From Amoebophrya sp. A120 (taxonomy: Eukaryota > Protista > Dinoflagellata): a stretch of 64,000 nt of DNA. The translations under genes were made by a program, and so were the position numbers. Shown one piece after another: positions 1 through 64,000 of this stretch. Below the pieces are notes generated by a model. The model was not told the origin of the DNA. It saw only the letters and a list, made by a program, of their open reading frames with translations, and did no database searches. The stretch covers positions 1-64,000 of the forward strand of contig CAJINV010000010.1 of NCBI GenBank assembly GCA_905178155.1. Reading direction: 5' to 3'. Numbering within the stretch: position 1 is the first letter of the stretch; each line of letters starts with the position of its first letter.

Positions 1-537
1 ATCTTCACGAGAGTGTGGAACAAGTGGATGCCGCCAGAAGCAGGAGGAGGAGCCTCACGGGCAATTACAGATGCCGCCGTCGTTCTTGCTTTGCGTCTGC
101 ACGGTAATTCTGCAAGGTCCCACCGGTAGCAGTGCAATCAGAAAACATACATAATACCTGTTAAAGAGGTCCGTCATCTCATCGCGATGATTATGCACGT
201 GATGCGGTTCGCATTATGATTCGTACGTTTTGGTACTCAACTTATCCTTGCGTCCCCGCCGTCGACTTTTACTAAAAATCAGACTAATATCGCATCCGGT
301 TCGACTTCCACAGCCGTCGACGTGTCTGAGCTGGTTGAAGATGCTCCTTCAACTTCTTCTTCCTCCGCTTCGTCGCCGCCTGGCTCAAAAATTTTGTCGA
401 AATACATGAAGTACGCGTATCCGATATGACACGCAGATTGCAAAATTCACGTTCGCATGGAGAATTGTAGACGGAATTCGGTGAAATCTTTGAATAGTGA
501 TTCATTTTATTTTCCGGACCTACTTCATCTGTTCGCT

Positions 538-606
538 GCAATACAGTGTTCGAGTTGATGTTCGTTGCAATATAGTGCTCGAGTTGATGTTCGTCGCAAT
601 ACAGTT
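538..606. repeat. 29-bp tandem repeat, ~2.3 copies
   Basis: gcaatacagtgttcgagttgatgttcgtt / gcaatatagtgctcgagttgatgttcgtc / gcaatacagt. Confidence 0.8.
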
Positions 607-639
607 CATGGCACTAAATTCCTGTCGCTGTCGTGATGT

Positions 640-3600
640 TCAATGTGAAGTGAGTTTATTTGTTCTCCCTTGATACGACAACCCGTCCGACAAGTAGGAC
701 ACAAAGTGCCAAAAAGCGGCATCAAGTGCAAATGTGTCTGGGTCTGGAACCTTGTGACGCAGGTCTGTAAATGGTGTGCACACTGCAATAGAATAGCACG
801 CAGTTGTCAAGCATGACAAGAAGTTTTGAAGCTGCTAGTGTGTTTCGCTTTATTCCGCATGACAAACAGCGTTTCTGCACGACAGGCAACAGGCCTCTTC
901 CCCGCTCATGCCTCACAGATTTGAGAATCATGTTCATACCAGACAAGCAAGACAAACTTGCGTTCACGTTCTTCCAGACCAAGACATATTTCCAATCCAC
1001 CATATCTATGGATGTGTCAGGTTTGAAATCGTCAAAGTTGAAATAGTTTGTCATGCATAAAACAGATACCAGTCGGAAGCCCACTTATCAAGTGGCGCAT
1101 GACAAATTTTCCGAGCACCGGAATCCAATTTGTCATGCTGTTTGGGCACAGAAGACTGCTTTTGTCATGCGAGTTTAGTAGCTCTATTTCAAACCCTAAA
1201 CAGGCTCACAATCGGCTTCACTTGCTATCCTGGCAAGACAGGCACTTCATGCCTTGCATTTTATGCATCACAAACTATTTCAACTTTGTCGATTTCAAAC
1301 CTGACGCTTCCATAATATCCGGTCGGAATATACAAGATGTCGTAGGGCTGGAGATCGACCACAGCTATCAACTGTAAAAATGTCTGGGTCTGGAAACTTG
1401 TGATGCTGAGTGGCGTCTCATAGTGAGGCCACAAGTGCTGGCTCAGCATGACAAATTTCTGAGCTTGTAGGTGTTGCCTATTCTGCATGACAAATTGCGT
1501 CTCCGCATGACAGAAAAATGCGGCTCTTGGGCAACGTGCATGACAGATTTAAGAGTCATGCCAGACAAGCATGACAAACATGCATTCTTCCAGACCCAGA
1601 CATTTTTACATTTGATAACAGCCTCGAATATGTTATCAACACTGACGCTAGTGTCAGATGTTGAGTTGTTCGCGCGAGGATCTACCACCACGGCACTGCT
1701 GTTGCCGTCCTGCTCTGCTACTCTTCGCTGCGCCCTTCGGGCTACGTATTTGGGAAAGAATTCCGCAAGATATCAGAGTGCACAATTCCCCTTGTAATTC
1801 ACCTTGTCTTTCGTACTCAGAATCGTACACCTTTTGGTGGCCGTCGCCGTGTCTGCAACATCACCACAAGTTTATGAGGCCGAAACTCCACGACAATCCG
1901 GTTTTGCATGTGGGTTTATTGTCATGCAGAAGCTGCGTCCTTCGTGTCGTTTCTGTTGCTGCAAGCGCTACACAAATGTCGAAGGAGTGCTGGGGGAGCT
2001 GTGCACCCTCATAAAAGCTCTTCATCCGCCTGCGACGGGTCGAGCCCCGCGACGACCTTGTAGCCGTCATCGTGCAGTTATGCAACACAAATCTACTCGA
2101 GTAGCCGTACACTACAGTACGTGCACAAAAATACAATACATCACAAATTCCAGGAACAACATGGTGCATAGTTGTACCAATTTTGTCATTGTGGATGATC
2201 CCGACTTGCAAAAGAGCCTAGTCATGCGCAAAGAAACCGATAGTTTTCATTCGATGTAGTAAGTGTGGTACGGTACTAAGCTATGTGCAGTTTGCCCGGT
2301 TGATAGCCTGCTGAGCCCGTCAAAATATTCGTCCTGGTCCTGCGAGTAGAGAAAAACCCGCTTCTGTCCGCTCAAATGGAGTAGCAAACCGCCGAAACCG
2401 TGCGTGGAGTTCTCGATGTCCGTGTGCATCAGCGTCGCTTGTATGCAATGCAACCTCATCCCCGCTGCACATGCACAAAACGCATCACAAATTGCACCAA
2501 CTTAGAAGAAGCAACTTGTCATCATGCTGAAGAGGTTGCAAGGAGCAGTTTGTCATGCGGAAGCCACATTTGTACGTGTACGGGAACAAGAAATTTCCTG
2601 CGGATAGTTTTCTCTTTGCTGGCAAGCCAAATCTCGAAAGTTGGAAACACGTCCGGCCGGGCCAGCCACTTGGTAAAGTACTTTGGCGGCATAGTGCGGG
2701 GCTGCAGGTTCAACCCTATCCCGCGTAAAAACGTCACCGCCCAAGACTTGTAAATGAAAAGCCGCATGATGGTGCTCAAGATGCTTCTCATGCGGATATC
2801 CATGAGAAGTGGTTTTGTTTTCGTTTTGTAGTGGTGTTTTGAAATAATTTGTGATGCTAAAAGCAGCATGATAGGCGACGAGATCTGTGACGCTACTGCG
2901 TTAGCTAATGACGACTAGTATTACACTGCGCGCCCAAATTTGTCATGCGCAACAGCCAATGCTTGCTGATTTGTCTAGCCAATAACTTCCCACCTTAACG
3001 AAGGGGAGTTGGTGGCGTAGTTTCTACTCAGGATAAACCTGTTCGGACCGGTAGTGTCGATGTAGGGATTTTGTCGGAAAAGCTTTTTCAGGTACTCCAC
3101 AAACGGCCTCCAGAGCTCCTCCCGATCCGGAATGAAGTGCCGTGCGTTATCTTCGTGAAATCGGTATCAAATGCAAAAATGTAGTTTGGGTCTGGAAACT
3201 TGTGATGCGAGGAAGGAAATAGTGAAAGCCAAAGCAGTGCAATGCGCTGCCGCTGCCCAGCATGACAAGTCTTGCCGTAGTTCTGAGTTGCATACCCCGC
3301 ATGAGAAGCTGCGTCTTTGCATGACAGGCAACCGGAGCTCTTCGCGGCCACGCAATACAGAGCTCAGAGTCATGCCAGACTAGCATGACAAATCTCGCAA
3401 TCTCCCAGACGACCCACGCATATTTGCATTTCCATTTGATAATCGATAGTTCCCACTTCTGATTGTTTCCTTCAAACTGACACCGACGAAATCTTATCCT
3501 ATGCAAAAGCATCGCATTCGTATAAATGCAAGTCTTGCATTACAAATCTTTCTTTTAAGGCAGATCAGCATTACAAATCTTATTTCTCATGCTGAGAAAA

Positions 3601-4618
3601 TTTGTAATGCATTTATACGAGTACGATACTTTTGCAGTTCATAAATCTACGCCCGCACCGGTGTTGTTGTTAGAAGCTGCACCTTCTCCACCACTATCGT
3701 CTGCTGGGCTGCTCCTACCAGTAGATTTTCTGCTTGTAGCAGTAGTTTTCCTCGTCTTGTTGCTTTGATGCCGATGATCGGTTTCAACACCGATGGCGCT
3801 GCCGCTTTCTTCTTCAGATGATGATTCGTGTGGTGAATCCCCGTTCTGGCGGCTCTGTAGTCGTTCCTCCTCGTCTGATGTTCCCGTATCTGATGAAGTC
3901 GCTTCAACCTCTGCCCAGAACAGGGCGTCTTATGCAACACACAAAATTTACTTTTGGTTTTACCGCACAACGACTACACCACGAAAATGCATGACAGGTA
4001 GATATTTGCCAGCGTGAAGATTAAGATTGATTATTTCTATGTGAAAATCGTCATGGAGCTAAAAATTTTCCTGTGGCTCGGAAAAATAGCCCTAGTACGA
4101 TGAAGTCAACATTTGCAGCTCTACGACGTCGTGCGCGGCAAAAATGAATTTCCATTTTCGTTGGATACATCCGAGTAGTGTGTTAGAAGAAAATCCAGAT
4201 CCCAGTCAAACGGCGTGGTACTGTTCAGCATGGTGGTTTGGTTGCTCAACAAGTGGTCATCATTTCTCTTGTTCTCATTCCCAGGCAGTTGATGTCCTCC
4301 TAATTGTCTCCGCCCGAGCTCCGTCATGCGATGCACGGAGGGCACGCCCGGAACCAAATCGGAAAGATCGTCGCAGTTCTCGAAGATCCGGGGGACAGCG
4401 CCTGCGGTTTGTGTTGTTCTGGAAGCTCCTTCTGGCAAGAAAGCTGTTGTGGACGATGCTGGGGCCGCAAATGCGAAGTGGAGAAGCGCCAATAGTGAAG
4501 AGCGACGCTGTACTGGGTGAGGGTGTGGACCAAGAGTGGAGCTCTTCGTTATGGTGCTTGTGTGCGGCATTCGCTCTGGGTCTTGCAAAGAGGTTTGCCG
4601 CCGAATGGTCATTCTCAT
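640..4618 (-). CDS. JmjC/cupin-like (Cupin_8-type) 2-oxoglutarate/Fe(II) oxygenase, multi-exon
   Basis: Removing elements 3931-4167, 3495-3643, 3165-3441, 2717-3035, 2442-2606, 2079-2305, 1771-2013, 1366-1617 and 720-1317, each plus 5 bp, gives one open frame: WDLDFLLTHYSD...FEIWLASKEKTTLMHTD...LLLHLSGQKRVFLYS...DPSQADEEL-EFFPKY...VDLQPYDILYIPT(G/A)FWHFV...TSH*. This contains the HxD...H Fe-binding triad and typical JmjC motifs. Start codon uncertain (4618 or a downstream ATG). Confidence 0.8.
720..1317. mobile_element. family A introner (degenerate) with family H element nested at its terminus
   Basis: TIR core TGCAAATGTGTCTGGGTCTGGAA; flanks agcgg/tccgg. Confidence 0.65.
1007..1314. mobile_element. 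family H introner
   Basis: ~55-bp TIR TATGGATGTGTCAGGTTTGAAATC; DR atatc. Relatives at 25154-25460, 33407-33718, 35920-36226. Confidence 0.9.
1366..1617. mobile_element. family A introner
   Basis: TIR TATCAAnTGTAAAAATGTCTGGGTCTGGAA; DR acagc. About 21 family members in the window. Confidence 0.9.
2717..3035. mobile_element. family C introner
   Basis: TATCC...GTAAAAACG ends; DR aaccc/aacct. Confidence 0.75.
3495..3643. mobile_element. family B introner (~150 bp)
   Basis: TIR TATnnnnTGCAAAAGTATCGTACTCGTATAAATGCA; DR aatct. About 22 members in the window. Confidence 0.9.
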
Positions 4619-4947
4619 TGTCGCGACCAACACTGTTCGTCGTTTTATCTCACTCCTTCTTGATGTCACCACCAGGTAGTGCTGTGAATGACCTCGAGCT
4701 CAGCCTTGCTCTGTCTGTCATGGCAGTCGCCTCGCGAAGACAAAGCTCGAGGAGGCATCACCTTCGCTTAATATCTGACTGTTTTCGTTTGTGCACGATC
4801 TTCTGCTCTCTCTTCTGGCCTTTCTATTTAACGTCAAGAAGCAGCTCATGGAACCGACAGAGTCTTTTCTCCACCACCTCAGCCACTCTCTCTCAGGCGT
4901 CCCACCCACGGCGCAAATCTTCAAAAAAACTCTCTAGCGGGCCACAA

Positions 4948-4979
<32 letters not shown>

Positions 4980-4980
4980 G
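4948..4980. repeat. (GAT)n microsatellite
   Basis: About 11 GAT units. Confidence 0.9.
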
Positions 4981-5146
4981 AACTGTTCCCGCAGAGAAGC
5001 GGCGCCCTGTCATCCTCGTCTCTGATTCAGCTTCATCCCACGACGCAACAACGACTACTCCAAGAGGAGCGCCACGGCTCAGCTTAGGAATTGGAATTAT
5101 TGGAGAGCGAGAGAGGCACAAGGCGGCCAGGAAGGAGCGCCATCTT

Positions 5147-5246
5147 NNNNNNNNNNNNNNNNNNNNNNNNNNNNNNNNNNNNNNNNNNNNNNNNNNNNNN
5201 NNNNNNNNNNNNNNNNNNNNNNNNNNNNNNNNNNNNNNNNNNNNNN
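5147..5246. other. assembly gap (100 N) with ~95 bp duplicated on both sides
   Basis: 5052-5146 is identical to 5247-5341. Confidence 0.9.
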
Positions 5247-6835
5247 CGACTACTCCAAGAGGAGCGCCACGGCTCAGCTTAGGAATTGGAATTATTGGAG
5301 AGCGAGAGAGGCACAAGGCGGCCAGGAAGGAGCGCCATCTTGCGCAGCTGGCGCCCCACGGTGGAGTGGACGAAACAGACGCGGCCACGTGATCCACCCG
5401 CCGGCCAGGGAGGCCGGCGGGCGAACTGCGCAGGCGGCTGGGAGCACCAACGCCGAGCGAAGAAGTTGCCTGATAAGCAACAAAACGCCAGCCGCGAGGC
5501 GCCGGCTGATGAGCAACAAAACGGCAGCCACGGCGGGGCAGGCCGCTCCCCCTCTTCTCGGCCACAACCTAGGAGCCTGCGCCCCTTGGGCGCGGATAAC
5601 TACGGGAAACAGGAAGCGCGGCCCGCGCCTTTCACATCCGCGCCGCTGGGCTTTTTTCTTCCAGCGCAGTGCGTCGCGATGGGGATGACGACATGGAAGA
5701 TACACCGCGGCGCCGGAGCCGGCAACCAGCTCGCGAATTTTCGGAAGTTATTCCGAACGGCAGCCGCCTCGCGAATCGAGCGCCGCGGACCCAGACCCGC
5801 GCGGCGCTCGTCGTAAGTAGACCCGCGCGGCGCTCGCGAGTTTCAGGCAGACGAAACGGCCCGCAGGGTTTGCCACGTCGTCCTTGCTGGCAATTCCGCT
5901 TCCGGTGCCTCAACGCACGCGCCGCTGCGCCTGCGCCGTCCCTGAGCTATCGGAAAGAAGATCACCAAGATGCCCAAGCAAGATCTTAGGAAAAACAAAC
6001 AACTCGAGAAGACCAAAGATCGGAAAGAAGTCGCTCCTTTGCTCGCACTTTCTTGTCACTCACGTGAAGACTGAGCAGTTACATCTAGATGTGACGATCA
6101 TGCCACATCAAAACAGGACATGATGTTGCCTCAAAATGATCATGAAAAGGCACGCTCCACCGGCCGCTCTACCTTCTCAAAAACACCACATGCGCATGCG
6201 GTCCTCGTACTCAGTCTCAATTATGATTCCGGACTGCATCAGGTCATACTCACATAAGAAGCAGAACATACAAGACTTCAGCGGTAAAAACAGAAATTCT
6301 TCACTTTCCTGTATTTTTGAAAGAAACAAAAGACGTTTTTTTCTTTACAGTGAGATTTTCGGCAAGATGCTCGTCGTTGTTGCGCTTGTTTTCTCTGGTC
6401 GTGACTTCGACTTGTTCTTTTGCAATATGCGACGAGCGCTCCGCTCGATTCTTCGTTCAGAGATTCACCAAATGAAGCCCGTGGACAACTTCTCAAAGCA
6501 CCTTGCCATCATGGGGAGTATCTTCAACTTTCTAAAAGCAACAATAATTGGTACAGGCTATTCAAACACGTCGTGCATTTTATTTGGACACCTTTGTTCA
6601 TCGTTTCTCTTTCTGTGCAAGGGATGATGACGAGGACACACGGCGGTAACCGTAAGTCGATTCTACTTTTCTGCCCGTCTAAAGTGTGTCATTCGTGGTC
6701 GCTGGTGAGACTTCTAAGCACTCATCTTTCTCGTCGTCCTGCGGCTGCGTGATGTACAACTGCAGAAGCATTCCTCCGCTGACACCGAGGTTTCTTGGAA
6801 CGTCGACGTTTTATTGTTCTTCTTCTTGTCATCCA

Positions 6836-7636
6836 TTACTGTGTTAACCCCGTGAACTCCACATTTATCAGTCCCTTGCACCCCTTCTTTGCCTTTCCGT
6901 AGTCCACCGCCGCCAACTCTTCGCACCGCGTGTCGTTGTAGGTGTTGTAGCCGCGGTATGACTGTGCACAACTACTCCCCCTCCTCCTCATTTGTATTGC
7001 ATGAACAGCAATACAAACACCCGCACATGTGGAGCCTGTGCATGACAAGTTCATGCGCGTAATGTAGTACTGTTTGGGCCTCCGGAATCTGTCATGCAAG
7101 CAGCACCATACGACAGCGCTTGGATTTGGCATTTTGCATGACAAATCACGAGTGGGACGGGGAATTGTGCACTGTCATACGCAGAGTCGCGTGTCCAGCA
7201 AATTTCGCATCTTGGCGTGGCTATCCGGAATCGCGTTGTGGCACTTGCTATGCATTGCAAATATGTCTGGGTCTGGAAGACTGCAGATGTAGTTTGTAAT
7301 GCAGTTTTTGCATGACGCAGTAGAGTGGCATGCAGGGACCAGCATCGCAGGTTCTTCGAGAGCTCCATGATGCCTACTCCGCATGAGAAATGCGCTCTCA
7401 GCATGTGCATGATGATCAAAGATACACATTACTTGCTGTTCCTGTTTTTCTTTTTGCAAGACAAATTTTCCTGTGATCTGAAATGCGCATCACAAGTTGC
7501 AACCCTCCAGACCCCGACATGATATTTGCACTTGATACTTGCCGATCATGAAGTTACTGGCCGCTTCCCAGGCACCCAATTTGACTTGCTCCAACTCGCC
7601 ACATTTCTGGCAAGTCACGCGAATAGCAACTGACAT
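6836..7636 (-). CDS. small Cys-rich hypothetical protein (~92 aa), 3 exons
   Basis: MSVAIRVTCQKCGELEQ...MIGK|CHNAIP...TRLC|GYNTYNDTRCEE...GLTQ* after removing elements 7249-7537 and 6957-7179 plus 5 bp each; contains a CxxC motif. Confidence 0.6.
6957..7179. mobile_element. family E introner
   Basis: TIR TATGACWGTGCACAA; DR cgcgg/cgcag. Relatives at 1771-2013 and 24480-24699. Confidence 0.85.
7249..7537. mobile_element. family A introner
   Basis: TIRs present; DR cttgc. Confidence 0.9.
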
Positions 7637-8917
7637 GGAACAAATTGAAATGAAAAGGGTTTTCTCGTCGTCACGCGCCTGCGGAGGCTCGTGGGCAATT
7701 CTAGTCAAAACAAACTCGGTAGTTATTTTCAAGGATTTTGGACGATAATGTTGCGCTGCCAAAAAAACAAAACGTCTACTACCGTAGCAAGTGCAAGAGT
7801 AAGGTGTTTGACTTTGATTTGATGTGTATTTTTGCAGGCTGTACTCAATCACCAATGGTTTAGGCTGGACCAAAAATAGAGCTTGTGTCTAGGCCCAGAG
7901 AAGGTATTAAAAGCTGCCCATCAGAGGCAGGGGTGTGCGTTGCTAGCTGTTAGAAGAATAAGTGAGGCCCTGAAACAAGTTTTTAATTCATTGGTTTTGC
8001 AGATTCGTTTTCCCGACGACTTTGAAAAAAATCAACTGGGAGCGACGCGACGACCGAGCCTTACTTTCATCCCTCCTACCCAACAGGAATTGATTGGTTT
8101 TCTGCAAGACTACCTACTCATCGACTTCAGGCCCTCAACGATTGGACTTCAGAAAATAAACATCTTCACCGACCAAGATTAATATTGTTTGCAGCCCTAC
8201 GATTAGCATCGAAGCTTTCTGCTGCCCCAAAAATTTCGAAAAGTAAGGCAAGCAGCCTGAGCCTGCGCTGGCGCTGCACGACGAGAAAGAGACGGCGTTG
8301 TATACATTCGGTCTTTGTAGTTCATCTGTTGTGTACAGTACAAGATTTAGTAGTGGTTCTGTTCTTGTTGTTCGCTTGCGTTCATACCAGGCGTCTTTCT
8401 TTTCTTGCTCCGGCAATGAAGCGGCCCGGTGCTTTTCTATCTTGTTTCATCAGCTGCAAACTCAATCTAAGCGAACTCATCCAGCCATAGGCTTTTGCTT
8501 CTTCGAAAGTCTGTGCAACAAGTTATCTACATCAACAGGTAATATACGCGAAGATGACGTGCATTTTACAACTGGCTGTGCCTACTTTATTTCCATCGAT
8601 GAAATGGAAACTGGTTCTTTTTTCTTCTTCTACGTTCACGATTGTACAAGTAGGCCGTGAAGCTACGATTTTGCTATTCTGGAAACTGAAACTGTTTGTC
8701 TGCTCCTCTTGCGATAATTGCGATAAAACTTAGTTATAATGTGGAAGCAGCAATAACAGGAGTCTTGATGAAGTTGAAACTACTCGTAATGCTGGTACAT
8801 TTTCATTTTCACAAGTGCTATCTTTATCGGTTTTTCGTTCGTCAATCATACAGTTAAGAATTGCATTTGAATACGACTTGTTTCTGATTCTGCATTTCAG
8901 TGCGAATAATGTTAATG

Positions 8918-9923
8918 GAGCGGAGTAACAATTGACTCAACTAAGTCGGATCGCCGACTTAGTCGTCCGTCCGGCCGCACGGACGACTAAGTCGGACTTT
9001 GTCGCGGGCGGAAACTTCCTCCTTCAGGAAATCGAAGAGCCGGGGAGATAAACCCTCACCCGGCGTCCTGCCGTGTGAGAAAGTGCACTTTTGTAAACGG
9101 ATTTTTGCGCTTTTGGTGTGATTTTTTTTTCCGGGTGAGCATCCCGAAAAAAATGGCAAATGCTGTTTTTTATGCATGACAGTTGCTGTTTCTGCATGAC
9201 AAAGTAGCCCTTTCTTCAATTAAAAAAGAAACGAGTTTTATTTCATTTCCTGCAAAAGCAAAAAAAAGCAAAAGTCCACACTTTTCATGTGAAGACTTTT
9301 TTCATTTGGAAAAAGTGCACCCTGGTTCAGCTTCGCATTCACACTCGGCTCGGGGGGTTGCGCGAATTCCCACCTCGGTGGGGTTGCGCGTTCGCCAGAC
9401 GCGCAACGAACGCGCACCCCCCCCCCCCCCGAGCCGAGCTGGGGATGAAGCTGAAAAAGGTTGCACTTTTAAAAATGCGAACTTTTGCTTGCGAACGCGC
9501 AACCCCCCCGAGCTGGGAATGTGGGGGCGGAGCTGAAGAAGTAGGTCGCACTTTTTCCAAATGAAAAATGCGGACTTTTGCTTTTTTTTGCTTTTGCAGA
9601 AAAAGTTTCTTTTACTGCAGAAAGGGCTAACGTGTAATACATAAGCAGCAACTGTCGCGCGTAAAAAATAGCACTTGCCATTTTTTTCGGGATGCTCGGC
9701 CGAAAAAAAACACACCAAAAGCGCAGAAATCCGCTTACAGAAGTGCGCTTTTTCATACGGCTTTCGGGTGCTGTAACGGCAGGAGCCCGGGTGTGGGTTC
9801 TCGGCTCTTCGATTTCATGAAGGAGGAAGTTTCCCGCGACAAAGTCCGACTTACTCGTCCGTGCGGCCGGACGGACGACTAAGTCGGCGATCCGACTTAG
9901 TTGAGTCAATTGTTACTCCGCTC
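8918..9923. mobile_element. intergenic foldback/MITE-like element with very long TIRs
   Basis: Ends GAGCGGAGTAACAATTGACTCAACTAAGTCGG are exact inverted copies; arms stay similar for ~400 bp; 3-bp TSD ATG. Confidence 0.85.
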
Positions 9924-10064
9924 ATGTAAAGTATTCCGGTTGTTCTTGTATGTACTAGAGCAAGATGAACACCGCTAGGTCAGATACCAAATCTACAGCA
10001 GTGATTGAAAAAATCTTCTCCACCGTCCCTGCCCCCGCGGACAGTAAGAACTTCCACCACTTTC

Positions 10065-13000
10065 CTAAATCCGTATCGCCTTTCTCACCGCCCGCTTTAG
10101 CCTTCCCAAGTAGATATGGATTGCAAAAATGTCTGGGTCTGGAAGGTTGGAACTTGTAATGCTAGCTTTCCACACCTAGAAAATCTGTATTGCATAACCA
10201 ACAAAAGTCGCAGCCTCTTTTGTCATGCAAGAACGCAGTTTCTCATGCGGATTGCCTATGAGAAAGCGTTTTGGGAAGTTGTCATGCCGGACTGCATTCG
10301 GAAGTCTTTTCATCATGCACATTTTAGCATCACAAGTTTCCAGACCCAGACATTTTTGCATTTCATAGTAGACGCCGAGATTGATCGTATCCGTGGAAAT
10401 TTTGTCGACCGAGAACGTCAGGAACGCGGCGATATCAAATGCAAAAGTGTCTGGGTCTGGAACTAAGCAACTTATCATGCTAAATCTGAATGATGTAAAA
10501 ATCTGTGTTGCGTGCTTACCAAAAGCTGTCCACTTTTGACCTAATCGAGCGGCAGTTTCTCATGCAGGATAGGCATGATGGAACTCATCTCACAGAATCT
10601 GTCATGCTAAGTCCTACGTGCCAGACCTCAGGGGTCATGGAAAACCTGCATGACAAGTCTGGCACTCTTCCAGACCCAGACATTTTTGCATTTGATAGGC
10701 GAAGAACACTTGGACAGACGTCGTGATCAAAGACTTCCTATGCATTGCAAAAGTATCGTACTCGTATAAATGCAAGTCTCGCACTACAAATCTGTTCCCG
10801 AAGGCAAATCAGCATTACAAATTTCCTTTCTCATGCTGAGAACATTTGTCATGCGATCTATACTAGTACGTATGGATCCACTATTCGCCAAACATGCGTA
10901 TTTGCATTTGCTCGAAATATTGAAAAATCCTCAATAGAGATTGATGTTTCCGGGTATGAGACGCCACCTATATGAAAATACGCCGCACCAAATCCCCTCC
11001 CCACCTCAGCGCCAACGAAGCTCACCACTCCCCTACTTCTTTCGCTGTATTCCCATTCTCTAGTACAGCTACAAAAAGATCAATCGACATCGGTTCACTT
11101 CTGGCTCTTTCCCACATCGTTGACACGGCCGCGAAGGCACAGTCATTCGTTGAGATATCAGCTCCCTGCGCGTCTCTATCAAAGTCGGAAGACAATCGTC
11201 TGGATCTCTAATCCGAAAAATGAAAACAGTCAACCCCGGAAGGGTTCCAAAAATGAAATCAAGGAGCCATCTCTGGCCTGGTGAGGTAACACAGAAAAAC
11301 CCAAGCAACTGCCACACACACCATTGCGCGCGGGCAGTCGGAATATGACGTGGGGGGCCTACCCCTACGACAACCGGGCCACGAAGAAGCGAGCCCGAAG
11401 GCGGAACCGCGGCGCGGAGGTTAATTTGTTTTGGGGGAGTTCGCATTCTTTTTGCGATTTTCAGCTGAGGGGCAACATGTTGCGAAAATTTTATTTCGTG
11501 ATAAAGCGCGCTCAGAAAATTAAATTTAGCAGGTTGGGTGTTTTGACCCAACCTGCGGCGCAGGTTGGGTCAAAACACCCAACCTGCTAAATTTAATTTT
11601 CTGAGCGCGCTTTTTCCCGTATCTGGCAGCGGCCGAGGAGGTTCGGCCGCTGCCAGAAACGGACCACATGACGAAAAGACCTTGGCTGTTCGGAACAGCC
11701 AAGGTGTTAGCTTTCATCATGTTGTCCGTCGTTTCCGTCTAGCTGAAAAGGTCGCCAGCAATTTCCTGTCCAAAATTAGAGCCCACATCCCCACCATCGA
11801 GGGACGCTTTGGCTTTCAATATATGCGCGTTCGAACTCGGGACGCTTCAATGCGGAGGCTTTCGTCTTTATCAACTCCTTCAAAGAAGAAGCTTGCAAAT
11901 TCCACCACTCCTTCTGCTGTTTTTGAGTCGTTTCACCGGCAGGATCGACGAGTTGGATAATATCGCAAGAAAAAGGTGCTACAGTAACGCATTGTGTTGC
12001 AGGCCAAGCAAGACAGACAAGCTGCGTCATGCCGGATATACCTAGCGAGCCTCGTTTCATAGGTGTTTTCCCGTAGGATTTCTGCATTACAGGTTTTGTT
12101 TTCTCTCTCATGCAGAGAAATTTGCGCTGCTGAATTCACTAGAAGCGTGTAACTGTATACACTTTTTTCGTGGGATAGATAATAGTGGCGATTCTATACT
12201 TATTGAGGAATTTTCAATAAACCGACCAAATCCAAATGCGCAGGTTTGGGTATATCGTGGGTCCCTACTAGTACGTTACTTTTGCAGTTCATACTTCCCT
12301 GGCCCGAAGGACTGCAGCACCAAGGCGATGAAGAGAAACAGCAACGCGAAGATCAACGAGTAGAACTATCCCACGAAAAAACTGTTTCACTGTGATGATT
12401 TTGCAAGATCTGCATCACAAGTTTGTTACACATGACAAAGAAAACTTGGCATGCGTGCTCCCTAAGAGAAAACACAGCTAAAAATCCAATGTCTTGCATG
12501 TGTAGCAAGACAAACGCATTTGCGTTCCGTTCTATGCATCACAAGTTTACAGCTAAGCAGTTTTTTCTCACGATAAGAACAGCAGAGTCAGCAATATCTG
12601 GTCCGTTTCCAGCCCGAGGTCTCGCATCTATCCGGAGTAAAGATCATGTCCCCGCACCAGAGTCAACATGGGAAATCTGCTAGACAAATCCATAAGCTTT
12701 GGCTGTTTCGCATGACAAATTTGGACGCGTAGGGTAGTGCTGTTTGAGCTAGCTAAGCAGCATTACAGATCTAGTATCTCATGCTGATTGGCGCATTACA
12801 GATTTCCAAGCCGCATTAGAAAATGCTTCTCATGGGGCTCCGCATGAGAAACATTTTAAGCATGCAGAGTAGCATGACAACTATGGTGTGGGTACGTTTT
12901 TACACAGGATAGCATCAACTGTTTCTTCAGTCGCTCCTTCGTCACAATTAGCAGCGCCATTTGGAATTCATGGAGTTTCAGCCGTTCCTCCTTCTCCACT

Positions 13001-16000
13001 TGCGCAAAAGTATCGTACAAATCTTCCGAGGTGACGTTGTGGAACCCGAGCAGATGCACCAAATTTTGGCACTCTCAAGCGTTACATTCTCAACTGTTAC
13101 ATGATTTGTCATGCAAAATGACCATGAGCCGCAAGACAATCAAGCTGGTTCGCATGACAAATAATCGAATGGCCAAACAGCGCCTAGATCCGTGCCAAAT
13201 TTGTGATGCAAGACTTGCAAGCTTGCCCCTTTCCCTATTGCTGTTTTTGCATGAAGACAAATTCATGTAACAGTTGAGAATGTAACGTTTGAGAACGCCA
13301 TACAACTTCGTGAAGAAAAAGTAGTCCATGCCCTGTGTTTTGTGCACCCGTTTCAGCATCTTGTAGATGTCTTCGAAGGGAAGGAAGCCGACACACCGGG
13401 AAGTGGACTTGTCTTCCAAGAGCAGCAGATCCCGGAAAATGGTTTCCGCCTCGATCTCATCGGTTGTGTTCATCTGGTTCAAGAAAATCACCGGCTCGGC
13501 TGATGTGGTATCGTCATTGACAGCGGAAGAAGATGATGTTCCATCTACTCCGGCGCCGACGACCTCATACCCAGCTCCCGTCACCCCTCCGACCGCCTCT
13601 TGGTTCTGCACGATCGGGTTGTTATTCACGCCAACATATCCAGTGAAACTATGTCTGGGTCTGGAAGGTTGGAACTTGTGATACTAGCTCTACATCACTC
13701 CTTGGAAATCTGTATTGCGTAACCAAGAAAAGTCGCAGCCTCTTTTGTCATGCAAGAACGCAGCGTCTCATGCGGATGATCGCCTATGAGAATACATTGT
13801 TGGAAGTTGTCATGCTGGACTGCATTTGGAAGTGTAGTTTCCATCATCCATATTTTAGCATCACAAGTTTCCAGACCCACACAGTTTTGCAATGCATACA
13901 ACGTTGATCCCGGAACCACTGTACACATCCAACGACTGCAGCGTGTTCTTTGCGAAGTCAAGCCACATGCCGGATTATCCTGTGCAAAAGTATCGCGCTC
14001 GTATTGCGATCATGCATTACAAATCTTGTTCTTAAGCTAAAGCCCCCGCATTACAGATTTTATTTCTCATGCTGAGGAGATTTGTAATGCATTTATACGA
14101 GTACGATCATACTTTTGCAGTTCATACGGATTTCAGCAGAATCTCCGCGGTTAAGTCCGTGACGAATTCTATCGGGATGATCGCTGTTACAGCTGGCGTT
14201 TTGTCCGTTTCGCTCTTCTCCAACTTCTCAACCACCCACTGCCCGAGAAACGTCTCCTTCATGTAGTCGGGGTAAGATGAAGAACTGTTGTCATTGTCGG
14301 TCGCTAGAATCTTTTCCCGCCACTTCTGGATGATTACCGAGTCCCAGAGACTCAAAACCGCGGAATCTGGGAGCTGCACCCGGTGGAATTTCAGGAAGTA
14401 GAAGTAGGTCTCGCGGTACAAGCCGAAATCCACAATGTCCGAGAAAATCGCGAGAACGGACTCCCGGGTCAAAAACCCAAACGCGGAAGTAGCGGGAGAA
14501 CCACCAGCAGTGGTAACTGATCCGTCCGCTCTCGGCGAGGAGGAGCCTCCTCCTCCTGCTGCTCCTATGAACGTTGTTGGTCGTTTTTCCTCCTCTTTAT
14601 CCTCTTCGACCTGTTTCTGATAGTACAATTCCATCAACTCAAACGCGTATTTCTTCGATAAAGGGACGTGCAGTTCCTGCAAGAGCAAGAAAACCGCCTC
14701 GAACCACAAACCTCGGGGTGTGAACTGTGTGTGGTTCATCCCGCCCTGTATTTGTTGCTGATTTGCTGCTATCAGTGGCGCCCCTTCCTCCGCTAAGAAC
14801 TCCTCATCGTTGTTGTTCACTGCGGCAGGAACGACACTTCGGTTGTTCATCGGTACTTTCTTCTCTTCAAACAGCAAGTCCTTGACGAACCGCATCAAAT
14901 TCTGCCTTATGCATTGCAAAAGGATCGCACTCGTAGTCATTCTCATTGCAGGTCTGCATTACAAATCTTTTTCTTAAGGTAACACAGCATGAGGCAATTT
15001 GTAATGCAATTAGATTACTACGAGTACGAGACTTTTGCAATGCATATGCCTCGGAATGAAATTCCCGTTCCGCCCGCACTTTTTCTCCCAAACCTTCGAT
15101 ACTAATTTCGACTTGAACTTCAATTTCGATTTTTTCTCGTCCATCATGTCAAAAGCGGCCGGGAGTTTGATCTTCTCCTCCCCATCCGCCCGTTTGCAAT
15201 TTTCCACAAACGTGCTAATGTTCGCGGAGTACGGGTTATCCAGGGAAAAAAGTGCGTAAGTGTAACTTTGTAGGAAGAGCAGCATCACAAATTCGTTTTG
15301 TAAGTATTACTGGGAAAACCTGTCATGCGCAGCTAGTACGTGGAAACACATATGATAGTAGCCTATGACGCACTTCCAGTATGAGCATGACAAGTGTAAC
15401 TGTTTTCCATTTTCTGCATCACAGATTGACACTTACACAGTTTTTTTCTTGAATACGGGTTCTTCGGCCCTCCGGCGTTTCGCTGCTCCATCGTGTCTTT
15501 GATCTCGATGGCCGCCGCCGGGAGCTGCAATCGCCTAAACAACCGGACAATCGCTTGCGCGTGCATTCCGTCGGAGGTCAACTGTTTCACCGCCGATTCG
15601 TACTGAGTCGGAGACAAAGTTTGGGATTTTTGGTCCTCAAAAATCTTCGCAATGGTCGCAGCTGTCGCTTTTCCGTTTGTGTACTTCCGATCGATGGCGT
15701 GGGTAAACGCGGAGTAGCACATGCGGACGTTTTGTTGGTTTGTCAGGGAGGAGCTGGTTGCTTGGGTCGTTGCGGACATTCCCTGGGGGAGGAGATATGC
15801 ACTGCAAAACCAAAAGTATCGCGCTCGTAGTTGTAATTGCAATCATGCATTACAAATCTCCATCCCAAGGTTAAACAGCATGACAACTTCCATTTCTCAT
15901 GCTGAGGGAATTTGTAATGCAATTACTACTACTAGTTGTACGATAGTTTTCGTTTTGCATTTCATAGAAGAATGCTGTCCGCGATTTTCACTACCTCACT

Positions 16001-19000
16001 AGCGGAGAGGAAACACCTGCCCAGTTGGTCGGAAGGAGGTGAAGATGTTGATTTCTTGGAATTGGAATTTGATTTATTCGTCGACGCGTTGATGTTCGTT
16101 GGTGTGGTGAAATTCAAAATGTCTTCCCTCCCCGTGATCTCCGTGATCCCTATTACTGTTTCCAACGCCGCTGCTACTTCTCGTGCCGCGTCTAGTGTGA
16201 TTTTCATGGTATTTTGGTCGATGAGAAAACTGGTGTTTTGTTGATCGCCATCTACTTGATCTCCGGGCAATAGAAATTCCAACTGTGAAGTCAGTTGCTC
16301 CGGGTTTTTCTGCAGAAAGAGATTGGAAAAATCCCGCTGAATAACCCCCGCTTCGTATCCTCAGCAAAAACGTACCTGCCCCAGAGTTGTCATGCAAATG
16401 CGCAACGACAGGAACCTTTGTAATGCGCAGCTCCATGAGAGGCAATTCCAGTCGTATTTCGGAATTTGTAATGCTGTAAACAGGATGAGGAAGTTGCTTT
16501 CTCATGCGGCTACCTTTGCTAATCAGCACTACACTTCTGCAGATGGAAACTAAACTTCGAGACTTGTGTTGCAGATTTACCAATTTGACTATGGGGTGGG
16601 GACGTTTTAAAGAAAACATACTTCGGTCAACACGAAGAAGAGATCCTCAATGGAGATGAAAGCGGATTGCATCAGATTCGCCTCGGTAGAAGTACTGCTA
16701 GCAGCTGATGTAGAGGGACCACCTGCTGGACCTCCGCTAGATGCCTTCTATCGCACTAAAAAATGTTAACATTAACGGAATTGGGCATGCATGACTGCGC
16801 GAGAAATGATGCCTAAATTTGTATTGCGTAGCATGTATCATGATAGCGAAAATTTGTCATGCATGAAGGCAATGCCTTGATGAAACCCTTAACGTTAACA
16901 CTTTTTGTTTTGCTTGATACTTTCAGCCCGTCTGTCACGATCTGTTTGTCTGTCGTTTTCCCAGACAAGTTTTTCTTCGACGCGAAATTTGACGTCTGGT
17001 TCGGGTACGTCTTGCACGCGCTCGCGAAAAACGCATCAGGATCCGAACCACTGGATCCCAGCAACCCCGCGTACTTCTTCAAAAACAACTCCCTTGTTAC
17101 TCTCGCGACAGCCACCCCAGCGCCCAGTCGGTTCCCGCACTGGCGCCAGGTTTGCTTTAGTGGCTTGCTGTCAAACGCCGCGGCAAGGCGGAACAGTGCG
17201 GCTAGGGGATCTTGTTGCGACGTAGTTTGTGGTTGCGTCGTTGATGGCCGCTTGTTTCCACCACCGCCTACCGTCGAGGTTGACGCTGTGCTCGGCCTGG
17301 AGGGTCGTTGTTGCACAGGCGAAGATTGTTCTTGTGTTTGTTGCGATGGGCGAGGTCTTTTGGGTGATGAACGGTCGCGATGCTTGTTTTCATCCCGCGT
17401 ACTTGCTTCGCCCTCGGAAATAGGCTCCATCGCTTCTCCCTCGCCACGGGGGGAAAAAATCGGCGTACCACCTCCCTGGGGTACATGTGTATCCTCCCCC
17501 ACTGCCGCTGCGACAAACCAGGACGCTGGGATCTCGGGATCCGCGGGATCCGCGTGGAAGGACATTAACGAGTTGAAGTCCATACTGTACGACTTCGACA
17601 AAATCGCCTCCTGCTGCTCGAGTAAAGCCGCTTTCAAAGCCGCGTTGTCCGTCAAATTCACTAATAATTGATCAAACAAATTCCCCGCGGAGTCCAGTAA
17701 AAAGTCAGAAAATTGGAGTTGGAAAGACTCCAAATTCGCGCGCAACTCCAGCACTTTCGCCTCCAATTGTAACAGCATCTGCTCCTTCAACGCTTCCGGT
17801 TTCAATTGTTCCCTATCCAACCGCACATCCGGTAGGTACTGGGTTACTAGTTTCTCGTACAACTTCTTCAAAATCAACAACGTCTCCGGCGCGGTCTGCG
17901 ATTCGAACCGGTTGAATGATCTCGTCTGCGCGGCCAAATTCGTGTCCCTCCCCGCTAGTTGCGCGGAGTAAACCGCTTCCTCGTCCGATTTGGGCCGGAT
18001 CACATTGAAAATCTGCTGCAGACCAATCTGCGCGTCGGAACCCACTAAGGTTTCCAAAGTCGACGAGTGCTTCATCGGCTGATCGATGTCGCCAAAAAGT
18101 GAATCGTAGTAGAAGTTATTCGCTTCTTCCGGAACTGCGCCGTCTTTCACGTTGTCTTCGAAATCTTGGAGTTGCTTGAATTCGTCGTCTTTCTTGAACA
18201 AAATTTTACTGTCGCGGGCGAGGAAATTCCCAAGCAATTTCTTCTTCGATTCCACCGTGGTAATCTCCTCCGGCTTGATTTTGTTCTCTTCGGAATTATC
18301 CGCACCTACCGAGGAGACTCCTGTCATAAAGTAGTTGCTGTCGGTTCTGGTTTTCGCCGCGGCTTGAGCCCAGTTCGTTGCCAGGTTCTTTGACTGCTGC
18401 TCGTCCAGCATTGGTTCTAGTTGTCGTTGGAACCTCCTGTATCGTGAGCGAAAGCATCGCACTCGTACTAATTGCAATTGTGCATGACAAATTATTTCCC
18501 TTCCAAGGTAAAACAGCATGACAAATTCAATTTTTCATGCTGAGAAAATTTGTAATGAAATTTCTATATATTATATTCATGCGAAAAAAGAGGTAGACAG
18601 AGGGTAGACAAGAGGTGGCCGAGAGGTAAAAAAGAGGTCAAAAGAGGTAGAAAAGAGGTCGACAGAGGTGGAGAGGTGGCGCGGGACCCCGTTCGAGAGG
18701 GTCGGCGAGAGGGCGCGCGAATAAGGCCCGCCGAAGCGCTCCCCTTAAAGCGCCGCCTAAGTGCCTGAGAGGGTGCAGAGAGGTCAAAAAGAGGGGGCGC
18801 GAGAGGTCGACAGAGGTGGAGAGAGGTGGCGCGAATAAGGGGCGACCTCTCGCGGACCCTCTTGGCCACCTCTCGGCCACCTCTGTCGACCTCTACCCGC
18901 GAGTATAGCCGGACTATTAGCGGGGACCCCCAAAAGAGGTCAAACAGAGGGTCTGCGAGGGGTCTGCGAGAGGGTAAAAACACAAAAAAGCGGGCGCGAA

Positions 19001-22000
19001 TCCGCATGGTAGTCCCCACATTTGGCACTGCAGGCATATCGCGGCCTTGTTTTGTTCGGCGCCTTTCCGCGCCACCCTCTCGCGCACCCTCTCGCGCACC
19101 CTCTCGCGCCACCCTCTCGCGCCACCCTCTCGCGCCACCCTCTCGCGCCACCCTCTCGCGCCACCCTCTCGCGCCACCCTCTCGCGCCACCCTCTCGCGC
19201 CACCCTCTCGCGCCACCCTCTCGCGCCACCCTCTCGCGCCACCCTCTCGCGCCACCCTCTCGCGCCACCCTCTCGCGCCACCCTCTCGCGCCACCCTCTC
19301 GCGCCACCCTCTCGCGCCACCCTCTCGCGCCACCCTCTCGCGCCACCCTCTCGCGCCGAGCGCCTTCTGTTCGCCCCCGGTGTTCTTTGCAGCTGCTCCC
19401 TGCGCAGAGCGCCCGCAGGCGCGGGAGGCGCGCAAGTGGTGCTGCGGGTTGGCGTGGCCCAACCAGGCGGCAGAGCTCCAGCATGTTTCTTTGTGCGCAG
19501 GCCCATGGCGTTCTGGTCCGATCAGCCAACAGTCTTGCCCCCGCCCAACAGCCTTGCGCTCCGGCGGCAGCCGGAGCATGGCTGGTTTATACTAGTGCGA
19601 TGGTTTTGCAATTCATATTCTGTCCATTTCCACCACGTCCTTCTCATCATCGTCATCCGATTCCTCCTGCACGGGGCCGAAAAACTGCAAATCCCGCGTC
19701 ATAGTCCGCCAGATGGAATGGGCGGACCACTTCTTCTTGTTTTTCATGTCATTCTTTTGCTGCTTTTCTTTCCCCACATCCTTCTTGCTCTTAGAAGATG
19801 CACCAACGGTAGTTCCTGCTGTTCCTGTTGTGCTCCGATCTGAGACTGCGCTTATCCTGGGCGAGGTTGTTGGAGTTGCATCCCCTCCTCCTGCAGCTGA
19901 CGCGTTCGGAAAGAAGGACTCGCGGATCTGGGTCGACATCAACTTTTTCAGCTTATTCGAGTCCCGGACTGTCGTTATTGACTTCGCTTTCGGGTCGTGC
20001 GGGCCCTCATCGCCGTCCTCTTCCCCGCCAGATTTGTCGTCGTCTTTTTGATATGGATCGCAAAAGTATCGTGCTCGTAGTCGTATATTCAACGCCAGTC
20101 TGGCATGACAAATCTCGTTTCCTAGCAGTATTTCGGCATCACTGATGGTCCATTTGTCCTCGCGTTGAGCAAATTATTTGTAATGCGATTTTTACTAGCT
20201 GCTCTAGGTGGTCTACTAGCACGATAGCTCTTTATTTGCAATGCATATTCCGCCTTTCGCTCCCTTGTACTTCTCGTCCCGGTCGGACTTTTCCTGCCGT
20301 TTCCGCTCCTCGTGCATGTAATGTTGATTGCTGTAATGTGCGTAAACGTTCATTCGCGCATTCGCGGTTCTACCAAGGACTCCCTGGGAAAACGACGAGC
20401 CTCCCGGTTTATGAAAGCCTCAGAATGGAAATGCTCAAAGTGGAAATATTTTGTGATGCGTGAAATGTAAGGAAAAAAAGACTGTATTGCAGAGGACACA
20501 ATGGAGGCCGACTATTGTCCTGCTAGGGGTGAAGAATTGGGCTGCTGATTAGCACGACAGAAGGGCACCCCTTTGCCTAACTAGCATGACAGACACGCTT
20601 TGAGTGCCCGGGAAATTTGTCATGCGCCGACTACAAATGGCGCTTCAACTGGAGTCGTTTTTGTGCATTACAAATTATTTCCACTTGGAGGATTTCCAAC
20701 CGGAGGCTTTCATACGGTTCGTCGTCACTGTTCAGCTGCCCGGTTTCGTCGGTAAAACTGTACTATCCTGTGCAAAAGTATCGTACTCGTACTACTTGCG
20801 TTTATGCATTTTTTTGTGAAGGCAAATCTGCATTACAAATTCAATTTGTAATGCTAAGCCAACTTGTAGTGCAATTTATACTAGTACGATCATGCTTTTG
20901 CATTTCATATGTAGCCCTGCCCAGGTCCAGCCCCATGCGCCCCGTGGTGCTGGAAGTACTGTCTCTTGTCGCGCCCCCAGGTCTTGATCGCGTTGTCCGC
21001 GATGGCGCGGAGGATCTTTTCGACTAGCGCTAATACCACGATCCGCATTTGCGTTTGCAAGGAGACCATATTGACCAGCAGCTTGAACATCAGGTAGAGC
21101 AACCCGCCGAACCACAGGGCCGCGGCCACCGTGTCGTCGTGCATGATTAACCCGACGAGCATGAGAACGGTCCAGAAGGAGAGGAAGAAAACCAGAAAGC
21201 AGTACTCAAACTTCGCCAATGCGAAGCTGAATTTGTTTATCCCCGCTTTCAACACCAGTAGGATGCGGATGAAGAAGTTCGGCGAATTTTCCCGGTGTTT
21301 CGCAATTTGGATCATGTTGGTATTCGACGTAGAACCACCACTCCCACCGGTGTTGAACTGCGTCGACCCGACGTTTTGTCTACCCACATTCTCCGGCGCG
21401 AAATACAAGGGTGTGAAGCCGAACACCATTTCGAAGAACAACACAAACACCCGGAAAATCAAGGCGAAGAACATGCCGTAAAAGAGGATGTGGAACAACA
21501 GCCAGACCCAGTTGTTTCGGGTTGACAGGTAGAGAAAGCTGTCTCTCACCCACCTTAAAAAATCCAGCAACCCATACCAACCAATCGCGCCGAGAATCCT
21601 CTCTGAGCCGGTCTCTATCTCCCGCAAGTACTTGTTGCCCGCGCCGGGATTAATGGTAGCACCACCCGCGCCGGGGGGATTGGGATTGTTCGCACGCTGT
21701 TGCATTTTATGCTTGTTGCCCATTTCCAGAAGAGACGATGCGGGACCAGTGTTGTCTTCTTCACTGTTCTTCGTTCCAGGAGTGAACAAGTTCTCCGTCA
21801 TGTGGTGCCGGTCCGTGCTGTAGAGATTTTTCGGATCGTAGTCCAGGTCCGCCCTGTAGAGGTTCAGGCCGTAGAGGTTCTTCATCACGTCCTGTTTCAT
21901 TTGCCGTTCTGCGTTGGCTATGGATTGCAAAAGTGTCTGGGTCTGGAAGATTGCCAGGTTTTTCATGCATATTTGACACGCCCCCGTGACCCCTGTAATG

Positions 22001-25000
22001 CATGACCTAGCATCACAGATTTTTAGAGGGCTTTCGGATGCATTTTCTGCATGAGAAATGCCCCCTCCGCGTAGCACAGACTGGACTCCTCTTGCCTGTC
22101 ACGCAATACAGATTTTTTTCGAGTCTTAAGATAGCATCACGAGTTGCAATCTTCCAGACCCAGACACATTTGCAATAGATATTGGCAAGCGAAACCTTGA
22201 AAGTCGGGCTGATCCGTTCGAGTGCGTCGTTCATTTGTTCGTAAATCGAAGTCGGGATGTACTCCACACTGAAGGTCGGTGGTGGGACGGTTTTTCCGCT
22301 AGCGGCGTCCGTTCCACGAGAAGACTGCAGGAATTTTGAAGTAGTCTGAAGAGAGTCTACTTCATCATCTCCAGCGCCTGCGACGGTTTTCTCGTTTGGC
22401 TCTTGCTGTGGCCGCTGTGCAGCTTTTGCTTGGACAAAGAGTAAGGACTGGTTGCTATTGCTAAGGCTGGTGCCACGCGGCCCATTTTCACGCTGTTGAT
22501 CCGCTTGCTTTTCTTGCACAAGGGAAGATGAGGTTGCTCCACCTGAGGGGTCGTGACCGCTCGTTGACGCGTGACCGCCAATGTACCTATCTCCTCCTTC
22601 CACTCCGACTGAGTCCTCAAGCACCGAGAAATCGTAGTCGCCGCTGATGTAGTCGTGGCCGTCGTCATGTCGGTCTCCTGGGGCTGGATCAGGTACTATC
22701 TCATCCTTGCCACCACGTCCCTGGTAGAACAGAGTCGCAGCTTTATTTGTTCCGCCGACTGCAGCCGCGTCACTATTCTGCCTCGCGACGTCGGCGCTAC
22801 CACCTTCGAGCTCCAGCAGCGATCCGCTTCTATCATCTACGTCCTCCGGGCTGCTGCTACTGCTGCTGCACCCCTGCTGGTTGTAATGTTTCCAACGACG
22901 ATGTTGATCTAATGGGTCGGTGGACGCAGCTTCTCCTGCCCCCGCAGTAGACGCAGCAGTCGATGAGCCCCCACATGGCAACTGCAGAAAGGAGTCGCCA
23001 TTACTCTTCACCAGCGCCGGATCGTAATCATACCTGACATGTCCGAAATAACGGTAACTCGTCGCCGGACCGGTTAACATATGCATTGCAAATATCTCTG
23101 GGTCTGGGAGGGCGCGAACTTGTCATGCTAAGCCTGGATCGTACAAAAATTTGCGTTGCATGACTACCAAAAGCTGCACACTGTTGTTGAGCAAGTTCAT
23201 TCGAGGCAGTTTGTCATGCAGGATAGGCATGATAGAGACGTCGCACTAGAACCTGTCATGCTGGGTCCTGCATTCCAAACTTCATGGGGCATGGAAAATA
23301 TGCATGACAAGTCTTGCATCCACATTCCAGACCCAGAGGACATATTTGCATTTGATACAACAGCAACGCGTCCGATTCCATCCGGAGGAACTGTGTGAAC
23401 AGGAGCGATATGCTCTGCAAAAGTATCGCGCTCGCACTAGAAATTGCGATCGTGATGCATGCATGACAAATCTCATTCCCACGCAAAATCAGCATTACAG
23501 ACTCCATTTTCGTCTTTGGAAAAATTTGTAATGCAGTCGACACTTAGTACGATAATTTTGCAATGCATAAACGACAGCAGAAACCCCAGAATCAGCAGGA
23601 ACCACACCATTTGGCACGCGAACATCAAGAGGTACCCGCAAAACCGCGAGAAAAACCACACCGTGAAGAAGCTGTAGCAACAGCCGTCATTCGTCTGCAG
23701 CATGGAGATCTCTTCCCCACTCCGCGTTCTCCGTCTGCAGCACGCACAGCGAGAGCAGCGCTTAGAGCACCGGAACACGGAAAACGGCCAGCAGAGGACC
23801 GCGTAGTATGCTTTGCAAAAGCATCGTATTCGTATAAATGCAATACAAATTTCCTCAGCATGAGAAGTAAAATTTGTAATGCAGATTTAGCTTAAGAAAG
23901 GGATTTGTAATGCATGATTGCAATACGAGTACGATACTTTTGCACAGGATACGTAGAGTACGAAGTTGATGACTAAAAACACTCTTCTATCCTATGTAAA
24001 AACGTACCCGCCCCAGAGTTGTAATGCAGATCTGCAAGCACCAGAGCGCTTGTCATGCGCATCCCCATGAGAAGAATTTCCAATCGTGTTTTGGAACTTG
24101 TAATGCTATAAACAGGATAAGGAGATGGATTTGTGATGCGGCTTCCCTTGCTGAACTGCACTACACTACAGCCTGCAATTTGTCATGCGTGGTTCCCAAA
24201 ACTTCAAGGTTTGTGTTGCAAAGTCCCCATCTTGACTCTGGGGTGGGGACGTTTTTACTCAGAGTATCTTCCTGCGACGAAAAACAGCCACCCGGGAGCC
24301 GTCCCCCTTGTCGGATCCTCCAACTCCGCCTCCATTAACAAGTCGTAATCCACGTTGTCCCTCAACCTAACGTTCAACAGTGCGGTGCAGAACCGCAACT
24401 CCGCGTTCTGATTCACATACCCAACCCCCTCGCTCTTCTGCAGCATCACCAGTCCCGGCGCCCCGATCCGGTCGGTTTCTATGACAGTGCACAACTCCCC
24501 CTCCTCCTCATTTGTATTTTTGCATGGACAGCAATACAAACACCAGCACACCTGGAGCCTGTGCATGACAAATTCATGCGCCGAGTGTAGTACTGTTTGG
24601 GCTTGCGGAATCTGCCATGCAAACAATGCCAAAGGGAAGCACTTGGATTTCGGGTTTTGCACGACAAACGAGGGGGAGGGGGAGTTGTGCACTCTCATAG
24701 TTTCGTACTGTTTTTCAAACGGCAACGTCGACCGGTACCGTGGGACGCTATCCTGTGCAAAAGTATCGTACTCGTAGTAATCGCAATTATGCATGACAAA
24801 TCGCCTTCCTAAGCTAAAACAGCATGACAAATTTTATTTCTGATGCTGGGGAGATTTGTAATGCATTTATACGAGTACGATACTTTTGCAATGCATAGAC
24901 GCATCTCAGCGGCAACGTCGCGATCTTGATCCCGTAGTCCTGCAGGAGTTGCAGCGGCGCGCGCGACTGGTACAGATTGTGGACCCGGCAAAACGTGCCG

Positions 25001-28000
25001 TAGGCCAGTTCGAAGTCCTGTAGTAACAGCATCCGCTCCGCGATGAAAATCTCCGATCTCTGGATCAACTCGCCTGTAGACGGGTTGTAGATCTCGATGA
25101 AGATCGGATGCGACCCCGCTTTCCGAACCTCTTCTTTCTTCTCGTAATTCAAATATGGAAGCGTCAGGATTGAAATCGTCAAAGTTCAAATAATTTGTCA
25201 TGCGTAAAATGCAGCCCACAAAGCGCCTGTCTTGCAGAGTAGGCAAGTGAGGCAGATTGTAAGCCTGTCGAGGGGTAGACACTGAGCTGCTAAAGTAGCA
25301 TGACAAAAGACGTCTTCCTTACCCAAACAGCATGACAAACTGGATTTCGGCTCTACCCAAACTTGTCATGCGCCACTTGAAAACTAGGCGCCAACTGGTA
25401 TCCGTTTCATGCATCACAAATTATTTCAACTCTGACGATTTCGATCCTGACACTCCCATATCAAATTCGCTTTGGTCACCATCAAGTCGCCGAAGTTCAT
25501 TACCCAGGTGAGGTAGCCCGTGTTCTCCACCGCGTGGTGGAGAAGAAGGTCCTGCGCGGCAGTAGTTTGTGCCTGCTGCTGTGTAGGAGAGCGAACGGCC
25601 GCTGCGCTTCTCGTCCGAGCGAACTGACTCGTTGTCCGAGTAATATTGTTCAGTGTGTCGATCGACCCGGCGTGCCGCAACATCCGTGGTAAAGAACCCG
25701 GCTTCGGCTTGCCCATAACGCTGGCACCAGAAGGGGACTTGCTGTTCAAACCAAAAGCAGCGACTCCAGAGGCGTTGTCCTTTTGCCCCCCTTTCCGAAC
25801 AGTGTTTGACTTGTTGTAGTCCATTGATCCGGTTCTCGTTAATCTATGCAATACAAATTTCCCGCACGACTACATGTGCGAAATGCATGATAAATTTCGC
25901 CAACTTGGAGTGTCAAACCTGTCATGCTGACGAAGAATTGAAGGCAAGTTTTGTCATGCAGAAACAGTATGTGTACCTACGTGTAGTACGGGAAATTTAC
26001 ATTGGATAAAACGCCTTTCTCCCCAGTTCCAACTGCAAATGCTTGATCGCCCGGTTATTTTTCGCGCCGTAGTTCATTTGAACCAACCCGCCAGTGGTTT
26101 TCGCATTTTTACCACCACCGCCACCACCTCCTCCTGCTGGGAGGAATTTGAACTTTTTTCTCGCGTTCTTCAACAGCGCCTGCCTGGTCCGGACTAAAAA
26201 CGTGCTGGCGCCGGAGCCCGCGACGACGGTGACATTCAAATTTTCTGACTTCGGGGATAAGAACCCCAGAACCGAATTCGATAAAGCGCACTTCACTTGG
26301 AAGGTAAGTTGGAACTGATCCGCGATTTTCGGGTGCTGCTTGTTCCAGGTTATCCCAGACTCGTTCCCCTCCAAAATCCTTCGGCCCGCAATATCACCGA
26401 TGAAAATCGATTTTTGGTTATTGTTGTTCTCCTGCAGTTCCACCGCCACAGGAGCTTGACTTTGCCTTGTCGGATCCGGGTAGGCGTCGCGCAGCAACCC
26501 CGTATCTACCGTCCGTCTGCTCTGAGCTGTCGGTGTAGAACTACTAACCGCGATTTGTTGTCCATTCGCGAGCGCCGAGAGCGCATCCGCAGCATTCGCG
26601 TGCCTCTTGTACTGGGCGTAGAATCGCAACACGCCCAACATTGCAAACACCTCCACATCGGACAAAACGCCCAATTCCGTCGCCGCAAATTGCTCTCCTC
26701 GGCCGGCACCGGAAGATCCAACCGCCGGGCGCAAGACCGCCCGACACGGCCTCGAGTAGTACTCCTGCGCCCGGAATTCCGACCCCAGGTAGATCGAGGA
26801 AACTCCGACGATTTGCTGGGTGTCTAAGCGGACCAGATAGACGTCCAGAGCTTGTTCAGAGCCGAGTTTCAGTTTAAACGACCAGTCGGAACTGCTAGAC
26901 TTTCTGTTGTTGCTTTGTCCTCTCAGCTATGCAATACAGATTTCGCGTACATGTACAAGATGCATCACAAATTTCGCCAATTTGGAACGTAAAACTTGTC
27001 ATGCTAAACTAGGATCGAAGCCAAATTTTGTCATGCAGCGACTGCGTTTGTACGTGTGCGGGAAATTTACTGTGGATATCAACGGTTGCTGCTCGGAGTT
27101 GTCTAAGTCCTCAGCATCGACATCATCCTCTTCGTCGTCACTCACCGGATAATTTTATCCTGTGCAAAAGTATTGTACTCGTATAAATGCAGGTCTTGCA
27201 TTACAAATTTCTTTATCAAGGCAAATCAGCATTACAAATTTTATTTCTCATGCTAAGGAAATTTGTAATGCATTTATACGAGTACGATACTTTTGCAGTT
27301 CATAAATTTTCCTCCCCCGCCATATCCTGCATCTCCACCGCGTTGTGGAAATTGTTTCCCGAAGCAGCCTATGCACTGCAAAAGTATCGCATTCGCACCC
27401 GTACTAAAAATTATTACAGCCATGCATTACAAAATTTTTCCTTAAGGTGAATCCGCATCACAAATCTTATTTCTCATGCTGAGGACATTTGTAATGCAAT
27501 TTCTACGTAGTGCAATAGTTTTGCAATGTATACAGTCCCTCCTTTCTTCGCCCCCGGAATGGCGTCGCTCATCTGCTCCAACATTTTCATCTTCTTCGTG
27601 AATTGTGCTCCGTAGAACCGTATGCATTGCAAAAGTATCGCACTCGCACCAGTTGCAGTTATGCATGACAAGTGTTGTTCTTAAGGTAAAACAGCATGAC
27701 AAATTCCAGTTCTCATGCTGAGCAAATTATTTGTAATGCAATTCATACGAGTACGATACTTTTGCAATGCATAAACCGGAACTCAGAATCGGAAACGGAT
27801 TCGGTTAAAATCTCAAACGGCTTCGACGCCACCCAGTCGCGGTCCTTCTCCCTTTTTCGGGAATTACCTCTAGAAGTTGTGCCAGAAGAGGAGCTACTGC
27901 CTGTGCTGGTGTCAAAACAGCTGCTACACGAAGCCCCATCGTCCTTGTTTCGTGCTGTTTCGTCGTAATCCTCAGCGGTTCCAGCGATGTTGGAAATCAG

Positions 28001-31000
28001 TGGAATACGCGTCCCGATGAACAGCTGGTATAGTCCCGGTTTCAACTTCTTCCGGTTCAACTTGGATAGCTTCAGTTTGTCAAATATGCAATACAGATTT
28101 CCCGTACATGTACCATAGATGCATCACAAATTTCACGACCAATCGTTGTCATGCTAAACTAGGATCAAACACCAATTTTGTGATGCCGAGACTGCATTTG
28201 TACTTGTACGGGAAATTTACTGTGGATATCAAACTGCAGCTTCACGTTGAAATACTCGTGCTGCTTCTCCTCATAATTTTCCACATTTATCCTGTGCAAA
28301 AGTATCGTACTCGTAGTAATCATGCAGTACAGATCTTTTTCTTAAGCTAAATCCGCATTACAGATTTTATTTCTCATGCTGAAAAAATTTGTAATGCATT
28401 TAGACGAATGCGATACTTTTGCACAGGATAACATTCTCCGTCACACAGTGCCGCAAAAACAGCGACAAACTGTGCCTCGCCCGGTCCGCGAACAGCCCCT
28501 GTGGCTTGTAGTAGTGTTTCCACGTGTAGAGTGGAAGTCGGGAGAGACTTGGTGTTGGTCGGATGTATATGAACTACAAAAGTATCGTACTCGTAAAAAT
28601 GCATTACAACTTTCCTCAGCATGAGAAAGAAAATTTGTAATGCGGATTTACCTTAAGAAAAAGATTTGTAATGCACGTTTGCGATTACTACGAGTACGAT
28701 ACTTCTGCACAGGATAATGTATTCCACCCGACTGGTTCTCGTTTTCGTGATCAGCCGCATGTTGCTGTCAAAAATTTCCAGATAAAACCGGTATGCATTG
28801 CAAAGATGTCTGTGTCTGGAAGATTGAAATCTGTGATGCGCATTTTGGATCAGACAAAAATCTGTCATGCATGGAAGGCAAAAGTAGCTCACTCCTTGTG
28901 ACCAAATTCTGGGATTTTTCATGCGAGATAGGCATGGAGAAAGCTCCTCAAAACCAGTGATGCGACTGACGCAGAAGCTGTGGCATACAATGTATGCCAC
29001 AGCTTCTGCGTCATACAAAAACAGCATGACAAAGTCCGCACTTTTCCACACCCAAGCACATTTGCATTTCATAACCGGTAGTACCGGCCGACTTCGAGGA
29101 ACATGCGCGAGGACTGCCCCACCGTGCTGCCGCCCGCGGTCAAGGATCGCGAGGATGTTGATGCACCAGTAGAAAAGCTGCTACCACTACTTTTCCCGAA
29201 GGAAAACCCGGAATCCGCTCTTCGGTTCTTCACTAGCGGGATCACGTTGTCCAGATCCTCGATCTCCTGATCTTCGGCCGCCGTGTTTAAGCTTGGGTAT
29301 GCAATACAAATTTCCCGTACAGGTACAAGATGCATCACAAATTTCACCAATTTGAAGCGTAAAACTTGTCATGCTAGACTAGGATCGAAGCCAATTTTTG
29401 TCATGCAGAGACCGCATGTGTAAGTACGTGTAGGGCGGGAGATTTACTGGGGGTATTGGGAGGAAGAAATCAACCGACGCGACGGAACTGCTCGAGTCTG
29501 AGCTGGTACTATCTCCACCCGTGTTGCTCCAGTACGAACTATTCGCCTGAAATAGCTCCGGCGTGACTCTGAATCTCTCCTTCATGGTCAACGTGTCAAC
29601 GCAGACTAAATACACCTGGCAGATGGTGTCCAGAGAGGTCTTTCCCAGGTTGGAAAACGTGTTATCTCCGGAGGAGGTTCCAGCTCCCGCTCCAGCGGTA
29701 TCCCCCGTACTAGCTGCGTCAGAGCTGTTCAACGTCAGCTGCGCTTGCAGCAATTGGCTAAAGAACATCGGCAACCCGGTGCAGTTGATCCAGACGCCAT
29801 TTTGCGGGAAGTATTGCTGCCACAACAGCGTCTCGATCTCGCCCCCGTGGAAGAATTTTGAGAGCGGCGATAGTTTGTTTTGCTTCGCGGATTTCTGGAG
29901 GTACAACTGCAGGAGAGTCGAGGACCTTGGATCGATGTCCTGACTGTCCAGGAATTCCAGCTCCTCGCTGTCGTCGTCAGACATGTTTTCGTGGTCAACT
30001 TGTTGCACGAGAGCTGCCACAGAGGACCCTTGTTGTCCACCCTGCTGTTCCGCCGCTGCCGCACTGGTTCTCGGAGCTGCCGCACTTCCACGACGACCAT
30101 CACCACCATTATTCCGGAAGTCCCCACCACCAACAGTCCGGAAAACCACGGGCAAGTTCTGCGCCACAGCAGACGGGGGTTGCTGCTGCACGAGAGATTG
30201 TTCGCTGGCCATCACCGCCGAGCCCGTCCCCTCGACGCCAACCGCCTCCGCCGGAACTCGGTGCGAAAACTGGATCGTGATCTCGTTCAAGTGCATCCGT
30301 TATCCAGTGCCAATGTGTCTGGGTCTGCAAGGTTGCAAACTTGTGATGCGTGTTGCGGATCATACAAAAATCTGTGTTGCATGACTTGCAAAAGGTCCCC
30401 ATTTCTGGCCATGCCGAGACGGAATTTCTCATGCAGAATAGGTATCACCAAGGGGCTGCAGAACCTGTGATGCTAGGCCCTGCATTCCAGACTTGGCGGA
30501 GCTTGGAAAAACTGCATGACAAAATCTCGCAATCTCCTAGACCCAGACATATTTGCAGTAGTTGATAATCGTTTTATCAAATTTGCCTGCCCGGACTGCC
30601 GCACGCCGTAGCAGATACAGGTCAAAATTGCCGCGGAAATGATCGTATCAAATGCAAATATGTCTGGGCTTGGAAGATTGCCGGGCTTGTCATGCATATT
30701 TTGCGTGACCCATCGTGCCTGCAGTGCATGACTTAGCATCACAGATTTCTGGAAGTAGGCTTTCTGATGGTGCCTACTCCGCATGACAAATCCCCTCTCC
30801 GCGTAGCACAATCTGGGTTCCTCTTGTTGGTCATGCAATACAGATTTTTTCAGAATCCAAACACAGCATGACAAGTTTGTGGATCCTTCCAGACCCAGAC
30901 ATATTTGCAATGCATATATCGTGATCCAGAAGGCGATGACGAAAAACACCGCGTCGGAGCCGACGACAAACGCCTCCGGGATGATGCCCCAGCCGGAATC

Positions 31001-34000
31001 GCCGGACCCAAAAGTCTTTTCGTAGAGGATGACTTCGCGGGTGTTCAACTGGTAGCAGAGAGTGGAAGCGGAAGGCAAAACCGTGTTCGGCACGCCGTCG
31101 TCGTCGCTCGCGGTCGGGCTGTTGCCGTAGTGCATCCGGGAAACCAAAGCACTTGGGGTGAGCAGTGCCTCCACATCCCAGTCCTGCCGACAAAGTATTA
31201 TCAAATGCAAAAATGTCTGGGTCTGGAAACTTGTGATGCAAGACAGTCAATGACAAACGCACTGTAATGCGCCGCCAAGCATGACTAGTTTTTTCGTGCT
31301 TCTGTGCTGCGTATTCCGCATGAGAAACTGTGTTTTTGCATGACAGGCGAGACAGAGAGGCTGTTTGTGGCCACGCAATACAGATTTAAGGGCCATGATG
31401 CCAGATCAGCGTGACAATTCTCGCAATCTTCCAGACCCAGACATTTTTGCAGTTGATAAGTATGTGGCGGATGACATCTTCGATTGCGCCAAGTTGGGAG
31501 ATCAGGAATTCGGTCAAAATCAACCCTTTCCCGGTGTCGAGATAGCCTAGATACGGATCTGGAGGGGAGGGGAGGTCTTCTTGTGTATTCGAGACTTCAT
31601 TTGATGGGTGTTTATTCAGCTTTTTAGTTATTTTCAACACCTTCTGTTCTTTCGTGTGTTCTCGTTTCTTGTCGACGTTTACTTTCTTCTCTTTTTCGAA
31701 AGAAAATTTTTCTTTGCTGAGTTGCAGTGCGGACGAGGAGTCTCGTACTTGAGGAGGTTGATCTTGATCTACTAGGGCACCATGGGCCGCCTCATCTTCG
31801 TCATTTTTCTTCTTCCCTAATTCCAACATCGCTTGATCTTGCGCCGCTTGCTGCTGTACAAGTACCCCGCCAGGACGAGCAGCTGGACCACCTTCAGCCA
31901 GTGGCACGTCTCCGTCCGCCGAGGGTGAAGGTAAGTCCGGCACGCCACCGATGTACATGATGCTGTTGTGCGTAAAATATCGCCTCGTCTGCCGTATCTT
32001 AGGGTCGCTCTGCGAGTGCCCGGCTCCGAATCTGTCATCACTCATCTTGAAGAAGTCATGGGTTGTGGACCAGGAGGGGATCATGTTCTCCCGATACAAG
32101 AAAGATTTCTGGTCCGAAAATCGCAGCGAGTTGGGCAGAAACCGGTGCACCCAGTTCCACACGTTCCCGCGGAGATCCAGTGAATCTTGTATGAAAGCCC
32201 CAGGTTGGAAATCCTCAAAGTGGAAATTACTATCTATTATATTCATGCGAAAAAAGAGGTCTACAGAGGGTCGAAGGGAGGTGGCCGAGAGGTCAAAAAG
32301 AGGTCGACAGAGGTCAAAAAGAGGTCGACAGAGGTGGAGAGGTGGCGCGGGAGGTCAATCGAGAGGGTGGCCGAGAGGGTGCGCGAGTATAGCCCGCCGA
32401 AGGACTCGCCCTAAAGCCGCGCCTATGGGGGACGGAGGTGGCCGAGAGGGTCCCGAGAGGGTAAACGAGAGGGGGACAGAGGTGCCGAGAGGTTGCGCGA
32501 ATAAGGGCGGGCCTCTCGCGCAGCCTCCTGGCCACCTCTCGGCCACCTCTGTAGACCTCTATCTGTGAGTATAGCCGAACTATTAGCAACACCTCTCGGG
32601 AGAGGTGAAAAAGAGGGTCTGCGAGAGGGTCAGAACAACCCGAATCCCCCCGGCACGCGGTCGATTTTCTTTGGGCCTTTTCATGGCGCAGGCCCGCACC
32701 CCCACCCTTTCGCGCAACCCTCTCGCGCCACCCTCTCGCGCTACCCTTTCGCGGTCGCGCCAGCGATTTTCGCCGGGAAACAAATTAAAAGGGGGCGGGT
32801 GGGTGATCAAAAAAAGGCAGCGCGGCTTCCGTTCTGCTTCCTTCGGCATCTATGTCGAGCCGGCTTCGTTTCGCCCCCAAGCTTCGCTGCAGCTGCTCCC
32901 TGCGCATAGCGCCTGAAGGCGCGGGAAGCGCGCAGGAGGCCCAGCGGGTTGAGATGGCGCAAACCGGCGCCAGTATTTTCTTCGACCTACCTTGACGCCG
33001 TGCGCAAACAAAGCTGTGGCGCTGTAGCCCGATCCGCAAATAGTCCTGCCCCGCCACAACAGCCACTCGCCCCGGCGTCAGCCGGGGCATGGCTGGTAAT
33101 TTGTAATGCAAAAGAACGACTCCAGTGGAAGCGCCATTTGTAGTCGGCGCATGACAAATTTCCCGGGCACTCAAAGCGTGTCTGTCATGCTAGAAAGGCA
33201 AAGGGTTGCACCTCTCTCGTGCTAATCAGCACTCCAATTCTTGACCCGTAGCACGACAACAGTCGGCTTCCGTTGCATCCTCTGCAATGCAGTCTTTTTT
33301 GCGTCGCATTTCATGCATCACAAATTATTTCCACGTTGAGGATTTCCATTCTGAGGCTTTCATATCTTGTTTCCGGAAAGTCATCGGGTATTTGATCCGC
33401 GCGAAGTATGGGGGTGTCAGGATTGAAATCGTCACAATTGAAATCAAATAATTTGCCATGCATAAAGTGCAGCCCTCAGAGTGCTGTCTTGCAGAGTAGG
33501 CAAGTGACGCAGATTGTAAGCCTGTTGAGGGGTAGAAACTGAGCGTAGTAAAGTAGCACGACAAAAGGCGTCTTTCTTACCCAAACAGCATGACAAACTG
33601 GATTCCGGCTCCAACTAAATTTGTCATGCGCCGATTGGAAACTGGGTCACAACTTTCATCCATTTTATGCATTGCAAATTATTTCAACTTTGTCGATTTC
33701 AATCCTGACAGATCCATACGAAGTCGTACAGCTTTTGTTCGTTCGGATCTTTGGCCGTTGTTGTGTAAACTTCGTCCTCCCCATGCGCCGTTTCTAGCGC
33801 TACCATTCCCGGCGCGTAGTTAATGTCTACGTTGTATCCTGAGGAAAGATGTCCCCACCCCAGAGTCAAGATGGGGATTTTGCAACACAAATCAACAATG
33901 TTTGGCTGTTGCGCATGACAAGTTTGCGTCTGTAGCATAGAGGTGCTTGGCTAGCAAACCTACATCACAAATGTAGCCCCTCATCCTGATTAGAGCATGA

Positions 34001-37000
34001 CAAAGCCCCAGACAGCATGAGAAAATGCTCCTCGTGGGGCATGCGCATGAGACACAATTTGGGCATGCAAATTAGCATGACAACTCTGGTGTGGGGACGT
34101 TTTTACATATGATACGTTGTAGACGTTCGGAGCCAACGTCCACAGCAAATCGAACCAATGCTTCTCCTATGCTCTGCAAAAGCATCGCGCTCATAGTAAT
34201 TGCAGTCATGCTCATGCATTATAAATTTTTTTCTCAACGTAAATCCGGATTACAAATTTTATTTCTCACGCTAAGGAAATTTGTACTTATATGCATTTAT
34301 ACGAGTACGATGCTTTTGCATTTCATATCTCCTCTATTCGGTAGGCGTGACTGTCCGCAATTTGGAATTGCCCGTGCTTCCCCCCGTAGTTCAAATCGAT
34401 GAAATTGATCACGTACGGCGGCTCGATCATCTTGTACTCGATCCCACTCGCCGGGGGGAAAACCTGCGGGGAGCCGAAGTCATCTCCCTTTTTGGTCGGG
34501 AGAGCGGAATCCGGTAAATCTTGGTCCTGTAACTGAGACATGAAAACCCGATAGACGTTGTCGCGGAAGTCGTAGGGAACGGAAGATGTAGGTGCTGCTC
34601 CTGCAGCTCCATTTGCCGGCTCTTGCACGGCTGTGCTAGAAGTACTTCGTGGCGTCCCAACTAGTCCAAAATCGTACTGAAAAGTGTTGTTCCGACACGC
34701 GTCTTTAAGCTGGTACCCCTTCCCGGTTCCCGGCTGATCTTGTAAATCTTTCACCGGTTCCGCAACTTCCTTCATTACGGTGATCGTTTGCCCCGGGTTG
34801 TTCGGATCCTGTGCCTGCGTCTCCACAAACTTCGTCTTCGCCCGGGACAACACCGACCTCTCCAAGTCCGTTCGGGAAATTTTCGCCGCGCGCAGGGAAT
34901 AATCGTATTTGTTCGTGTCGAGAGTGATAGCCGCAGCAGGTGCAGCAGCACCAGCACCGCCGGCAGCAGGCACTATGCCCAGAAAAAAAAAACTATCCCC
35001 ATCCATTTATTGCATGAGAAACACAGACCTTCTATGCATGTTTTGCACCACAAATTCGATGGGGAGGAAGAGTTTTTTTTTGTTCATAGGCACCGGTGGA
35101 ATCGTCCGCCGATACACCGGGTTTTTCACCAGCGCCCTATCCTAAGCAAAAACGTCCCCGCACCAGAGTGAAGAAGAAGATGGGAAATCTGCTAGACAAA
35201 TCAACCAACTTTCGCTGTTTCGCATGACAGGTTTGCCCTCGTAGTGTGATCCTGTTTCGCTAGTTCAGCAGCATCACAGATCTAGAACATAATGCTGATT
35301 CTAGCGTCACAAACTCAAAAACAAAAACACGACTAGCAAATGCCCCTCATGGCGCTCGACATGACAAACATTTTTGGCATGCCGATTTGCATGACAACTC
35401 TGGTCGTGTGGGGACGTTTTTACTCAGGATACACCCGGAGGGAAACTTTATGCTTTTCCGCCCGAGAGAAGATAGACAGGAGCAATCCCCTTCCACCCTT
35501 CCGGTACTTTGCGTTGGGGTTGGTTTTCCGCGACGTTCCGGCGGGGGAAGTGGTCAACGGGTCGACAATTCCTTTGTCAAAGGCAAATATGTGTCTGGGT
35601 CTGGAAGTAGAGCAAGAGTGCAAAACTGGTTACGCATCTCGCGGACCACGCGCGAGGTCTGGGATGCGCACAAGGGCGTCACAGGTTTTGCGAGTACACG
35701 TTCCTGACTCCTATTCAACGTGAGAAATGCGCCTTTATTTCGTGGCTTCTAGCAAGTCGCGGACAACAAGTTTTGGGGTTCATAGTGCAAAATTTTTTCT
35801 CAGTCGGGAAGTCGCATGACGGATTGCATTCTTCCAGAGGACCCAGACATATTTGCAATGGATACCCTCTATCCGCAGTCGAACTTACGCCACCGAGACG
35901 CAGGATCGGGAAGATGCACTATGGGGGTGTCAGGATCGAAATCGACAAAGTTGAAAAATTTGTAATGCATAAATTGCAGGGCATGTATGGCCTGTGTTGG
36001 GGAGGAGGCAGATGAGACCGATCGCAAGCCTGTTTAGGGGAAGGCGATGCGCTGCCAGAGTAGCATGACAGGAGCAGCGTTCTTTGCCCAAACAGCATGA
36101 CGCACTGGATTTCGGTGCTCTTGAAATTTGTCATGCGCCACTTGGAAACTGAGGCCCCAACTGGTATCGATTTTATGCATTGCAAGTTATTTCGATTTTG
36201 TTGATTTCGATCCTGACACTTCCATATGCACGCTTCGTGACTTATATCATCCCTTGGATACAAGTCGATCTCGTTGGGGACTTGCGTTTTTTTCGTTGTA
36301 CCAGCACCCCCCGCCGGATATGCACTGCAAAAGTATCGTACTAGTATGAACTGCATGACAAATTTTCTCAAGAACAAAAACGCAATTTGTAGTGCTGTTT
36401 CGCCTTAGACAGTAGATCTGTCATGCATGGCTGCAATTAGTACGAATACGATACTTTTGCAATTCATACAGGATCTGGCTCCACGACTTCTGTAGACAAT
36501 GGCGGGTCCGGCGGAACGCCGGCGAGGATCATGTTCTGCACCACCGACGGCGACGCGCGGACCTGCAGAAAAGCGTTGGGGTACCCGTCGTCGTCTTCGG
36601 TTGCAGAGGTCGCTAGCGGAGGGGCGGGAGGTGCACTACCGTCATTCGGCACACATTCGCACAACCACGTACCCGAACTGGGATCCGCCGGATAGTTGTC
36701 GCCCTCTTGGAAGTGGCATTTTCGTTCGGCGCCACCTGCTCCGCTATCGGATGATGTTGAGGAACCACTAACAGGACTACTGGACCGACACATCTCGTTG
36801 TTGTGAAACACGAAATCCACGGACCCGGCGGAAGAAGTTTCGTGGAATTTTATCACAAAATCCTTCGGAAAGTTTTTGTTCAGCAATAATTGGCTCGGGT
36901 TGCGGAAAAAGTTCGCGGAAACGCGGCCTCGGATCATCTTTATCTCCAGCTGATTCTTGTCCATATCGGGCAACACCGTCGAGTCCAGCATGGAGACGAA

Positions 37001-38644
37001 CACCCACTGCAGATCGAATTTCACGAATTCCTTGGCTTTGATGAAAAATGCCGTGGTGGAGTGGATCTGCGCGAGGCTTTCCTGCGACTTCAGGTAGAGG
37101 TAAAGCGACCGAATGTGGTAGTCAAAGCGGGTTTGTTCCAGAAAGGCTTCCAGGTCTTCTTCGTCGTAAATTCCGTAGAATGGCGTAGAAAGTGTTCCCT
37201 CTGTTTTTTCCTGCGCCGCTTTTTTCCAAATCCTTGTCAGCGCTTGGAGATCCAGCGTCACGATATTCAACGTGCAGCTGTATTTCGGACTCACGATATT
37301 CCGTGAAAATTAACCATCCCATCCATCCAATTTGTGCATGACAAACAGAAAGCTTTATGTATGTTTTGCATCACAAACTGGATCATGGGAATGTTTAAAT
37401 TATTTCAGGGGATACACGATGCGCTTTTCGTATTCGACGGTCAGTGTGGAGGTTTGCTTGCCCATGAAAAACTCCTCAGCTTTATCCAACAAAAAAGTGT
37501 TAACATCAAACGGTTGGCATAGATTGCAAATATGGCATGACAAATTTTACCAAGCATGCATGCTACGCATGACAAATTTGGGCACGTTTTGTGATGCCTT
37601 CCTGCGTCACAAATTCCGTTAACGTTAAACACTTTTTCCTGTGATACGGTTCCTCGACAAAGCTGTCGGAGGTGCGCAGGATCAGGAGCGTATTCGAGGC
37701 GTACCTGATTTTTTTAAAATCTAACCGAACCAGTCGTGGGCAAAGTAATTAACCATCTGCAGCTTGTTTTGTTCTTGCACTAGTAGGTACTACACGATGC
37801 AGAAATTAAAATTGTACGAGGAGTCGTGTTTCTGTGTCATCTTCTCGCTGCAACCACAGCATCACTTTTTTTGTGCTAGTAGCTCGCGTTCTGGAAACAA
37901 GTTCTGCAGTTTATTTCGTACCCTTTATTTTTCCAATCCTCGCTAACATCGTCTCCGCCCCCATATCAATATAGCTCGCTCAAGTGTAGTTACAATTCAT
38001 ATCAAAACTGTTCTTTATATATACGTACCCTTGAAAGAAAGCACTCGTAACGAGTGCTTTCTTTTAAGGGTTTCACTTCGAAATATCCATGGTCTGGCCG
38101 ACGGGGCCACGGCACATATTACATGCGCGCAGATTCTCAATAGTAAACCGGACCTGACTGACTGAAACATACGTCTACTTTTTTACGTAAAAAAACAAAA
38201 CGAGCGCCGTACACGTTTCTCATGCGTGGAACAAGGATGGCGAAGATGGTCATACAAATACACAACAGCATCAGCACTTTCTTCCATTTCTGACAGTTGC
38301 GATTGTAACACAACGACCACCTGGTCTTCATTCCATACCCGGAAACCGTTAAACTCGAGAAACTCGTCCCATGCCCTGTTCGACCACGCCGACTTAATTT
38401 TGTCTGGAGTGAACAACTGAAAATCCAGTGTGGAGGTGAATACCACGTCGCAGTTTGCGATCGAGATTTGCAGGTCGTGCTCTACCGGAATGTAGTACCG
38501 GGACTCCTTCTGCACATACCGGCCCTGGAAGATGCAACTGTACAAAAGCGCCCCCGTGCCTGCCGCAATTAGAAGAAAAGTGCAACAGGTCAGCGGCCAT
38601 CGGGACCGGAAAGGCACCGGGAGAGGGATGCCCTCAACGATCAT
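10065..38644 (-). CDS. giant multi-pass membrane protein (~4,700 aa) with degenerate EF-hand-like segments near the C-terminus
   Basis: Frame is continuous from ~37703 to the TAG at 10065 after removing 49 elements plus 5 bp each (starts: 37483, 37297, 36319, 35920, 35575, 35138, 34974, 34168, 33835, 33407, 32190, 31199, 30646, 30301, 29298, 28792, 28568, 28288, 28085, 27621, 27370, 27156, 26928, 25845, 25154, 24749, 24480, 23988, 23807, 23409, 23080, 21919, 20764, 20410, 20052, 18440, 16749, 16356, 15796, 15237, 14908, 13976, 13637, 13065, 12629, 12367, 10739, 10433, 10115). Hydrophobic segments at ~30600-30980, 23360-23990, 21030-21580 and 10370-12630. The link to the putative first exon (38644, MIVEGIP...TM anchor) is unresolved. 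Confidence 0.7.
10115..10367. mobile_element. family A introner
   Basis: DR gtaga. Confidence 0.9.
10433..10697. mobile_element. family A introner
   Basis: DR ggcga. Confidence 0.9.
11503..11613. repeat. perfect 111-bp palindrome with internal hairpins
   Basis: 55-bp arms around G11558. Confidence 0.9.
11961..12177. mobile_element. family F element nested in the hAT-like element
   Basis: TATCGCAAGAAAAAG / TATCCCACGAAAAAAG ends; DR gataa; interior similar to 62445-62663. Confidence 0.85.
12367..12575. mobile_element. family F introner
   Basis: DR agaac. Relatives at 15237, 43032, 55269, 62445. Confidence 0.9.
12629..12911. mobile_element. family C introner
   Basis: DR gcatc. Confidence 0.9.
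13065..13302. mobile_element. single-copy family K introner
   Basis: TIR T(A/T)TGGC..CTCAA.CGTTACATTCTCAACTGTTACATGA; DR caaat/caact. Confidence 0.8.
16749..16919. mobile_element. family G introner
   Basis: AAAAA(G)TGTTAAC ends; DR ccttc/ctttc. Relatives at 37483 and 41156. Confidence 0.8.
18561..19585 (+). mobile_element. non-autonomous Helitron-like element, copy 1
   Basis: 5' TTTCTATATATT; 3' hairpin GCTCCGGC-ggca-GCCGGAGC then CTGG; inserted A|T without TSD. Confidence 0.7.
19071..19357. repeat. 13-bp minisatellite (GCCACCCTCTCGC)n, ~22 units
   Basis: Directly visible; shorter arrays at ~32700-32750 and ~60105-60255. Confidence 0.95.
20410..20714. mobile_element. family I introner
   Basis: TIR TATGAAAGCCTC..; DR cggtt. 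Confidence 0.9.
28085..28228. mobile_element. family D introner
   Basis: TATGCAATACAGATTTCCCG / TATCCACAGTAAATTTCCCG; DR tcaaa. About 9 members. Confidence 0.9.
32190..33364. mobile_element. family I introner hosting a Helitron-like element
   Basis: DR tcttg. Confidence 0.85.
32227..33096 (+). mobile_element. non-autonomous Helitron-like element, copy 2
   Basis: gtggaaa|TTACTATCTATT...GCCCCGGC-gtca-GCCGGGGC atgg CTGG|taatttg; removal restores the host TIR gtggaaataatttg exactly. Confidence 0.75.
34974..35088. mobile_element. short (~115 bp) family L introner
   Basis: DR ggcac. Relatives at 37297-37414, 42843-42958, 48432-48539. Confidence 0.85.
38027..38071. repeat. 45-bp hairpin palindrome
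   Basis: acccttgaaagaaagcactcgt-a-acgagtgctttcttttaagggt. Confidence 0.8.
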
Positions 38645-40299
38645 TCTCTTTTTAAAAGTCTACTTCTGAGCTTCTAGGTCCTCTAAGAAAACCAATACAA
38701 CTACAAACAACTACGACAGGATAGACACGTGCACTTTTTAGGTTCTACCGTACAACTATTAAGCGCGTAATGCGTTCTTGCATGAGGGAGCGCACACTGC
38801 GAAGGCAGACTGACTTCGCATCGACCGGTCTTGAAAAACTAATGTAAAAATAGAATACCAATCATCAACTTTTTACCTTTATTACGAATGGTTTCGAGTT
38901 CGAGCGACGAGGAAAAGAACCACGAATAATACGATCGGAGACGATGCGATTGATGTCAACGAGTGAAGGAATCTAATTCTAAGTACGACTCTGCGAAGAT
39001 CCCTGTCGATTCACAACATTTCAAACGAGAATGAATTTCGATTTCCATGAACAAGACGGCACTTCTGCCACAGGCGACACGACGAATATGTTCAACATTT
39101 CGAAGCGAGAAGACGTCGTCGGAGGTCTATTTCGATTCATCTCTTGAAGTAGATCAACAACGAGGAGGTAGTGGCGACCGCGACCAGGTCAGATGGTGGC
39201 ATGACAAAAACAAGGCGAACAAGAATAAGAAAGCTACGGCCGAAGTGATTCTTTACTCTGCTTTGCCAACATTTTTGCGGCATCAGTGTTGTTTGAGAGT
39301 AGGTGTGTCAGTTGTCACTGTCACGTATCATTCTCATTGTCACTAGTTTCTAACAATTTTGAATGTCAAAGGCATAAGTTCTTAAGTGCCCCCCGCTCTT
39401 GCAGTTCAGTTGAGCTCAAAGTCGAATTTATCTTCTTTGAGCTACTGCAAGGAAGCACTGCCTCAAGGACGCCCTTCTCCTTCAGTTGCTGCAAGGTGTA
39501 GAAAATTTTTCGCTTTCTGATCATGAAAAGAGAAGATAGAGATACTCGCTACGTCGATTCATGCATAAGATATGCCGGTGATCTGCAGTCGTGGTCTTCT
39601 TCCTCTCTATAATTTGCTTCTTCAAGCGTGATAAGGAAAATCTGAGTGTGCTGGCACTGCTAGCTCTTTCGCTTCGGGGAGCTACAGCATCAAATCAAAA
39701 AATCAAATCTAAATCATACATTCATTTTTTCTAGTCAGTTGAAGGGGACGTATTAATTTCGTAGAGCCATACAATGTTATTTTTAACCGCCTTCGCCCGT
39801 GTGATGAAGGTGCTGTCGTTCTTTTCAGGTATGATAAACAAACAACGTAGTTCCACTCTGGTGTCCCTACTTGGTCGGGCCTCCAGACAGCGACGCTTCA
39901 TCTTGAAGTGTTGTGCAACAAGTCGTAAACTTTTTTCTCAACGCGCAACCACAAAGTCAATGTTAAACAAGATACTTCATGCTAAAATATTGATTTTTGA
40001 AGTTCCCCAGAATGATACAGCTTTCTGTTCTGATGTATCCAGTTGATAAAGAAGCGCAACGTGGTCTAATGCTAGCCTTAATTCTTATTTGGAAACAAGC
40101 TAGAAATTTGACGACAGAATCCGATCTTTAACTTTAGAGTCGACGCGGTATAATTATTCGTTCGTATACTTCGTTTCTACATTTAGATCTACTGGATGGG
40201 ACTGCGTAGTTTGCGCATAAAATACTTCGAGCGTGTACTAGTGCTGTATCTATCAGCATGGACGTGGTGCACGAGTAACTAAGAGTATACTTTATTTAG

Positions 40300-40576
40300 T
40301 TAATCCACTTCCACGACGTATACACACTTGCCTTTTTCCGCACCCTCCAGCATCGCCTTCGCCCAAAAACCGATTGTTCCATTCCAGCTCAAAAACGGAT
40401 TGATTTCCCATTCCTGCCTCGAGTACGTCGCCTTCCACCAGAGTGGCAGCTGCATGTCCCGCGGAAAGTTTGCGCGCACGAGACCAAGGAAGTTTTCCAC
40501 TTGAAACGACCTAGCCCCAGCTAGCATCCAGCGGAAGTGCAAGTGCGTCGCTTTGTTCATCTCCATGGCAGGAAAC
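40300..40576 (-). pseudogene. detached C-terminal part of the DUF285-like gene
   Basis: Starts with FPAMEMNKATHLHFR, the same peptide that ends the 42552 ORF, and continues open to a stop at 40300. Confidence 0.5.
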
Positions 40577-40706
40577 TTTCTTTCTACTAGAAACTTTCTG
40601 TTGATCTCCAAACTTTCTTTCTACTACTTCAACAAACTTCTACTAAACACTAAGTTAATATTTCCACAATCACACACCTTATCCTTAACCTTGTCATCTG
40701 TAAGTT

Positions 40707-41725
40707 CTAAATATCCACCTCATATCGGTCCCGCACGGCCTCGATCCAGTCGTGTACGAGCATCTCGCGGACCATGTAAATGCCCTGCGTTTGCAGCAAC
40801 CCCACCAGCCGCTTGTGCATTTTCACGAACATGCCGGGGGGAAAGTAGCCCTTCCACTCCTGAATCGATCCCTCGTCCACGAAGCAGGTGACCTGCGGGC
40901 CGTTCGACTTCTTCAAGTTCTTTTCCGCAAGCGCACTCCTGTCCACAGCGATACTCGTCATCTTGCGCTCTTCATCTTCTTGCTGCTCGTCGGGAGAAGA
41001 CTTTGTTGATTTGCTCTCGTTCAGAAGCTGCATTTTCTCCTCTGCGACCAAATCCTCCATTCTTTTCATCTCGTAATCCCCATCGTAGTAATACTCCGAG
41101 CAAAAATCCACGACACTGAAACTGCCCGCAACGTCGATAAAGCCACCGTAACAGGTATCACAAGAAAAAGCCTTAACGTTTACGGTTTTATTCACAGATT
41201 GCAGCCATGCCTCACACATCTCGCCTAGTATGCATGCTATGCATGACAAATTTGGGTACTTTTTGTGATGCATTGCCGCATCACAAATTCCGTATTAGCG
41301 TTAAGTACCCGTAAACATTTTTTCCTGTGATAACAGGGACACGAGATCTTGTACCCTATCGACATCATCCACTCAAACGCAAGGCGGGACTTCTGTCGTG
41401 AAGAAGTTGATGACGATGTAGAAGCACCACAACTTGTGCTTTGATCTTGCTTCTGTGAGGACTGTTGTAGTTCCGGCGGCGTATGCAGCGTCACCTCCCC
41501 TCGTACGTCCGCCTCCAGAAAGTCTAGCCAGCATGCCGTTTCGAGTTCTTGTTGTTGGCTGGTGCAATAATTTCTACTATCATTTTTATCCTGTGTGGAG
41601 GGCGGTGCTGCTCCACCACCGCTCAGTTGCATTTGCTCCCTCTCCTCTTTCGTGAGTTTCATCCACAAGCAGGCACGCGTCGGCCAATTTTCGTCGATTA
41701 TAGTACCGGGTGGACGGTTGTCCAA
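40707..41725 (-). pseudogene. 5'-truncated duplicate of the 47905-49404 gene
   Basis: Near-identical peptide (RPPGTIIDENWPTRACLW...RDRYEVDI*) lacking the N-terminus; carries element 41156-41332. Confidence 0.6.
41156..41332. mobile_element. family G element, absent from the paralog
   Basis: DR acagg; empty site at ~48615 has a single acagg. Confidence 0.92.
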
Positions 41726-42165
41726 TCAGTTATAATAAATTAAAATTAGGCCTACACTCACTACATCATGTTTCCCAATGACATACCTGGCCGATCTTCA
41801 TCTTGACTACATATTTTATGTCTATGGTCATGAGGTTTTTGTCCGATGAATAAGAATGCCGCATGGTTGTAGTGGGGTTGAACTAAATAAATGCCAGTTA
41901 GATCATCGCTTTCGATCACAATGATGTTGATGCCACTGCACTGCGAGGCGCCACTCGACGGAGCGCAGTTGCAGTTCTGCACCAATTGCTCAATTATCAT
42001 TATCATTATACACTTACACGAGCAAGTCAGCACCAGTGTCAGCTGTGCTCACGTTTTTCAGACTACTTGTAAAAAAGTTGTAAATACCACGATTCTAAAA
42101 TATATGATTTTATTGCACGATAATTTTGCGTCAAGAGAACAACGCTGATTAATTCAAAGGCATCC

Positions 42166-42546
42166 TCACAACCCTGGCGGTGGTCCCGACACAAACGTAG
42201 CATGCGGGTCCACCATGATATTACCTGCTGCCGCTCTATGATTTCGGATCATGGCCAGATAATACCTATACCAATCTCCGCCAATCCCTTCCAATTGGTA
42301 CTCTCGCCCGGTATCGCGATAGGTGAACTCGAGGGCCCTTTCCCATTTTCGCCCTACTTCTACCGGCTGCTCTCCGTGGTCTACTTCTGCGCTTCCCGCA
42401 GCTCCAGGCTTGGACACCAGCTCTTCACCACCAAGCGTGAGGCGCAACACATCCCTGCTGCCCTGATGATCCCCCATCAACTGTATCTGTAACGCAGCGC
42501 GCGTCCAGCGCCACGTCCGTCCGTGGGTCCGGAAATAAGGTTCATC
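42166..42546 (-). pseudogene. duplicated 3' end of the 52294 gene
   Basis: LDEPYFRTHGRTWRWTRAALQ...VSGPPPGL* matches 52294-52671; the duplicated 3' flank continues to ~41800. Confidence 0.6.
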
Positions 42547-42551
42547 CAGAG

Positions 42552-45455
42552 CTACATAGTTCGGAAGTGCATGTGCAAGTGCGTCGCTTTGTTCATCTCC
42601 ATGGCAGGAAACCTCCAGCGGCTCAGGTTTTGGTTGAAAGAAATCGCGTTCCGGAACATTTGGGACACGTCTTTTGCCGACCGCATGTCCCAATCCCCGA
42701 TGTTCTGGTTGAAATCTAACAAATTGAGAAACATGGAGCCGAAGTCCTCGACCCCGCTCACGTTCCAGTTCTCCACAGAAAACTCTGGGAGGAAAGTGTC
42801 GTGCCAGGGATTCGAGGAATGCAGTAGTATTTCGGGTCCGAGTATCCACAGAAAAAAAACCCATCCACATCCATTTTTTGCATGACAAACACACGATATT
42901 GATTTGATACGTGTTTTGCATGACAAATTGGATGTGGATGGGTTTTTTTCTGTAGATACCGAGCACACGGAGAACAGCGGGATCGTCAAGTTTGATCCGG
43001 TCGGCTGGCACATGGATGGTTTCACCCTCCTTATCCCACGGAAAAACTGCTTCACTGTGATGATCTTGCAATATCCGCATCACAAGTTTGCTACACATGA
43101 CACAGAAAATCCGCCATGCGCGCATTTCCCAAAGGGAAAAACACACGCTTGAAAATCCAATGTTCGATGCAGGTGTAGCAAGCCAAATAGTTAATGTGTT
43201 CTATTCTGTGCATCACAAGTTCACAGTGAAACAGTTTTTTCTCGCGATACTCCTCATGAGAGACTTTCTCCTCGTCCGTCATGACCATTAGCCTCGCGTC
43301 CGGCAGCTTTTCCGACGAGTAGAACTTTGGGTGTTCCGCTACTTCTCGCGAATTGTTGTCGATCGCGCTCCTGTATGCTGTGCAAAAGTATCGTACTAGT
43401 ACAAATTGCATCACAAATTTCCTCAGCATGAGACATAAAAAAATTTGTAATGCTGTTTTACCTTAGGAAGAAGATTTGTCATGCATATTTGCAATTACTA
43501 CGAGTACGATACTTTTGCAAAGGATAACCTGTCCACGTGGTCCACAGCAAAAAGCGTGTCCACGTGGTCCACAGCAAAAAGGTAAGACAGATCGCGAATC
43601 GCGCTCACGTATCAAATGCAAATATGTCTGGGTCTGGAAACCTGTAATGCTGAATGGCCACGAGTAACTGCGCCTGTAAGAGCAGTGTAGCATGACAAAT
43701 TGTTCCGACGCTTTCTCATGCTTAGTGCGCATTACAAACTGCGCTATTGTATGACGAAATTGCGGCGCTTTTATTGCTTTTATGCAAGACAGATTTTTCT
43801 GGAATCCTGGACACGCAATACAAGTTCCGCTTTTCGTCCAGAGCCAGACCCAGACATATTTGCAATGCATATCACGTCCCACTCCCGCGGCGGCCCGTAG
43901 TAGGCCCGCGCCTGGTTCCGGGCTTTTTCGAATCGCAGAGCAAACGAATGAGCTTTGTCGACATCCGCCCAACGTGAAAAGTCGGGAAAGAACGGCCCCC
44001 CGGAATCTTCCTGGAGAAATTTTGCGTGGTGCTCCGGTCGCACCCAGAGTAAGTATGATTTGCAAAAACGCCCCCACGACCCTAGAGCTGTCATGCAAAT
44101 CTGCATGCGAAAAAAGTTTCTCATGCGGAGCCGTATGAGAAGCGTTTTCTAGTCGTCTTCTGGGGTTTGTGATGCTATAATGAGCATTATATGCTAGATC
44201 TGTGTTGATGCTGCTGACCTACCTAGAACAGGACTGCACTACGAGGGCAAGCCTGTCATGCGAAACAACCAAAGCTGGTTGGTTTGTCTAGCAGATTTCT
44301 CATCTTGACACTGGTCGCGTGGGGACGTTTTTACATAGGATAGTAAGATGGCTTTCTTCAGTTCCCGCCGGGTTTCGAACTTGTAATACTGCTTGTGCTA
44401 TCTCTATCAAATGCAAAAGGGTCTGGGTCTGGAAGATTCTGAAACTTGTCATGCGCGTTTGCATGGGCCACGATGAATGTCTGTGATGCATGCCCTAGCA
44501 TCACAGACTTGTTGAGGGCTTCGTGATACCTATTCCACATGACAGACGCCCTCTCCGCGTAGCCAAAATTGCATTCCCTTCGCTGGTCATGCAATACAGA
44601 TTTTTTTAGAATCCAAATGCAGCATCAAAAGTCGCGCATTCTTCCAGACCCAGACACTTTTGCATTTGATATGTGCCTCCCCGCGTTCTGAAAGGCCCGA
44701 CTGGCAGCGCGGAGTGCCGGAATAGGGCGAAGAAAGTGCTGCTGTTCGCGTGCTGGTCCCCCGCCGCCGGCGCAAGAGGTAGAGGACGCATCATCTTCTT
44801 CCGCGACGTAACGAGCGAACTCGTACCGGTCCGGAAGAGGACCTCGATAAGGTCCCTCCCCGGACAGTTCAGCGAGCTTGCGCCAAGAATGATACTTGCA
44901 CATATCTCGGTCCCGCGTCTGGTTTATCTGGTTTCTTTTTTTTTCTATGTCTTCCTGGTCCGCTTTACCACGTGCTGTGGTCCCCAGGCCCCCGGCGACA
45001 ATCATGTCGAGAGCGTGATCTAGAGCGGGGGAAGCGAGGTGGAGTTTACTATCTGTGGCGGCTTCATGATGTTGTCCCGCTTCATGATCTGCCGAAGATG
45101 AAGATTGTCCACCTGGTGCAACTACTACATCTTCTCCAGGCAGAGGAGGGGACGCCGGCTGCGCGGAAGAAGTGTAAAAGCCGGGCTCTGCTTGTTGCGC
45201 CACCAATTGGCGGCCTCCGTCAGCACTTCTTGTTCCCGAAGACGCTGAATTCCTGGTGGCATTTTTTGCAAGAAAGTTTGCTCGCGAAAAGTAGTCCCAG
45301 CAACAAGTACTAGAAGTCCCAGAAACAAGTTGCGCTCCACTCTGCGCAAGAAGTAGTCCCAGGAACGTGAGGCGGGACGTAATGGCCGGCGATGTTGAAG
45401 CTGCTCGATGCATGCTTTTTTGCATTTTGATCTGTTCCTCGCAATGATTATACAC
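42552..45455 (-). CDS. DUF285 / BspA-like repeat protein with N-terminal hydrophobic segment, possibly disrupted at its 3' end
   Basis: After removing 44399-44671, 44054-44342, 43610-43871, 43374-43526, 43032-43249 and 42843-42958: FETRRELKKAI...YYGPPREWDVSAIRDLSYLF...WNVSGVEDFGSMF...FNQNIGDWDMRSAKDVSQMFRNAISFNQNLSRW, which fits the DUF285 WDVSxVTDMSxMF...FNQxIxxW repeat. Confidence 0.7.
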
Positions 45456-46089
45456 TTAGAAAAGAAGTGGACGTCGACGTAAAAAATTAGATATGAAAAA
45501 GCCTTAAAATCCTACATATGAAAATATCAAATCTCAGACGTATCTAGTATGTAATGAACGAGAAGATGAAAGCGCCACTTCTGCACACATCAAATTATGG
45601 CACTAATTGTTGGAGGCTTAGCTGGTTGCAAAAATAGTAGTTGCAGTTGCACCTTCTAGCAGCGAATGCCAAAAACTTCTATCTAAAACTACACCTCACT
45701 TATTTAGCCTTTAGTTTACTTGAATCCCTGTGCGTGGCGATAATCGACGTAGAAAGGTTCTGTTGGTGCATGTGGAAGTAGTACCTAGAACTTCTACTTC
45801 TACTACAAGAAATCCAAATCGCCGAGGAACTAGATAAATTTCTTCGAAAAATTGTTCTTGCACCTGGTACAGGCCGAAGGTGTTGGAGCTTCGAGATCCC
45901 TTCTAGGACTACATCATCAAGGATCATGCAGATCTGTCCAGGGGATAGTACTCGCGATCGGATGAAGAAGATGAAGATAGAGGTGACCACGATCACGATC
46001 TTGATGTTCTTGATTGTTCAGCATTATAAATCGTGTCTTTCGACGTCATGATGCCCCGTGAAGTAGACTTGTGTTTAGCATCTCAGAAC

Positions 46090-47600
46090 TACTAAGTGGA
46101 ACTTTCTAGGAATGAGGAAATTTTGAAAAAATTGCCCCCCCTTCGAATTCTCTTCCGAAAGCAGCAGCTCTTCGTAGCTGTGTTTGGCTGGCGTGGCGCG
46201 CCAGCATTTGTTTGCTGTATTCGAAAATGGAAGCGGGAAGCGACTGTGTCAGAGTTCGGACGCATTGCCGCGCAGTGAAATCACCAAAGCAGGCAGGCGG
46301 CTTTTCGGGTGCCACTCACCTCGATCGCCAACTAGCCATCGCCGGAGGCTCAGCACACACCTACAAAGCCGCGCTTCATCTGAATAACGGCCGCGATCTC
46401 TACATGTGCATCGCAGTGAGAGCACCGCGCTAAGGTGGCAGGTCTTTGAGGTCTCTGGGCCTACTCTACCGAACAGCAGCTCGCCGGCAATCGCCTAGTG
46501 GGGCTTCCAACCCAAGGCGGCAGCCCTGGAAGGGGCCAATGGGGTCGGGCGCGTGGCCTGGCCGGCTCGAGGAGTTGCAGAAACATTTGAAAAGAATGGC
46601 GGAGGACTACCGCGGCGCCCTCAAGTGCCTCGGCCGGGTTTTGGCGGGGTGCCCCAACAAAGGTCGCGCCCGAGGGCTCAGCCCCGCTCTGCTTTTCTTG
46701 GTGTTTCTTGTATGCTTCAAATAGAGATCTGCGCTTTCCGCTCGTGATTCAATTTCCGAGGAAAATGGCGAAGGGGGGGGTCGCGGGGGGGCCGGAGGGG
46801 GCCTCGAGAGGGCCCCCACTGAAGGGGGCAAAAATCGCCCCCGTGCCGTCGTGATTCAATTTCCGAGGAAAATGGCGAAGAGGGGGGGGGAAGGCAAGGG
46901 GGAGGGGCCGGGGGGCCCTGAGTTTTCCTCGGAAATTGAATCGCGACGGTATGGCACCGCTTTTTGCCTTGTTTCGAGGCGAATCTGGGAATTGGCCTGC
47001 TTTGCCGGCCTTCCCGGGCTCCCTTTTTTGGGTAGCGAGCGCGGCAACAAAACACGCCCAAAGCGAGGCCAAAACCATCACCATAGCACCGCGATTCAAT
47101 TTCCGAGGAAAATTTCGAGTCCGGTGCGAAATGCCCTCAAGTTGGGAGCGGTAGGACCAAAGCCGCGGCAGGTTGGTTCACGGTGGGAAGCTGTCGACGG
47201 CGTGGGATATTTAGCGCGGTTCGGTAAGGGGGTATACCTGCCCCGGTTTAGCCGTTTTATTTGTAGCGCATGGCGTCCATGAGTAGGAAGGCCCATGGCG
47301 CTTGAGGTTTTGGCTCAATGGCTTTGAGAATGATGCGGGTGTGTGGAGGCGCCACCATTCGGAGAGCAAGGCGCTGTCTTTTAGGTGCAGCCGCGATAAA
47401 GCCCATTATATGTGAGCCACGGATGGCTCTCCAGGCTCGGCGACCACAGTTGTCCACGGGGCTCTGCGAGCTCGTCTCGCGCAGCGGTATTCGCAAATGG
47501 GCCGGCACAGGGCCGCGACCTGATATCTCCACCTGCCTACTTTCACCTGGGGACTGAATTTTTTCGAATTTTCCTCATTCCTAGAAACTTCCACTTAGTA
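46090..47600. mobile_element. 1.5-kb intergenic TIR element with 5-bp TSD
   Basis: ~44-bp TIR TACTAAGTGGAA(C/G)TTTCTAGGAATGAGGAAA; TSD agaac; internal motif GATTCAATTTCCGAGGAAA x4. Confidence 0.85.
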
Positions 47601-47904
47601 AGAACTTTATTCGTCCTAGTAAGCCAGATCTATTTAGTACGACTGGTCGTGGTCTCCGTTCTTGTGAGACGCCGAGTCAGAGGCAGAGCGGCACAAGGAA
47701 ATAACATCGTCCTCGTGAACCTCTTGTCTGGTTCTGGATCATCTGAGCCCGAGTTGTTGCAAGATGCTCAGTGAGGTAGATCATGACAACGAGGACTACA
47801 CACCGACTTGTTGTGTACGTCTATGTGTTCTGCCGTTCGTCCGCTTCCCTTTCTGATGGTGGAACAACTGGAATGACACGTCCTGTCCGTGGTGTCTATG
47901 AGTT

Positions 47905-49404
47905 CTAAATATCCACCTCATATCGGTCCCGCACGGCCTCGATCCAGTCGTGTACGAGCATCTCGCGGACCATGTAAACGCCCTGCGTTTGCAGCAACCC
48001 CACCAGCCGCTTGTGCATTTTCACGAACATGCCGGGGGGAAAGTACCCCTTCCACTCCTGAATCGATCCCTCATCCACGAAGCAGGTGACCTGTGGGCCG
48101 TTCGACTTCTTCAAGTTTTTCTCCGCAAGCACGTTCTATCCTGTGCAAAAGTATCGTGCTCGTATTGCAATCATGCACTACGAATCTTGTTCTTAAGGTT
48201 AAGCTAAATCCGCATTACAAATTTTATTTCTCATGCTGAGGAAATTTGTATTGCACGACTACGATACTTTTGCAGTTCATACGTTCCTGTCCACTACGAT
48301 ACTCCTCTTGCGCTCTTCATCTTCTTTCTGCTCGTCGGGAGAAGACTTTGATTTAGATTTGCTCTCGTTCATCAGAAGCTTCATTTTCTCCTCTGCGACT
48401 AACTCCTCCATTCTTTTCATCTCGTAATCCCCATCCACAGAAAAAACCCATCCACGTCCAATTTGTCATGCCAAACACGTATCAAATCACGTGTTTGCCA
48501 TGCAAAAAATGGATGTGGATGGATTTTTTTCCGTGGATAATCCCCATCGTAGTAATACTCCGAGCAAAAATCCACAACGCTGAAACTGCCCGCAACGTCG
48601 ATAAAGCCACCGTAACAGGGACACGAGATCTTGTACCCTATCGACATCATCCACTCAAACGCAAGGCGGGACTTCTGTCGTGTTGAACAAGTTGATGATG
48701 ATGTAGAAGAGGTTGTGCTTTGATCTTGCTTCAGTGACTTCTGTTGTAGTTCCGGCGGCGTATGCAGCATCACCTCCCCCCGTACGTCCGCTTCCAGAAA
48801 GTCCAGCCAACATGCCGTTTCGAGTTCTTGATTTTCTTGGCAATAATTTCTACTATCACTTTTATCCTGTGTGGAGGGTGCTGCTCCACCACCGCATCCG
48901 CTCAGTTGCATTTGCTCCCTCTCCTCTTCCGTGAGCTTCATCCACAAACAGGCACGCGTCGGCCAAGTTTCGTCGATTATAGTACCGGGTGGACGTATGT
49001 TGTTCCTGTATCTACTCGTGTCGTCGTTCTCGTCCTCCAAGGAGGTTGCCGTTGAGACACTGCTCTTGTCGTTCACCTTCAGTTCGTGCCGTCGGTCCGG
49101 GGGAAGCTGCTTGTAGAAGTCGCGACTGTAATATGCACAGCATATTGAAGTAGATTCCCATACGTTCACCTGCACATCAGATGCGATTTCTGCATGACAA
49201 ATCTTCTTTCGGTCAATCTGATTTGATATCACAAGTGGCATGCAGCTCAAAGTTAGCAAAATTTGTCATGCGCTTCGTACTTCTTAATCTTATGCGGCTA
49301 TAAAAACGGGAAATCGTGAAATTTGTATTGCATACGAAGCGAGCCAAAACCCACTCCTCGCTCCATGCGGATATGTTCTTCTCGGTCCAGTGCTGTTTCG
49401 ACAT
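47905..49404 (-). CDS. hypothetical protein, 4 exons
   Basis: MSKQHW...ARF|GRDFYKQ...DGD|YEMKRMEE...DRN|VLAEKN...EVDI* after removing 49132-49334 (degenerate), 48432-48539 and 48137-48281. The paralog at 40.7-41.7 kb confirms two junctions. Confidence 0.65.
48137..48281. mobile_element. family B introner, absent from the paralog
   Basis: DR cgttc; empty site at ~40935. Confidence 0.92.
48432..48539. mobile_element. family L introner, absent from the paralog
   Basis: DR atccc; empty site at ~41078. Confidence 0.9.
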
Positions 49405-49593
49405 GGTTTTGATACTGTCTTCTGATACATATACTGTATTTTTAATGCTCTTCTGGCTTCACGACCCCGTTCTTTGTTCCTTGTGCAGCTGCAGAGCCGC
49501 CGCGTAAGCATGAACTCTAAAAACTCACTGCAGCTCTTGATTTGTAGTCTGAAAGACCTTCTACAGCTGCACCACTTGCTGGTGGTTCGACAG

Positions 49594-50583
49594 TTAGACC
49601 AGAAAATCGGTCGAAGTACATGTTTTTTTGCGCATCCCCGTGCAATGGGGGTCGCGGGCGGAGAGAAGTTGGGGGGTGCGAAGGCGCGACTGCGTTCCGG
49701 GCTGCTTTACCCCGGAAAAATTAGCCTCCGGCGCTGCGGCGGGGCGGCCGGGGCCGGGAAGGGTCGGCCTGACATAGATAGGAAGGCGACGGCACGCAGC
49801 CAACACTTCGCCACCCGCCCCCGCGCGAGGCTCACGTCGGGGATGCACAGCCGACTCGGCGTGCATCCCGGGGCCCCAACTCGAAGCCCACCCGGGGCCG
49901 GAAAAGCTTTTGCTCTGGCTGCGTCCGGGCGCGCCCTCCCCCATCTGGGGCCCCGGCCGGCGGGTGGACTGCGTGCCCCTGGAAAGGCGCGCACGCCCCC
50001 CCCTTCCGGGGGGGGGGGGAAAGGGGGGCNNNNNNNNNNNNNNNNNNNNNNNNNNNNNNNNNNNNNNNNNNNNNNNNNNNNNNNNNNNNNNNNNNNNNNN
50101 NNNNNNNNNNNNNNNNNNNNNNNNNNNNNNNNNNNNNNNNNNNNNNNNNNNNNNNNNNNNNNNNNNNNNNNNNNNNNNNNNNNNNNNNNNNNNNNNNNNN
50201 NNNNNNNNNNNNNNNNNNNNNNNNNNNNNNNNNNNNNNNNNNNNNNNNNNNNNNNNNNNNNNNNNNNNNNNNNNNNNNNNNNNNNNNNNNNNNNNNNNNN
50301 NNNNNNNNNNNNNNNNNNNNNNNNNNNNNNNNNNNNNNNNCAGGCCCGTGGGAAAGCCGCTTGGCGGGGCGCCGCTTCTCGCTCTGGGCGGGCTTCGAGG
50401 CCGGGAGGCCGCCCCGGCTCTCTTTGACAAGCCACAACGCCCGAGCCGCTGCATGGCGCAGCGAGGTCCTCGGGCCGGGTGTGTTGCGAGGGCATCCCAC
50501 CGCCCTCGAATTGAAACGAAATTGGCCCGCCATGCCAGCGGGGGCGCGGAAAAGTATGTACTTCGACCGATTTTCTGGTCTAA
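49594..50583. mobile_element. GC-rich TIR element spanning an assembly gap
   Basis: 28-bp TIR TTAGACCAGAAAATCGGTCGAAGTACAT; TSD unclear; N gap at 50030-50340. Confidence 0.7.
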
Positions 50584-52293
50584 AGTGCAGGTCTTGTTGC
50601 AGCGGTAGTTCCGCCGGAAGAAATCCACCGGGAAGTGGACCCAACAACTACCGAGAAGAAAAAAACGAAAACCACGAGCGCCGGACGCTTATTGCGACGA
50701 CCGCGCCGCACTTTGTTTGCTTTTCACTACTTTCTTCACGGGCACGTGGTCGTGGAGAAACTGCGAGATTTACTTCCGTATTGTTCCGCCGCAATGGAAC
50801 GAGCATCAGAGAAGTGCACACAACCAAGTCGCACGGCCTGTGGTTGAGATAAAAAAAAGTGGAACCCGACCTGAAGATAATGTGGCAGCTCGGACGACCG
50901 AACACGACAACTCACTGATCCTACTTGATGGTGGAAGTTTTTCCGATTATATCCAAAAGGGAGAGGAGAAGTAGTACACTTCATTTTCATCTTCACAGAC
51001 TCAGCGCCTCCAAGGTGTGAAGACCAAGTAATTACCTACACAGGAGCAGAACAAATCTTTTCTTTCTTCTTCTTTACTTACCACGACATCACCGTCGGTG
51101 GAGAATCAAACCTTCTGGTCTTGGCCTGCTCCCAAATCACCACGTCTGCGTGATGGGGAGCGAGTCTTCATTGTGACCACCCGACAGAAGGTTTTTTTGA
51201 TATTTATGCAAGAAACGGTCTTTGGATGATTTGAAAGCTGCGGAGCGATGATTGAATAGCCTAAGAAAGGTTCTTGAACATGATCCGACATGATACACAT
51301 CATGCGCTAGCTGGTACTGAATTGATTCGATAGATGAAGCTGCCGCGAAAATAGTAAAATCTTGAATTGTCATACCCGGCGACTGCAGCTGCGCCACAGC
51401 AGAAACCTTTGCACCGTTGCCGCAAGCAGCTACGTTCGCAGGAGATCGAGGGTCAGAGTTGCAATAAATAATCTTGATTTGTCGTGCGATTCAACAATGA
51501 TAACAATCACAAGGGGTTGCTCCCCTACTTCGAACAGTTCCTACTCTTACTGGCACAGTCACAAATTAACTTGCCTCATTGCTATTCCAATCCATGCATG
51601 GCTCGTCTATTTTGAATACCATACAACTGGCTATACTTTTTCGTGAACCGCATCCGCAGATGATAGATATCGAGATGCGAACGCTTGTTCGCTAAAATCT
51701 TTGATGGAAGTATCAATAGTGCATGCCACGACTCAGAAGATGACATATTTGCAGAAATAGCGAAACTGCCCTCAGAAATCAGTTGCGAATTAGCACTACG
51801 CTCACTACTTTCCAAATGATATATTGGGCCGCGGCTTGCTTCGTTGTCAAATAGATTGCAGTAATTTTTTTCTGTATGCTTCATGGTCAATCTTGACTAC
51901 TTAATTTATTTCTACTATGGTCATGAGCTTGGGTTTGCTTTTTTTCGTCCGATGAATAAGACTACCGCATGGTTGTAGTGGGGTTGAACTAAATAAATGT
52001 TTATTTAGATCGCTTTCGATTACATCAATGATGCCACTGCACTGCGAGACGCCACTCGACGGAGCGCAGCTGCAGTTCTGCACCAATTTATTTTGCTTCA
52101 CTATCATTATACACTTACACGAGCAAGCCAGCACCAGTCGTGTCAGCTGTGCTCACATTCTTCAGATTTGTAAAAAGTGGCGAGTACTACGATTCTAAAA
52201 TTATGACTTTATTGCACGATCTGGCGTCAAGAGAACAACGCTGATTAATTGATGATGATGATGATGTACCCAACTGCGGGGTCTAAGGCATCC

Positions 52294-53584
52294 TCACAAC
52301 CCTGGCGGTGGTCCCGACACAGGCGTAGCATGCGGCTCTACCATGATATTACCTGCTGCCGCTCTACTATGATTTCGGACGGCCAGATAATACCTATACC
52401 AATCTCCACCAATCGTTTCCAATTGGTACTCTCGCCCGGTATCGCGATAAGTGAACTCGAGGGCCCTTTCCCATTTTCGCCCTACTTCTAATGGCTGCTG
52501 TACGTGGTCTACTTCTGCACTGCCCGCTGCTCCAGGCCTGGCCAGCGCCAGCTCTTCACCACCAAGCGTGAGGCGCAAGAGATCCCTGCTGCCCTGAGGA
52601 GCCTCCTCCACCTGTAACGCAGCGCGGGTCCAGCGCCACGTCCGTCCCTGGGTCCGGAAATAAGGTTCATCAAGAAGTGCATAATGCGGCACACTAGTAC
52701 TTCTGCAGCTTAAGTCACGAACGATTTCGCATCCGCTCCGTTCCATGGTGGGCGTTAGGCTGGATTCCAGGTCAAGCAAATCGGCGTACATAGAAGGTGA
52801 AGGATCAACGAAAAGAGAAACATCCAAAACCTTCCCCGGGGTGCTTAGCCGTTCGTCGCTATTTTTCTGCAGGTGAAACAGAAACTGAAGCAGCTTCGTC
52901 CACTGCGTACCGACCTCGTTTTCGAAGTTCTTTTGGTAAAGAACGCTTTCGACGAGAACACGATCGAAGTCCTGGGCCTTCACGCTATTCCACGTAACAG
53001 CGCGACCCGCTCCTGGCACAGAAGTTGTCGGGGCTAGGACGTGCACAAGCGGAACCAGGGGACGCCCAGCACCATGGTCACTACGATACCCCCAATCGTG
53101 CGAGATCACACCAACCCGCTTGGTAAGCTTTGCTTTCCTGTTCTCTCTCTTTTCCGAAAAAAATAACGCTACCAGCCCCGGCGACCGCGTCAAGTTCTTG
53201 TAGAGAAGCGGCAACGAGTTGAAGTTGTACCGTATTAAGTTCTCTTCATCCTCATCCACTCCCGACAGCACCCGCCCTGCTGCTTCAGCTTGTTTCGCCC
53301 TAGCAGTAGCAACGTCCTGCGCGACGTGTTTTGCGGCAAAAGCCGCCCCAGCTTCTTCCGCGGTCGCGTACGTGCGGCGACCTCCAGGACGAGTCCCAGG
53401 ACGCGAGGCCGCAGAAGCGAGCGCCTTGGCCTTCGCGGCGGCTTCTGCTCTTCGCTGTTGTTCTTCTACTTTTTCCACGCGAGCACGACGGACCTCCAGC
53501 TCCTGCAGCTTGTCCTTTTGGGCTTTAACACTGCTCTCCGACCGTCTTTTCTTTTGGATCTCGAAACTGTTGGTGCGAAAGGGT
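52294..53584 (-). CDS. hypothetical protein (long terminal exon; 5' end unresolved)
   Basis: 394-aa ORF extendable upstream (KAQKDKLQELEV) to element 53585-53721; its 3' part is duplicated at 42166-42546. Confidence 0.55.
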
Positions 53585-54385
53585 TATGCTGTGCAAAAAT
53601 ATTGTGTTGATGATTTGGCGTTTTTTGCATGACAGATTCAAACCAAAACGCTTGATCATGACCTTGCGGTCCGAAAATGCAAAAAGAGAAAAACACCAAC
53701 ACAATATGTTTGCAAAGCATAAGCGCGACACTCCCGAACGCGTTCCTCCTAGATGTAGATGTTGATTTTTCCCGCTGCTGGAGCACCGGGCTTTTCGACT
53801 TCTTGATGAGATGGAGATGATTTTCTAGCGGCTTAAGAGGAACACGCTGGAGAATAATCTGGGGCGTTGCAATTTCCGACACACCGGGAGCCATCACGGA
53901 GAGGGGCGAAGCCGTCCCTGTCTTCCGGTAAATGCTTTCCGAAGAGGGTACGAAAAAGACCGAAGTTGTACTTGCTGGAAAACTGGCGGATGTGCTCGCA
54001 CGTCTCGCTGTGCGTACAGCTGGTGGCCTTGTGTTGGGCATCTTCACTCTGCTTTACTTCAAACCAGGCTAACTCTCTAGCGACCACGTGTAACCTATGT
54101 GACATCTGTGTACAAAGACCCTCACCTCACTGCTCTCACTTCGCTCAAACTCTCTTGACCCCAAAAAAAACAATTTTGGCTGGACATTAGACAAAGCGAA
54201 GGCCTTACGAAGGACTGCGAGGCGTAGCTACCTTTGCAGGTAGTTCCACGGCCTACAGCGTGTGCTCGACTACCTTGGTGATATGTTACAAAGGTCCCCA
54301 ACTTTTCTGAATGTGACGCGATGATGTACAACGCAATGCGGTTGCAGCTTGTCCTTTTGGGCTTTAATAAATTAATTTCGTACTA

Positions 54386-56300
54386 CTAGAGCTCGCCGTT
54401 GGCTTCTGCTTCCAACTGGTCCAAGTACTCTGCTTATGGATTGCAAAAATGTCTGGGTCTGGAAGGATGCAACTTGTGATGCTGCATTTGGATTCTACAA
54501 AAATCTGTATTGCATGAACAGCAAAAGAGTTGCAGTTTTTGCGACGGCGAGAGGGCATTTCTCATGCGGTATAGGCATCAGGAAGCCCTCAAAAAATCTG
54601 TGATGCTAGGGTATGCATCACAGACATCAGGGTTCATGCCAAAGCTGCATCGCAAATCTCTGCATCCTTCCAGACCCAGACATTTTTACATTTGATACTG
54701 CTGGAAAGCGGTCCCAAACTTCAGCATTGTGTGTATCCTGTGCAAAAGTATCGTATTCGTATAAATGCAAGTCTTGCATTACAAATTTTTTTCTCAAGGT
54801 AAATCCGCATTACAAATCTTAATTGAATTCTCATGCTGGGGGAACAATTTGTCATGCATTTATACGAGTACGATACTTTTGCACTTCATAGTGTGCTTCA
54901 CGCAGCTATCAATTGCAAATATCCCTGGATGATGTCTGGAAGATTCTAAGGCTTGTCACGCACGTTCTTTTGCATGAGCCATGACGTCCTCTGTGATGCA
55001 TGCCCTAGCATTACAGATTTTTTATTTTTCAGGGCTTCCTGATGTTGCCTATTCCGCATGACAAAAAATACCCTCTCCGCGACGTAGCAAAAATTCCATT
55101 CCCTTTGCTGCGGATGCAAAAATACAGTTTTTTTTGGAATCCAAACGCACCTTCCGATTGACACATCTAAACCCAGATCGATGTTTGCAATTCCATACCT
55201 TTTCCCCCTTGCCAAAACGCTGCGCATCAGTTTGCCTTGCTCCAAAACACTAGGGTCCAAGGGTGCACTATCCCACGAAAGAACTGTTTGTTCACTGTGA
55301 TGATTTTGCAAGATCTGCATCACAAGTTTCATCTTACACATGACACAGAAATAAATTTGCCATGCGCGGCACTTCCAAAGGGAAAACAGCGTCAAAGAGT
55401 CGCGGTCTTGCAGGTGGAGCAAGACAAATAGTTCTGTGATGTTGCCTTCTGTGCATCACAAGTTCACATTGAAACAGTTTTTTCTTGCGATATGCACCGC
55501 CCGCGTAAGTCCTCCGCTTCTCACGTTATCCTGTGCAAAAGTATCGTACTCGTATATTAAATTACATTCATGCACATCTCTTTCTAAGCCTGAAACAGCA
55601 TTACAAATTCCAGTTCTGTTCTTGCCGGAATTTGTGATGCAATTTGTACTAATACGATGCTTTTGCATTGCATACACGTAAGCGCGCAACAAAATTTGTC
55701 CAGAGCGGCGGCGCCGTCATCGTAGTGTCTATCTGGATGTAGGGAAGCAGCAGCGAGTCCTTCTCTTCCTCATACAAAGTTTTGGTGCGGTTTTCTATCC
55801 TGAGTAAAAACATCCCCACCCCATAGTTGTCATGCAGATTTGCGACTACAGGAAGATTTATAATGCGCATCTCCATGAGAGGCATTTCCAATCGCGTTTT
55901 GGAATTTGTAATGCTGTAAACAGGATAAACAGATGGATTTGCGATCCGGTTGTCCTTGCTAACATGCACTACACCTACACTACGGACTGCAACTTCTCAT
56001 GCGTGGCTTCCAAAGCTTGTGGATTTGTCTTGCTAGGACCCCAACTTGACTATGGGGTGGGGACGTTTTTACATATGATATTTTCGGTTCTCTGCCCATC
56101 CAGGGTTTGTACCTCCAGCTCCTGCAGCTTGTCCTTTTGGGCTTTAATAAATAGCTCTTCATCGTCTGCCTCAGTCTTGCCAATAGCCCTGTTGAGGACA
56201 AAATTCTTCTTCTTGTTTCCTCGCGCTGGGCTGGTACTAGAAGAGGCCGCTCCGGACGTCGGTGGTAAGTCTGCGCCTCGAGCAACTTGTTGCTCACCAT
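54386..56300 (-). CDS. hypothetical protein, about 7 exons
   Basis: Frame is kept across 55796-56080, 55527-55674, 55269-55492, 54734-54890 and 54435-54697. The junction at degenerate element 54907-55197 does not follow the 5-bp rule. Shares KAQKDKLQELEV with the 52294 gene. Confidence 0.45.
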
Positions 56301-59004
56301 AAAAAAGATTGTACACTGCAAACAGCTGCAGAATCCTGCTGCTGCACTTGGAATTTCGGTGCACGACGAAAAACATTTTTGATGCAAAATTCAATCACCT
56401 CGACCTTGTAGCAAATGAATTCTGATGAAAATGTTGTTAATTTTTTGTGCAAGAACTACCTGAGTAAACTAAAACTACGTAGAGAAAGAACGCTGTTCTT
56501 ACACTAATCAGTACCCAGCAGGCTGTGAATGAAAAAATGGCAATGGTGCCTGAGCAAGATCATATGTGAGGATCATGATGGTGAGGTGCGATTGTTGAAA
56601 AAATCAAATATGTCATGCAAAACGACAGAGATATAAATTTTAGTTTGATGTTAAATCTAGACCGATATGGACAATACAGAAGAAAATAAAGAAACGACGA
56701 AAGAGAGAGAGATGGGTCGGAAAGGACAACACTTCTGCCCCTACCGTCCAAAGCATATCTGCCACGCTGCTAGGGAAAGCAGCCCTAGGTGGTGGATAAT
56801 GCAATGGTGCTCGCTTAAAACTATGATCCCTGTGCACAGGGCGGGTAGGGGCGCCGGCTCCACCGTCCAAGTGCTCATAGTTTTAACGTGTTGTTAGAGA
56901 TAGAGAAGAGAGGAAGCCGAAACAACACCACACAAAACAAACCAGAGAAGAAAGGATCATCAGAATAATGCAGTTACCGATTGATGACCGACGATTAGCG
57001 TAAGAGCTGGATAATGAAAGAGAGATAGCACGAGCGAGGATACGATGGGAGTACGAATGTCACGAGATCGATCAGGACGAAACTCACGGGCGAGGAATCA
57101 ATGGCGAATACGAATGTCACGAAAAACGATGTCTACGTTCAGCATGATGAGGAGTTCAACGATAAACGATGTCTACGTACAGCTTGGTGAGGAGTGCAAC
57201 GAAGAGGCGACCCGAGCGAAATGATGATGTGAGAAAGCGACGAAGAATTAGCGACGTAGGAACGTAGCGTGACTATAAGCGATGAAAGAAATCTAAGATA
57301 CGAAACTATTCTCTAATAGATCAACCGAAGGATACCGAGGCGCTCATGATCTCTATCGAAAGTGATCTTGGGGACGAACAAACACATAACAAGCAAAATG
57401 TACAAACGCATGCCGGAGAACTGTGCTGTTGATTCAATTTAATTTTTGCATCGAATGAAAAACAAAAAGAATGGATACCGGAGTGCCATGACAGCAGATC
57501 ACCCATAATTTTGCATGATAATTGTCATTCATCATCGTTCATTCGCATTCAATCTAGTATGTTGTATGCATGAGAAACAAATAAAGATAAGAAGTAATTT
57601 TTATACACACTGTCCCGGGATTGGTGAGGGTCATTTTGTTTGATAGTAATGTTGGTTTTCTCGTCAGACTAGCACGCAACGAACCATTACAACAAGCTTC
57701 AACATCAAGATCCGTTTGTATGAATCACACCGAATGTTTGCATATGAACACTGTTCCGAAAATGAAGAGATGACCATACCGATGAAGATGAACAACCGAT
57801 TGCATATACGAGTCAACCGAATTCTTCTCTTGTTATCATTTGCAGAACGAGACTCAAGCGCACGCAACAACAACTTCTGTTTTTCATTTCTGTTTTGTTT
57901 GTAGATCATCTAGAGTCTCCGTCATTCTTAACTACTAACTTCTTAACTATTAATTTATGCGTCTTTTGTCGACAGGGACAGTCGGCATGTAGTTTTGGTT
58001 CGGAACAGCATTTTATTTAAAACTCTGATACAGGAAAGGACGACGTCCTCGGCCTTTGTCAGTTCCGGCGGGGCAAGCGGGTTTTATTGCATTTTCATTG
58101 TTTCATCTTGCTCTGACCGCGTTGCGAGTTCTTTCGCCCTCGAGGACCGTCGCAAGAAAAAGCGGTGGCGTGGCGGTAAAAACAACAAGCACGGCAGGCA
58201 ATCTCACCTGTGCCCTTCACCTTCTCGCGTGCTGTTCGCCGCGTTACTTCTAGACTTTGCACAATATGAAATCAACAGCAGAAAGCACGACCGAAGCGTG
58301 ATGCGCAGTCGCGTCGTGCTGTCGCGAATATTTGGTTTAAAGTTTTTTGCAGCTGTGGCAGTGTCAGCCAAAAAAAGTAAAAAAGAGGAAAAAATAGCTC
58401 GTTCCGCTCTGCCTGTTACACCGATGAAAAGGAGGAGGACTTCGACTATAGAATTCAAACTAGTACCACCACGGCGCTCGTTTAAGTACCTTCATTTCTG
58501 AAGGGACGAACCCTCTAAACACCATCCACATCGGAGGTCAACCGTTCGGGATGAGATAGCACGAAGAGAAAAAACGATGATCGGGGCCGCTTAATTGGGA
58601 AGCGGTGTGAGGAGCGCCACTTGATGTACTAGTTGTCGTCGTGTTCAGATAATACAAAAGGGTAGTCCACCCACACCTTGTTCAGTTTTTACATAGTGAC
58701 AGTCAGGCTTATTTCTGACACAACTGGTTTGATTCTGATTATCTTGATTCGATTTTGGTATTGGTTTCTTAGCTCATAAAAAAGTTGAAATCTTCACGTA
58801 GTTGTTTGTCCATTTCGTTATTTCATTTGTGAGTGATACTTTCGTTGACCATCCAGCACAAAAATTTACATCACGTAAGAATTGTTCGCAAGTACTAGCC
58901 CATTTGTCTTTTATTCACAGTGTTGGTGAAAATAATCGATAAAAATAAATATGAAGTAAACCTAAAGCTGTGCAAGACGAGAACAACAACAACACAGGCC
59001 ACCT

Positions 59005-62000
59005 CTACGGCCCCGCCCCTCCGCTTGTCGGACTGGGTGTTCTAGAAGAAGTCGAGCTTGAATTCGGTATCAACTGTAAAATTGTCTGGGTCTGGAAGAT
59101 TCTGACAGTTGGTTGGTTGGTTGGATAGCGCCTGTCGCCGGTGCAGGTCCCGCCCTCCATCGATTGCGATCCGGAGTAGCCGGAACACAAGGCCCTAGTG
59201 GCACAATCGATCGACGAAGCCCTTTATAACCAGGTCACGGACATCCGGCTGCCGTGGAGTCATTCGCGGGCCAGGCAACGTCTAGGAGCTACGGATTAGG
59301 GATCTTGATGGGCGAGACAGGTCACAGTCATCCGCCTGCCCATCGAAGACGAGCCAGGTCACAGTCATCCAGCTGCGTTCACAGTACGAGCCAGGTCACA
59401 GTCATCCAGCTGACTGCATAAGAACGTCCCCGGCAGCAATCATCGAAGTGAACCCATGGGAAGTGTCGTGAAATGCCAAAGACAGGAATCCCCTGACATA
59501 CGCCAACAAAACCCAATAACCACATGTGACGACGTGGAGAAAGGGTAGACCCCGACTGGCCTACGAGTAGGCCTGATTGCTCCGCTGCGTGGTATTTTCC
59601 CGGGCAAATTTATTTAAAGTGAACCCCGGGCCATTATTACTATCTATTATATTCATGCGAAAAAAGAGGTCTACAGAGGGTAGACGAGAGGTGGCCGAGA
59701 GGTCAAAAAGAGGTCAAAAGAGGTCAAAAAGAGGTCGACAGAGGTGGAGAGGTGGTGCGGGAGGTCATTCGGGAGGGTGGCCAAGAGGTGGCGCGGGTAT
59801 AGCGAGCCGAACCGTTCACCCTAAAGCCGCGCCTATAGGGACCAGAGGGGGCCGAGAGGGTGCCAAGAGGGTAAGCGAGAGGGGGACAGAGGTGCCGAGA
59901 GGTTGCGCGAATAAGGGCGAACCTCTCGCGCACCCTCCTGGCCACCTCTCGGCCACCTCTGTAGACCTCTAACGGCGAGTATAGCCGGACTATTAGCAAC
60001 ACCTCTCGGGAGAGGTAAAAGAGAGGGTCTGCGAGAGGGTACAAACAACCCGAATCCGCCCGGTACAGGGCCGATCTTCTGGGGGATTTTGCATCGCTCG
60101 GGCCCGCACCCTCTCGCGCCACCCTTTCGCGCCACCCTCTCGCGCACCCTCTCGCGCACCCTCTCGCGCCACCCTCTCGCGCACCCTCTCGCGCCACCCT
60201 CTCGCGCCACCCTCTCGCGCACCCTCTCGCGCCACCCTCTCGCGCTACCCTCTTGCGCCAGCAGTTCCGTCGGCCGGGAAGCCATTGGGCGGGGGCGGGA
60301 GAGTGATCAACACAGGGCAGCGCGGCCCCCCTTGTGCTTCGGCACTTACGCCGAGGCGACTTCTCTTTGCCCCCAAGCTTCGCTGCAGCTGCTCCCTGCG
60401 CATAGCGCCTAAAGGCGCGGGAAGCGCGCAGGAGACCCTGCGGGGTTGCATGGCGCAAAACGGCGACAGTATGTTCCTCGGGGGGTGGGGGGCTGTCGCG
60501 CTGTGTCCAAAGCTCTGGCGCGGCGTCCCGATCCGCAAATAGTCCTGCCCTGCCACAACAGCCTAGCGCCCCGGCGTCTGCCGGGGCATGGCTGGTAGTT
60601 GTCACGCACGTTTTGCATGAGCCATGATGTCCGTGATGCATACCCTAGCAATACAGATTTTTTGAGGGCTTCTTGATGCCTATTCCGCGTGACAAATGCC
60701 GTCTCAGCGCAGCAAAAATTGCATTCCCTTTGCTACTCACGCAATGCAGATTTTTTTGGAATCCAAACGCAGCATCACAAGTTGCATTCTTCCAGACCCA
60801 GACATTTTTGCACTTGGTATTCGGTCCTGGCAACCCACCAGCTTCTACCGCATGATCCTCACCCGGTGGCTATCCTGAGTAAAAACGTACCCACACCAGA
60901 GTTGTAATGCAGATTTGCAAAGACAGAAAGACTTATAATGCGCATCCCCATGAGAGCCATTTCCAATCGTGTTTTGGAATTTGTGATGCTGTGAACAGGA
61001 TGAGCAGATGGATCTGTGATGCGGGTGCACTTGCTAACCTGCACTACAATGCATAGTGCAACTTGTCATGCGTGACTCACAAAACTCCTAGGTTTGTGTT
61101 GCAAAATCCCCATCCTGAATCTGGTGTGGGTACGTTTTTACTGAGGATAGTGGCCCACTAGCGTCCCGCAAGTACCTGCCGGGCAGCAGATTGCGATCGT
61201 GCGACGGCCGAATGTCCGGACTGCCACTGCGGCTCCGCGTAGTTTTCGGAAAGGTCGCGGTTCCGGTACTGTTCCTCCTCACTGCAGAATTTGCGATGTT
61301 GCTATCAAATGCAAATATGTTGTAATCTGGGTCTGGGAAGTTTTGATTCAAGTCTGTGAATGTTGACAAGAGCACTGCAATTGTACCCAGCTAAGGCTGT
61401 TGCTGGCAAGAAATTTTTGGGATGCTACGTGTTTCGTTTTCTGCGTGACCAATTTCGTTTTTGCATGACAGGCAAGACCTGCCCCTTTCCCTGCCCGTGA
61501 AACTGCACAGATTTAAGAGTCATACCAGGCACGCATGACAAACTCAAACTTGCATGACATACGTACTTACTCGAGACCCAGAGAACATATTTGCAATGCG
61601 TAGTCGCCCGCAGATGACGAAGAGGACGCCGAAGACGATGCGGAATATCAAATGCAAAAGCGTCTGGGTCTGGAAGAGTGCATGCTTGTCATGCTTGTCT
61701 GGCATGACTCTTAAATCTGTCATGCACGTTACCCAAGAGCCCCATTTTGCTGTCATGCAGAAACGCAGTCTGCCATGCAGAATAGGCAACACCTAGAAGC
61801 TCAAAAGCTTGTCATGCTGAGCCGGCACTTGTGGCCTCTTCATGATACGCCACCCAGCATCACAAGTTTCCAGAACCAGACATTTTTACAATCCATACGG
61901 AAAGCAGGTTGGCAATGGATCCCGGTTGTACTTTCAACACGTCGTCTGCTGGTGCAGTTCTACTTTGGCCGATCATGTCGTCCGCAAAAGTAACCCCTTT

Positions 62001-63850
62001 ATTGGTGTTCGACGTGGATGTTGCAAAAGAACTTGCGGAAGAGGAGGAGTTGGAGGGTGCTGCTGCAACCGCTGGTACAACTCCTGGTAGTGGGGAATAA
62101 GGCAGAGCTTTTTTCGTCCAGGTGTCAGAACCGGCTTGCAGGAATGATAAAGCTGTAGATCCTCCGCTGCTGATATTCGCCGGGCCGGTTTTGTTACTCC
62201 TTGAATTTCCTGTCCCCGTTTCGGAAGGTTTCGGCTCCCGGACCGGCGGGTTGCGGTCCAAGACCCGTTCCACATCCAGCCGATACTGCTCCATCTCCGC
62301 TTCCCGTTCCGCTTGGGTCTTGTAATTCAGGTAGTTGAAGGCTGCCCGGGCATCCGGCTGAACATAGTCGGTCTCGACATGATTCGTCATGCTCTGCTTT
62401 GATCCACCGACAGCTTCACTGTTCCTGATTTCCATCCACCGGGTTATCCCACGAAAAAAGTGTTACAACAGTTACTACACACTTGTAGTCAATTCAGCAA
62501 CACAAATTTCTCTGCATGAGAGAGAAAACTTGTAATGCAGAAATCCTACGGGAAAACACCTATGAAACGAGGCTCATATGCATATCCGGCATGTCAGAGC
62601 TTGGGTGTCTTGCTTGGCCTGCAACACAATGTGTAAGAACTGTAACACTTTTTTCCTGTGATACGAGTTGCTGCGGAATTACTAGGCGGCGACTTGCTGC
62701 CGGAGGTTGCGCGGGGGCGAGAAGAGGAGGAGGAAGAGGATGCTCGTCCTGCATTGTTGTTCATCAACATTCCACCAGCTCCAGACGAGGCACTACTGTA
62801 TTGGCCGGGCCGGTAGTTAAAAGCATTTCTGGTGCCCGAGGAACTTGAAGCGATTTCAGCAGGGACAGCAACCGCGTCCACAGTGTCAAACAGGGACGCT
62901 TTGGTCAGCAGGGAAGTCACATCCTTCTCCCACTCTTTGCTGTTGGACCGGATGGACTTGTACGCCAGCCCAGTGTAACTCCCCCCATCCCCCTCGGAAA
63001 TCCCGTAGGTAGAGAGGAACACGTTGTTCGCGTGGCCACTCAGATCCGCCTGATTCGTATTTGTGGTTGTTGTTCCAACACTTGCATTTGTGATGGATTT
63101 CTTGCTGTTGGTCAGCGGGATGAACCGTTTCTCGATCGGCTGGTGGTTTATCGACCGCGGACTGGCGATTTTCAATCTGTCCCCCGGGTTGATTTTCGTT
63201 CTAGGGGACAAAGGCGAGCTCTGCCCGGGCCCGGACGCGGAGAAGCTGTAACTGCCATAGGGGAGGATCTGCGACGCCTCGCCGCCAAGTGGCGTTGGGT
63301 TATATTGGAACGCATTGCTATTTGTAGTGGTTCCGGTGAACGAGGTATCCCATGTAAAAACATCCCCAGCTGCCCAGAGTTGTCATGCGGATTTGCAAGC
63401 ACGAGAGCATTTGCAATGCGAATCCCCATGAGAGGCATGATTTCCCATTGTGTTTTAGAACTTGTAATGCTGTAAACAGGATGAGGAGACGGATTTGTCA
63501 TGCGGCTTCCCTTGCTATGCTGCACTTCAGTACAGCCTGCAACTTGTCATGCGTGACTCCCAAAACTTCAAGGTTTGTGTTTCAGAATCCCCATCTTGTC
63601 TCTGGGGTGGGGATGTTTTTACTTAGGATACGGGGCACCGCTGATGGAACTGTTCCCAAGCAACTTTCGATTTGTGCCGTACAAATCTCCGAGTAGGTCC
63701 GGATGGCGAAACTTCTCAACCAGCTGCGAGAGCCAGGTGAGGATGTTTGTCGCGGTTGACAAGGACGTCTGTGGCGCCGCACCGGAGACCCCCGCAGCAA
63801 GCCTTAACCGGTGCGACAACTCGTCCGCGACGTAACCCAAGTAGGTTCTC
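59005..63850 (-). CDS. 3' part of a Ser/Gly/Pro-rich hypothetical protein; continues beyond the window
   Basis: Continuous frame across 63346-63630, 62445-62663, 61646-61897, 61303-61602, 60871-61149 and 59068-60819, ending SPTSGGAGP*. Confidence 0.65.
59111..59636 (-). mobile_element. possible non-autonomous retroposon with (AACC)n tail
   Basis: Begins (GGTT)3 on +; apparent agtt duplication (59107-59110 / 60597-60600); internal 16-bp repeats. Confidence 0.4.
59637..60595 (+). mobile_element. non-autonomous Helitron-like element, copy 3
   Basis: a|TTACTATCTATT...GCCCCGGC-gtct-GCCGGGGC atgg CTGG|t. Confidence 0.7.
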
Positions 63851-64000
63851 TATCCATAGGAAATAATTTCCTGTGCACGTCGTACAAATACAAATTATGC
63901 GGCTTCTGCATGACAAAACCTACCTTCCATCCTATATTAGCATGACAAGTGGCATGTTCTAAATGATAGCAAAGTTTGTGATGCATTTTGTCCGTGTACG
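63851..64000. mobile_element. family D introner truncated by the window end
   Basis: TATCCATAGGAAATAATTTCCTG start with TGTnATGC motifs. Confidence 0.7.

What the first reader, a model, noticed from the sequence alone, without database searches (positions are those of the whole stretch)
720..64000. Pervasive non-GT-AG 'transposon-intron' system: ~86 TAT...ATA inverted-repeat elements with 5-bp direct repeats whose removal restores ORFs
Seen: about 12 sequence families share TAT/ATA termini, 15-55 bp TIRs and a 5-bp flanking DR. Almost all sit inside coding sequence, none has GT-AG ends, and families occur in both orientations relative to the gene (family D 28085 vs 49132/63851). Removing element plus one DR keeps the frame at essentially every junction checked by hand; the one clear exception is 54907. 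Established: IR/DR-bearing non-canonical introner elements have been reported in Amoebophrya, and their removal mechanism is not resolved to my knowledge. Inference: removal is guided by the TIR stem and DR instead of U1/U2 base-pairing, implying an uncharacterised splicing machinery (or IES-like DNA excision).
Basis: partly seen in the sequence, partly recalled or inferred. Interest (0 to 1): 0.92.

Follow-up and report, generated by a model that had tools for sequence, protein, structure and literature searches.

The report
Transposon-like introns of Amoebophrya parasite
About 86 short transposon-like inserts with matching inverted ends and a 5-base flanking duplication break up the genes here, and long reading frames reappear when they are removed; they match an intron class already described in the parasitic plankton Amoebophrya and are likely cut out of the RNA by their ends instead of by the usual GT-AG signals.

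Summary
In detail: 84 top-level elements, one nested and one cut by the window end, with TAT...ATA inverted ends and a 5-bp duplication. Removing each element plus 5 nt joins 49 of them into one 4,603-codon ORF. The TAT-N7-AAA ends, 5-bp repeat and sizes match the published introner elements of Amoebophrya A120 (PMC7789003), so the system is already known; the organism is inferred, not matched by sequence. A DNA run carries the elements at full depth; three contigs of a probable RNA run stop exactly at element borders. Best reading: non-autonomous DNA transposons spliced from pre-mRNA by a relaxed spliceosome reading the terminal repeat; a non-spliceosomal enzyme is the main rival. The cut position is still open. 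The scan noted similar hairpin-bounded introns on other genomes (unchecked notes).

The parts
10068..37748 (-). Giant gene, 4,603 open codons after removal of 49 elements (+5 nt each); protein of unknown family
   Evidence: Elements: 10115-10367, 10433-10697, 10739-12293, 12367-12575, 12629-12911, 13065-13302, 13637-13898, 13976-14126, 14908-15046, 15237-15455, 15796-15966, 16356-16620, 16749-16919, 18440-19617, 20052-20247, 20410-20714, 20764-20909, 21919-22181, 23080-23357, 23409-23569, 23807-23951, 23988-24266, 24480-24699, 24749-24897, 25154-25460, 25845-26008, 26928-27078, 27156-27304, 27370-27532, 27621-27773, 28085-28228, 28288-28430, 28568-28716, 28792-29073, 29298-29455, 30301-30567, 30646-30916, 31199-31458, 32190-33364, 33407-33718, 33835-34114, 34168-34327, 34974-35088, 35138-35431, 35575-35864, 35920-36226, 36319-36468, 37297-37414, 37483-37646 (the last lies before the first Met). 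No Pfam or protein hit for exons.
643..4699 (-). Two restored ORFs (136 and 415 codons) crossing 10 elements
   Evidence: Elements 720-1004, 1007-1314, 1366-1617, 1771-2013, 2079-2286, 2442-2606, 2717-3035, 3165-3441, 3495-3643, 3931-4167; 1007 sits in the terminus and repeat of 720; the right boundary of 2079 is uncertain
6839..7888 (-). Restored ORF, 176 codons, 2 elements
   Evidence: 6957-7179, 7249-7537
40710..41725 (-). Restored ORF, 278 codons, 1 element
   Evidence: 41156-41332
42555..45455 (-). Restored ORF, 520 codons, 6 elements
   Evidence: 42843-42958, 43032-43249, 43374-43526, 43610-43871, 44054-44342, 44399-44671
47908..49458 (-). Restored ORF, 360 codons, 3 elements
   Evidence: 48137-48281, 48432-48539, 49132-49334
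52297..53824 (-). Restored ORF, 462 codons, 1 element
   Evidence: 53585-53721
54367..56394 (-). Restored ORF, 210 codons, 6 elements, with an exon of only 11 nt between 54890 and 54907
   Evidence: 54435-54697, 54734-54890, 54907-55197, 55269-55492, 55527-55674, 55796-56080
59008..63849 (-). Restored ORF, 575 codons, 6 elements, continuing past a truncated element at the window end
   Evidence: 59068-60819, 60871-61149, 61303-61602, 61646-61897, 62445-62663, 63346-63630; truncated 63851-64000
20052..20247 (.). Element with a decayed repeat (2 of 5 match) that is missing from a contig of the probable RNA run; at least 3 nt of the upstream repeat copy are kept
   Evidence: record 9 (20248-20409, no other letters, 4,691 further letters not continuing into the element)
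54907..55197 (-).
   Evidence: use of these sites is inferred
10869..12265 (.). 1.4-kb long-TIR insert (about 9-11 bp duplication, Mutator-like by recalled criteria) inside element 10739; itself holds element 11961-12177
18563..19585 (+). Helitron-like insert inside element 18440 (5' TC, 3' hairpin + CTGG, no duplication; criteria recalled)
32233..33096 (+). Second Helitron-like copy inside element 32190
   Evidence: 72-88% identity to the other copies
59643..60595 (+). Third Helitron-like copy inside element 59068, next to a further ~530-bp insert (59103-59635)

Best explanation
These are 86 inverted-repeat elements with 5-bp flanking duplications whose removal restores long ORFs; they match the introner elements of Amoebophrya A120, are likely non-autonomous DNA transposons, and are likely spliced out of pre-mRNA by a relaxed spliceosome that reads the terminal repeat and cuts at fixed distances from it. 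Shown: anatomy, ORF restoration, both orientations in one gene, dispensable interior, imperfect repeats, presence in DNA. Inferred, origin (about 85%): a transposase acting in trans makes a 5-nt staggered cut; the shared decamer GCAT[GTC]ACAAA and the TAT-N7-AAA end would be its binding sites. Inferred, removal (about 75%): RNA level; the arms pair (positions 9-16 onward), and the two cuts take the element plus exactly 5 nt, whatever those 5 nt are (a ruler, not a homology search). Inferred, catalysis (about 55% overall): U2/U6/U5 core with lost G+1 and AG requirements; with the cut 1 nt before TAT the intron starts N-UAU[G/C], a donor lacking only its G, and the invariant first A of the 3' ATA would lie 7 nt before the 3' cut as a candidate branch point.
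For: Motif: 72 of 83 elements have TAT-N7-AAA on at least one arm, 51 on both, the motif published for A120; a 5-bp repeat is drawn in its Fig. S19 legend; A120 family lengths in Dataset sd07 of PMC12130899 (106-319 bp classes, 19 of 58 rows seen plus 2) match. RNA level: three of 8 listed pieces of run X4 (RNA is the tool's guess) stop to the base at four element borders (20248, 20409, 20910, 22182) with 17 to 4,691 letters left over; first-bin depth 20.1 fits exons only (18.1 expected); a fully spliced record 9 would end at 9927, 141 nt past the ORF end. All 8 listed pieces of DNA-like run X1 run into or through elements at depth 36-46. End-guided: families 0-3 occur in both orientations inside the one ORF (3:3, 12:3, 2:2, 4:1); four elements carry 0.9-1.5 kb foreign inserts; ends pair in the MFE fold in 69 of 79 elements. 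Spliceosome: A120 keeps 83 of 89 spliceosomal proteins and U2, U4, U5, U6 but no detected U1, whereas a canonical-intron strain has U1; a tunicate precedent exists (abstract). Terminal changes are strand-asymmetric: the 5' TA and the 3' first A never change in 83 of 84 elements (Fisher p 0.03, 0.06 with element 2079, post hoc). Arms pair poorly at positions 4-8 (25-57 of 83), more like a read motif than a pure stem.
Against: No joined read was seen: 967 joints were not displayed, and 2 RNA read runs (X6, X7) gave no test. X4 is another sample and its type is a guess. No branch-point or pyrimidine asymmetry between strands (27 vs 27 of 83; 0.51 vs 0.51), no significant sense bias in pairing, and an 11-nt exon fit a non-spliceosomal enzyme at least as well. 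The register is bracketed at one element only (at least 3 upstream nt kept); the published xT-starting sites may reflect aligner sliding (scoring rule recalled). Repeat mismatches are more often synonymous than one fixed cut predicts (16 of 28 versus 0.30-0.45; p 0.002-0.13). No transposase and no relative of any exon was found, so species and mobiliser are not shown.
Confidence: 0.55

Rival explanations
1. Same elements, same RNA-level ruler, but a second, non-spliceosomal machine (endonuclease plus ligase, or a domesticated transposase that binds the decamers) cuts at the base of the terminal stem, as proposed for Euglena nonconventional introns; either repeat copy may end up in the mRNA.
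For: Full strand symmetry of decamer (139 vs 130), folding (69 vs 71 of 79) and branch-like motifs; 11-nt exon; excess of synonymous repeat mismatches; Euglena introns need paired motifs at fixed spacer lengths and leave as circles (review passage).
Against: Weak strand asymmetry of terminal changes; U1 is undetected although 35% of A120 introns are canonical, which points to a changed spliceosome; no candidate enzyme is in the window.
Confidence: 0.3
2. IES-like programmed excision from DNA before transcription.
For: Transposon anatomy, both orientations, precise loss of element plus one duplication; X4 could be DNA.
Against: 8 of 8 listed X1 pieces cross exon-element borders at the depth of unique sequence, three spanning whole elements. 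Contigs drop rare variants and cover one sample, so a stage-limited process is not excluded.
Confidence: 0.05
3. Ordinary GT/GC-AG splicing at sites in or near the ends.
For: 7 of 83 elements read G|TAT...ATA|G in frame (3 on the antisense control), 54907 the best case; the paper reports IR/DR in 15% of canonical A120 introns.
Against: Only 5 of 83 at equal-length registers; frame-keeping GT..AG within 12 nt in 30 sense versus 25 antisense of 83, i.e. near chance; X4 pieces stop at the element borders. True for a minority at most.
Confidence: 0.04
4. The elements stay in the mRNA; reverse transcriptase skips the hairpin between the repeats (false introns) and ribosomes hop over it, since any 5-nt repeat duplicates one whole codon (mechanism recalled from translational bypassing).
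For: Hairpin plus direct repeat is the recalled signature of template switching; 9 of 14 differing duplicated codons are synonymous.
Against: 5 of 43 duplicated codons differ in amino acid; 20052 is missing from X4 with only 2 of 5 matches; 49 hops of up to 1.55 kb in one gene.
Confidence: 0.03

Closest known systems
Introner elements (IEs) of Amoebophrya sp. A120 (Farhat et al. 2021, PMC7789003; sections 10-12, 16, 25, passages and supplement passages read)
   Same: TAT + 7 variable nt + AAA inverted ends, 3-5 nt direct repeats (5 bp in Fig. S19), non-canonical boundaries, about 240 nt mean length, many families, co-oriented genes without known function, mechanism unknown.
   Different: No difference in kind. 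Not found in the parts read: orientation relative to the gene, the shared internal decamer, dispensable repeat identity, nested Helitron-like inserts. The paper leaves the border position 'unknown' (Fig. 3 legend).
A120 introner families in Gozashti et al. 2025 (PMC12130899; passages and 21 of 58 dataset rows read)
   Same: Mostly 'TIR DNA, unknown' families of 106-320 bp; an integrase-like TIR family (38) is a candidate mobiliser type.
   Different: Automated TSD calls vary from 2 to 5 nt and splice-site tallies are mixed; here the duplication is uniformly 5 nt.
Nonconventional introns of Euglena (PMC12501133; abstract, sections 8 and 12 read)
   Same: Paired terminal motifs, MITE-like origin, interior length unimportant, cut set by spacer length.
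   Different: Motif N3-CDG...CH'G-N5-6 and purine at exon start; here TAT...ATA with spacers summing to 5 and clear repeat families.
Ginger2/TDD-4/5 and IS481-like integrase-type DNA transposons (PMC2836005; passages read)
   Same: TIRs; 5-bp TSD in TDD-4 and TDD-5.
   Different: Their termini are TGTNR; these are TAT[C/G]; no transposase here.
Non-canonical transposon-derived introns of Fritillaria (PMC13326754; abstract read)
   Same: Most introns escape GT-AG; MITE-like origin reported in a review passage.
   Different: Spliceosomal removal is supported there and boundaries are constrained; U1 is present.

Membership tests
Amoebophrya A120 introner elements | Inverted repeat of 8-20 nt or more joining both intron ends | tested here: met
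Amoebophrya A120 introner elements | IR begins TAT, 7 variable nt, then AAA | tested here: met
   72 of 83 on one arm, 51 on both; definition
Amoebophrya A120 introner elements | Direct repeat of 3-5 nt at the boundaries | tested here: met
   5 nt, 52 of 84 perfect
Amoebophrya A120 introner elements | Repeated families | tested here: met
   10 multi-copy families; element depth in X1 thousands of times that of exons (no copy number)
Amoebophrya A120 introner elements | Removed from transcripts at non-GT-AG sites | tested here: inconclusive
   ORF restoration and three X4 contigs ending at borders; no joined read displayed; run type guessed
Amoebophrya A120 introner elements | Window belongs to Amoebophrya A120 or its lineage | not testable with these tools
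   no genome held; no protein relatives; inferred from motif and sizes
Non-autonomous TIR DNA transposon (MITE) | TIR, target-site duplication, short, no coding capacity | tested here: met
   80 of 84 are 108-319 bp; 70 of 83 have stops in all three sense frames
Non-autonomous TIR DNA transposon (MITE) | Cognate transposase or empty site in a relative | not testable with these tools
   none among 30 window ORFs; genome not held
Ginger2/TDD | TGTNR termini | tested here: not met
   TAT[C/G]
U2-type GT-AG intron | GT/GC and AG boundaries | tested here: not met
   5 of 83 at equal length, 7 of 83 at L+2
U2-type GT-AG intron | Strand-specific branch point and pyrimidine tract | tested here: not met
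   27 vs 27 of 83; 0.51 vs 0.51; the symmetric TIR limits this test
U2-type GT-AG intron | Lariat intermediate | not testable with these tools
   needs RNA experiments
Euglena nonconventional intron | N3-CDG ... CH'G-N5-6 signature | tested here: not met
   end logos
Euglena nonconventional intron | Cut at fixed spacer from paired motif | tested here: inconclusive
   total spacer 5 kept despite decayed repeats; register bracketed at one element
Ciliate IES | Absent from the transcribed DNA (recalled) | tested here: not met
   X1 contigs carry the elements at full depth; one sample only

The most novel reading that the evidence does not exclude
A second splicing machine, possibly a domesticated transposase that binds the shared GCAT[GTC]ACAAA decamers and TAT-N7-AAA ends on RNA, removes any insert of this transposon class in either orientation with a 5-nt ruler and may keep either repeat copy, making transposition into coding exons harmless and turning the elements into shelters for other transposons.
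Probability: 0.3. Interest if true: 0.85.

Novelty: already known. Interest (0 to 1): 0.45.

Why it matters
The class is published but its removal is an open question. This window narrows it: the signal lies in the ends, not in the interior, the orientation or the repeat sequence. It also supplies natural test sites: imperfect repeats with mismatches at each of the five positions fix the cut to the base from ordinary cDNA reads. Either answer matters: a spliceosome that needs neither G+1 nor AG nor U1, or a second eukaryotic mRNA-splicing enzyme. All 83 top-level elements tested lie in restored ORFs and none in 16.7 kb outside them (partly circular), which suggests a transposon that targets coding exons.

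Tried and rejected
No whole genome was held, so snRNAs, Prp8, ligases and transposases could not be surveyed. The run search listed no holder on record as RNA (no evidence either way). RNA read runs X6 (3 partial reads) and X7 (0) gave no test. Pfam on 30 ORFs: two sub-threshold hits only. Three protein searches found nothing at E 0.001, so annotated junction residues could not be read; the first two covered only proteins up to 2,000 aa. Atlas search: no hit above 0.8. Rfam: none at gathering score. G-U versus A-C asymmetry between arms: 69 vs 49, p 0.08; 32 vs 18 elements, p 0.06; terminal pairing sense versus antisense not significant at three flank lengths. Faster repeat decay in GT-AG-capable elements: 4 of 7 vs 26 of 75, p 0.25. 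Mismatches avoid the duplicated codon: no, 16 of 24 inside. Rejected: candidate 59798-59983 (chance), repeat-guided removal as a requirement, Ginger membership. Partition-function folding timed out and was replaced by MFE on 79 elements under 400 nt. Searches for a published mechanism, orientation analysis or decamer (in-paper 31, 49) found none; Roy et al. 2023 (Curr Biol) and the figures of Farhat's supplement were not seen and may bear on this.
Full report
Observation. The elements are real and far above chance. Without asking for a repeat, 32 of 129 TAT...ATA inverted pairs have a perfect 5-nt flanking repeat. A scored scan kept 61 strong elements against 0-1 per shuffle. With degenerate and nested copies the total is 84 top-level elements, one nested and one truncated. 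The first 83 fill 36% of the window. Tests below marked 'of 83' were run before the 84th (13065) was found.

Genes. All restored ORFs are on the minus strand. Removing element plus 5 nt gives one ORF of 4,603 codons across 49 elements; on the 43-element version, random removal lengths reached at most 1,536 codons in 200 trials, a 1-nt shift broke 41 of 43 junctions and retention of a single element broke 39 of 43. I corrected three boundaries after seeing frame breaks; each correction follows the visible repeat. The elements must therefore be removed before translation. Exons match nothing in Pfam, the protein collection or the Atlas.

Identity. Both arms read TAT[C/G]-N6-AAA; 72 of 83 carry TAT-N7-AAA on at least one arm. 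Farhat et al. 2021 describe exactly this for the introner elements of Amoebophrya A120, with 3-5 nt direct repeats, 29,850 copies and RNA-seq support. Family sizes in a 2025 dataset agree. The organism is inferred from this match only. The system is already known; its removal mechanism and exact borders are stated to be unknown, and five searches found no later solution.

DNA or RNA. On 19901-38000, all 8 listed pieces of run X1 cross exon-element borders at depth 36-46, three spanning whole elements, so most DNA molecules of that sample carry them. Of 8 listed pieces of run X4 (guessed RNA, another sample), five lie inside exons and three stop to the base at element borders with letters left over. 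Record 9 covers exon 20248-20409 only; the depth of its bin fits exons alone, and its length, if fully spliced over 15 more elements, ends 141 nt past the ORF. The joints themselves were not displayed (967 hidden), X4 also holds unspliced element ends from other loci, and X6 and X7 gave no test. This supports RNA-level removal without proving it.

What guides removal. (1) Not the interior: four elements hold 0.9-1.5 kb of other transposons, three of them one Helitron-like family. (2) Not orientation: four families sit both ways round inside the single ORF (no inconsistent edge), and family D does so across genes. (3) Not repeat identity: 32 of 84 repeats are imperfect, with mismatches at all five positions, yet the frame is kept, and 20052 is missing from X4 with 2 of 5 matches. 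There at least three letters of the upstream copy are kept, which excludes a cut that would use ATA+N as acceptor, for this one element. (4) Not ordinary sites: frame-keeping GT..AG pairs near the ends are at chance (30 sense, 25 antisense of 83). The exception 54907 reads AG|GTATGG...TTGATAG in frame, one of 7 such elements, and may have become a canonical intron. What remains is the terminal repeat and a fixed 5-nt distance, the logic shown experimentally for Euglena introns.

Which enzyme. Orientation symmetry cannot separate stem from sequence, since the repeat shows the same motif at each end either way. For a relaxed spliceosome: a cut 1 nt before TAT gives N-UAU[G/C], a donor without its G (donor consensus recalled); arms pair poorly at positions 4-8; terminal changes spare the 5' TA and the first A of the 3' ATA (p 0.03-0.06, post hoc); A120 keeps most of the spliceosome but no detected U1. 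For a separate enzyme: no strand asymmetry in branch-like motifs, pyrimidines, folding or the decamer, an 11-nt exon, and more synonymous repeat mismatches than a single fixed cut predicts (16 of 28), a weak hint that either copy can reach the mRNA. I put 0.55 on the first and 0.30 on the second. The published predominant A120 sites all have T in second place, which fits the first, but aligner sliding within the repeat can give such a pattern (rule recalled).

Origin. A sequence-free 5-bp duplication, inverted ends and both orientations indicate DNA transposition by an enzyme in trans. The decamer GCAT[GTC]ACAAA occurs at 17.4 per kb inside and 0.41 per kb outside, in 81 of 83 elements and in all ten multi-copy families, on both strands; orphan copies of it led to the 84th element. 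It is likely a binding site of one shared mobiliser or removal factor; I did not find it in the parts of the papers read. TDD-type Ginger elements make 5-bp duplications but end in TGT, so the superfamily stays open. All 83 top-level elements lie in restored ORFs and none in 16.7 kb outside.

Verdict. A clean, dense example of a published and still unexplained intron system. Novelty: already known. Interest 0.45, for the constraints on mechanism and the ready list of sites that would fix the cut. Earlier scan notes of similar introns on other genomes were not checked and add no support; none exists for this genome.

Noticed in passing
window 8918-9923: 1-kb intergenic foldback element, 91-nt arms 99% complementary, apparent 3-bp ATG duplication; the giant gene's inferred 3' end lies right beside it.
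   Followed up: partly
window 46090-47600: 1.5-kb intergenic element with 44-nt arms, TAC...GTA termini and a perfect 5-bp AGAAC duplication: same duplication size as the introners, different termini, outside ORFs; possibly a relative of the mobiliser family.
   Followed up: partly
window 49594-50583: 990-bp inverted-repeat element starting TTA plus two purines, like the motif published for strain A25 introners, or a TA-duplication element.
   Followed up: no
window 18563-19585, 32233-33096, 59643-60595: All three copies of a Helitron-like family lie inside introners, antisense to the gene; introners look like safe landing sites.
   Followed up: partly
window 11961-12177: An introner inside a transposon inside an introner: three levels of nesting, and the only copy not directly in exon sequence.
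   Followed up: partly
window 720-1314: Element 1007 has inserted into the terminus and repeat of element 720, so the two must be removed in order or together.
   Followed up: partly
window 53500-56150: A ~26-nt stretch recurs three times (near 56145, 54365, 53525), once just after the stop of the 210-codon ORF; perhaps a partial gene duplication.
   Followed up: no
window 10068-37748: A 4,600-residue protein of no recognised family whose 49 introns all belong to this class; no canonical intron is needed to keep the frame.
   Followed up: partly
window 5147-5246 region: Assembly gap flanked by a duplicated ~90-nt stretch, probably an overlap artefact; 411 N in the window in all.
   Followed up: no

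Follow-up and report, generated by a model that had tools for sequence, protein, structure and literature searches.

Introners of Amoebophrya A120 have been described as elements with TAT, seven variable bases and AAA at their ends, short direct repeats and non-canonical borders; they form many families and reach tens of copies per gene at lengths of 105-320 bp (Farhat et al. 2021, PMC7789003; Gozashti et al. 2025, PMC12130899). One of them, family 38, combines TA/TA ends and a 5-bp target-site duplication (TSD) with LTR-integrase-like homology and is Ginger-like (PMC12130899). For A120, no transposase was found and general mobilisation by a transposase was argued against; U1 snRNA was detected in neither A120 nor A25, and many non-canonical introns lie outside repeated families (Farhat et al., PMC7789003). 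That paper treats as open questions how the introners move and how they leave RNA without GT-AG borders or a detected U1. The available portions of both accounts give ends and families; an internal motif shared across families and a spacing rule, both reported here, are not described in them (PMC7789003, PMC12130899), and the accessible supplements of published work on the A120 families hold no match to the short motifs. Our likening of the present elements to introners is by description.

We analysed 64 kb of A120 DNA (64,000 nucleotides, hereafter the window) together with 134 loci, of at least 134, listed from one related assembly, and the statistics rest on these two sources. The same families are present in the related assembly; because its scan was anchored on the terminal inverted repeat (TIR) of family F1, F1 is over-represented among the related loci. 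The window holds 84 small mobile introns with TAT...ATA ends in 13 families (Table 1), 110-320 bp long overall and mostly with two to seven sites per element. They look like A120-type introners, with a TAT-N7-A run, a direct repeat at the border (a 5-bp TSD here versus 3-5 nt), removal at non-GT-AG borders and repeated families. TAT stands at 158 of 166 element ends and A at positions 11-13 in 84-92% of 167 termini, and the end pattern common to all families is TAT-N7-AAA; the two ends of an element mismatch each other at positions 4-7 in 26-63% of 410 elements, those of the related loci listed included. The TSD is perfect in 52 of 83 cases and carries one mismatch in 20. Curation of the automatic calls removed three that were false or motif-free and introduced 14 further elements manually; single-linkage clustering merged families and was rejected. 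Summed contig depth in contig set X2, which is not copy number, runs from thousands to more than 100,000 in element-rich bins versus about 50 in exon-only ones.

Table 1 Families of mobile introns and other features placed in the window
Feature	Positions	Strand	Details
F1a	7249-7537, 10433-10697, 21919-22181, 23080-23357, 28792-29073, 30301-30567, 30646-30916, 35575-35864, 44399-44671, 54435-54697, 54907-55197, 59068-60819 (nested insert)	.	12 copies, ~260-290 bp, typically 5-6 sites
F1b	720-1004, 1366-1617, 3165-3441, 10115-10367, 13637-13898, 31199-31458, 43610-43871, 61303-61602, 61646-61897	.	9 copies; F1a TIR, different interior
F2	3495-3643, 10739-12293 (nested insert), 13976-14126, 14908-15046, 15796-15966, 18440-19617 (nested insert), 20052-20247, 20764-20909, 23409-23569, 23807-23951, 24749-24897, 27156-27304, 27370-27532, 27621-27773, 28288-28430, 28568-28716, 34168-34327, 36319-36468, 43374-43526, 48137-48281, 54734-54890, 55527-55674	.	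22 copies, ~140-195 bp
F3	2717-3035, 12629-12911, 16356-16620, 23988-24266, 33835-34114, 35138-35431, 44054-44342, 55796-56080, 60871-61149, 63346-63630	.	10 copies, ~280 bp; one-direction sites (35138: single extra opposed site)
F3 example array	60871-61149	-	six same-direction sites centred 36, 67, 115, 148, 197 and 228 bp from left end; gaps 31, 48, 33, 49, 31
F4	1007-1314, 20410-20714, 25154-25460, 32190-33364 (nested insert), 33407-33718, 35920-36226	.	6 copies, ~305 bp
F5	2442-2606, 25845-26008, 26928-27078, 28085-28228, 29298-29455, 49132-49334, 63851-64000 (cut by window end)	.	7 copies
F6	12367-12575, 15237-15455, 43032-43249, 55269-55492	.	
F7	11961-12177, 62445-62663	.	
F8	16749-16919, 37483-37646, 41156-41332	.	
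F9	1771-2013, 6957-7179, 24480-24699	.	
F10	34974-35088, 37297-37414, 42843-42958, 48432-48539	.	
F11	13065-13302	.	
F12	53585-53721	.	
Fold-back element, other class	8918-9923	.	~450-bp arms, 77% alike; degenerate 9-bp flanking repeat; ends not TAT
Host gene	10068-37748	-	4,603-codon stop-free frame once 49 elements + 5 bp each removed

The sequence-only reading had proposed that a short motif, WTGTnATGC or its complement GCATnACAW, is reiterated every 30-50 bp in nearly every element, inside otherwise unrelated families, and is scarce elsewhere. Its reiteration and its scarcity were both confirmed. Of 182 exact matches in the whole window (88 on the + strand, 94 on the -), 179 fall inside catalogued elements (18,249 bp) and three, at 9194, 39199 and 56610, in the remaining 45,340 bp, which corresponds to 9.8 versus 0.07 per kb. 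At least one match is found in 78 of the 84 elements and at least two in 60. The motif is enriched over background, as 100 dinucleotide shuffles of element DNA gave 4.5 ± 1.9 matches with a maximum of 10; outside elements, shuffling predicts 2.3 matches. The claimed interval does not describe the exact 9-mer, which occurs once per 102 bp of element DNA, but fits degenerate sites scored with a matrix (380, one per 48 bp), whose neighbours lie a median of 33 bp apart, with 185 of 296 gaps at 30-50 bp. Nor is the first position a true W: it is T in 180 of the 182 exact matches, and its commonest variant is C (43 GCATBACAG versus 178 GCATBACAA and 1 GCATBACAT). The n of TTGTnATGC is T in none of the 182 window matches and in 11 of 1,292 among the loci listed from the related assembly. 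That the families are otherwise unrelated is mostly borne out, except that F1a and F1b share one TIR: with sites masked, z exceeds 3 in 5 of 91 between-family pairs (mean z 0.78) versus 12 of 14 within-family controls.

The 9-mer is the core of a full site of about 23 bp, W-T-G-S-N7-GCATBACARRTT, in which the profile G, C, A, T, G/T/C, A, C, A, R, R, T, T is joined by a second patch, W-T-G-S, at -11..-8. This profile was replicated in 13 families of the related assembly alone, among the loci listed, and site-like sequence lies directly behind TAT in 25 of 167 termini (null 0.17). Leave-one-out mismatch is 1.8% at invariant site bases versus 4.4% in spacers (383 elements, including those of the related loci listed), and in 53 independent close pairs the invariant bases differ by 3.3%, spacers by 9.6% and the free base by 8.8%; CpG mutability does not account for the spacer drift.

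A same-direction pair of sites at 31-33 bp is found in all 14 family representatives, each picked from three central copies as the one with most sites (null mean 2.3, best-window null maximum 10), and in 12 of 14 plain medoids; 7 of 14 families have tail-to-tail pairs at 33-34 bp (null 0.85). The 47 neighbour spacings are fitted best by a 10.4-bp period whose offset, 3.5 bp, corresponds to the centre of the -11..+12 footprint (mean cosine 0.57; null maximum 0.31 in 400 sets; P=0.0025), and spacing often equals three or four helical turns. Inverted pairs alone yield P=0.015 for this period, which rests largely on the 31-33-bp class; the other same-direction gaps fit poorly (cosine 0.18, n=12). 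F3 has same-direction gaps of 48-49 bp, the 47-49-bp class alone is not significant (P=0.056), and indels in the 31-33-bp gaps are not significantly rarer (P=0.38). The conserved site bases, free central base, spacing rule and helical period support the shared protein-binding code suggested earlier, binding itself being predicted from sequence. Old modules that families may have in common would inflate the family counts.

Removal of the elements was followed in the host gene, whose open reading frame is restored only when an extra 5 bp is taken out with each element, and in 18 exons of which no Pfam family scored above cut-off. Joints in RNA-like contigs cover 10108-16920 and 20046-20248 of this gene; each of the 15 joints shown skips exactly one element plus 5 bp, and the borders removed are non-GT-AG. 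These contigs come from one sample and are presumed to be RNA. Contig set X1 skips 20047-20247, which set X2 reads through. X1 leaves parts of 25910-30049 uncovered, which has no bearing either way, and in the raw-read RNA runs X5 and X6 coverage is confined to element DNA, at 90-95% likeness, and is uninformative on splicing here. Nested inserts of 1.0-1.4 kb, site-free in their own sequence, do not stop exact removal: 10739-12293 is skipped together with its insert, and 18440-19617 is bridged by a loose end.

Elements of other classes were said to be non-intronic and poor in the motif. This holds for the sites of 46090 and 49594, which have none, as do four nested inserts; 46090 (TAC..GTA) has instead four copies of its own 20-bp internal repeat. 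The fold-back element at 8918 departs from the description in its sites and probably also in being intronic. It carries two sites 20 bp apart in its left arm (9174, 9194), the right arm retaining decayed counterparts with both sites lost, and it is probably skipped (8909->9926) in one RNA-like contig, judging from the coordinates of the contig record. Among the related loci listed there are two distinct candidates for motif-poor introns of other classes: L038:4096-4825, with one 17-bit site, a 7-bp TSD and weak ORF restoration, and an element in L069/L121/L122, with no ORF restoration. A further candidate, L008, was rejected as two ordinary elements back to back.

We judge the chances slightly better than even that the sites bind one shared protein, most likely a transposase or its helper, which would mobilise all families in trans. 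The motif is likely the landing pad of one putative protein that moves the elements and possibly also helps to remove them from RNA. Several protomers would line one face of the element (110-320 bp) and, by bending it, bring its two TAT ends together. New copies would arise only from copies with an intact array, and for this reason the spacers could drift in sequence while keeping their length. The TA..TA ends and 5-bp duplication point to an integrase-like DDE enzyme, and removal from RNA might be guided mainly by the paired ends and direct repeat rather than by the motif. Sites are lost as copies become isolated (from 99% kept to 75%), which favours the shared transposase, as do the site-like sequences behind TAT, the private repeats of motif-free 46090 and the exact removal of elements with site-free inserts. 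Against it, sites fill the element interior rather than its ends, the first lying about 36-68 bp in and facing either way. Searches of 30 window exons and ORFs and of 60 of the 172 ORFs from related loci yielded no transposase or integrase family, nor was any long element or autonomous partner with TAT...ATA ends detected in the window, the 134 related loci listed or viral contigs; the latter gave 0 TIR matches and 35 tandem motif-pair matches, none with TAT ends. The apparent skipping of 8918, with other ends, a 9-bp repeat and two sites, and the slow decay of isolated copies also speak against it.

That slow decay supports a possible but doubtful alternative, in which the phased array is occupied by a DNA-binding protein of the host, which might be a domesticated transposase. 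Such a protein would tag the element for removal while it is being transcribed, with or without a further part in movement. In its broadest and equally tentative form, this would be a DNA-level mark on non-canonical introns in their tens of thousands across Amoebophrya: the phased array would be read on the double helix by a protein of the host or one derived from a domesticated transposase, which would pass the element to U1-independent removal in the course of transcription, and any TIR element that gained the code would become an intron whichever way it lay. Among the 73 most isolated copies, 3.2% of invariant bases (29/911) differ, versus 6.0-7.3% in a spacer-matched neutral simulation, about half the neutral rate, and per pair in the most isolated bin the figure is 3.4%, versus 12.4% for target duplications. 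This fits selection after insertion, although source lineages missing from the sample could produce it too. One internal site or none is present in only 7 of 410 elements, those of the related loci listed included, and all 17 elements seen skipped keep two to seven. The presence of sites in 8918 and L038:4096-4825, set beside their absence from 46090, 49594 and the four nested inserts, points the same way, as does the failure to detect U1 snRNA in A120 or A25 (PMC7789003). The erosion of sites with isolation is at odds with such a factor. Site loss also rose with TSD mismatch in a window-only test (3.0, 5.6, 13.9%) but not in a stricter one (P=0.29), and TSD mismatch, which gave conflicting answers and does not track spacer divergence, was dropped as a proxy for age. 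Copy 35575, whose removal is predicted from the restored ORF around it, keeps one of four expected sites while its TIRs are intact; the right arm of 8918 no longer has either site, and the many non-canonical introns outside repeated families (PMC7789003) also weigh against a removal factor. Whether the motif outlasts the rest of old degenerate copies consequently receives two answers, decay below neutral and erosion all the same. Between the transposase in trans and the removal factor proposed earlier, the data lean to the transposase without being decisive, and the decay tests disagree.

An action of the motif on RNA is improbable, whether as a code for a protein that reads single strands or through motif-complement pairing that folds the intron. 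Many interiors do fold far better than shuffles (z down to -12.5), and 11 of 12 family medoids are predicted to form site-site pairs on one strand or both. F3, however, shows neither pairing nor folding excess (z 0.0, -1.0), and is skipped in both orientations: copy 12629 has seven sites, all complement-type in RNA, copy 16356 five, all motif-type, and the same RNA-like contig skips both. Strand preference is absent (178 versus 175 sites by transcript sense), and no co-variation links opposed sites at the free base (85/232, null 85.2; 39/90, null 40.2; 46/150, null 44.8), which in F1b is complementary in only 2 of 49 symmetric pairs. A 10.4-bp period is, moreover, not expected of single-stranded RNA. 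A strand-specific RNA reader is largely refuted. The skipping of one-type F3 copies whichever way they face, together with the lack of co-variation between opposed sites, makes it likely that the reader recognises double-stranded DNA. As an RNA code, the presence of both orientations does not explain strand-independent splicing.

We give a similarly small chance to an ordinary host chromatin or transcription factor whose sites were amplified for insertion, replication or tolerance; phasing at the DNA level fits any DNA-binding protein and plant MITEs amplify factor motifs (PMC5950925, in its available text), but the site is nearly absent from the rest of the window (3 versus 2.3 expected) and site-like sequence sits at many element ends. 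Least probable is that the arrays are the legacy of one ancestor built of ~32-bp repeats, with the motif as the last recognisable piece, for although masked families retain a weak likeness and share the TAT-N7-AAA end, neutral legacy predicts even decay, whereas site bases are conserved two to three times better than spacers even in close copies, the free base drifts like spacer, and site order and orientation differ between families while spacings recur.

The spacing rule inside mobile introns is new. With one 23-bp site and its spacing rule shared by all families examined, both movement and removal, left open in the source paper, become testable. The result suggests a single system behind the roughly 1,950 'families', with one protein serving them all, free spacers and a kept geometry.

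Among known systems, euglenid nonconventional introns have the same non-canonical borders, paired ends, TSD-like repeats and unexplained removal; they carry CAG/CTG near the borders, with CAG at +4..+6 pairing with CTG, and the accessible text mentions no internal phased motif (PMC11282704), whereas the elements here have a terminal base matrix without a fixed CAG. IS3EU/GingerRoot elements have TA..TA termini as here, with a TSD usually of 6 bp versus 5 bp (PMC10045372), and A120 family 38, in the account available, matches in both ends and duplication length (PMC12130899). By analogy, family 38 offers a precedent for a shared transposase, together with Lemi1, which binds subterminal repeats of the Emigrant MITE (PMC1636448), and TnsB of Tn7, which needs several weak 22-bp sites at set spacing (PMC9308760). 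Judged from the portions of these reports that were available, the elements here resemble both in having several weak sites of ~22-23 bp behind a short terminus, with spacing conserved more than spacer; the Tn7 left-end sites are reported to be separated by 42 and 31 bp, which may be gaps rather than centre distances, so the numerical match may be chance (PMC9308760). In contrast to Emigrant and Tn7, the sites here fill the whole element in either direction and are common to at least 13 families that differ in TIR core; the elements, moreover, are removed from RNA. A short non-coding body bounded by TIRs, a TSD of fixed length and repeated sites with conserved spacing are MITE features, here combined with sites that are not end-confined and have no fixed polarity.

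The motif WTGTnATGC/GCATnACAW, in which n is a free base, has 182 exact matches in the window: TTGTCATGC (95), TTGTAATGC (46), TTGTGATGC (39), ATGTCATGC (2) and TTGTTATGC (0). Within the 18,249 bp of catalogued elements lie 179 matches, with 3 in the remaining 45,340 bp, whereas shuffled element DNA yields 4.5. An iterated matrix (cut-off at least 8 bits) recovered 380 sites, at 20.8/kb within elements versus 0.57/kb outside, and 83 of the 84 elements carry at least two, a site-like terminus included. The family-weighted profile of this extended site spans -11 to +12 and comprises a weak W-T-G-S patch followed by pyrimidine-rich sequence and then GCAT-B-ACARRTT. It was reproduced by 13 families of a related metagenome assembly alone, where A occupies the free base in just 11 of the 1,292 exact matches among the listed loci. 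The feature is genuine, and sharper than the sequence-only reading described; the 30-50-bp spacing proposed there holds for degenerate sites (median gap 33 bp) and not for the exact 9-mer.

The elements were catalogued by terminal inverted repeat (TIR) and flanking target duplication (TSD), 70 automatically and 14 by hand. They begin with TAT, finish with ATA and measure 108-320 bp without nested inserts; the 5-bp duplication is perfect in 52 of 83, and no target-site preference was found among these duplications. We pooled 83 window elements with 327 related ones (up to 360 bp), drawn from the 336 distinct elements of one metagenome contig scan of one related assembly (at least 134 partly overlapping loci, 610 kb), and the resulting 410 form 14 clusters with at least four members. 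With sites and TIRs masked, z=3 was exceeded by 5 of 91 between-family pairs versus 12 of 14 within-family controls; family interiors are mostly unrelated, with a weak residue left. At the termini of the 410 elements, left and right ends differ at positions 4-7 in 44, 41, 26 and 63%, respectively, and positions 4-13 are identical in just 34; the words at positions 4-9 come from a small interchangeable set, and positions 1-3 and 11-13 are concordant. Copies of family F2 split 18:4 by their orientation to the host frame (two-sided binomial ~0.004, by hand), a skew that F1a (7:5) and F1b (4:3) do not share. Introner 41156 versus 48137 and 48432 differ between copies of a local segmental duplication, so these insertions appear younger than the duplication.

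Pairs of same-direction sites 31-33 bp apart are present in all 14 of 14 family representatives (mean under the null 2.3, and at most 10 for its best window) and in 12 of the 14 medoids taken without selection. Tail-to-tail pairs 33-34 bp apart are seen in 7 of 14 (null 0.85); a 47-49-bp gap class was not significant on its own (P=0.056). The 47 neighbour gaps were fitted by a period of 10.4 bp with an offset of 3.5 bp, representing the footprint centre, which converts tail-to-tail 34 and head-to-head 48 both to 41 bp, about four turns. The fit has P=0.0025 (400 random placements, offset refitted), or P=0.015 for inverted pairs alone; much of the periodic signal stems from the 31-33 class, other same-direction gaps fitting poorly (cosine 0.18). 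Indels in the 31-33 gaps were not significantly rarer (P=0.38).

We judge it slightly better than an even chance that the phased sites are bound by a single transposase or helper that acts in trans. Several of its protomers would load on these sites and bend the short element, bringing its TAT ends together in pairing, and copies with intact arrays would seed new families. The TA..TA ends and 5-bp TSD suggest an integrase-like DDE enzyme; scanning 30 window frames and 60 of the 172 related ORFs revealed no integrase or transposase gene. The private repeat of element 46090 fits lineage-specific transposase sites. Neither element 49594 nor four nested inserts contain a site, and the earlier claim that the motif is rare in 8918, 46090 and 49594 stands for the latter two and fails for 8918. 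It is possible that the ~1-kb element with 13-bp repeats targets introners.

Other elements, remnants, genes and reads (window coordinates unless a locus of the related assembly is named)
Feature	Position	Observation
TAC..GTA element	46090-47600	5-bp TSD; no GCATBACAA site; outside any ORF of at least 60 codons
Its own 20-bp internal repeat	46746, 46853, 46923 (reversed), 47093	four copies
Fold-back element	8918	1 kb; different ends; degenerate 9-bp repeat; one arm has two sites separated by 20 bp, the other their decayed counterparts
Related-assembly element	L038:4096-4825	7-bp TSD; one strong site
TIR element	10871-12267	presumably hAT-like; 8-bp TSD; itself hosts introner 11961-12177
Intron nesting the TIR element	10739-12293	whole 1,560 bp omitted exactly
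~1-kb element, 13-bp tandem repeats	18564-19587, 32230-33098, 59640-60597; L010:776-1568	inside an introner in 3/3 window copies, a few bases from a motif site
Probable heavily decayed elements	2079-2290, 3931-4090	outside catalogue; lone remnant sites at 2082, 2138, 3989
Local segmental duplication	40690-42600; 47890-49000 / 51870-52680	by eye
Host gene	10068-37748 (-)	4,603-codon orphan; 49 introner insertions, phases 0/1/2 = 15/23/11
Exon	42555-42836 (-)	DUF285 match, E 6.6e-17
Raw RNA reads (X5/X6)	20409-20517, 25431, 31425-31458	sequence of related elements, attached to different flanks

Excising each element with one duplication copy gives the single host frame, and excising 0, 3, 4 or 6 extra bases instead leaves at most 540 codons. 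In RNA-like contigs, which come from three runs on a single sample and whose RNA nature is presumed, the 15 joints listed, out of 16, all omit exactly element plus 5 bp; contig set X1 omits 20047-20247, which X2 reads straight through. Where duplication copies are unequal (13065, 13637, 15796, 16749; also 6957), the retained exon letters are those of the transcript-upstream copy, placing the upstream cut at TAT or one base earlier for the first four, 15796 and 16749 included. Reads of another sample (X5/X6) suggest that some copies are unspliced in its RNA. The host gene matched no Pfam family above cut-off (18 exons scanned).

That the sites instead serve a DNA-bound removal factor is rather doubtful, and a few cases keep this reading alive: 8918 and L038:4096-4825 belong to other classes and carry sites, and the coordinates of one contig record (X8, record 6) connect 9926 with 8909, so 8918 is probably omitted too. 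Conservation bears on it as well. The sequence-only reading had set against its proposal a motif decaying like the rest of the element, a pattern that the data do not show. Site bases diverge less than spacers in 10 of 11 families, in a design biased toward the motif. Leave-one-out differences (383 elements) were 1.8% at site bases versus 4.4% in spacers, and 53 close pairs gave 3.3% at site bases, 9.6% in spacers and 8.8% at the free base. Site retention drops from 99% to 75% as copies grow isolated, isolation mixing true age with unsampled source lineages in a sample of 410 of perhaps 30,000 copies. Decay tracked TSD mismatch in a window-only test and did not in a stricter pooled one (P=0.29). 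For the 73 copies of greatest isolation, divergence at invariant bases is 3.2%, about half the neutral simulation (6.0-7.3%), which would fit a removal factor; whole-site retention is 0.80, near neutral (0.71-0.79). These data fit selection at transposition and/or after insertion, and do not separate the two.

A code acting at the RNA level is very improbable. Read along the transcript, 178 sites show the motif and 175 its complement; the unidirectional sites of family F3 present opposite strands to the RNA in copies 12629 and 16356, both omitted in one contig record (X1, record 3); and co-variation at the free base of opposed sites is absent in three pair classes. Many interiors fold well, as expected of partly palindromic elements, and F3 does not. 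On these grounds we consider both an RNA reader and pairing between motifs unlikely, and protein bound on double-stranded DNA likely. We give little credence to an ordinary host factor occupying the sites, and least of all to legacy repeats.

An internal, helically phased site shared across families appears to be undescribed, and it makes two open questions testable. No account of such a motif was found in the literature searched, which lay outside subscription journals and figures S19-S25 of PMC7789003, where internal motifs may be depicted; two motif spellings and the TIR word were unmatched in 13 of 14 supplements of PMC12130899, within cells readable to 400 characters. That source lists A120 family 38 with '5-bp TSD, TA/TA Termini' and LTR-integrase-like homology. 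The elements themselves are of a known kind: by features, rather than by sequence match, they agree with the A120-type introners of Amoebophrya described in PMC7789003, with TAT, seven variable bases, three A and short direct repeats.

Follow-up and report, generated by a model that had tools for sequence, protein, structure and literature searches.

At one locus of Amoebophrya sp. A120, two copies of a gene carry short hairpin elements at different positions, and each copy is empty where the other is filled (Table 1). Were these elements gained after the gene was duplicated, did each insertion duplicate 5 bp of target, and how do they leave the transcripts? We analyzed the first 64,000 nucleotides of contig CAJINV010000010.1, referred to below as the window. 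In the reading that we consider probable, two real paralogs (copies A and B) differ by three introner elements of the A120 type (E1, E2, and E3), each of which inserted on its own once a segment had been duplicated in tandem, with 5 bp duplicated each time.

Table 1. Positions of the gene copies, elements, and empty sites discussed in the text.
Feature	Position	Strand	Basis or remark
Copy A, part with homology to B; paralog truncated at its 5' end	40697–41716	-	Alignment
Copy B, segment homologous to A	47895–48995	-	Alignment
Second duplicated block, gene 3' end and non-coding DNA	41800–42564	-	Paralog of 51890–52689
Partner of the second block	51890–52689	-	Alignment
E1, 177-bp hairpin element, A only	41156–41332		ACAGG repeat 41151–41155 and 41333–41337; alignment
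E2, 145-bp hairpin element, B only	48137–48281		CGTTC repeat 48132–48136 and 48282–48286; alignment
E3, 108-bp hairpin element, B only	48432–48539		ATCCC repeat 48427–48431 and 48540–48544; alignment
Empty site in B for E1, exact	48615–48619		Single ACAGG
Empty site in A for E2, length-exact	40934–40938		CACTC; 2/5 bases unlike the repeat of B
Empty site in A for E3, exact	41076–41080		Alignment
Mutant element	44399–44671		Perfect 5-bp repeat 44394–44398 and 44672–44676; paired stem 44405–44671
1511-bp element, TA..TA inverted ends, perfect 5-bp repeat	46090–47600		Two contigs skip it (by 1516 and 1513 nt)
Older element in the 5' part of B, its two flanks unlike each other	49132–49334		A loose end suggests a 208-nt skip (element + 5)

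Two Paralogous Gene Copies

Copies A and B are real paralogs. Once the three elements are set aside, they are collinear in the pairwise alignment (781 matches and 42 substitutions, 94.9% identity); small indels also separate them, and the reading frame is kept in all. The synonymous divergence between them is 0.135–0.16 and dN/dS is about 0.2–0.3 (Fisher P = 4e-5). After removal of E1, copy A has 278 stop-free codons (ORF 41725–40707), while the ORF of copy B runs on upstream to 49128 and then across the older element. A database protein labeled Amoebophrya sp. A120 (P0001) equals the frame of copy B save two residues, and another (P0002, 257 aa) is contained letter for letter in the spliced frame of copy A. 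No Pfam family was found above the cut-off for the duplicated protein, the matches being weak ones to GYF and SDP_N alone. The protein search for an outgroup returned the paralogs' own models and two weak matches (P0003 and P0004), which are short, partial, and of no use as outgroups. Judged from dS, the duplication is only moderately young.

It is extremely improbable that A and B are haplotypes or a mis-assembly set in tandem, the latter a danger that the preliminary description had itself named. None of the contigs or long reads seen spans the whole stretch, the window holds N gaps, and the assembly itself may derive from run X1. Against this, contigs specific to each copy, with 0 differences, are present for both copies not only in X1 but also in three runs of a different sample (X3, X4, and X6). 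The A-specific contig 41371–41648 and the B-specific contig 48653–48927 have 0 differences and a depth like that of unique DNA (37.7, 44.8, and 44.4), other contigs join each copy to its own flank (41620–42612, 40600–40847, 47571–47930, and 48899–49300), and a dS of 0.14–0.16 with several in-frame indels also speaks for separate copies. Very unlikely, too, is that copy A arose by retrocopying of the spliced mRNA of B with loss of the 5' part, hence without E2 and E3, and gained E1 later. Copy A is indeed truncated inside the ORF of B, lacks both elements of B, and shares homology that stops 10 nt past the stop codon, but neither a poly(A) nor a 3' UTR was carried along. Moreover, the adjoining block in Table 1 was duplicated in the same order, and its dS (0.133) gives an age like that of A and B; since it includes non-coding DNA (91% identity in that part), it points to duplication at the DNA level. 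A multi-gene segment was duplicated, with a later 5' truncation of copy A.

Filled and Empty Sites

All coordinates given in the preliminary description proved correct, and the alignment that it proposed gave collinear copies with no indel at any of the three empty sites. The net length added is the element plus 5 bp in each case (182, 150, and 113 nt for E1, E2, and E3). The claim for E1, with ACAGG twice in A and once in B, is exact. For E2 and E3, which had been described as facing an empty and collinear A, the E3 site is exact and the E2 site is collinear in length, but two of the five target bases differ there; a neighboring base differs too, and about 16 nt away there is an indel of 3 bp. 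That the three presence/absence differences post-date the duplication is also borne out, so far in keeping with a duplication described as young, although at a dS of 0.135–0.155 it is only moderately so.

Inverted ends of the type TAT + 7 nt + AAA are found at both ends of E1 and E2 and at one end of E3, the other end of which is CAT (E3 starts with CATCC, not TATCC). All three elements have predicted hairpin folds (z = -5.4, -5.3, and -12.2 for E1, E2, and E3, 100 doublet shuffles each). Their interiors are no or barely more alike than shuffles (E1–E2 0.56 against a shuffle maximum of 0.545, E1–E3 0.49 against 0.475, E2–E3 0.51 against 0.52), so the assignment to three different families stands. 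Relatives of the elements in the window are 73%, 84%, and 87% alike with gaps counted, and the nearest one to E3 is 93.5% alike, about the distance between the paralogs. Many contigs of X1 fall on elements of these types. The family of E2 is very abundant (summed contig depth in its bin about 94,000, compared with about 44 for unique DNA), which is an indication and not a copy count.

Target Duplication of Five bp

The preliminary description had read a precise 5-bp duplication from the A/B pair. This was overstated: the match between element ends and flanks continues past the 5-mer, so that the direct repeats appear to be 7 bp (E1), 6 bp (E2), and 11 bp (E3) long, and these lengths fit equally well. 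The length of 5 bp follows from the termini of the families together with a catalogue of the window. This catalogue comprises 50 TAT..ATA pairs picked on the inverted-repeat match alone, a count that includes several mis-paired ends; the re-pairing of three of them, which made use of the repeat itself, did not enter the statistic. A flush and perfect 5-bp repeat was found in 30 of the 50 pairs and one with at most one mismatch in 39, compared with none at 6–9 bp and 1/2450 in the cross-pair control. The target bases are near uniform, with a mild skew at position 1 (P = 0.02, uncorrected). With the minus strand assumed, position 5 is G in 11, T in 11, A in 10, and C in 10 of 42 elements, and AG occupies positions 3–4 in 2/42.

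The insertions would be the work of a transposase supplied in trans that cuts with a stagger of 5 nt and has essentially no target preference. None of 12 ORFs of the large elements and their surroundings in the window had a Pfam match at E ≤ 0.01. Integrase-type enzymes often make 5-bp duplications. For this reason family 38 of A120, which PMC12130899 describes as a terminal-inverted-repeat introner with a Copia/Gypsy-like ORF and a putative transposase region, is a candidate mobilizer; no ORF of that kind was found in the window.

Removal of the Elements From Transcripts

Seven of 11 sequencing runs were compared with the window. The transcript evidence consists of assembled contigs of one sample, from runs that are probably RNA (a guess), with strands inferred from ORFs. 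Removal of E1 is seen at joint 41148>41331 (182 nt, 3/4 runs), of E2 at 48130>48281 (150 nt, 4/4 runs), and of E3 at 48424>48538 (113 nt, 1/4 runs), with 0 other letters changed and the alleles of the respective copy. A single contig of 965 nt spans 47901–49128 without E2 and E3 at 0 differences. What is missing from the contigs is exactly the element plus 5 nt, so that neither reading frame is closed. The empty alleles have the same length and frame as the spliced products, as had been predicted from the sequence alone.

No GT-AG or GC-AG was found on the coding (minus) strand in any register of E1–E3, and such a register exists in 1/42 elements on the minus and 3/42 on the plus strand. Canonical GT-AG splicing of E2 with a gain of 3 nt is out, as the contigs show removal of the whole 150 nt. 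A plus-strand GT-AG in E1 is a coincidence, the spliced ORF being on the minus strand (278 codons against at most 101). Two further joints were discarded: 42612>40600, which goes back, is an artifact of a 40-bp repeat (40537–40576 = 42573–42612), and 43639>43844, with a side of 22–23 nt within a repeat element, is likely a repeat contig. Loose ends were also seen at 40904 and 40975; their motifs are absent from the window, and further paralogs probably lie behind them.

A Mutant Element and the Cut Register

The element at 44399–44671, about 3 kb from the A/B pair, has six extra terminal bases (44399–44404) outside the paired stem. Its structure and frames speak against a chimeric element (44405–44671) with unlike flanks. 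Its joint 44400>44673 skips 272 nt in 3/4 runs, and no slide is possible. Read on the minus strand, the removed piece starts 1 nt ahead of the stem and ends 4 nt past it (stem +2 to -5); the cut ignores the perfect target repeat and leaves a stop codon. This suggests a natural mutant in which hairpin and repeat have parted and the cut follows the hairpin.

The possible offsets of all 11 joints that remove the element plus 5 nt intersect at (1,4) only, where sliding is possible in 8 of the 11 and one site alone pins the offset exactly. Joint 46085>47599 is off this pattern: its 5' offset is not the same, and on the plus strand it reads GA-AG. All nine predominant A120 motifs of Table S4 start with N-T, with borders placed by the aligner inside the repeats. 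Judged by the one decisive site, it is likely the hairpin, and not splice signals, that determines where the cuts fall. We lean slightly towards a ruler in A120, by which the 5' cut is set 1 nt ahead of the stem of the inverted ends and the 3' cut 4 nt beyond it, whatever bases stand there.

Under this ruler, which draws on one decisive and two compatible sites, the RNA stem of the inverted ends would set both cuts; the element plus 5 nt, as is missing from the contigs, would be removed with no GT-AG in any register of E1–E3 on the coding strand. As the offsets of 1 and 4 nt add up to the 5-bp target duplication, any insertion of up to 1.5 kb would be silent at any exon position. The candidate cutting machine is most likely a relaxed spliceosome. 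If true, the ruler would account for introns without splice signals in the tens of thousands. A fixed 1/4 offset would also mend the gene models of the A120 genome and tell what any splicing machine here must measure. The geometry of the ruler is the same as that of NNAG|G in canonical introns.

Gain or Precise Loss

Three gains after the duplication are the likely origin of E1–E3. All 15 repeat bases of the three elements are identical, and both repeats of E2 carry B-specific letters, which we count for gain. If the elements predated the duplication, perfect repeats would have a chance of 0.17–0.20, a weak sign of youth. A filled/empty pair cannot by itself separate insertion from precise excision, as is stated in PMC4423477, and a preferential loss of repeat-flanked introns was proposed in PMC3296678. 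That at least one of the three elements was present before the duplication and was then precisely lost from one copy, by microhomology repair between the repeats or by conversion with spliced cDNA, is a less likely account that nevertheless has several observations on its side. The apparent repeats of 7, 6, and 11 bp exceed the mean of 5.5; their sum of 24 is unusual against the 39 other elements (P about 1e-4), but this test is post hoc, has n = 3, is driven by E3, uses a background chosen for TAT starts, and gives P = 0.03 when the terminal C of E3 is scored as T. E1 and E3 lie inside identical runs of 101 and 59 columns, which loss by conversion or repair could leave but which fit purifying selection as well. 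The empty site of E2 lies in a difference-rich patch (eight difference events within 20 columns on each side, top 1.1% of windows), as conversion or repair could leave, and E3 has an altered terminal base and a nearest relative at about the paralog distance. On the other side, lost introns were no richer in repeats in a Drosophila study (27% vs. 26%), the families are abundant, and section 16 of PMC7789003 argues for gain.

Introner turnover went on after a recent duplication; the rough rate is three changes for a dS of about 0.15 in some 840 bp of exon.

Comparison With Known Introners

E1–E3 match the A120 introner elements already published (PMC7789003, Farhat et al., 2021), repeats of 5 bp included. 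The biology is thus known, and the A/B pair illustrates it cleanly without adding a new system. The termini TAT + 7 nt + AAA are given in section 11 of that paper, and its sections available to us describe inverted repeats of this form (8–20 nt, with at least three A after the seven variable bases), a hairpin, many families, no fixed splice dinucleotides, and no transposase inside. E1–E3 likewise have perfect 5-bp direct repeats (3/3), are repeated, form hairpins, and are removed non-canonically in the contigs of one sample. Differences concern the direct repeats, described there as 3–5 nt at varying positions with one 5-bp example (Fig. S19 legend) and here uniformly 5 bp and flush; the splice position, called variable and unknown there with respect to the hairpin (Fig. 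3 legend) while the register here appears fixed; and the comparison, which was between A25 and A120 orthologs there and between paralogs here. The added value is the splice register, since the borders and recognition without U1 snRNA are left open in those sections. Passages of a review on RNA-binding proteins of dinoflagellates contained nothing that bears on it.

The fixed-length duplication of variable target sequence is also that of MITEs or non-autonomous TIR DNA transposons. Introners of Aureococcus, Micromonas, Symbiodinium, and Polarella (PMC9860276; bioRxiv 2020.10.14.339549) share with E1–E3 a MITE-like structure, inverted ends, target duplication, and splicing that restores mRNA length, and empty orthologous sites already served as evidence for introners (PMC9860276, Fig. 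2G legend). In contrast, those introners carry or co-opt a GY or GA donor and an AG acceptor, which E1–E3 lack on the coding strand, where they have no GT-AG or GC-AG register.

Nonconventional introns of euglenids, as treated in section 6 of PMC11282704 and the abstract of PMC11170887, share non-canonical ends joined by terminal pairing at set distances, frequent junction repeats, and a proposed transposon origin. In this other lineage, pairing is at +4..6 with -8..-6, stems are short, and junctions are biased to pyrimidine|purine, whereas here the offsets are 1 and 4 (stem +2 to -5 at the decisive site), stems are long, and junction bases are uniform. The same sources report circular excised products for euglenid introns.

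Filled and empty sites in a duplicated gene

Pairwise alignment revealed that two paralogous gene copies, A (40697-41716) and B (47895-48995), both on the minus strand, are collinear; without three insertions they match at 781 positions and differ by 42 substitutions and some small indels that preserve the frame. The insertions are hairpin elements, each adding its own length plus 5 nt. The filled and empty arrangement proposed in the preliminary description was borne out. The empty alleles are exact at E1 and E3; at E2 the empty site in A is correct in length but differs in sequence (CACTC, with a third change adjoining it). The spliced frames on the minus strand comprise 278 codons in A and 360 codons in B.

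Hairpin elements present in only one of the two gene copies
Element	Position	Length (bp)	Copy	Direct repeat on both sides	Other copy	Net length added (nt)	Apparent direct repeat (bp)
E1	41156-41332	177	A	ACAGG	B: single ACAGG	182	7
E2	48137-48281	145	B	CGTTC	A: empty	150	6
E3	48432-48539	108	B	ATCCC	A: empty	113	11

Both copies are real coding sequences, and the suspicion of mis-assembly is answered by copy-specific contigs without differences in two samples. In run X1, which may be the source of the assembly itself, the depth of such contigs was 37.7 for A and 44.8 for B (unique DNA, 44.4), and bridging contigs joined each copy to its own flank. Runs X3, X4 and X6 (second sample) contained both A-specific and B-specific contigs. 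No single contig among those compared covered the whole stretch from A to B.

The divergence between A and B was dS = 0.155 and dN = 0.043 over 271 codons, and dS = 0.135 and dN = 0.027 away from gaps (217 codons; Fisher P = 4e-5). The adjacent block 41800-42564 is also duplicated, at 51890-52689, with the order kept, a similar dS (0.133) and 91% identity in non-coding sequence, which makes a single tandem duplication of the segment, after which A lost its 5' part, the favoured history. In the same region, the gene at 42166-44800 appears chimeric: its DUF285 frame gives way, in another frame, to the 3' end of ORF 52294-53583. A 993-nt contig of X3 (41620-42612) runs from the DUF285 region into A, and A may be read within a read-through transcript.

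P0001, the database protein model of B (source label Amoebophrya sp. A120), shows the two residues of A at the E2 junction (48110-48300). These residues are unobtainable from B by one intron and need a micro-exon of 4-9 nt inside E2; they are probably a gene-model artefact. The element at 49132-49334 is read through in P0001.

Target repeat and element families

Because the apparent repeats exceed 5 bp to different extents, the A/B pair alone leaves the boundary between element and target unplaced. Of the precise 5-bp duplication claimed from the pair, the pair itself bears out the filled and empty sites; the 5-bp figure derives from the family catalogue of the window. Among its 50 end pairs, chosen by inverted-repeat match alone, a flush 5-bp repeat was perfect in 30 and had at most one mismatch in 39, and repeats of 6-9 bp occurred in none; in the control, 5 bp matched in 1 of 2450 cross-pairs. 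Target sequences were near random (42 elements), which fits a staggered cut rather than a motif. E1, E2 and E3 have a terminal pattern in common, and their interiors resemble each other at or close to shuffle level, so they represent three families. The predicted fold of each lies far below its shuffles.

PMC7789003 describes 29,850 copies of such A120 elements in 1,954 families, with inverted repeats starting TAT, seven nucleotides, AAA, and direct repeats of 3-5 nt, including one 5-bp example. The same paper reports no detected U1 snRNA and terms the intron borders relative to the hairpin variable and unknown. Other work describes introners that duplicate their target and co-opt splice sites (PMC12130899; PMC9860276; bioRxiv 2020.10.14.339549), and euglenid introns defined by structure (PMC11282704; PMC11170887).

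Removal from transcripts and a proposed cut register

Contigs from four runs of one sample, placed at 98% likeness, were treated as RNA because every element is absent from them and the exons are identical letter for letter; the RNA status of the runs is a tool's guess. E1 was skipped in three of the four runs (shorter side of the joint, 70 nt), E2 in all four and E3 in one. The E1-skipping contig covers the A-diagnostic bases 41112 and 41115 with no differing letters listed, and the E3 skip is in a 965-nt contig that is B sequence throughout and is also without E2. The omitted lengths are exactly 182, 150 and 113 nt, in agreement with the earlier statement that the empty alleles have the spliced length. 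On the coding strand, no GT-AG or GC-AG is available for E1-E3 at any cut position inside the repeats. The filled and empty observation is correct, now with transcript support, in a system already described.

Thirteen joints were listed, 11 of which skip elements; of the other two, one is an artefact caused by a 40-bp repeat, and the second was dropped because it lies inside a repeat. A further element skip, making twelve, comes from a loose end at 49128. Perfect repeats let the junction slide; offsets were measured from the paired ends. The skip equals element plus 5 in 11 of the 12, and the allowed offsets of these 11 (8 uninformative, 2 compatible, 1 decisive) have a single combination in common, 1 nt ahead of the paired stem and 4 nt beyond it on the sense strand. 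The decisive element, 44399-44671, has a perfect 5-bp repeat (44394-44676 with repeats) and 6 extra bases between repeat and stem. Cutting to the repeat would remove 278 nt and give a 520-codon frame; contigs of three of the four runs remove 272 nt, where sliding is impossible, leaving a stop that separates a 276-aa ORF from the DUF285 frame. Thus, neither the repeat nor the outer terminus sets the cut, which follows the stem. In the remaining skip, of 1513 nt and from a single contig, the 4-nt offset holds on the minus strand and the 1-nt offset does not; on the plus strand it reads GA-AG, which makes it ambiguous for this register.

The register predicts introns starting N-T, and this start is shared by all nine A120 motifs that PMC7789003 gives as predominant (Table S4; borders aligner-placed). 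With the minus strand assumed for all 42 elements, the first intron base was G in 11, T in 11, A in 10 and C in 10, and only 2 ended in AG, so signal recognition fails to explain the register. We found no literature fixing the A120 cut register, in a search covering subscription journals thinly. The hairpin-measured register, based on assembled contigs of one sample, from which rare isoforms are lost, is a lead worth following and can be tested on existing RNA reads.

A 1511-bp GC-rich element (46090-47600) has TA..TA inverted ends and a 5-bp repeat; one contig of X4 skips 1516 nt there, and one of X5 skips 1513 nt. Eight ORFs gave no Pfam matches, and X1 contains divergent copies elsewhere.

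Gain or loss of the elements

Three gains at E1, E2 and E3 appear quite likely. The perfect repeats point weakly in this direction; gain is also favoured by the presence of letters specific to B in each of the two E2 repeats, and by the abundance of the E2 family. Precise loss is the counter-reading, and intron loss between repeats is treated in PMC3296678. The long apparent repeats speak for loss (P = 1e-4, or 0.03 with the altered terminal base of E3 discounted; both post hoc), as do the long identical runs surrounding E1 and E3 and the diverged patch at the E2 site. Insertion and precise excision are indistinguishable by comparison, according to PMC4423477, and protein searches gave no outgroup, only P0001, P0002 (the model of A) and two weak partial matches. 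No use of paralogous empty sites in Amoebophrya was found in the literature, again with thin coverage of subscription journals. Contigs of probable RNA runs fuse A sequence at 40904 and 40975 to sequences absent from the window, which are possibly further paralogs and potential outgroups.

Other features of the window

A GC-rich element of about 1 kb with 13-bp tandem repeats is present in three copies (18560-19590, 32226-33090 and 59636-60600), apparently nested in short hairpin elements; two examples, 32190-33364 and 59068-60819, are bounded on the outside by perfect 5-bp repeats. Another GC-rich element (49594-50583) has 47-bp inverted ends and spans an N gap. Exact copies of exon pieces, 30-40 bp long, are scattered nearby (40537-40576, 53492-53528, 54343-54372 and 56111-56152). 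The minus strand holds 16 of the 19 long ORFs in the window (at least 200 aa, GC below 56%), forming a unidirectional gene cluster.
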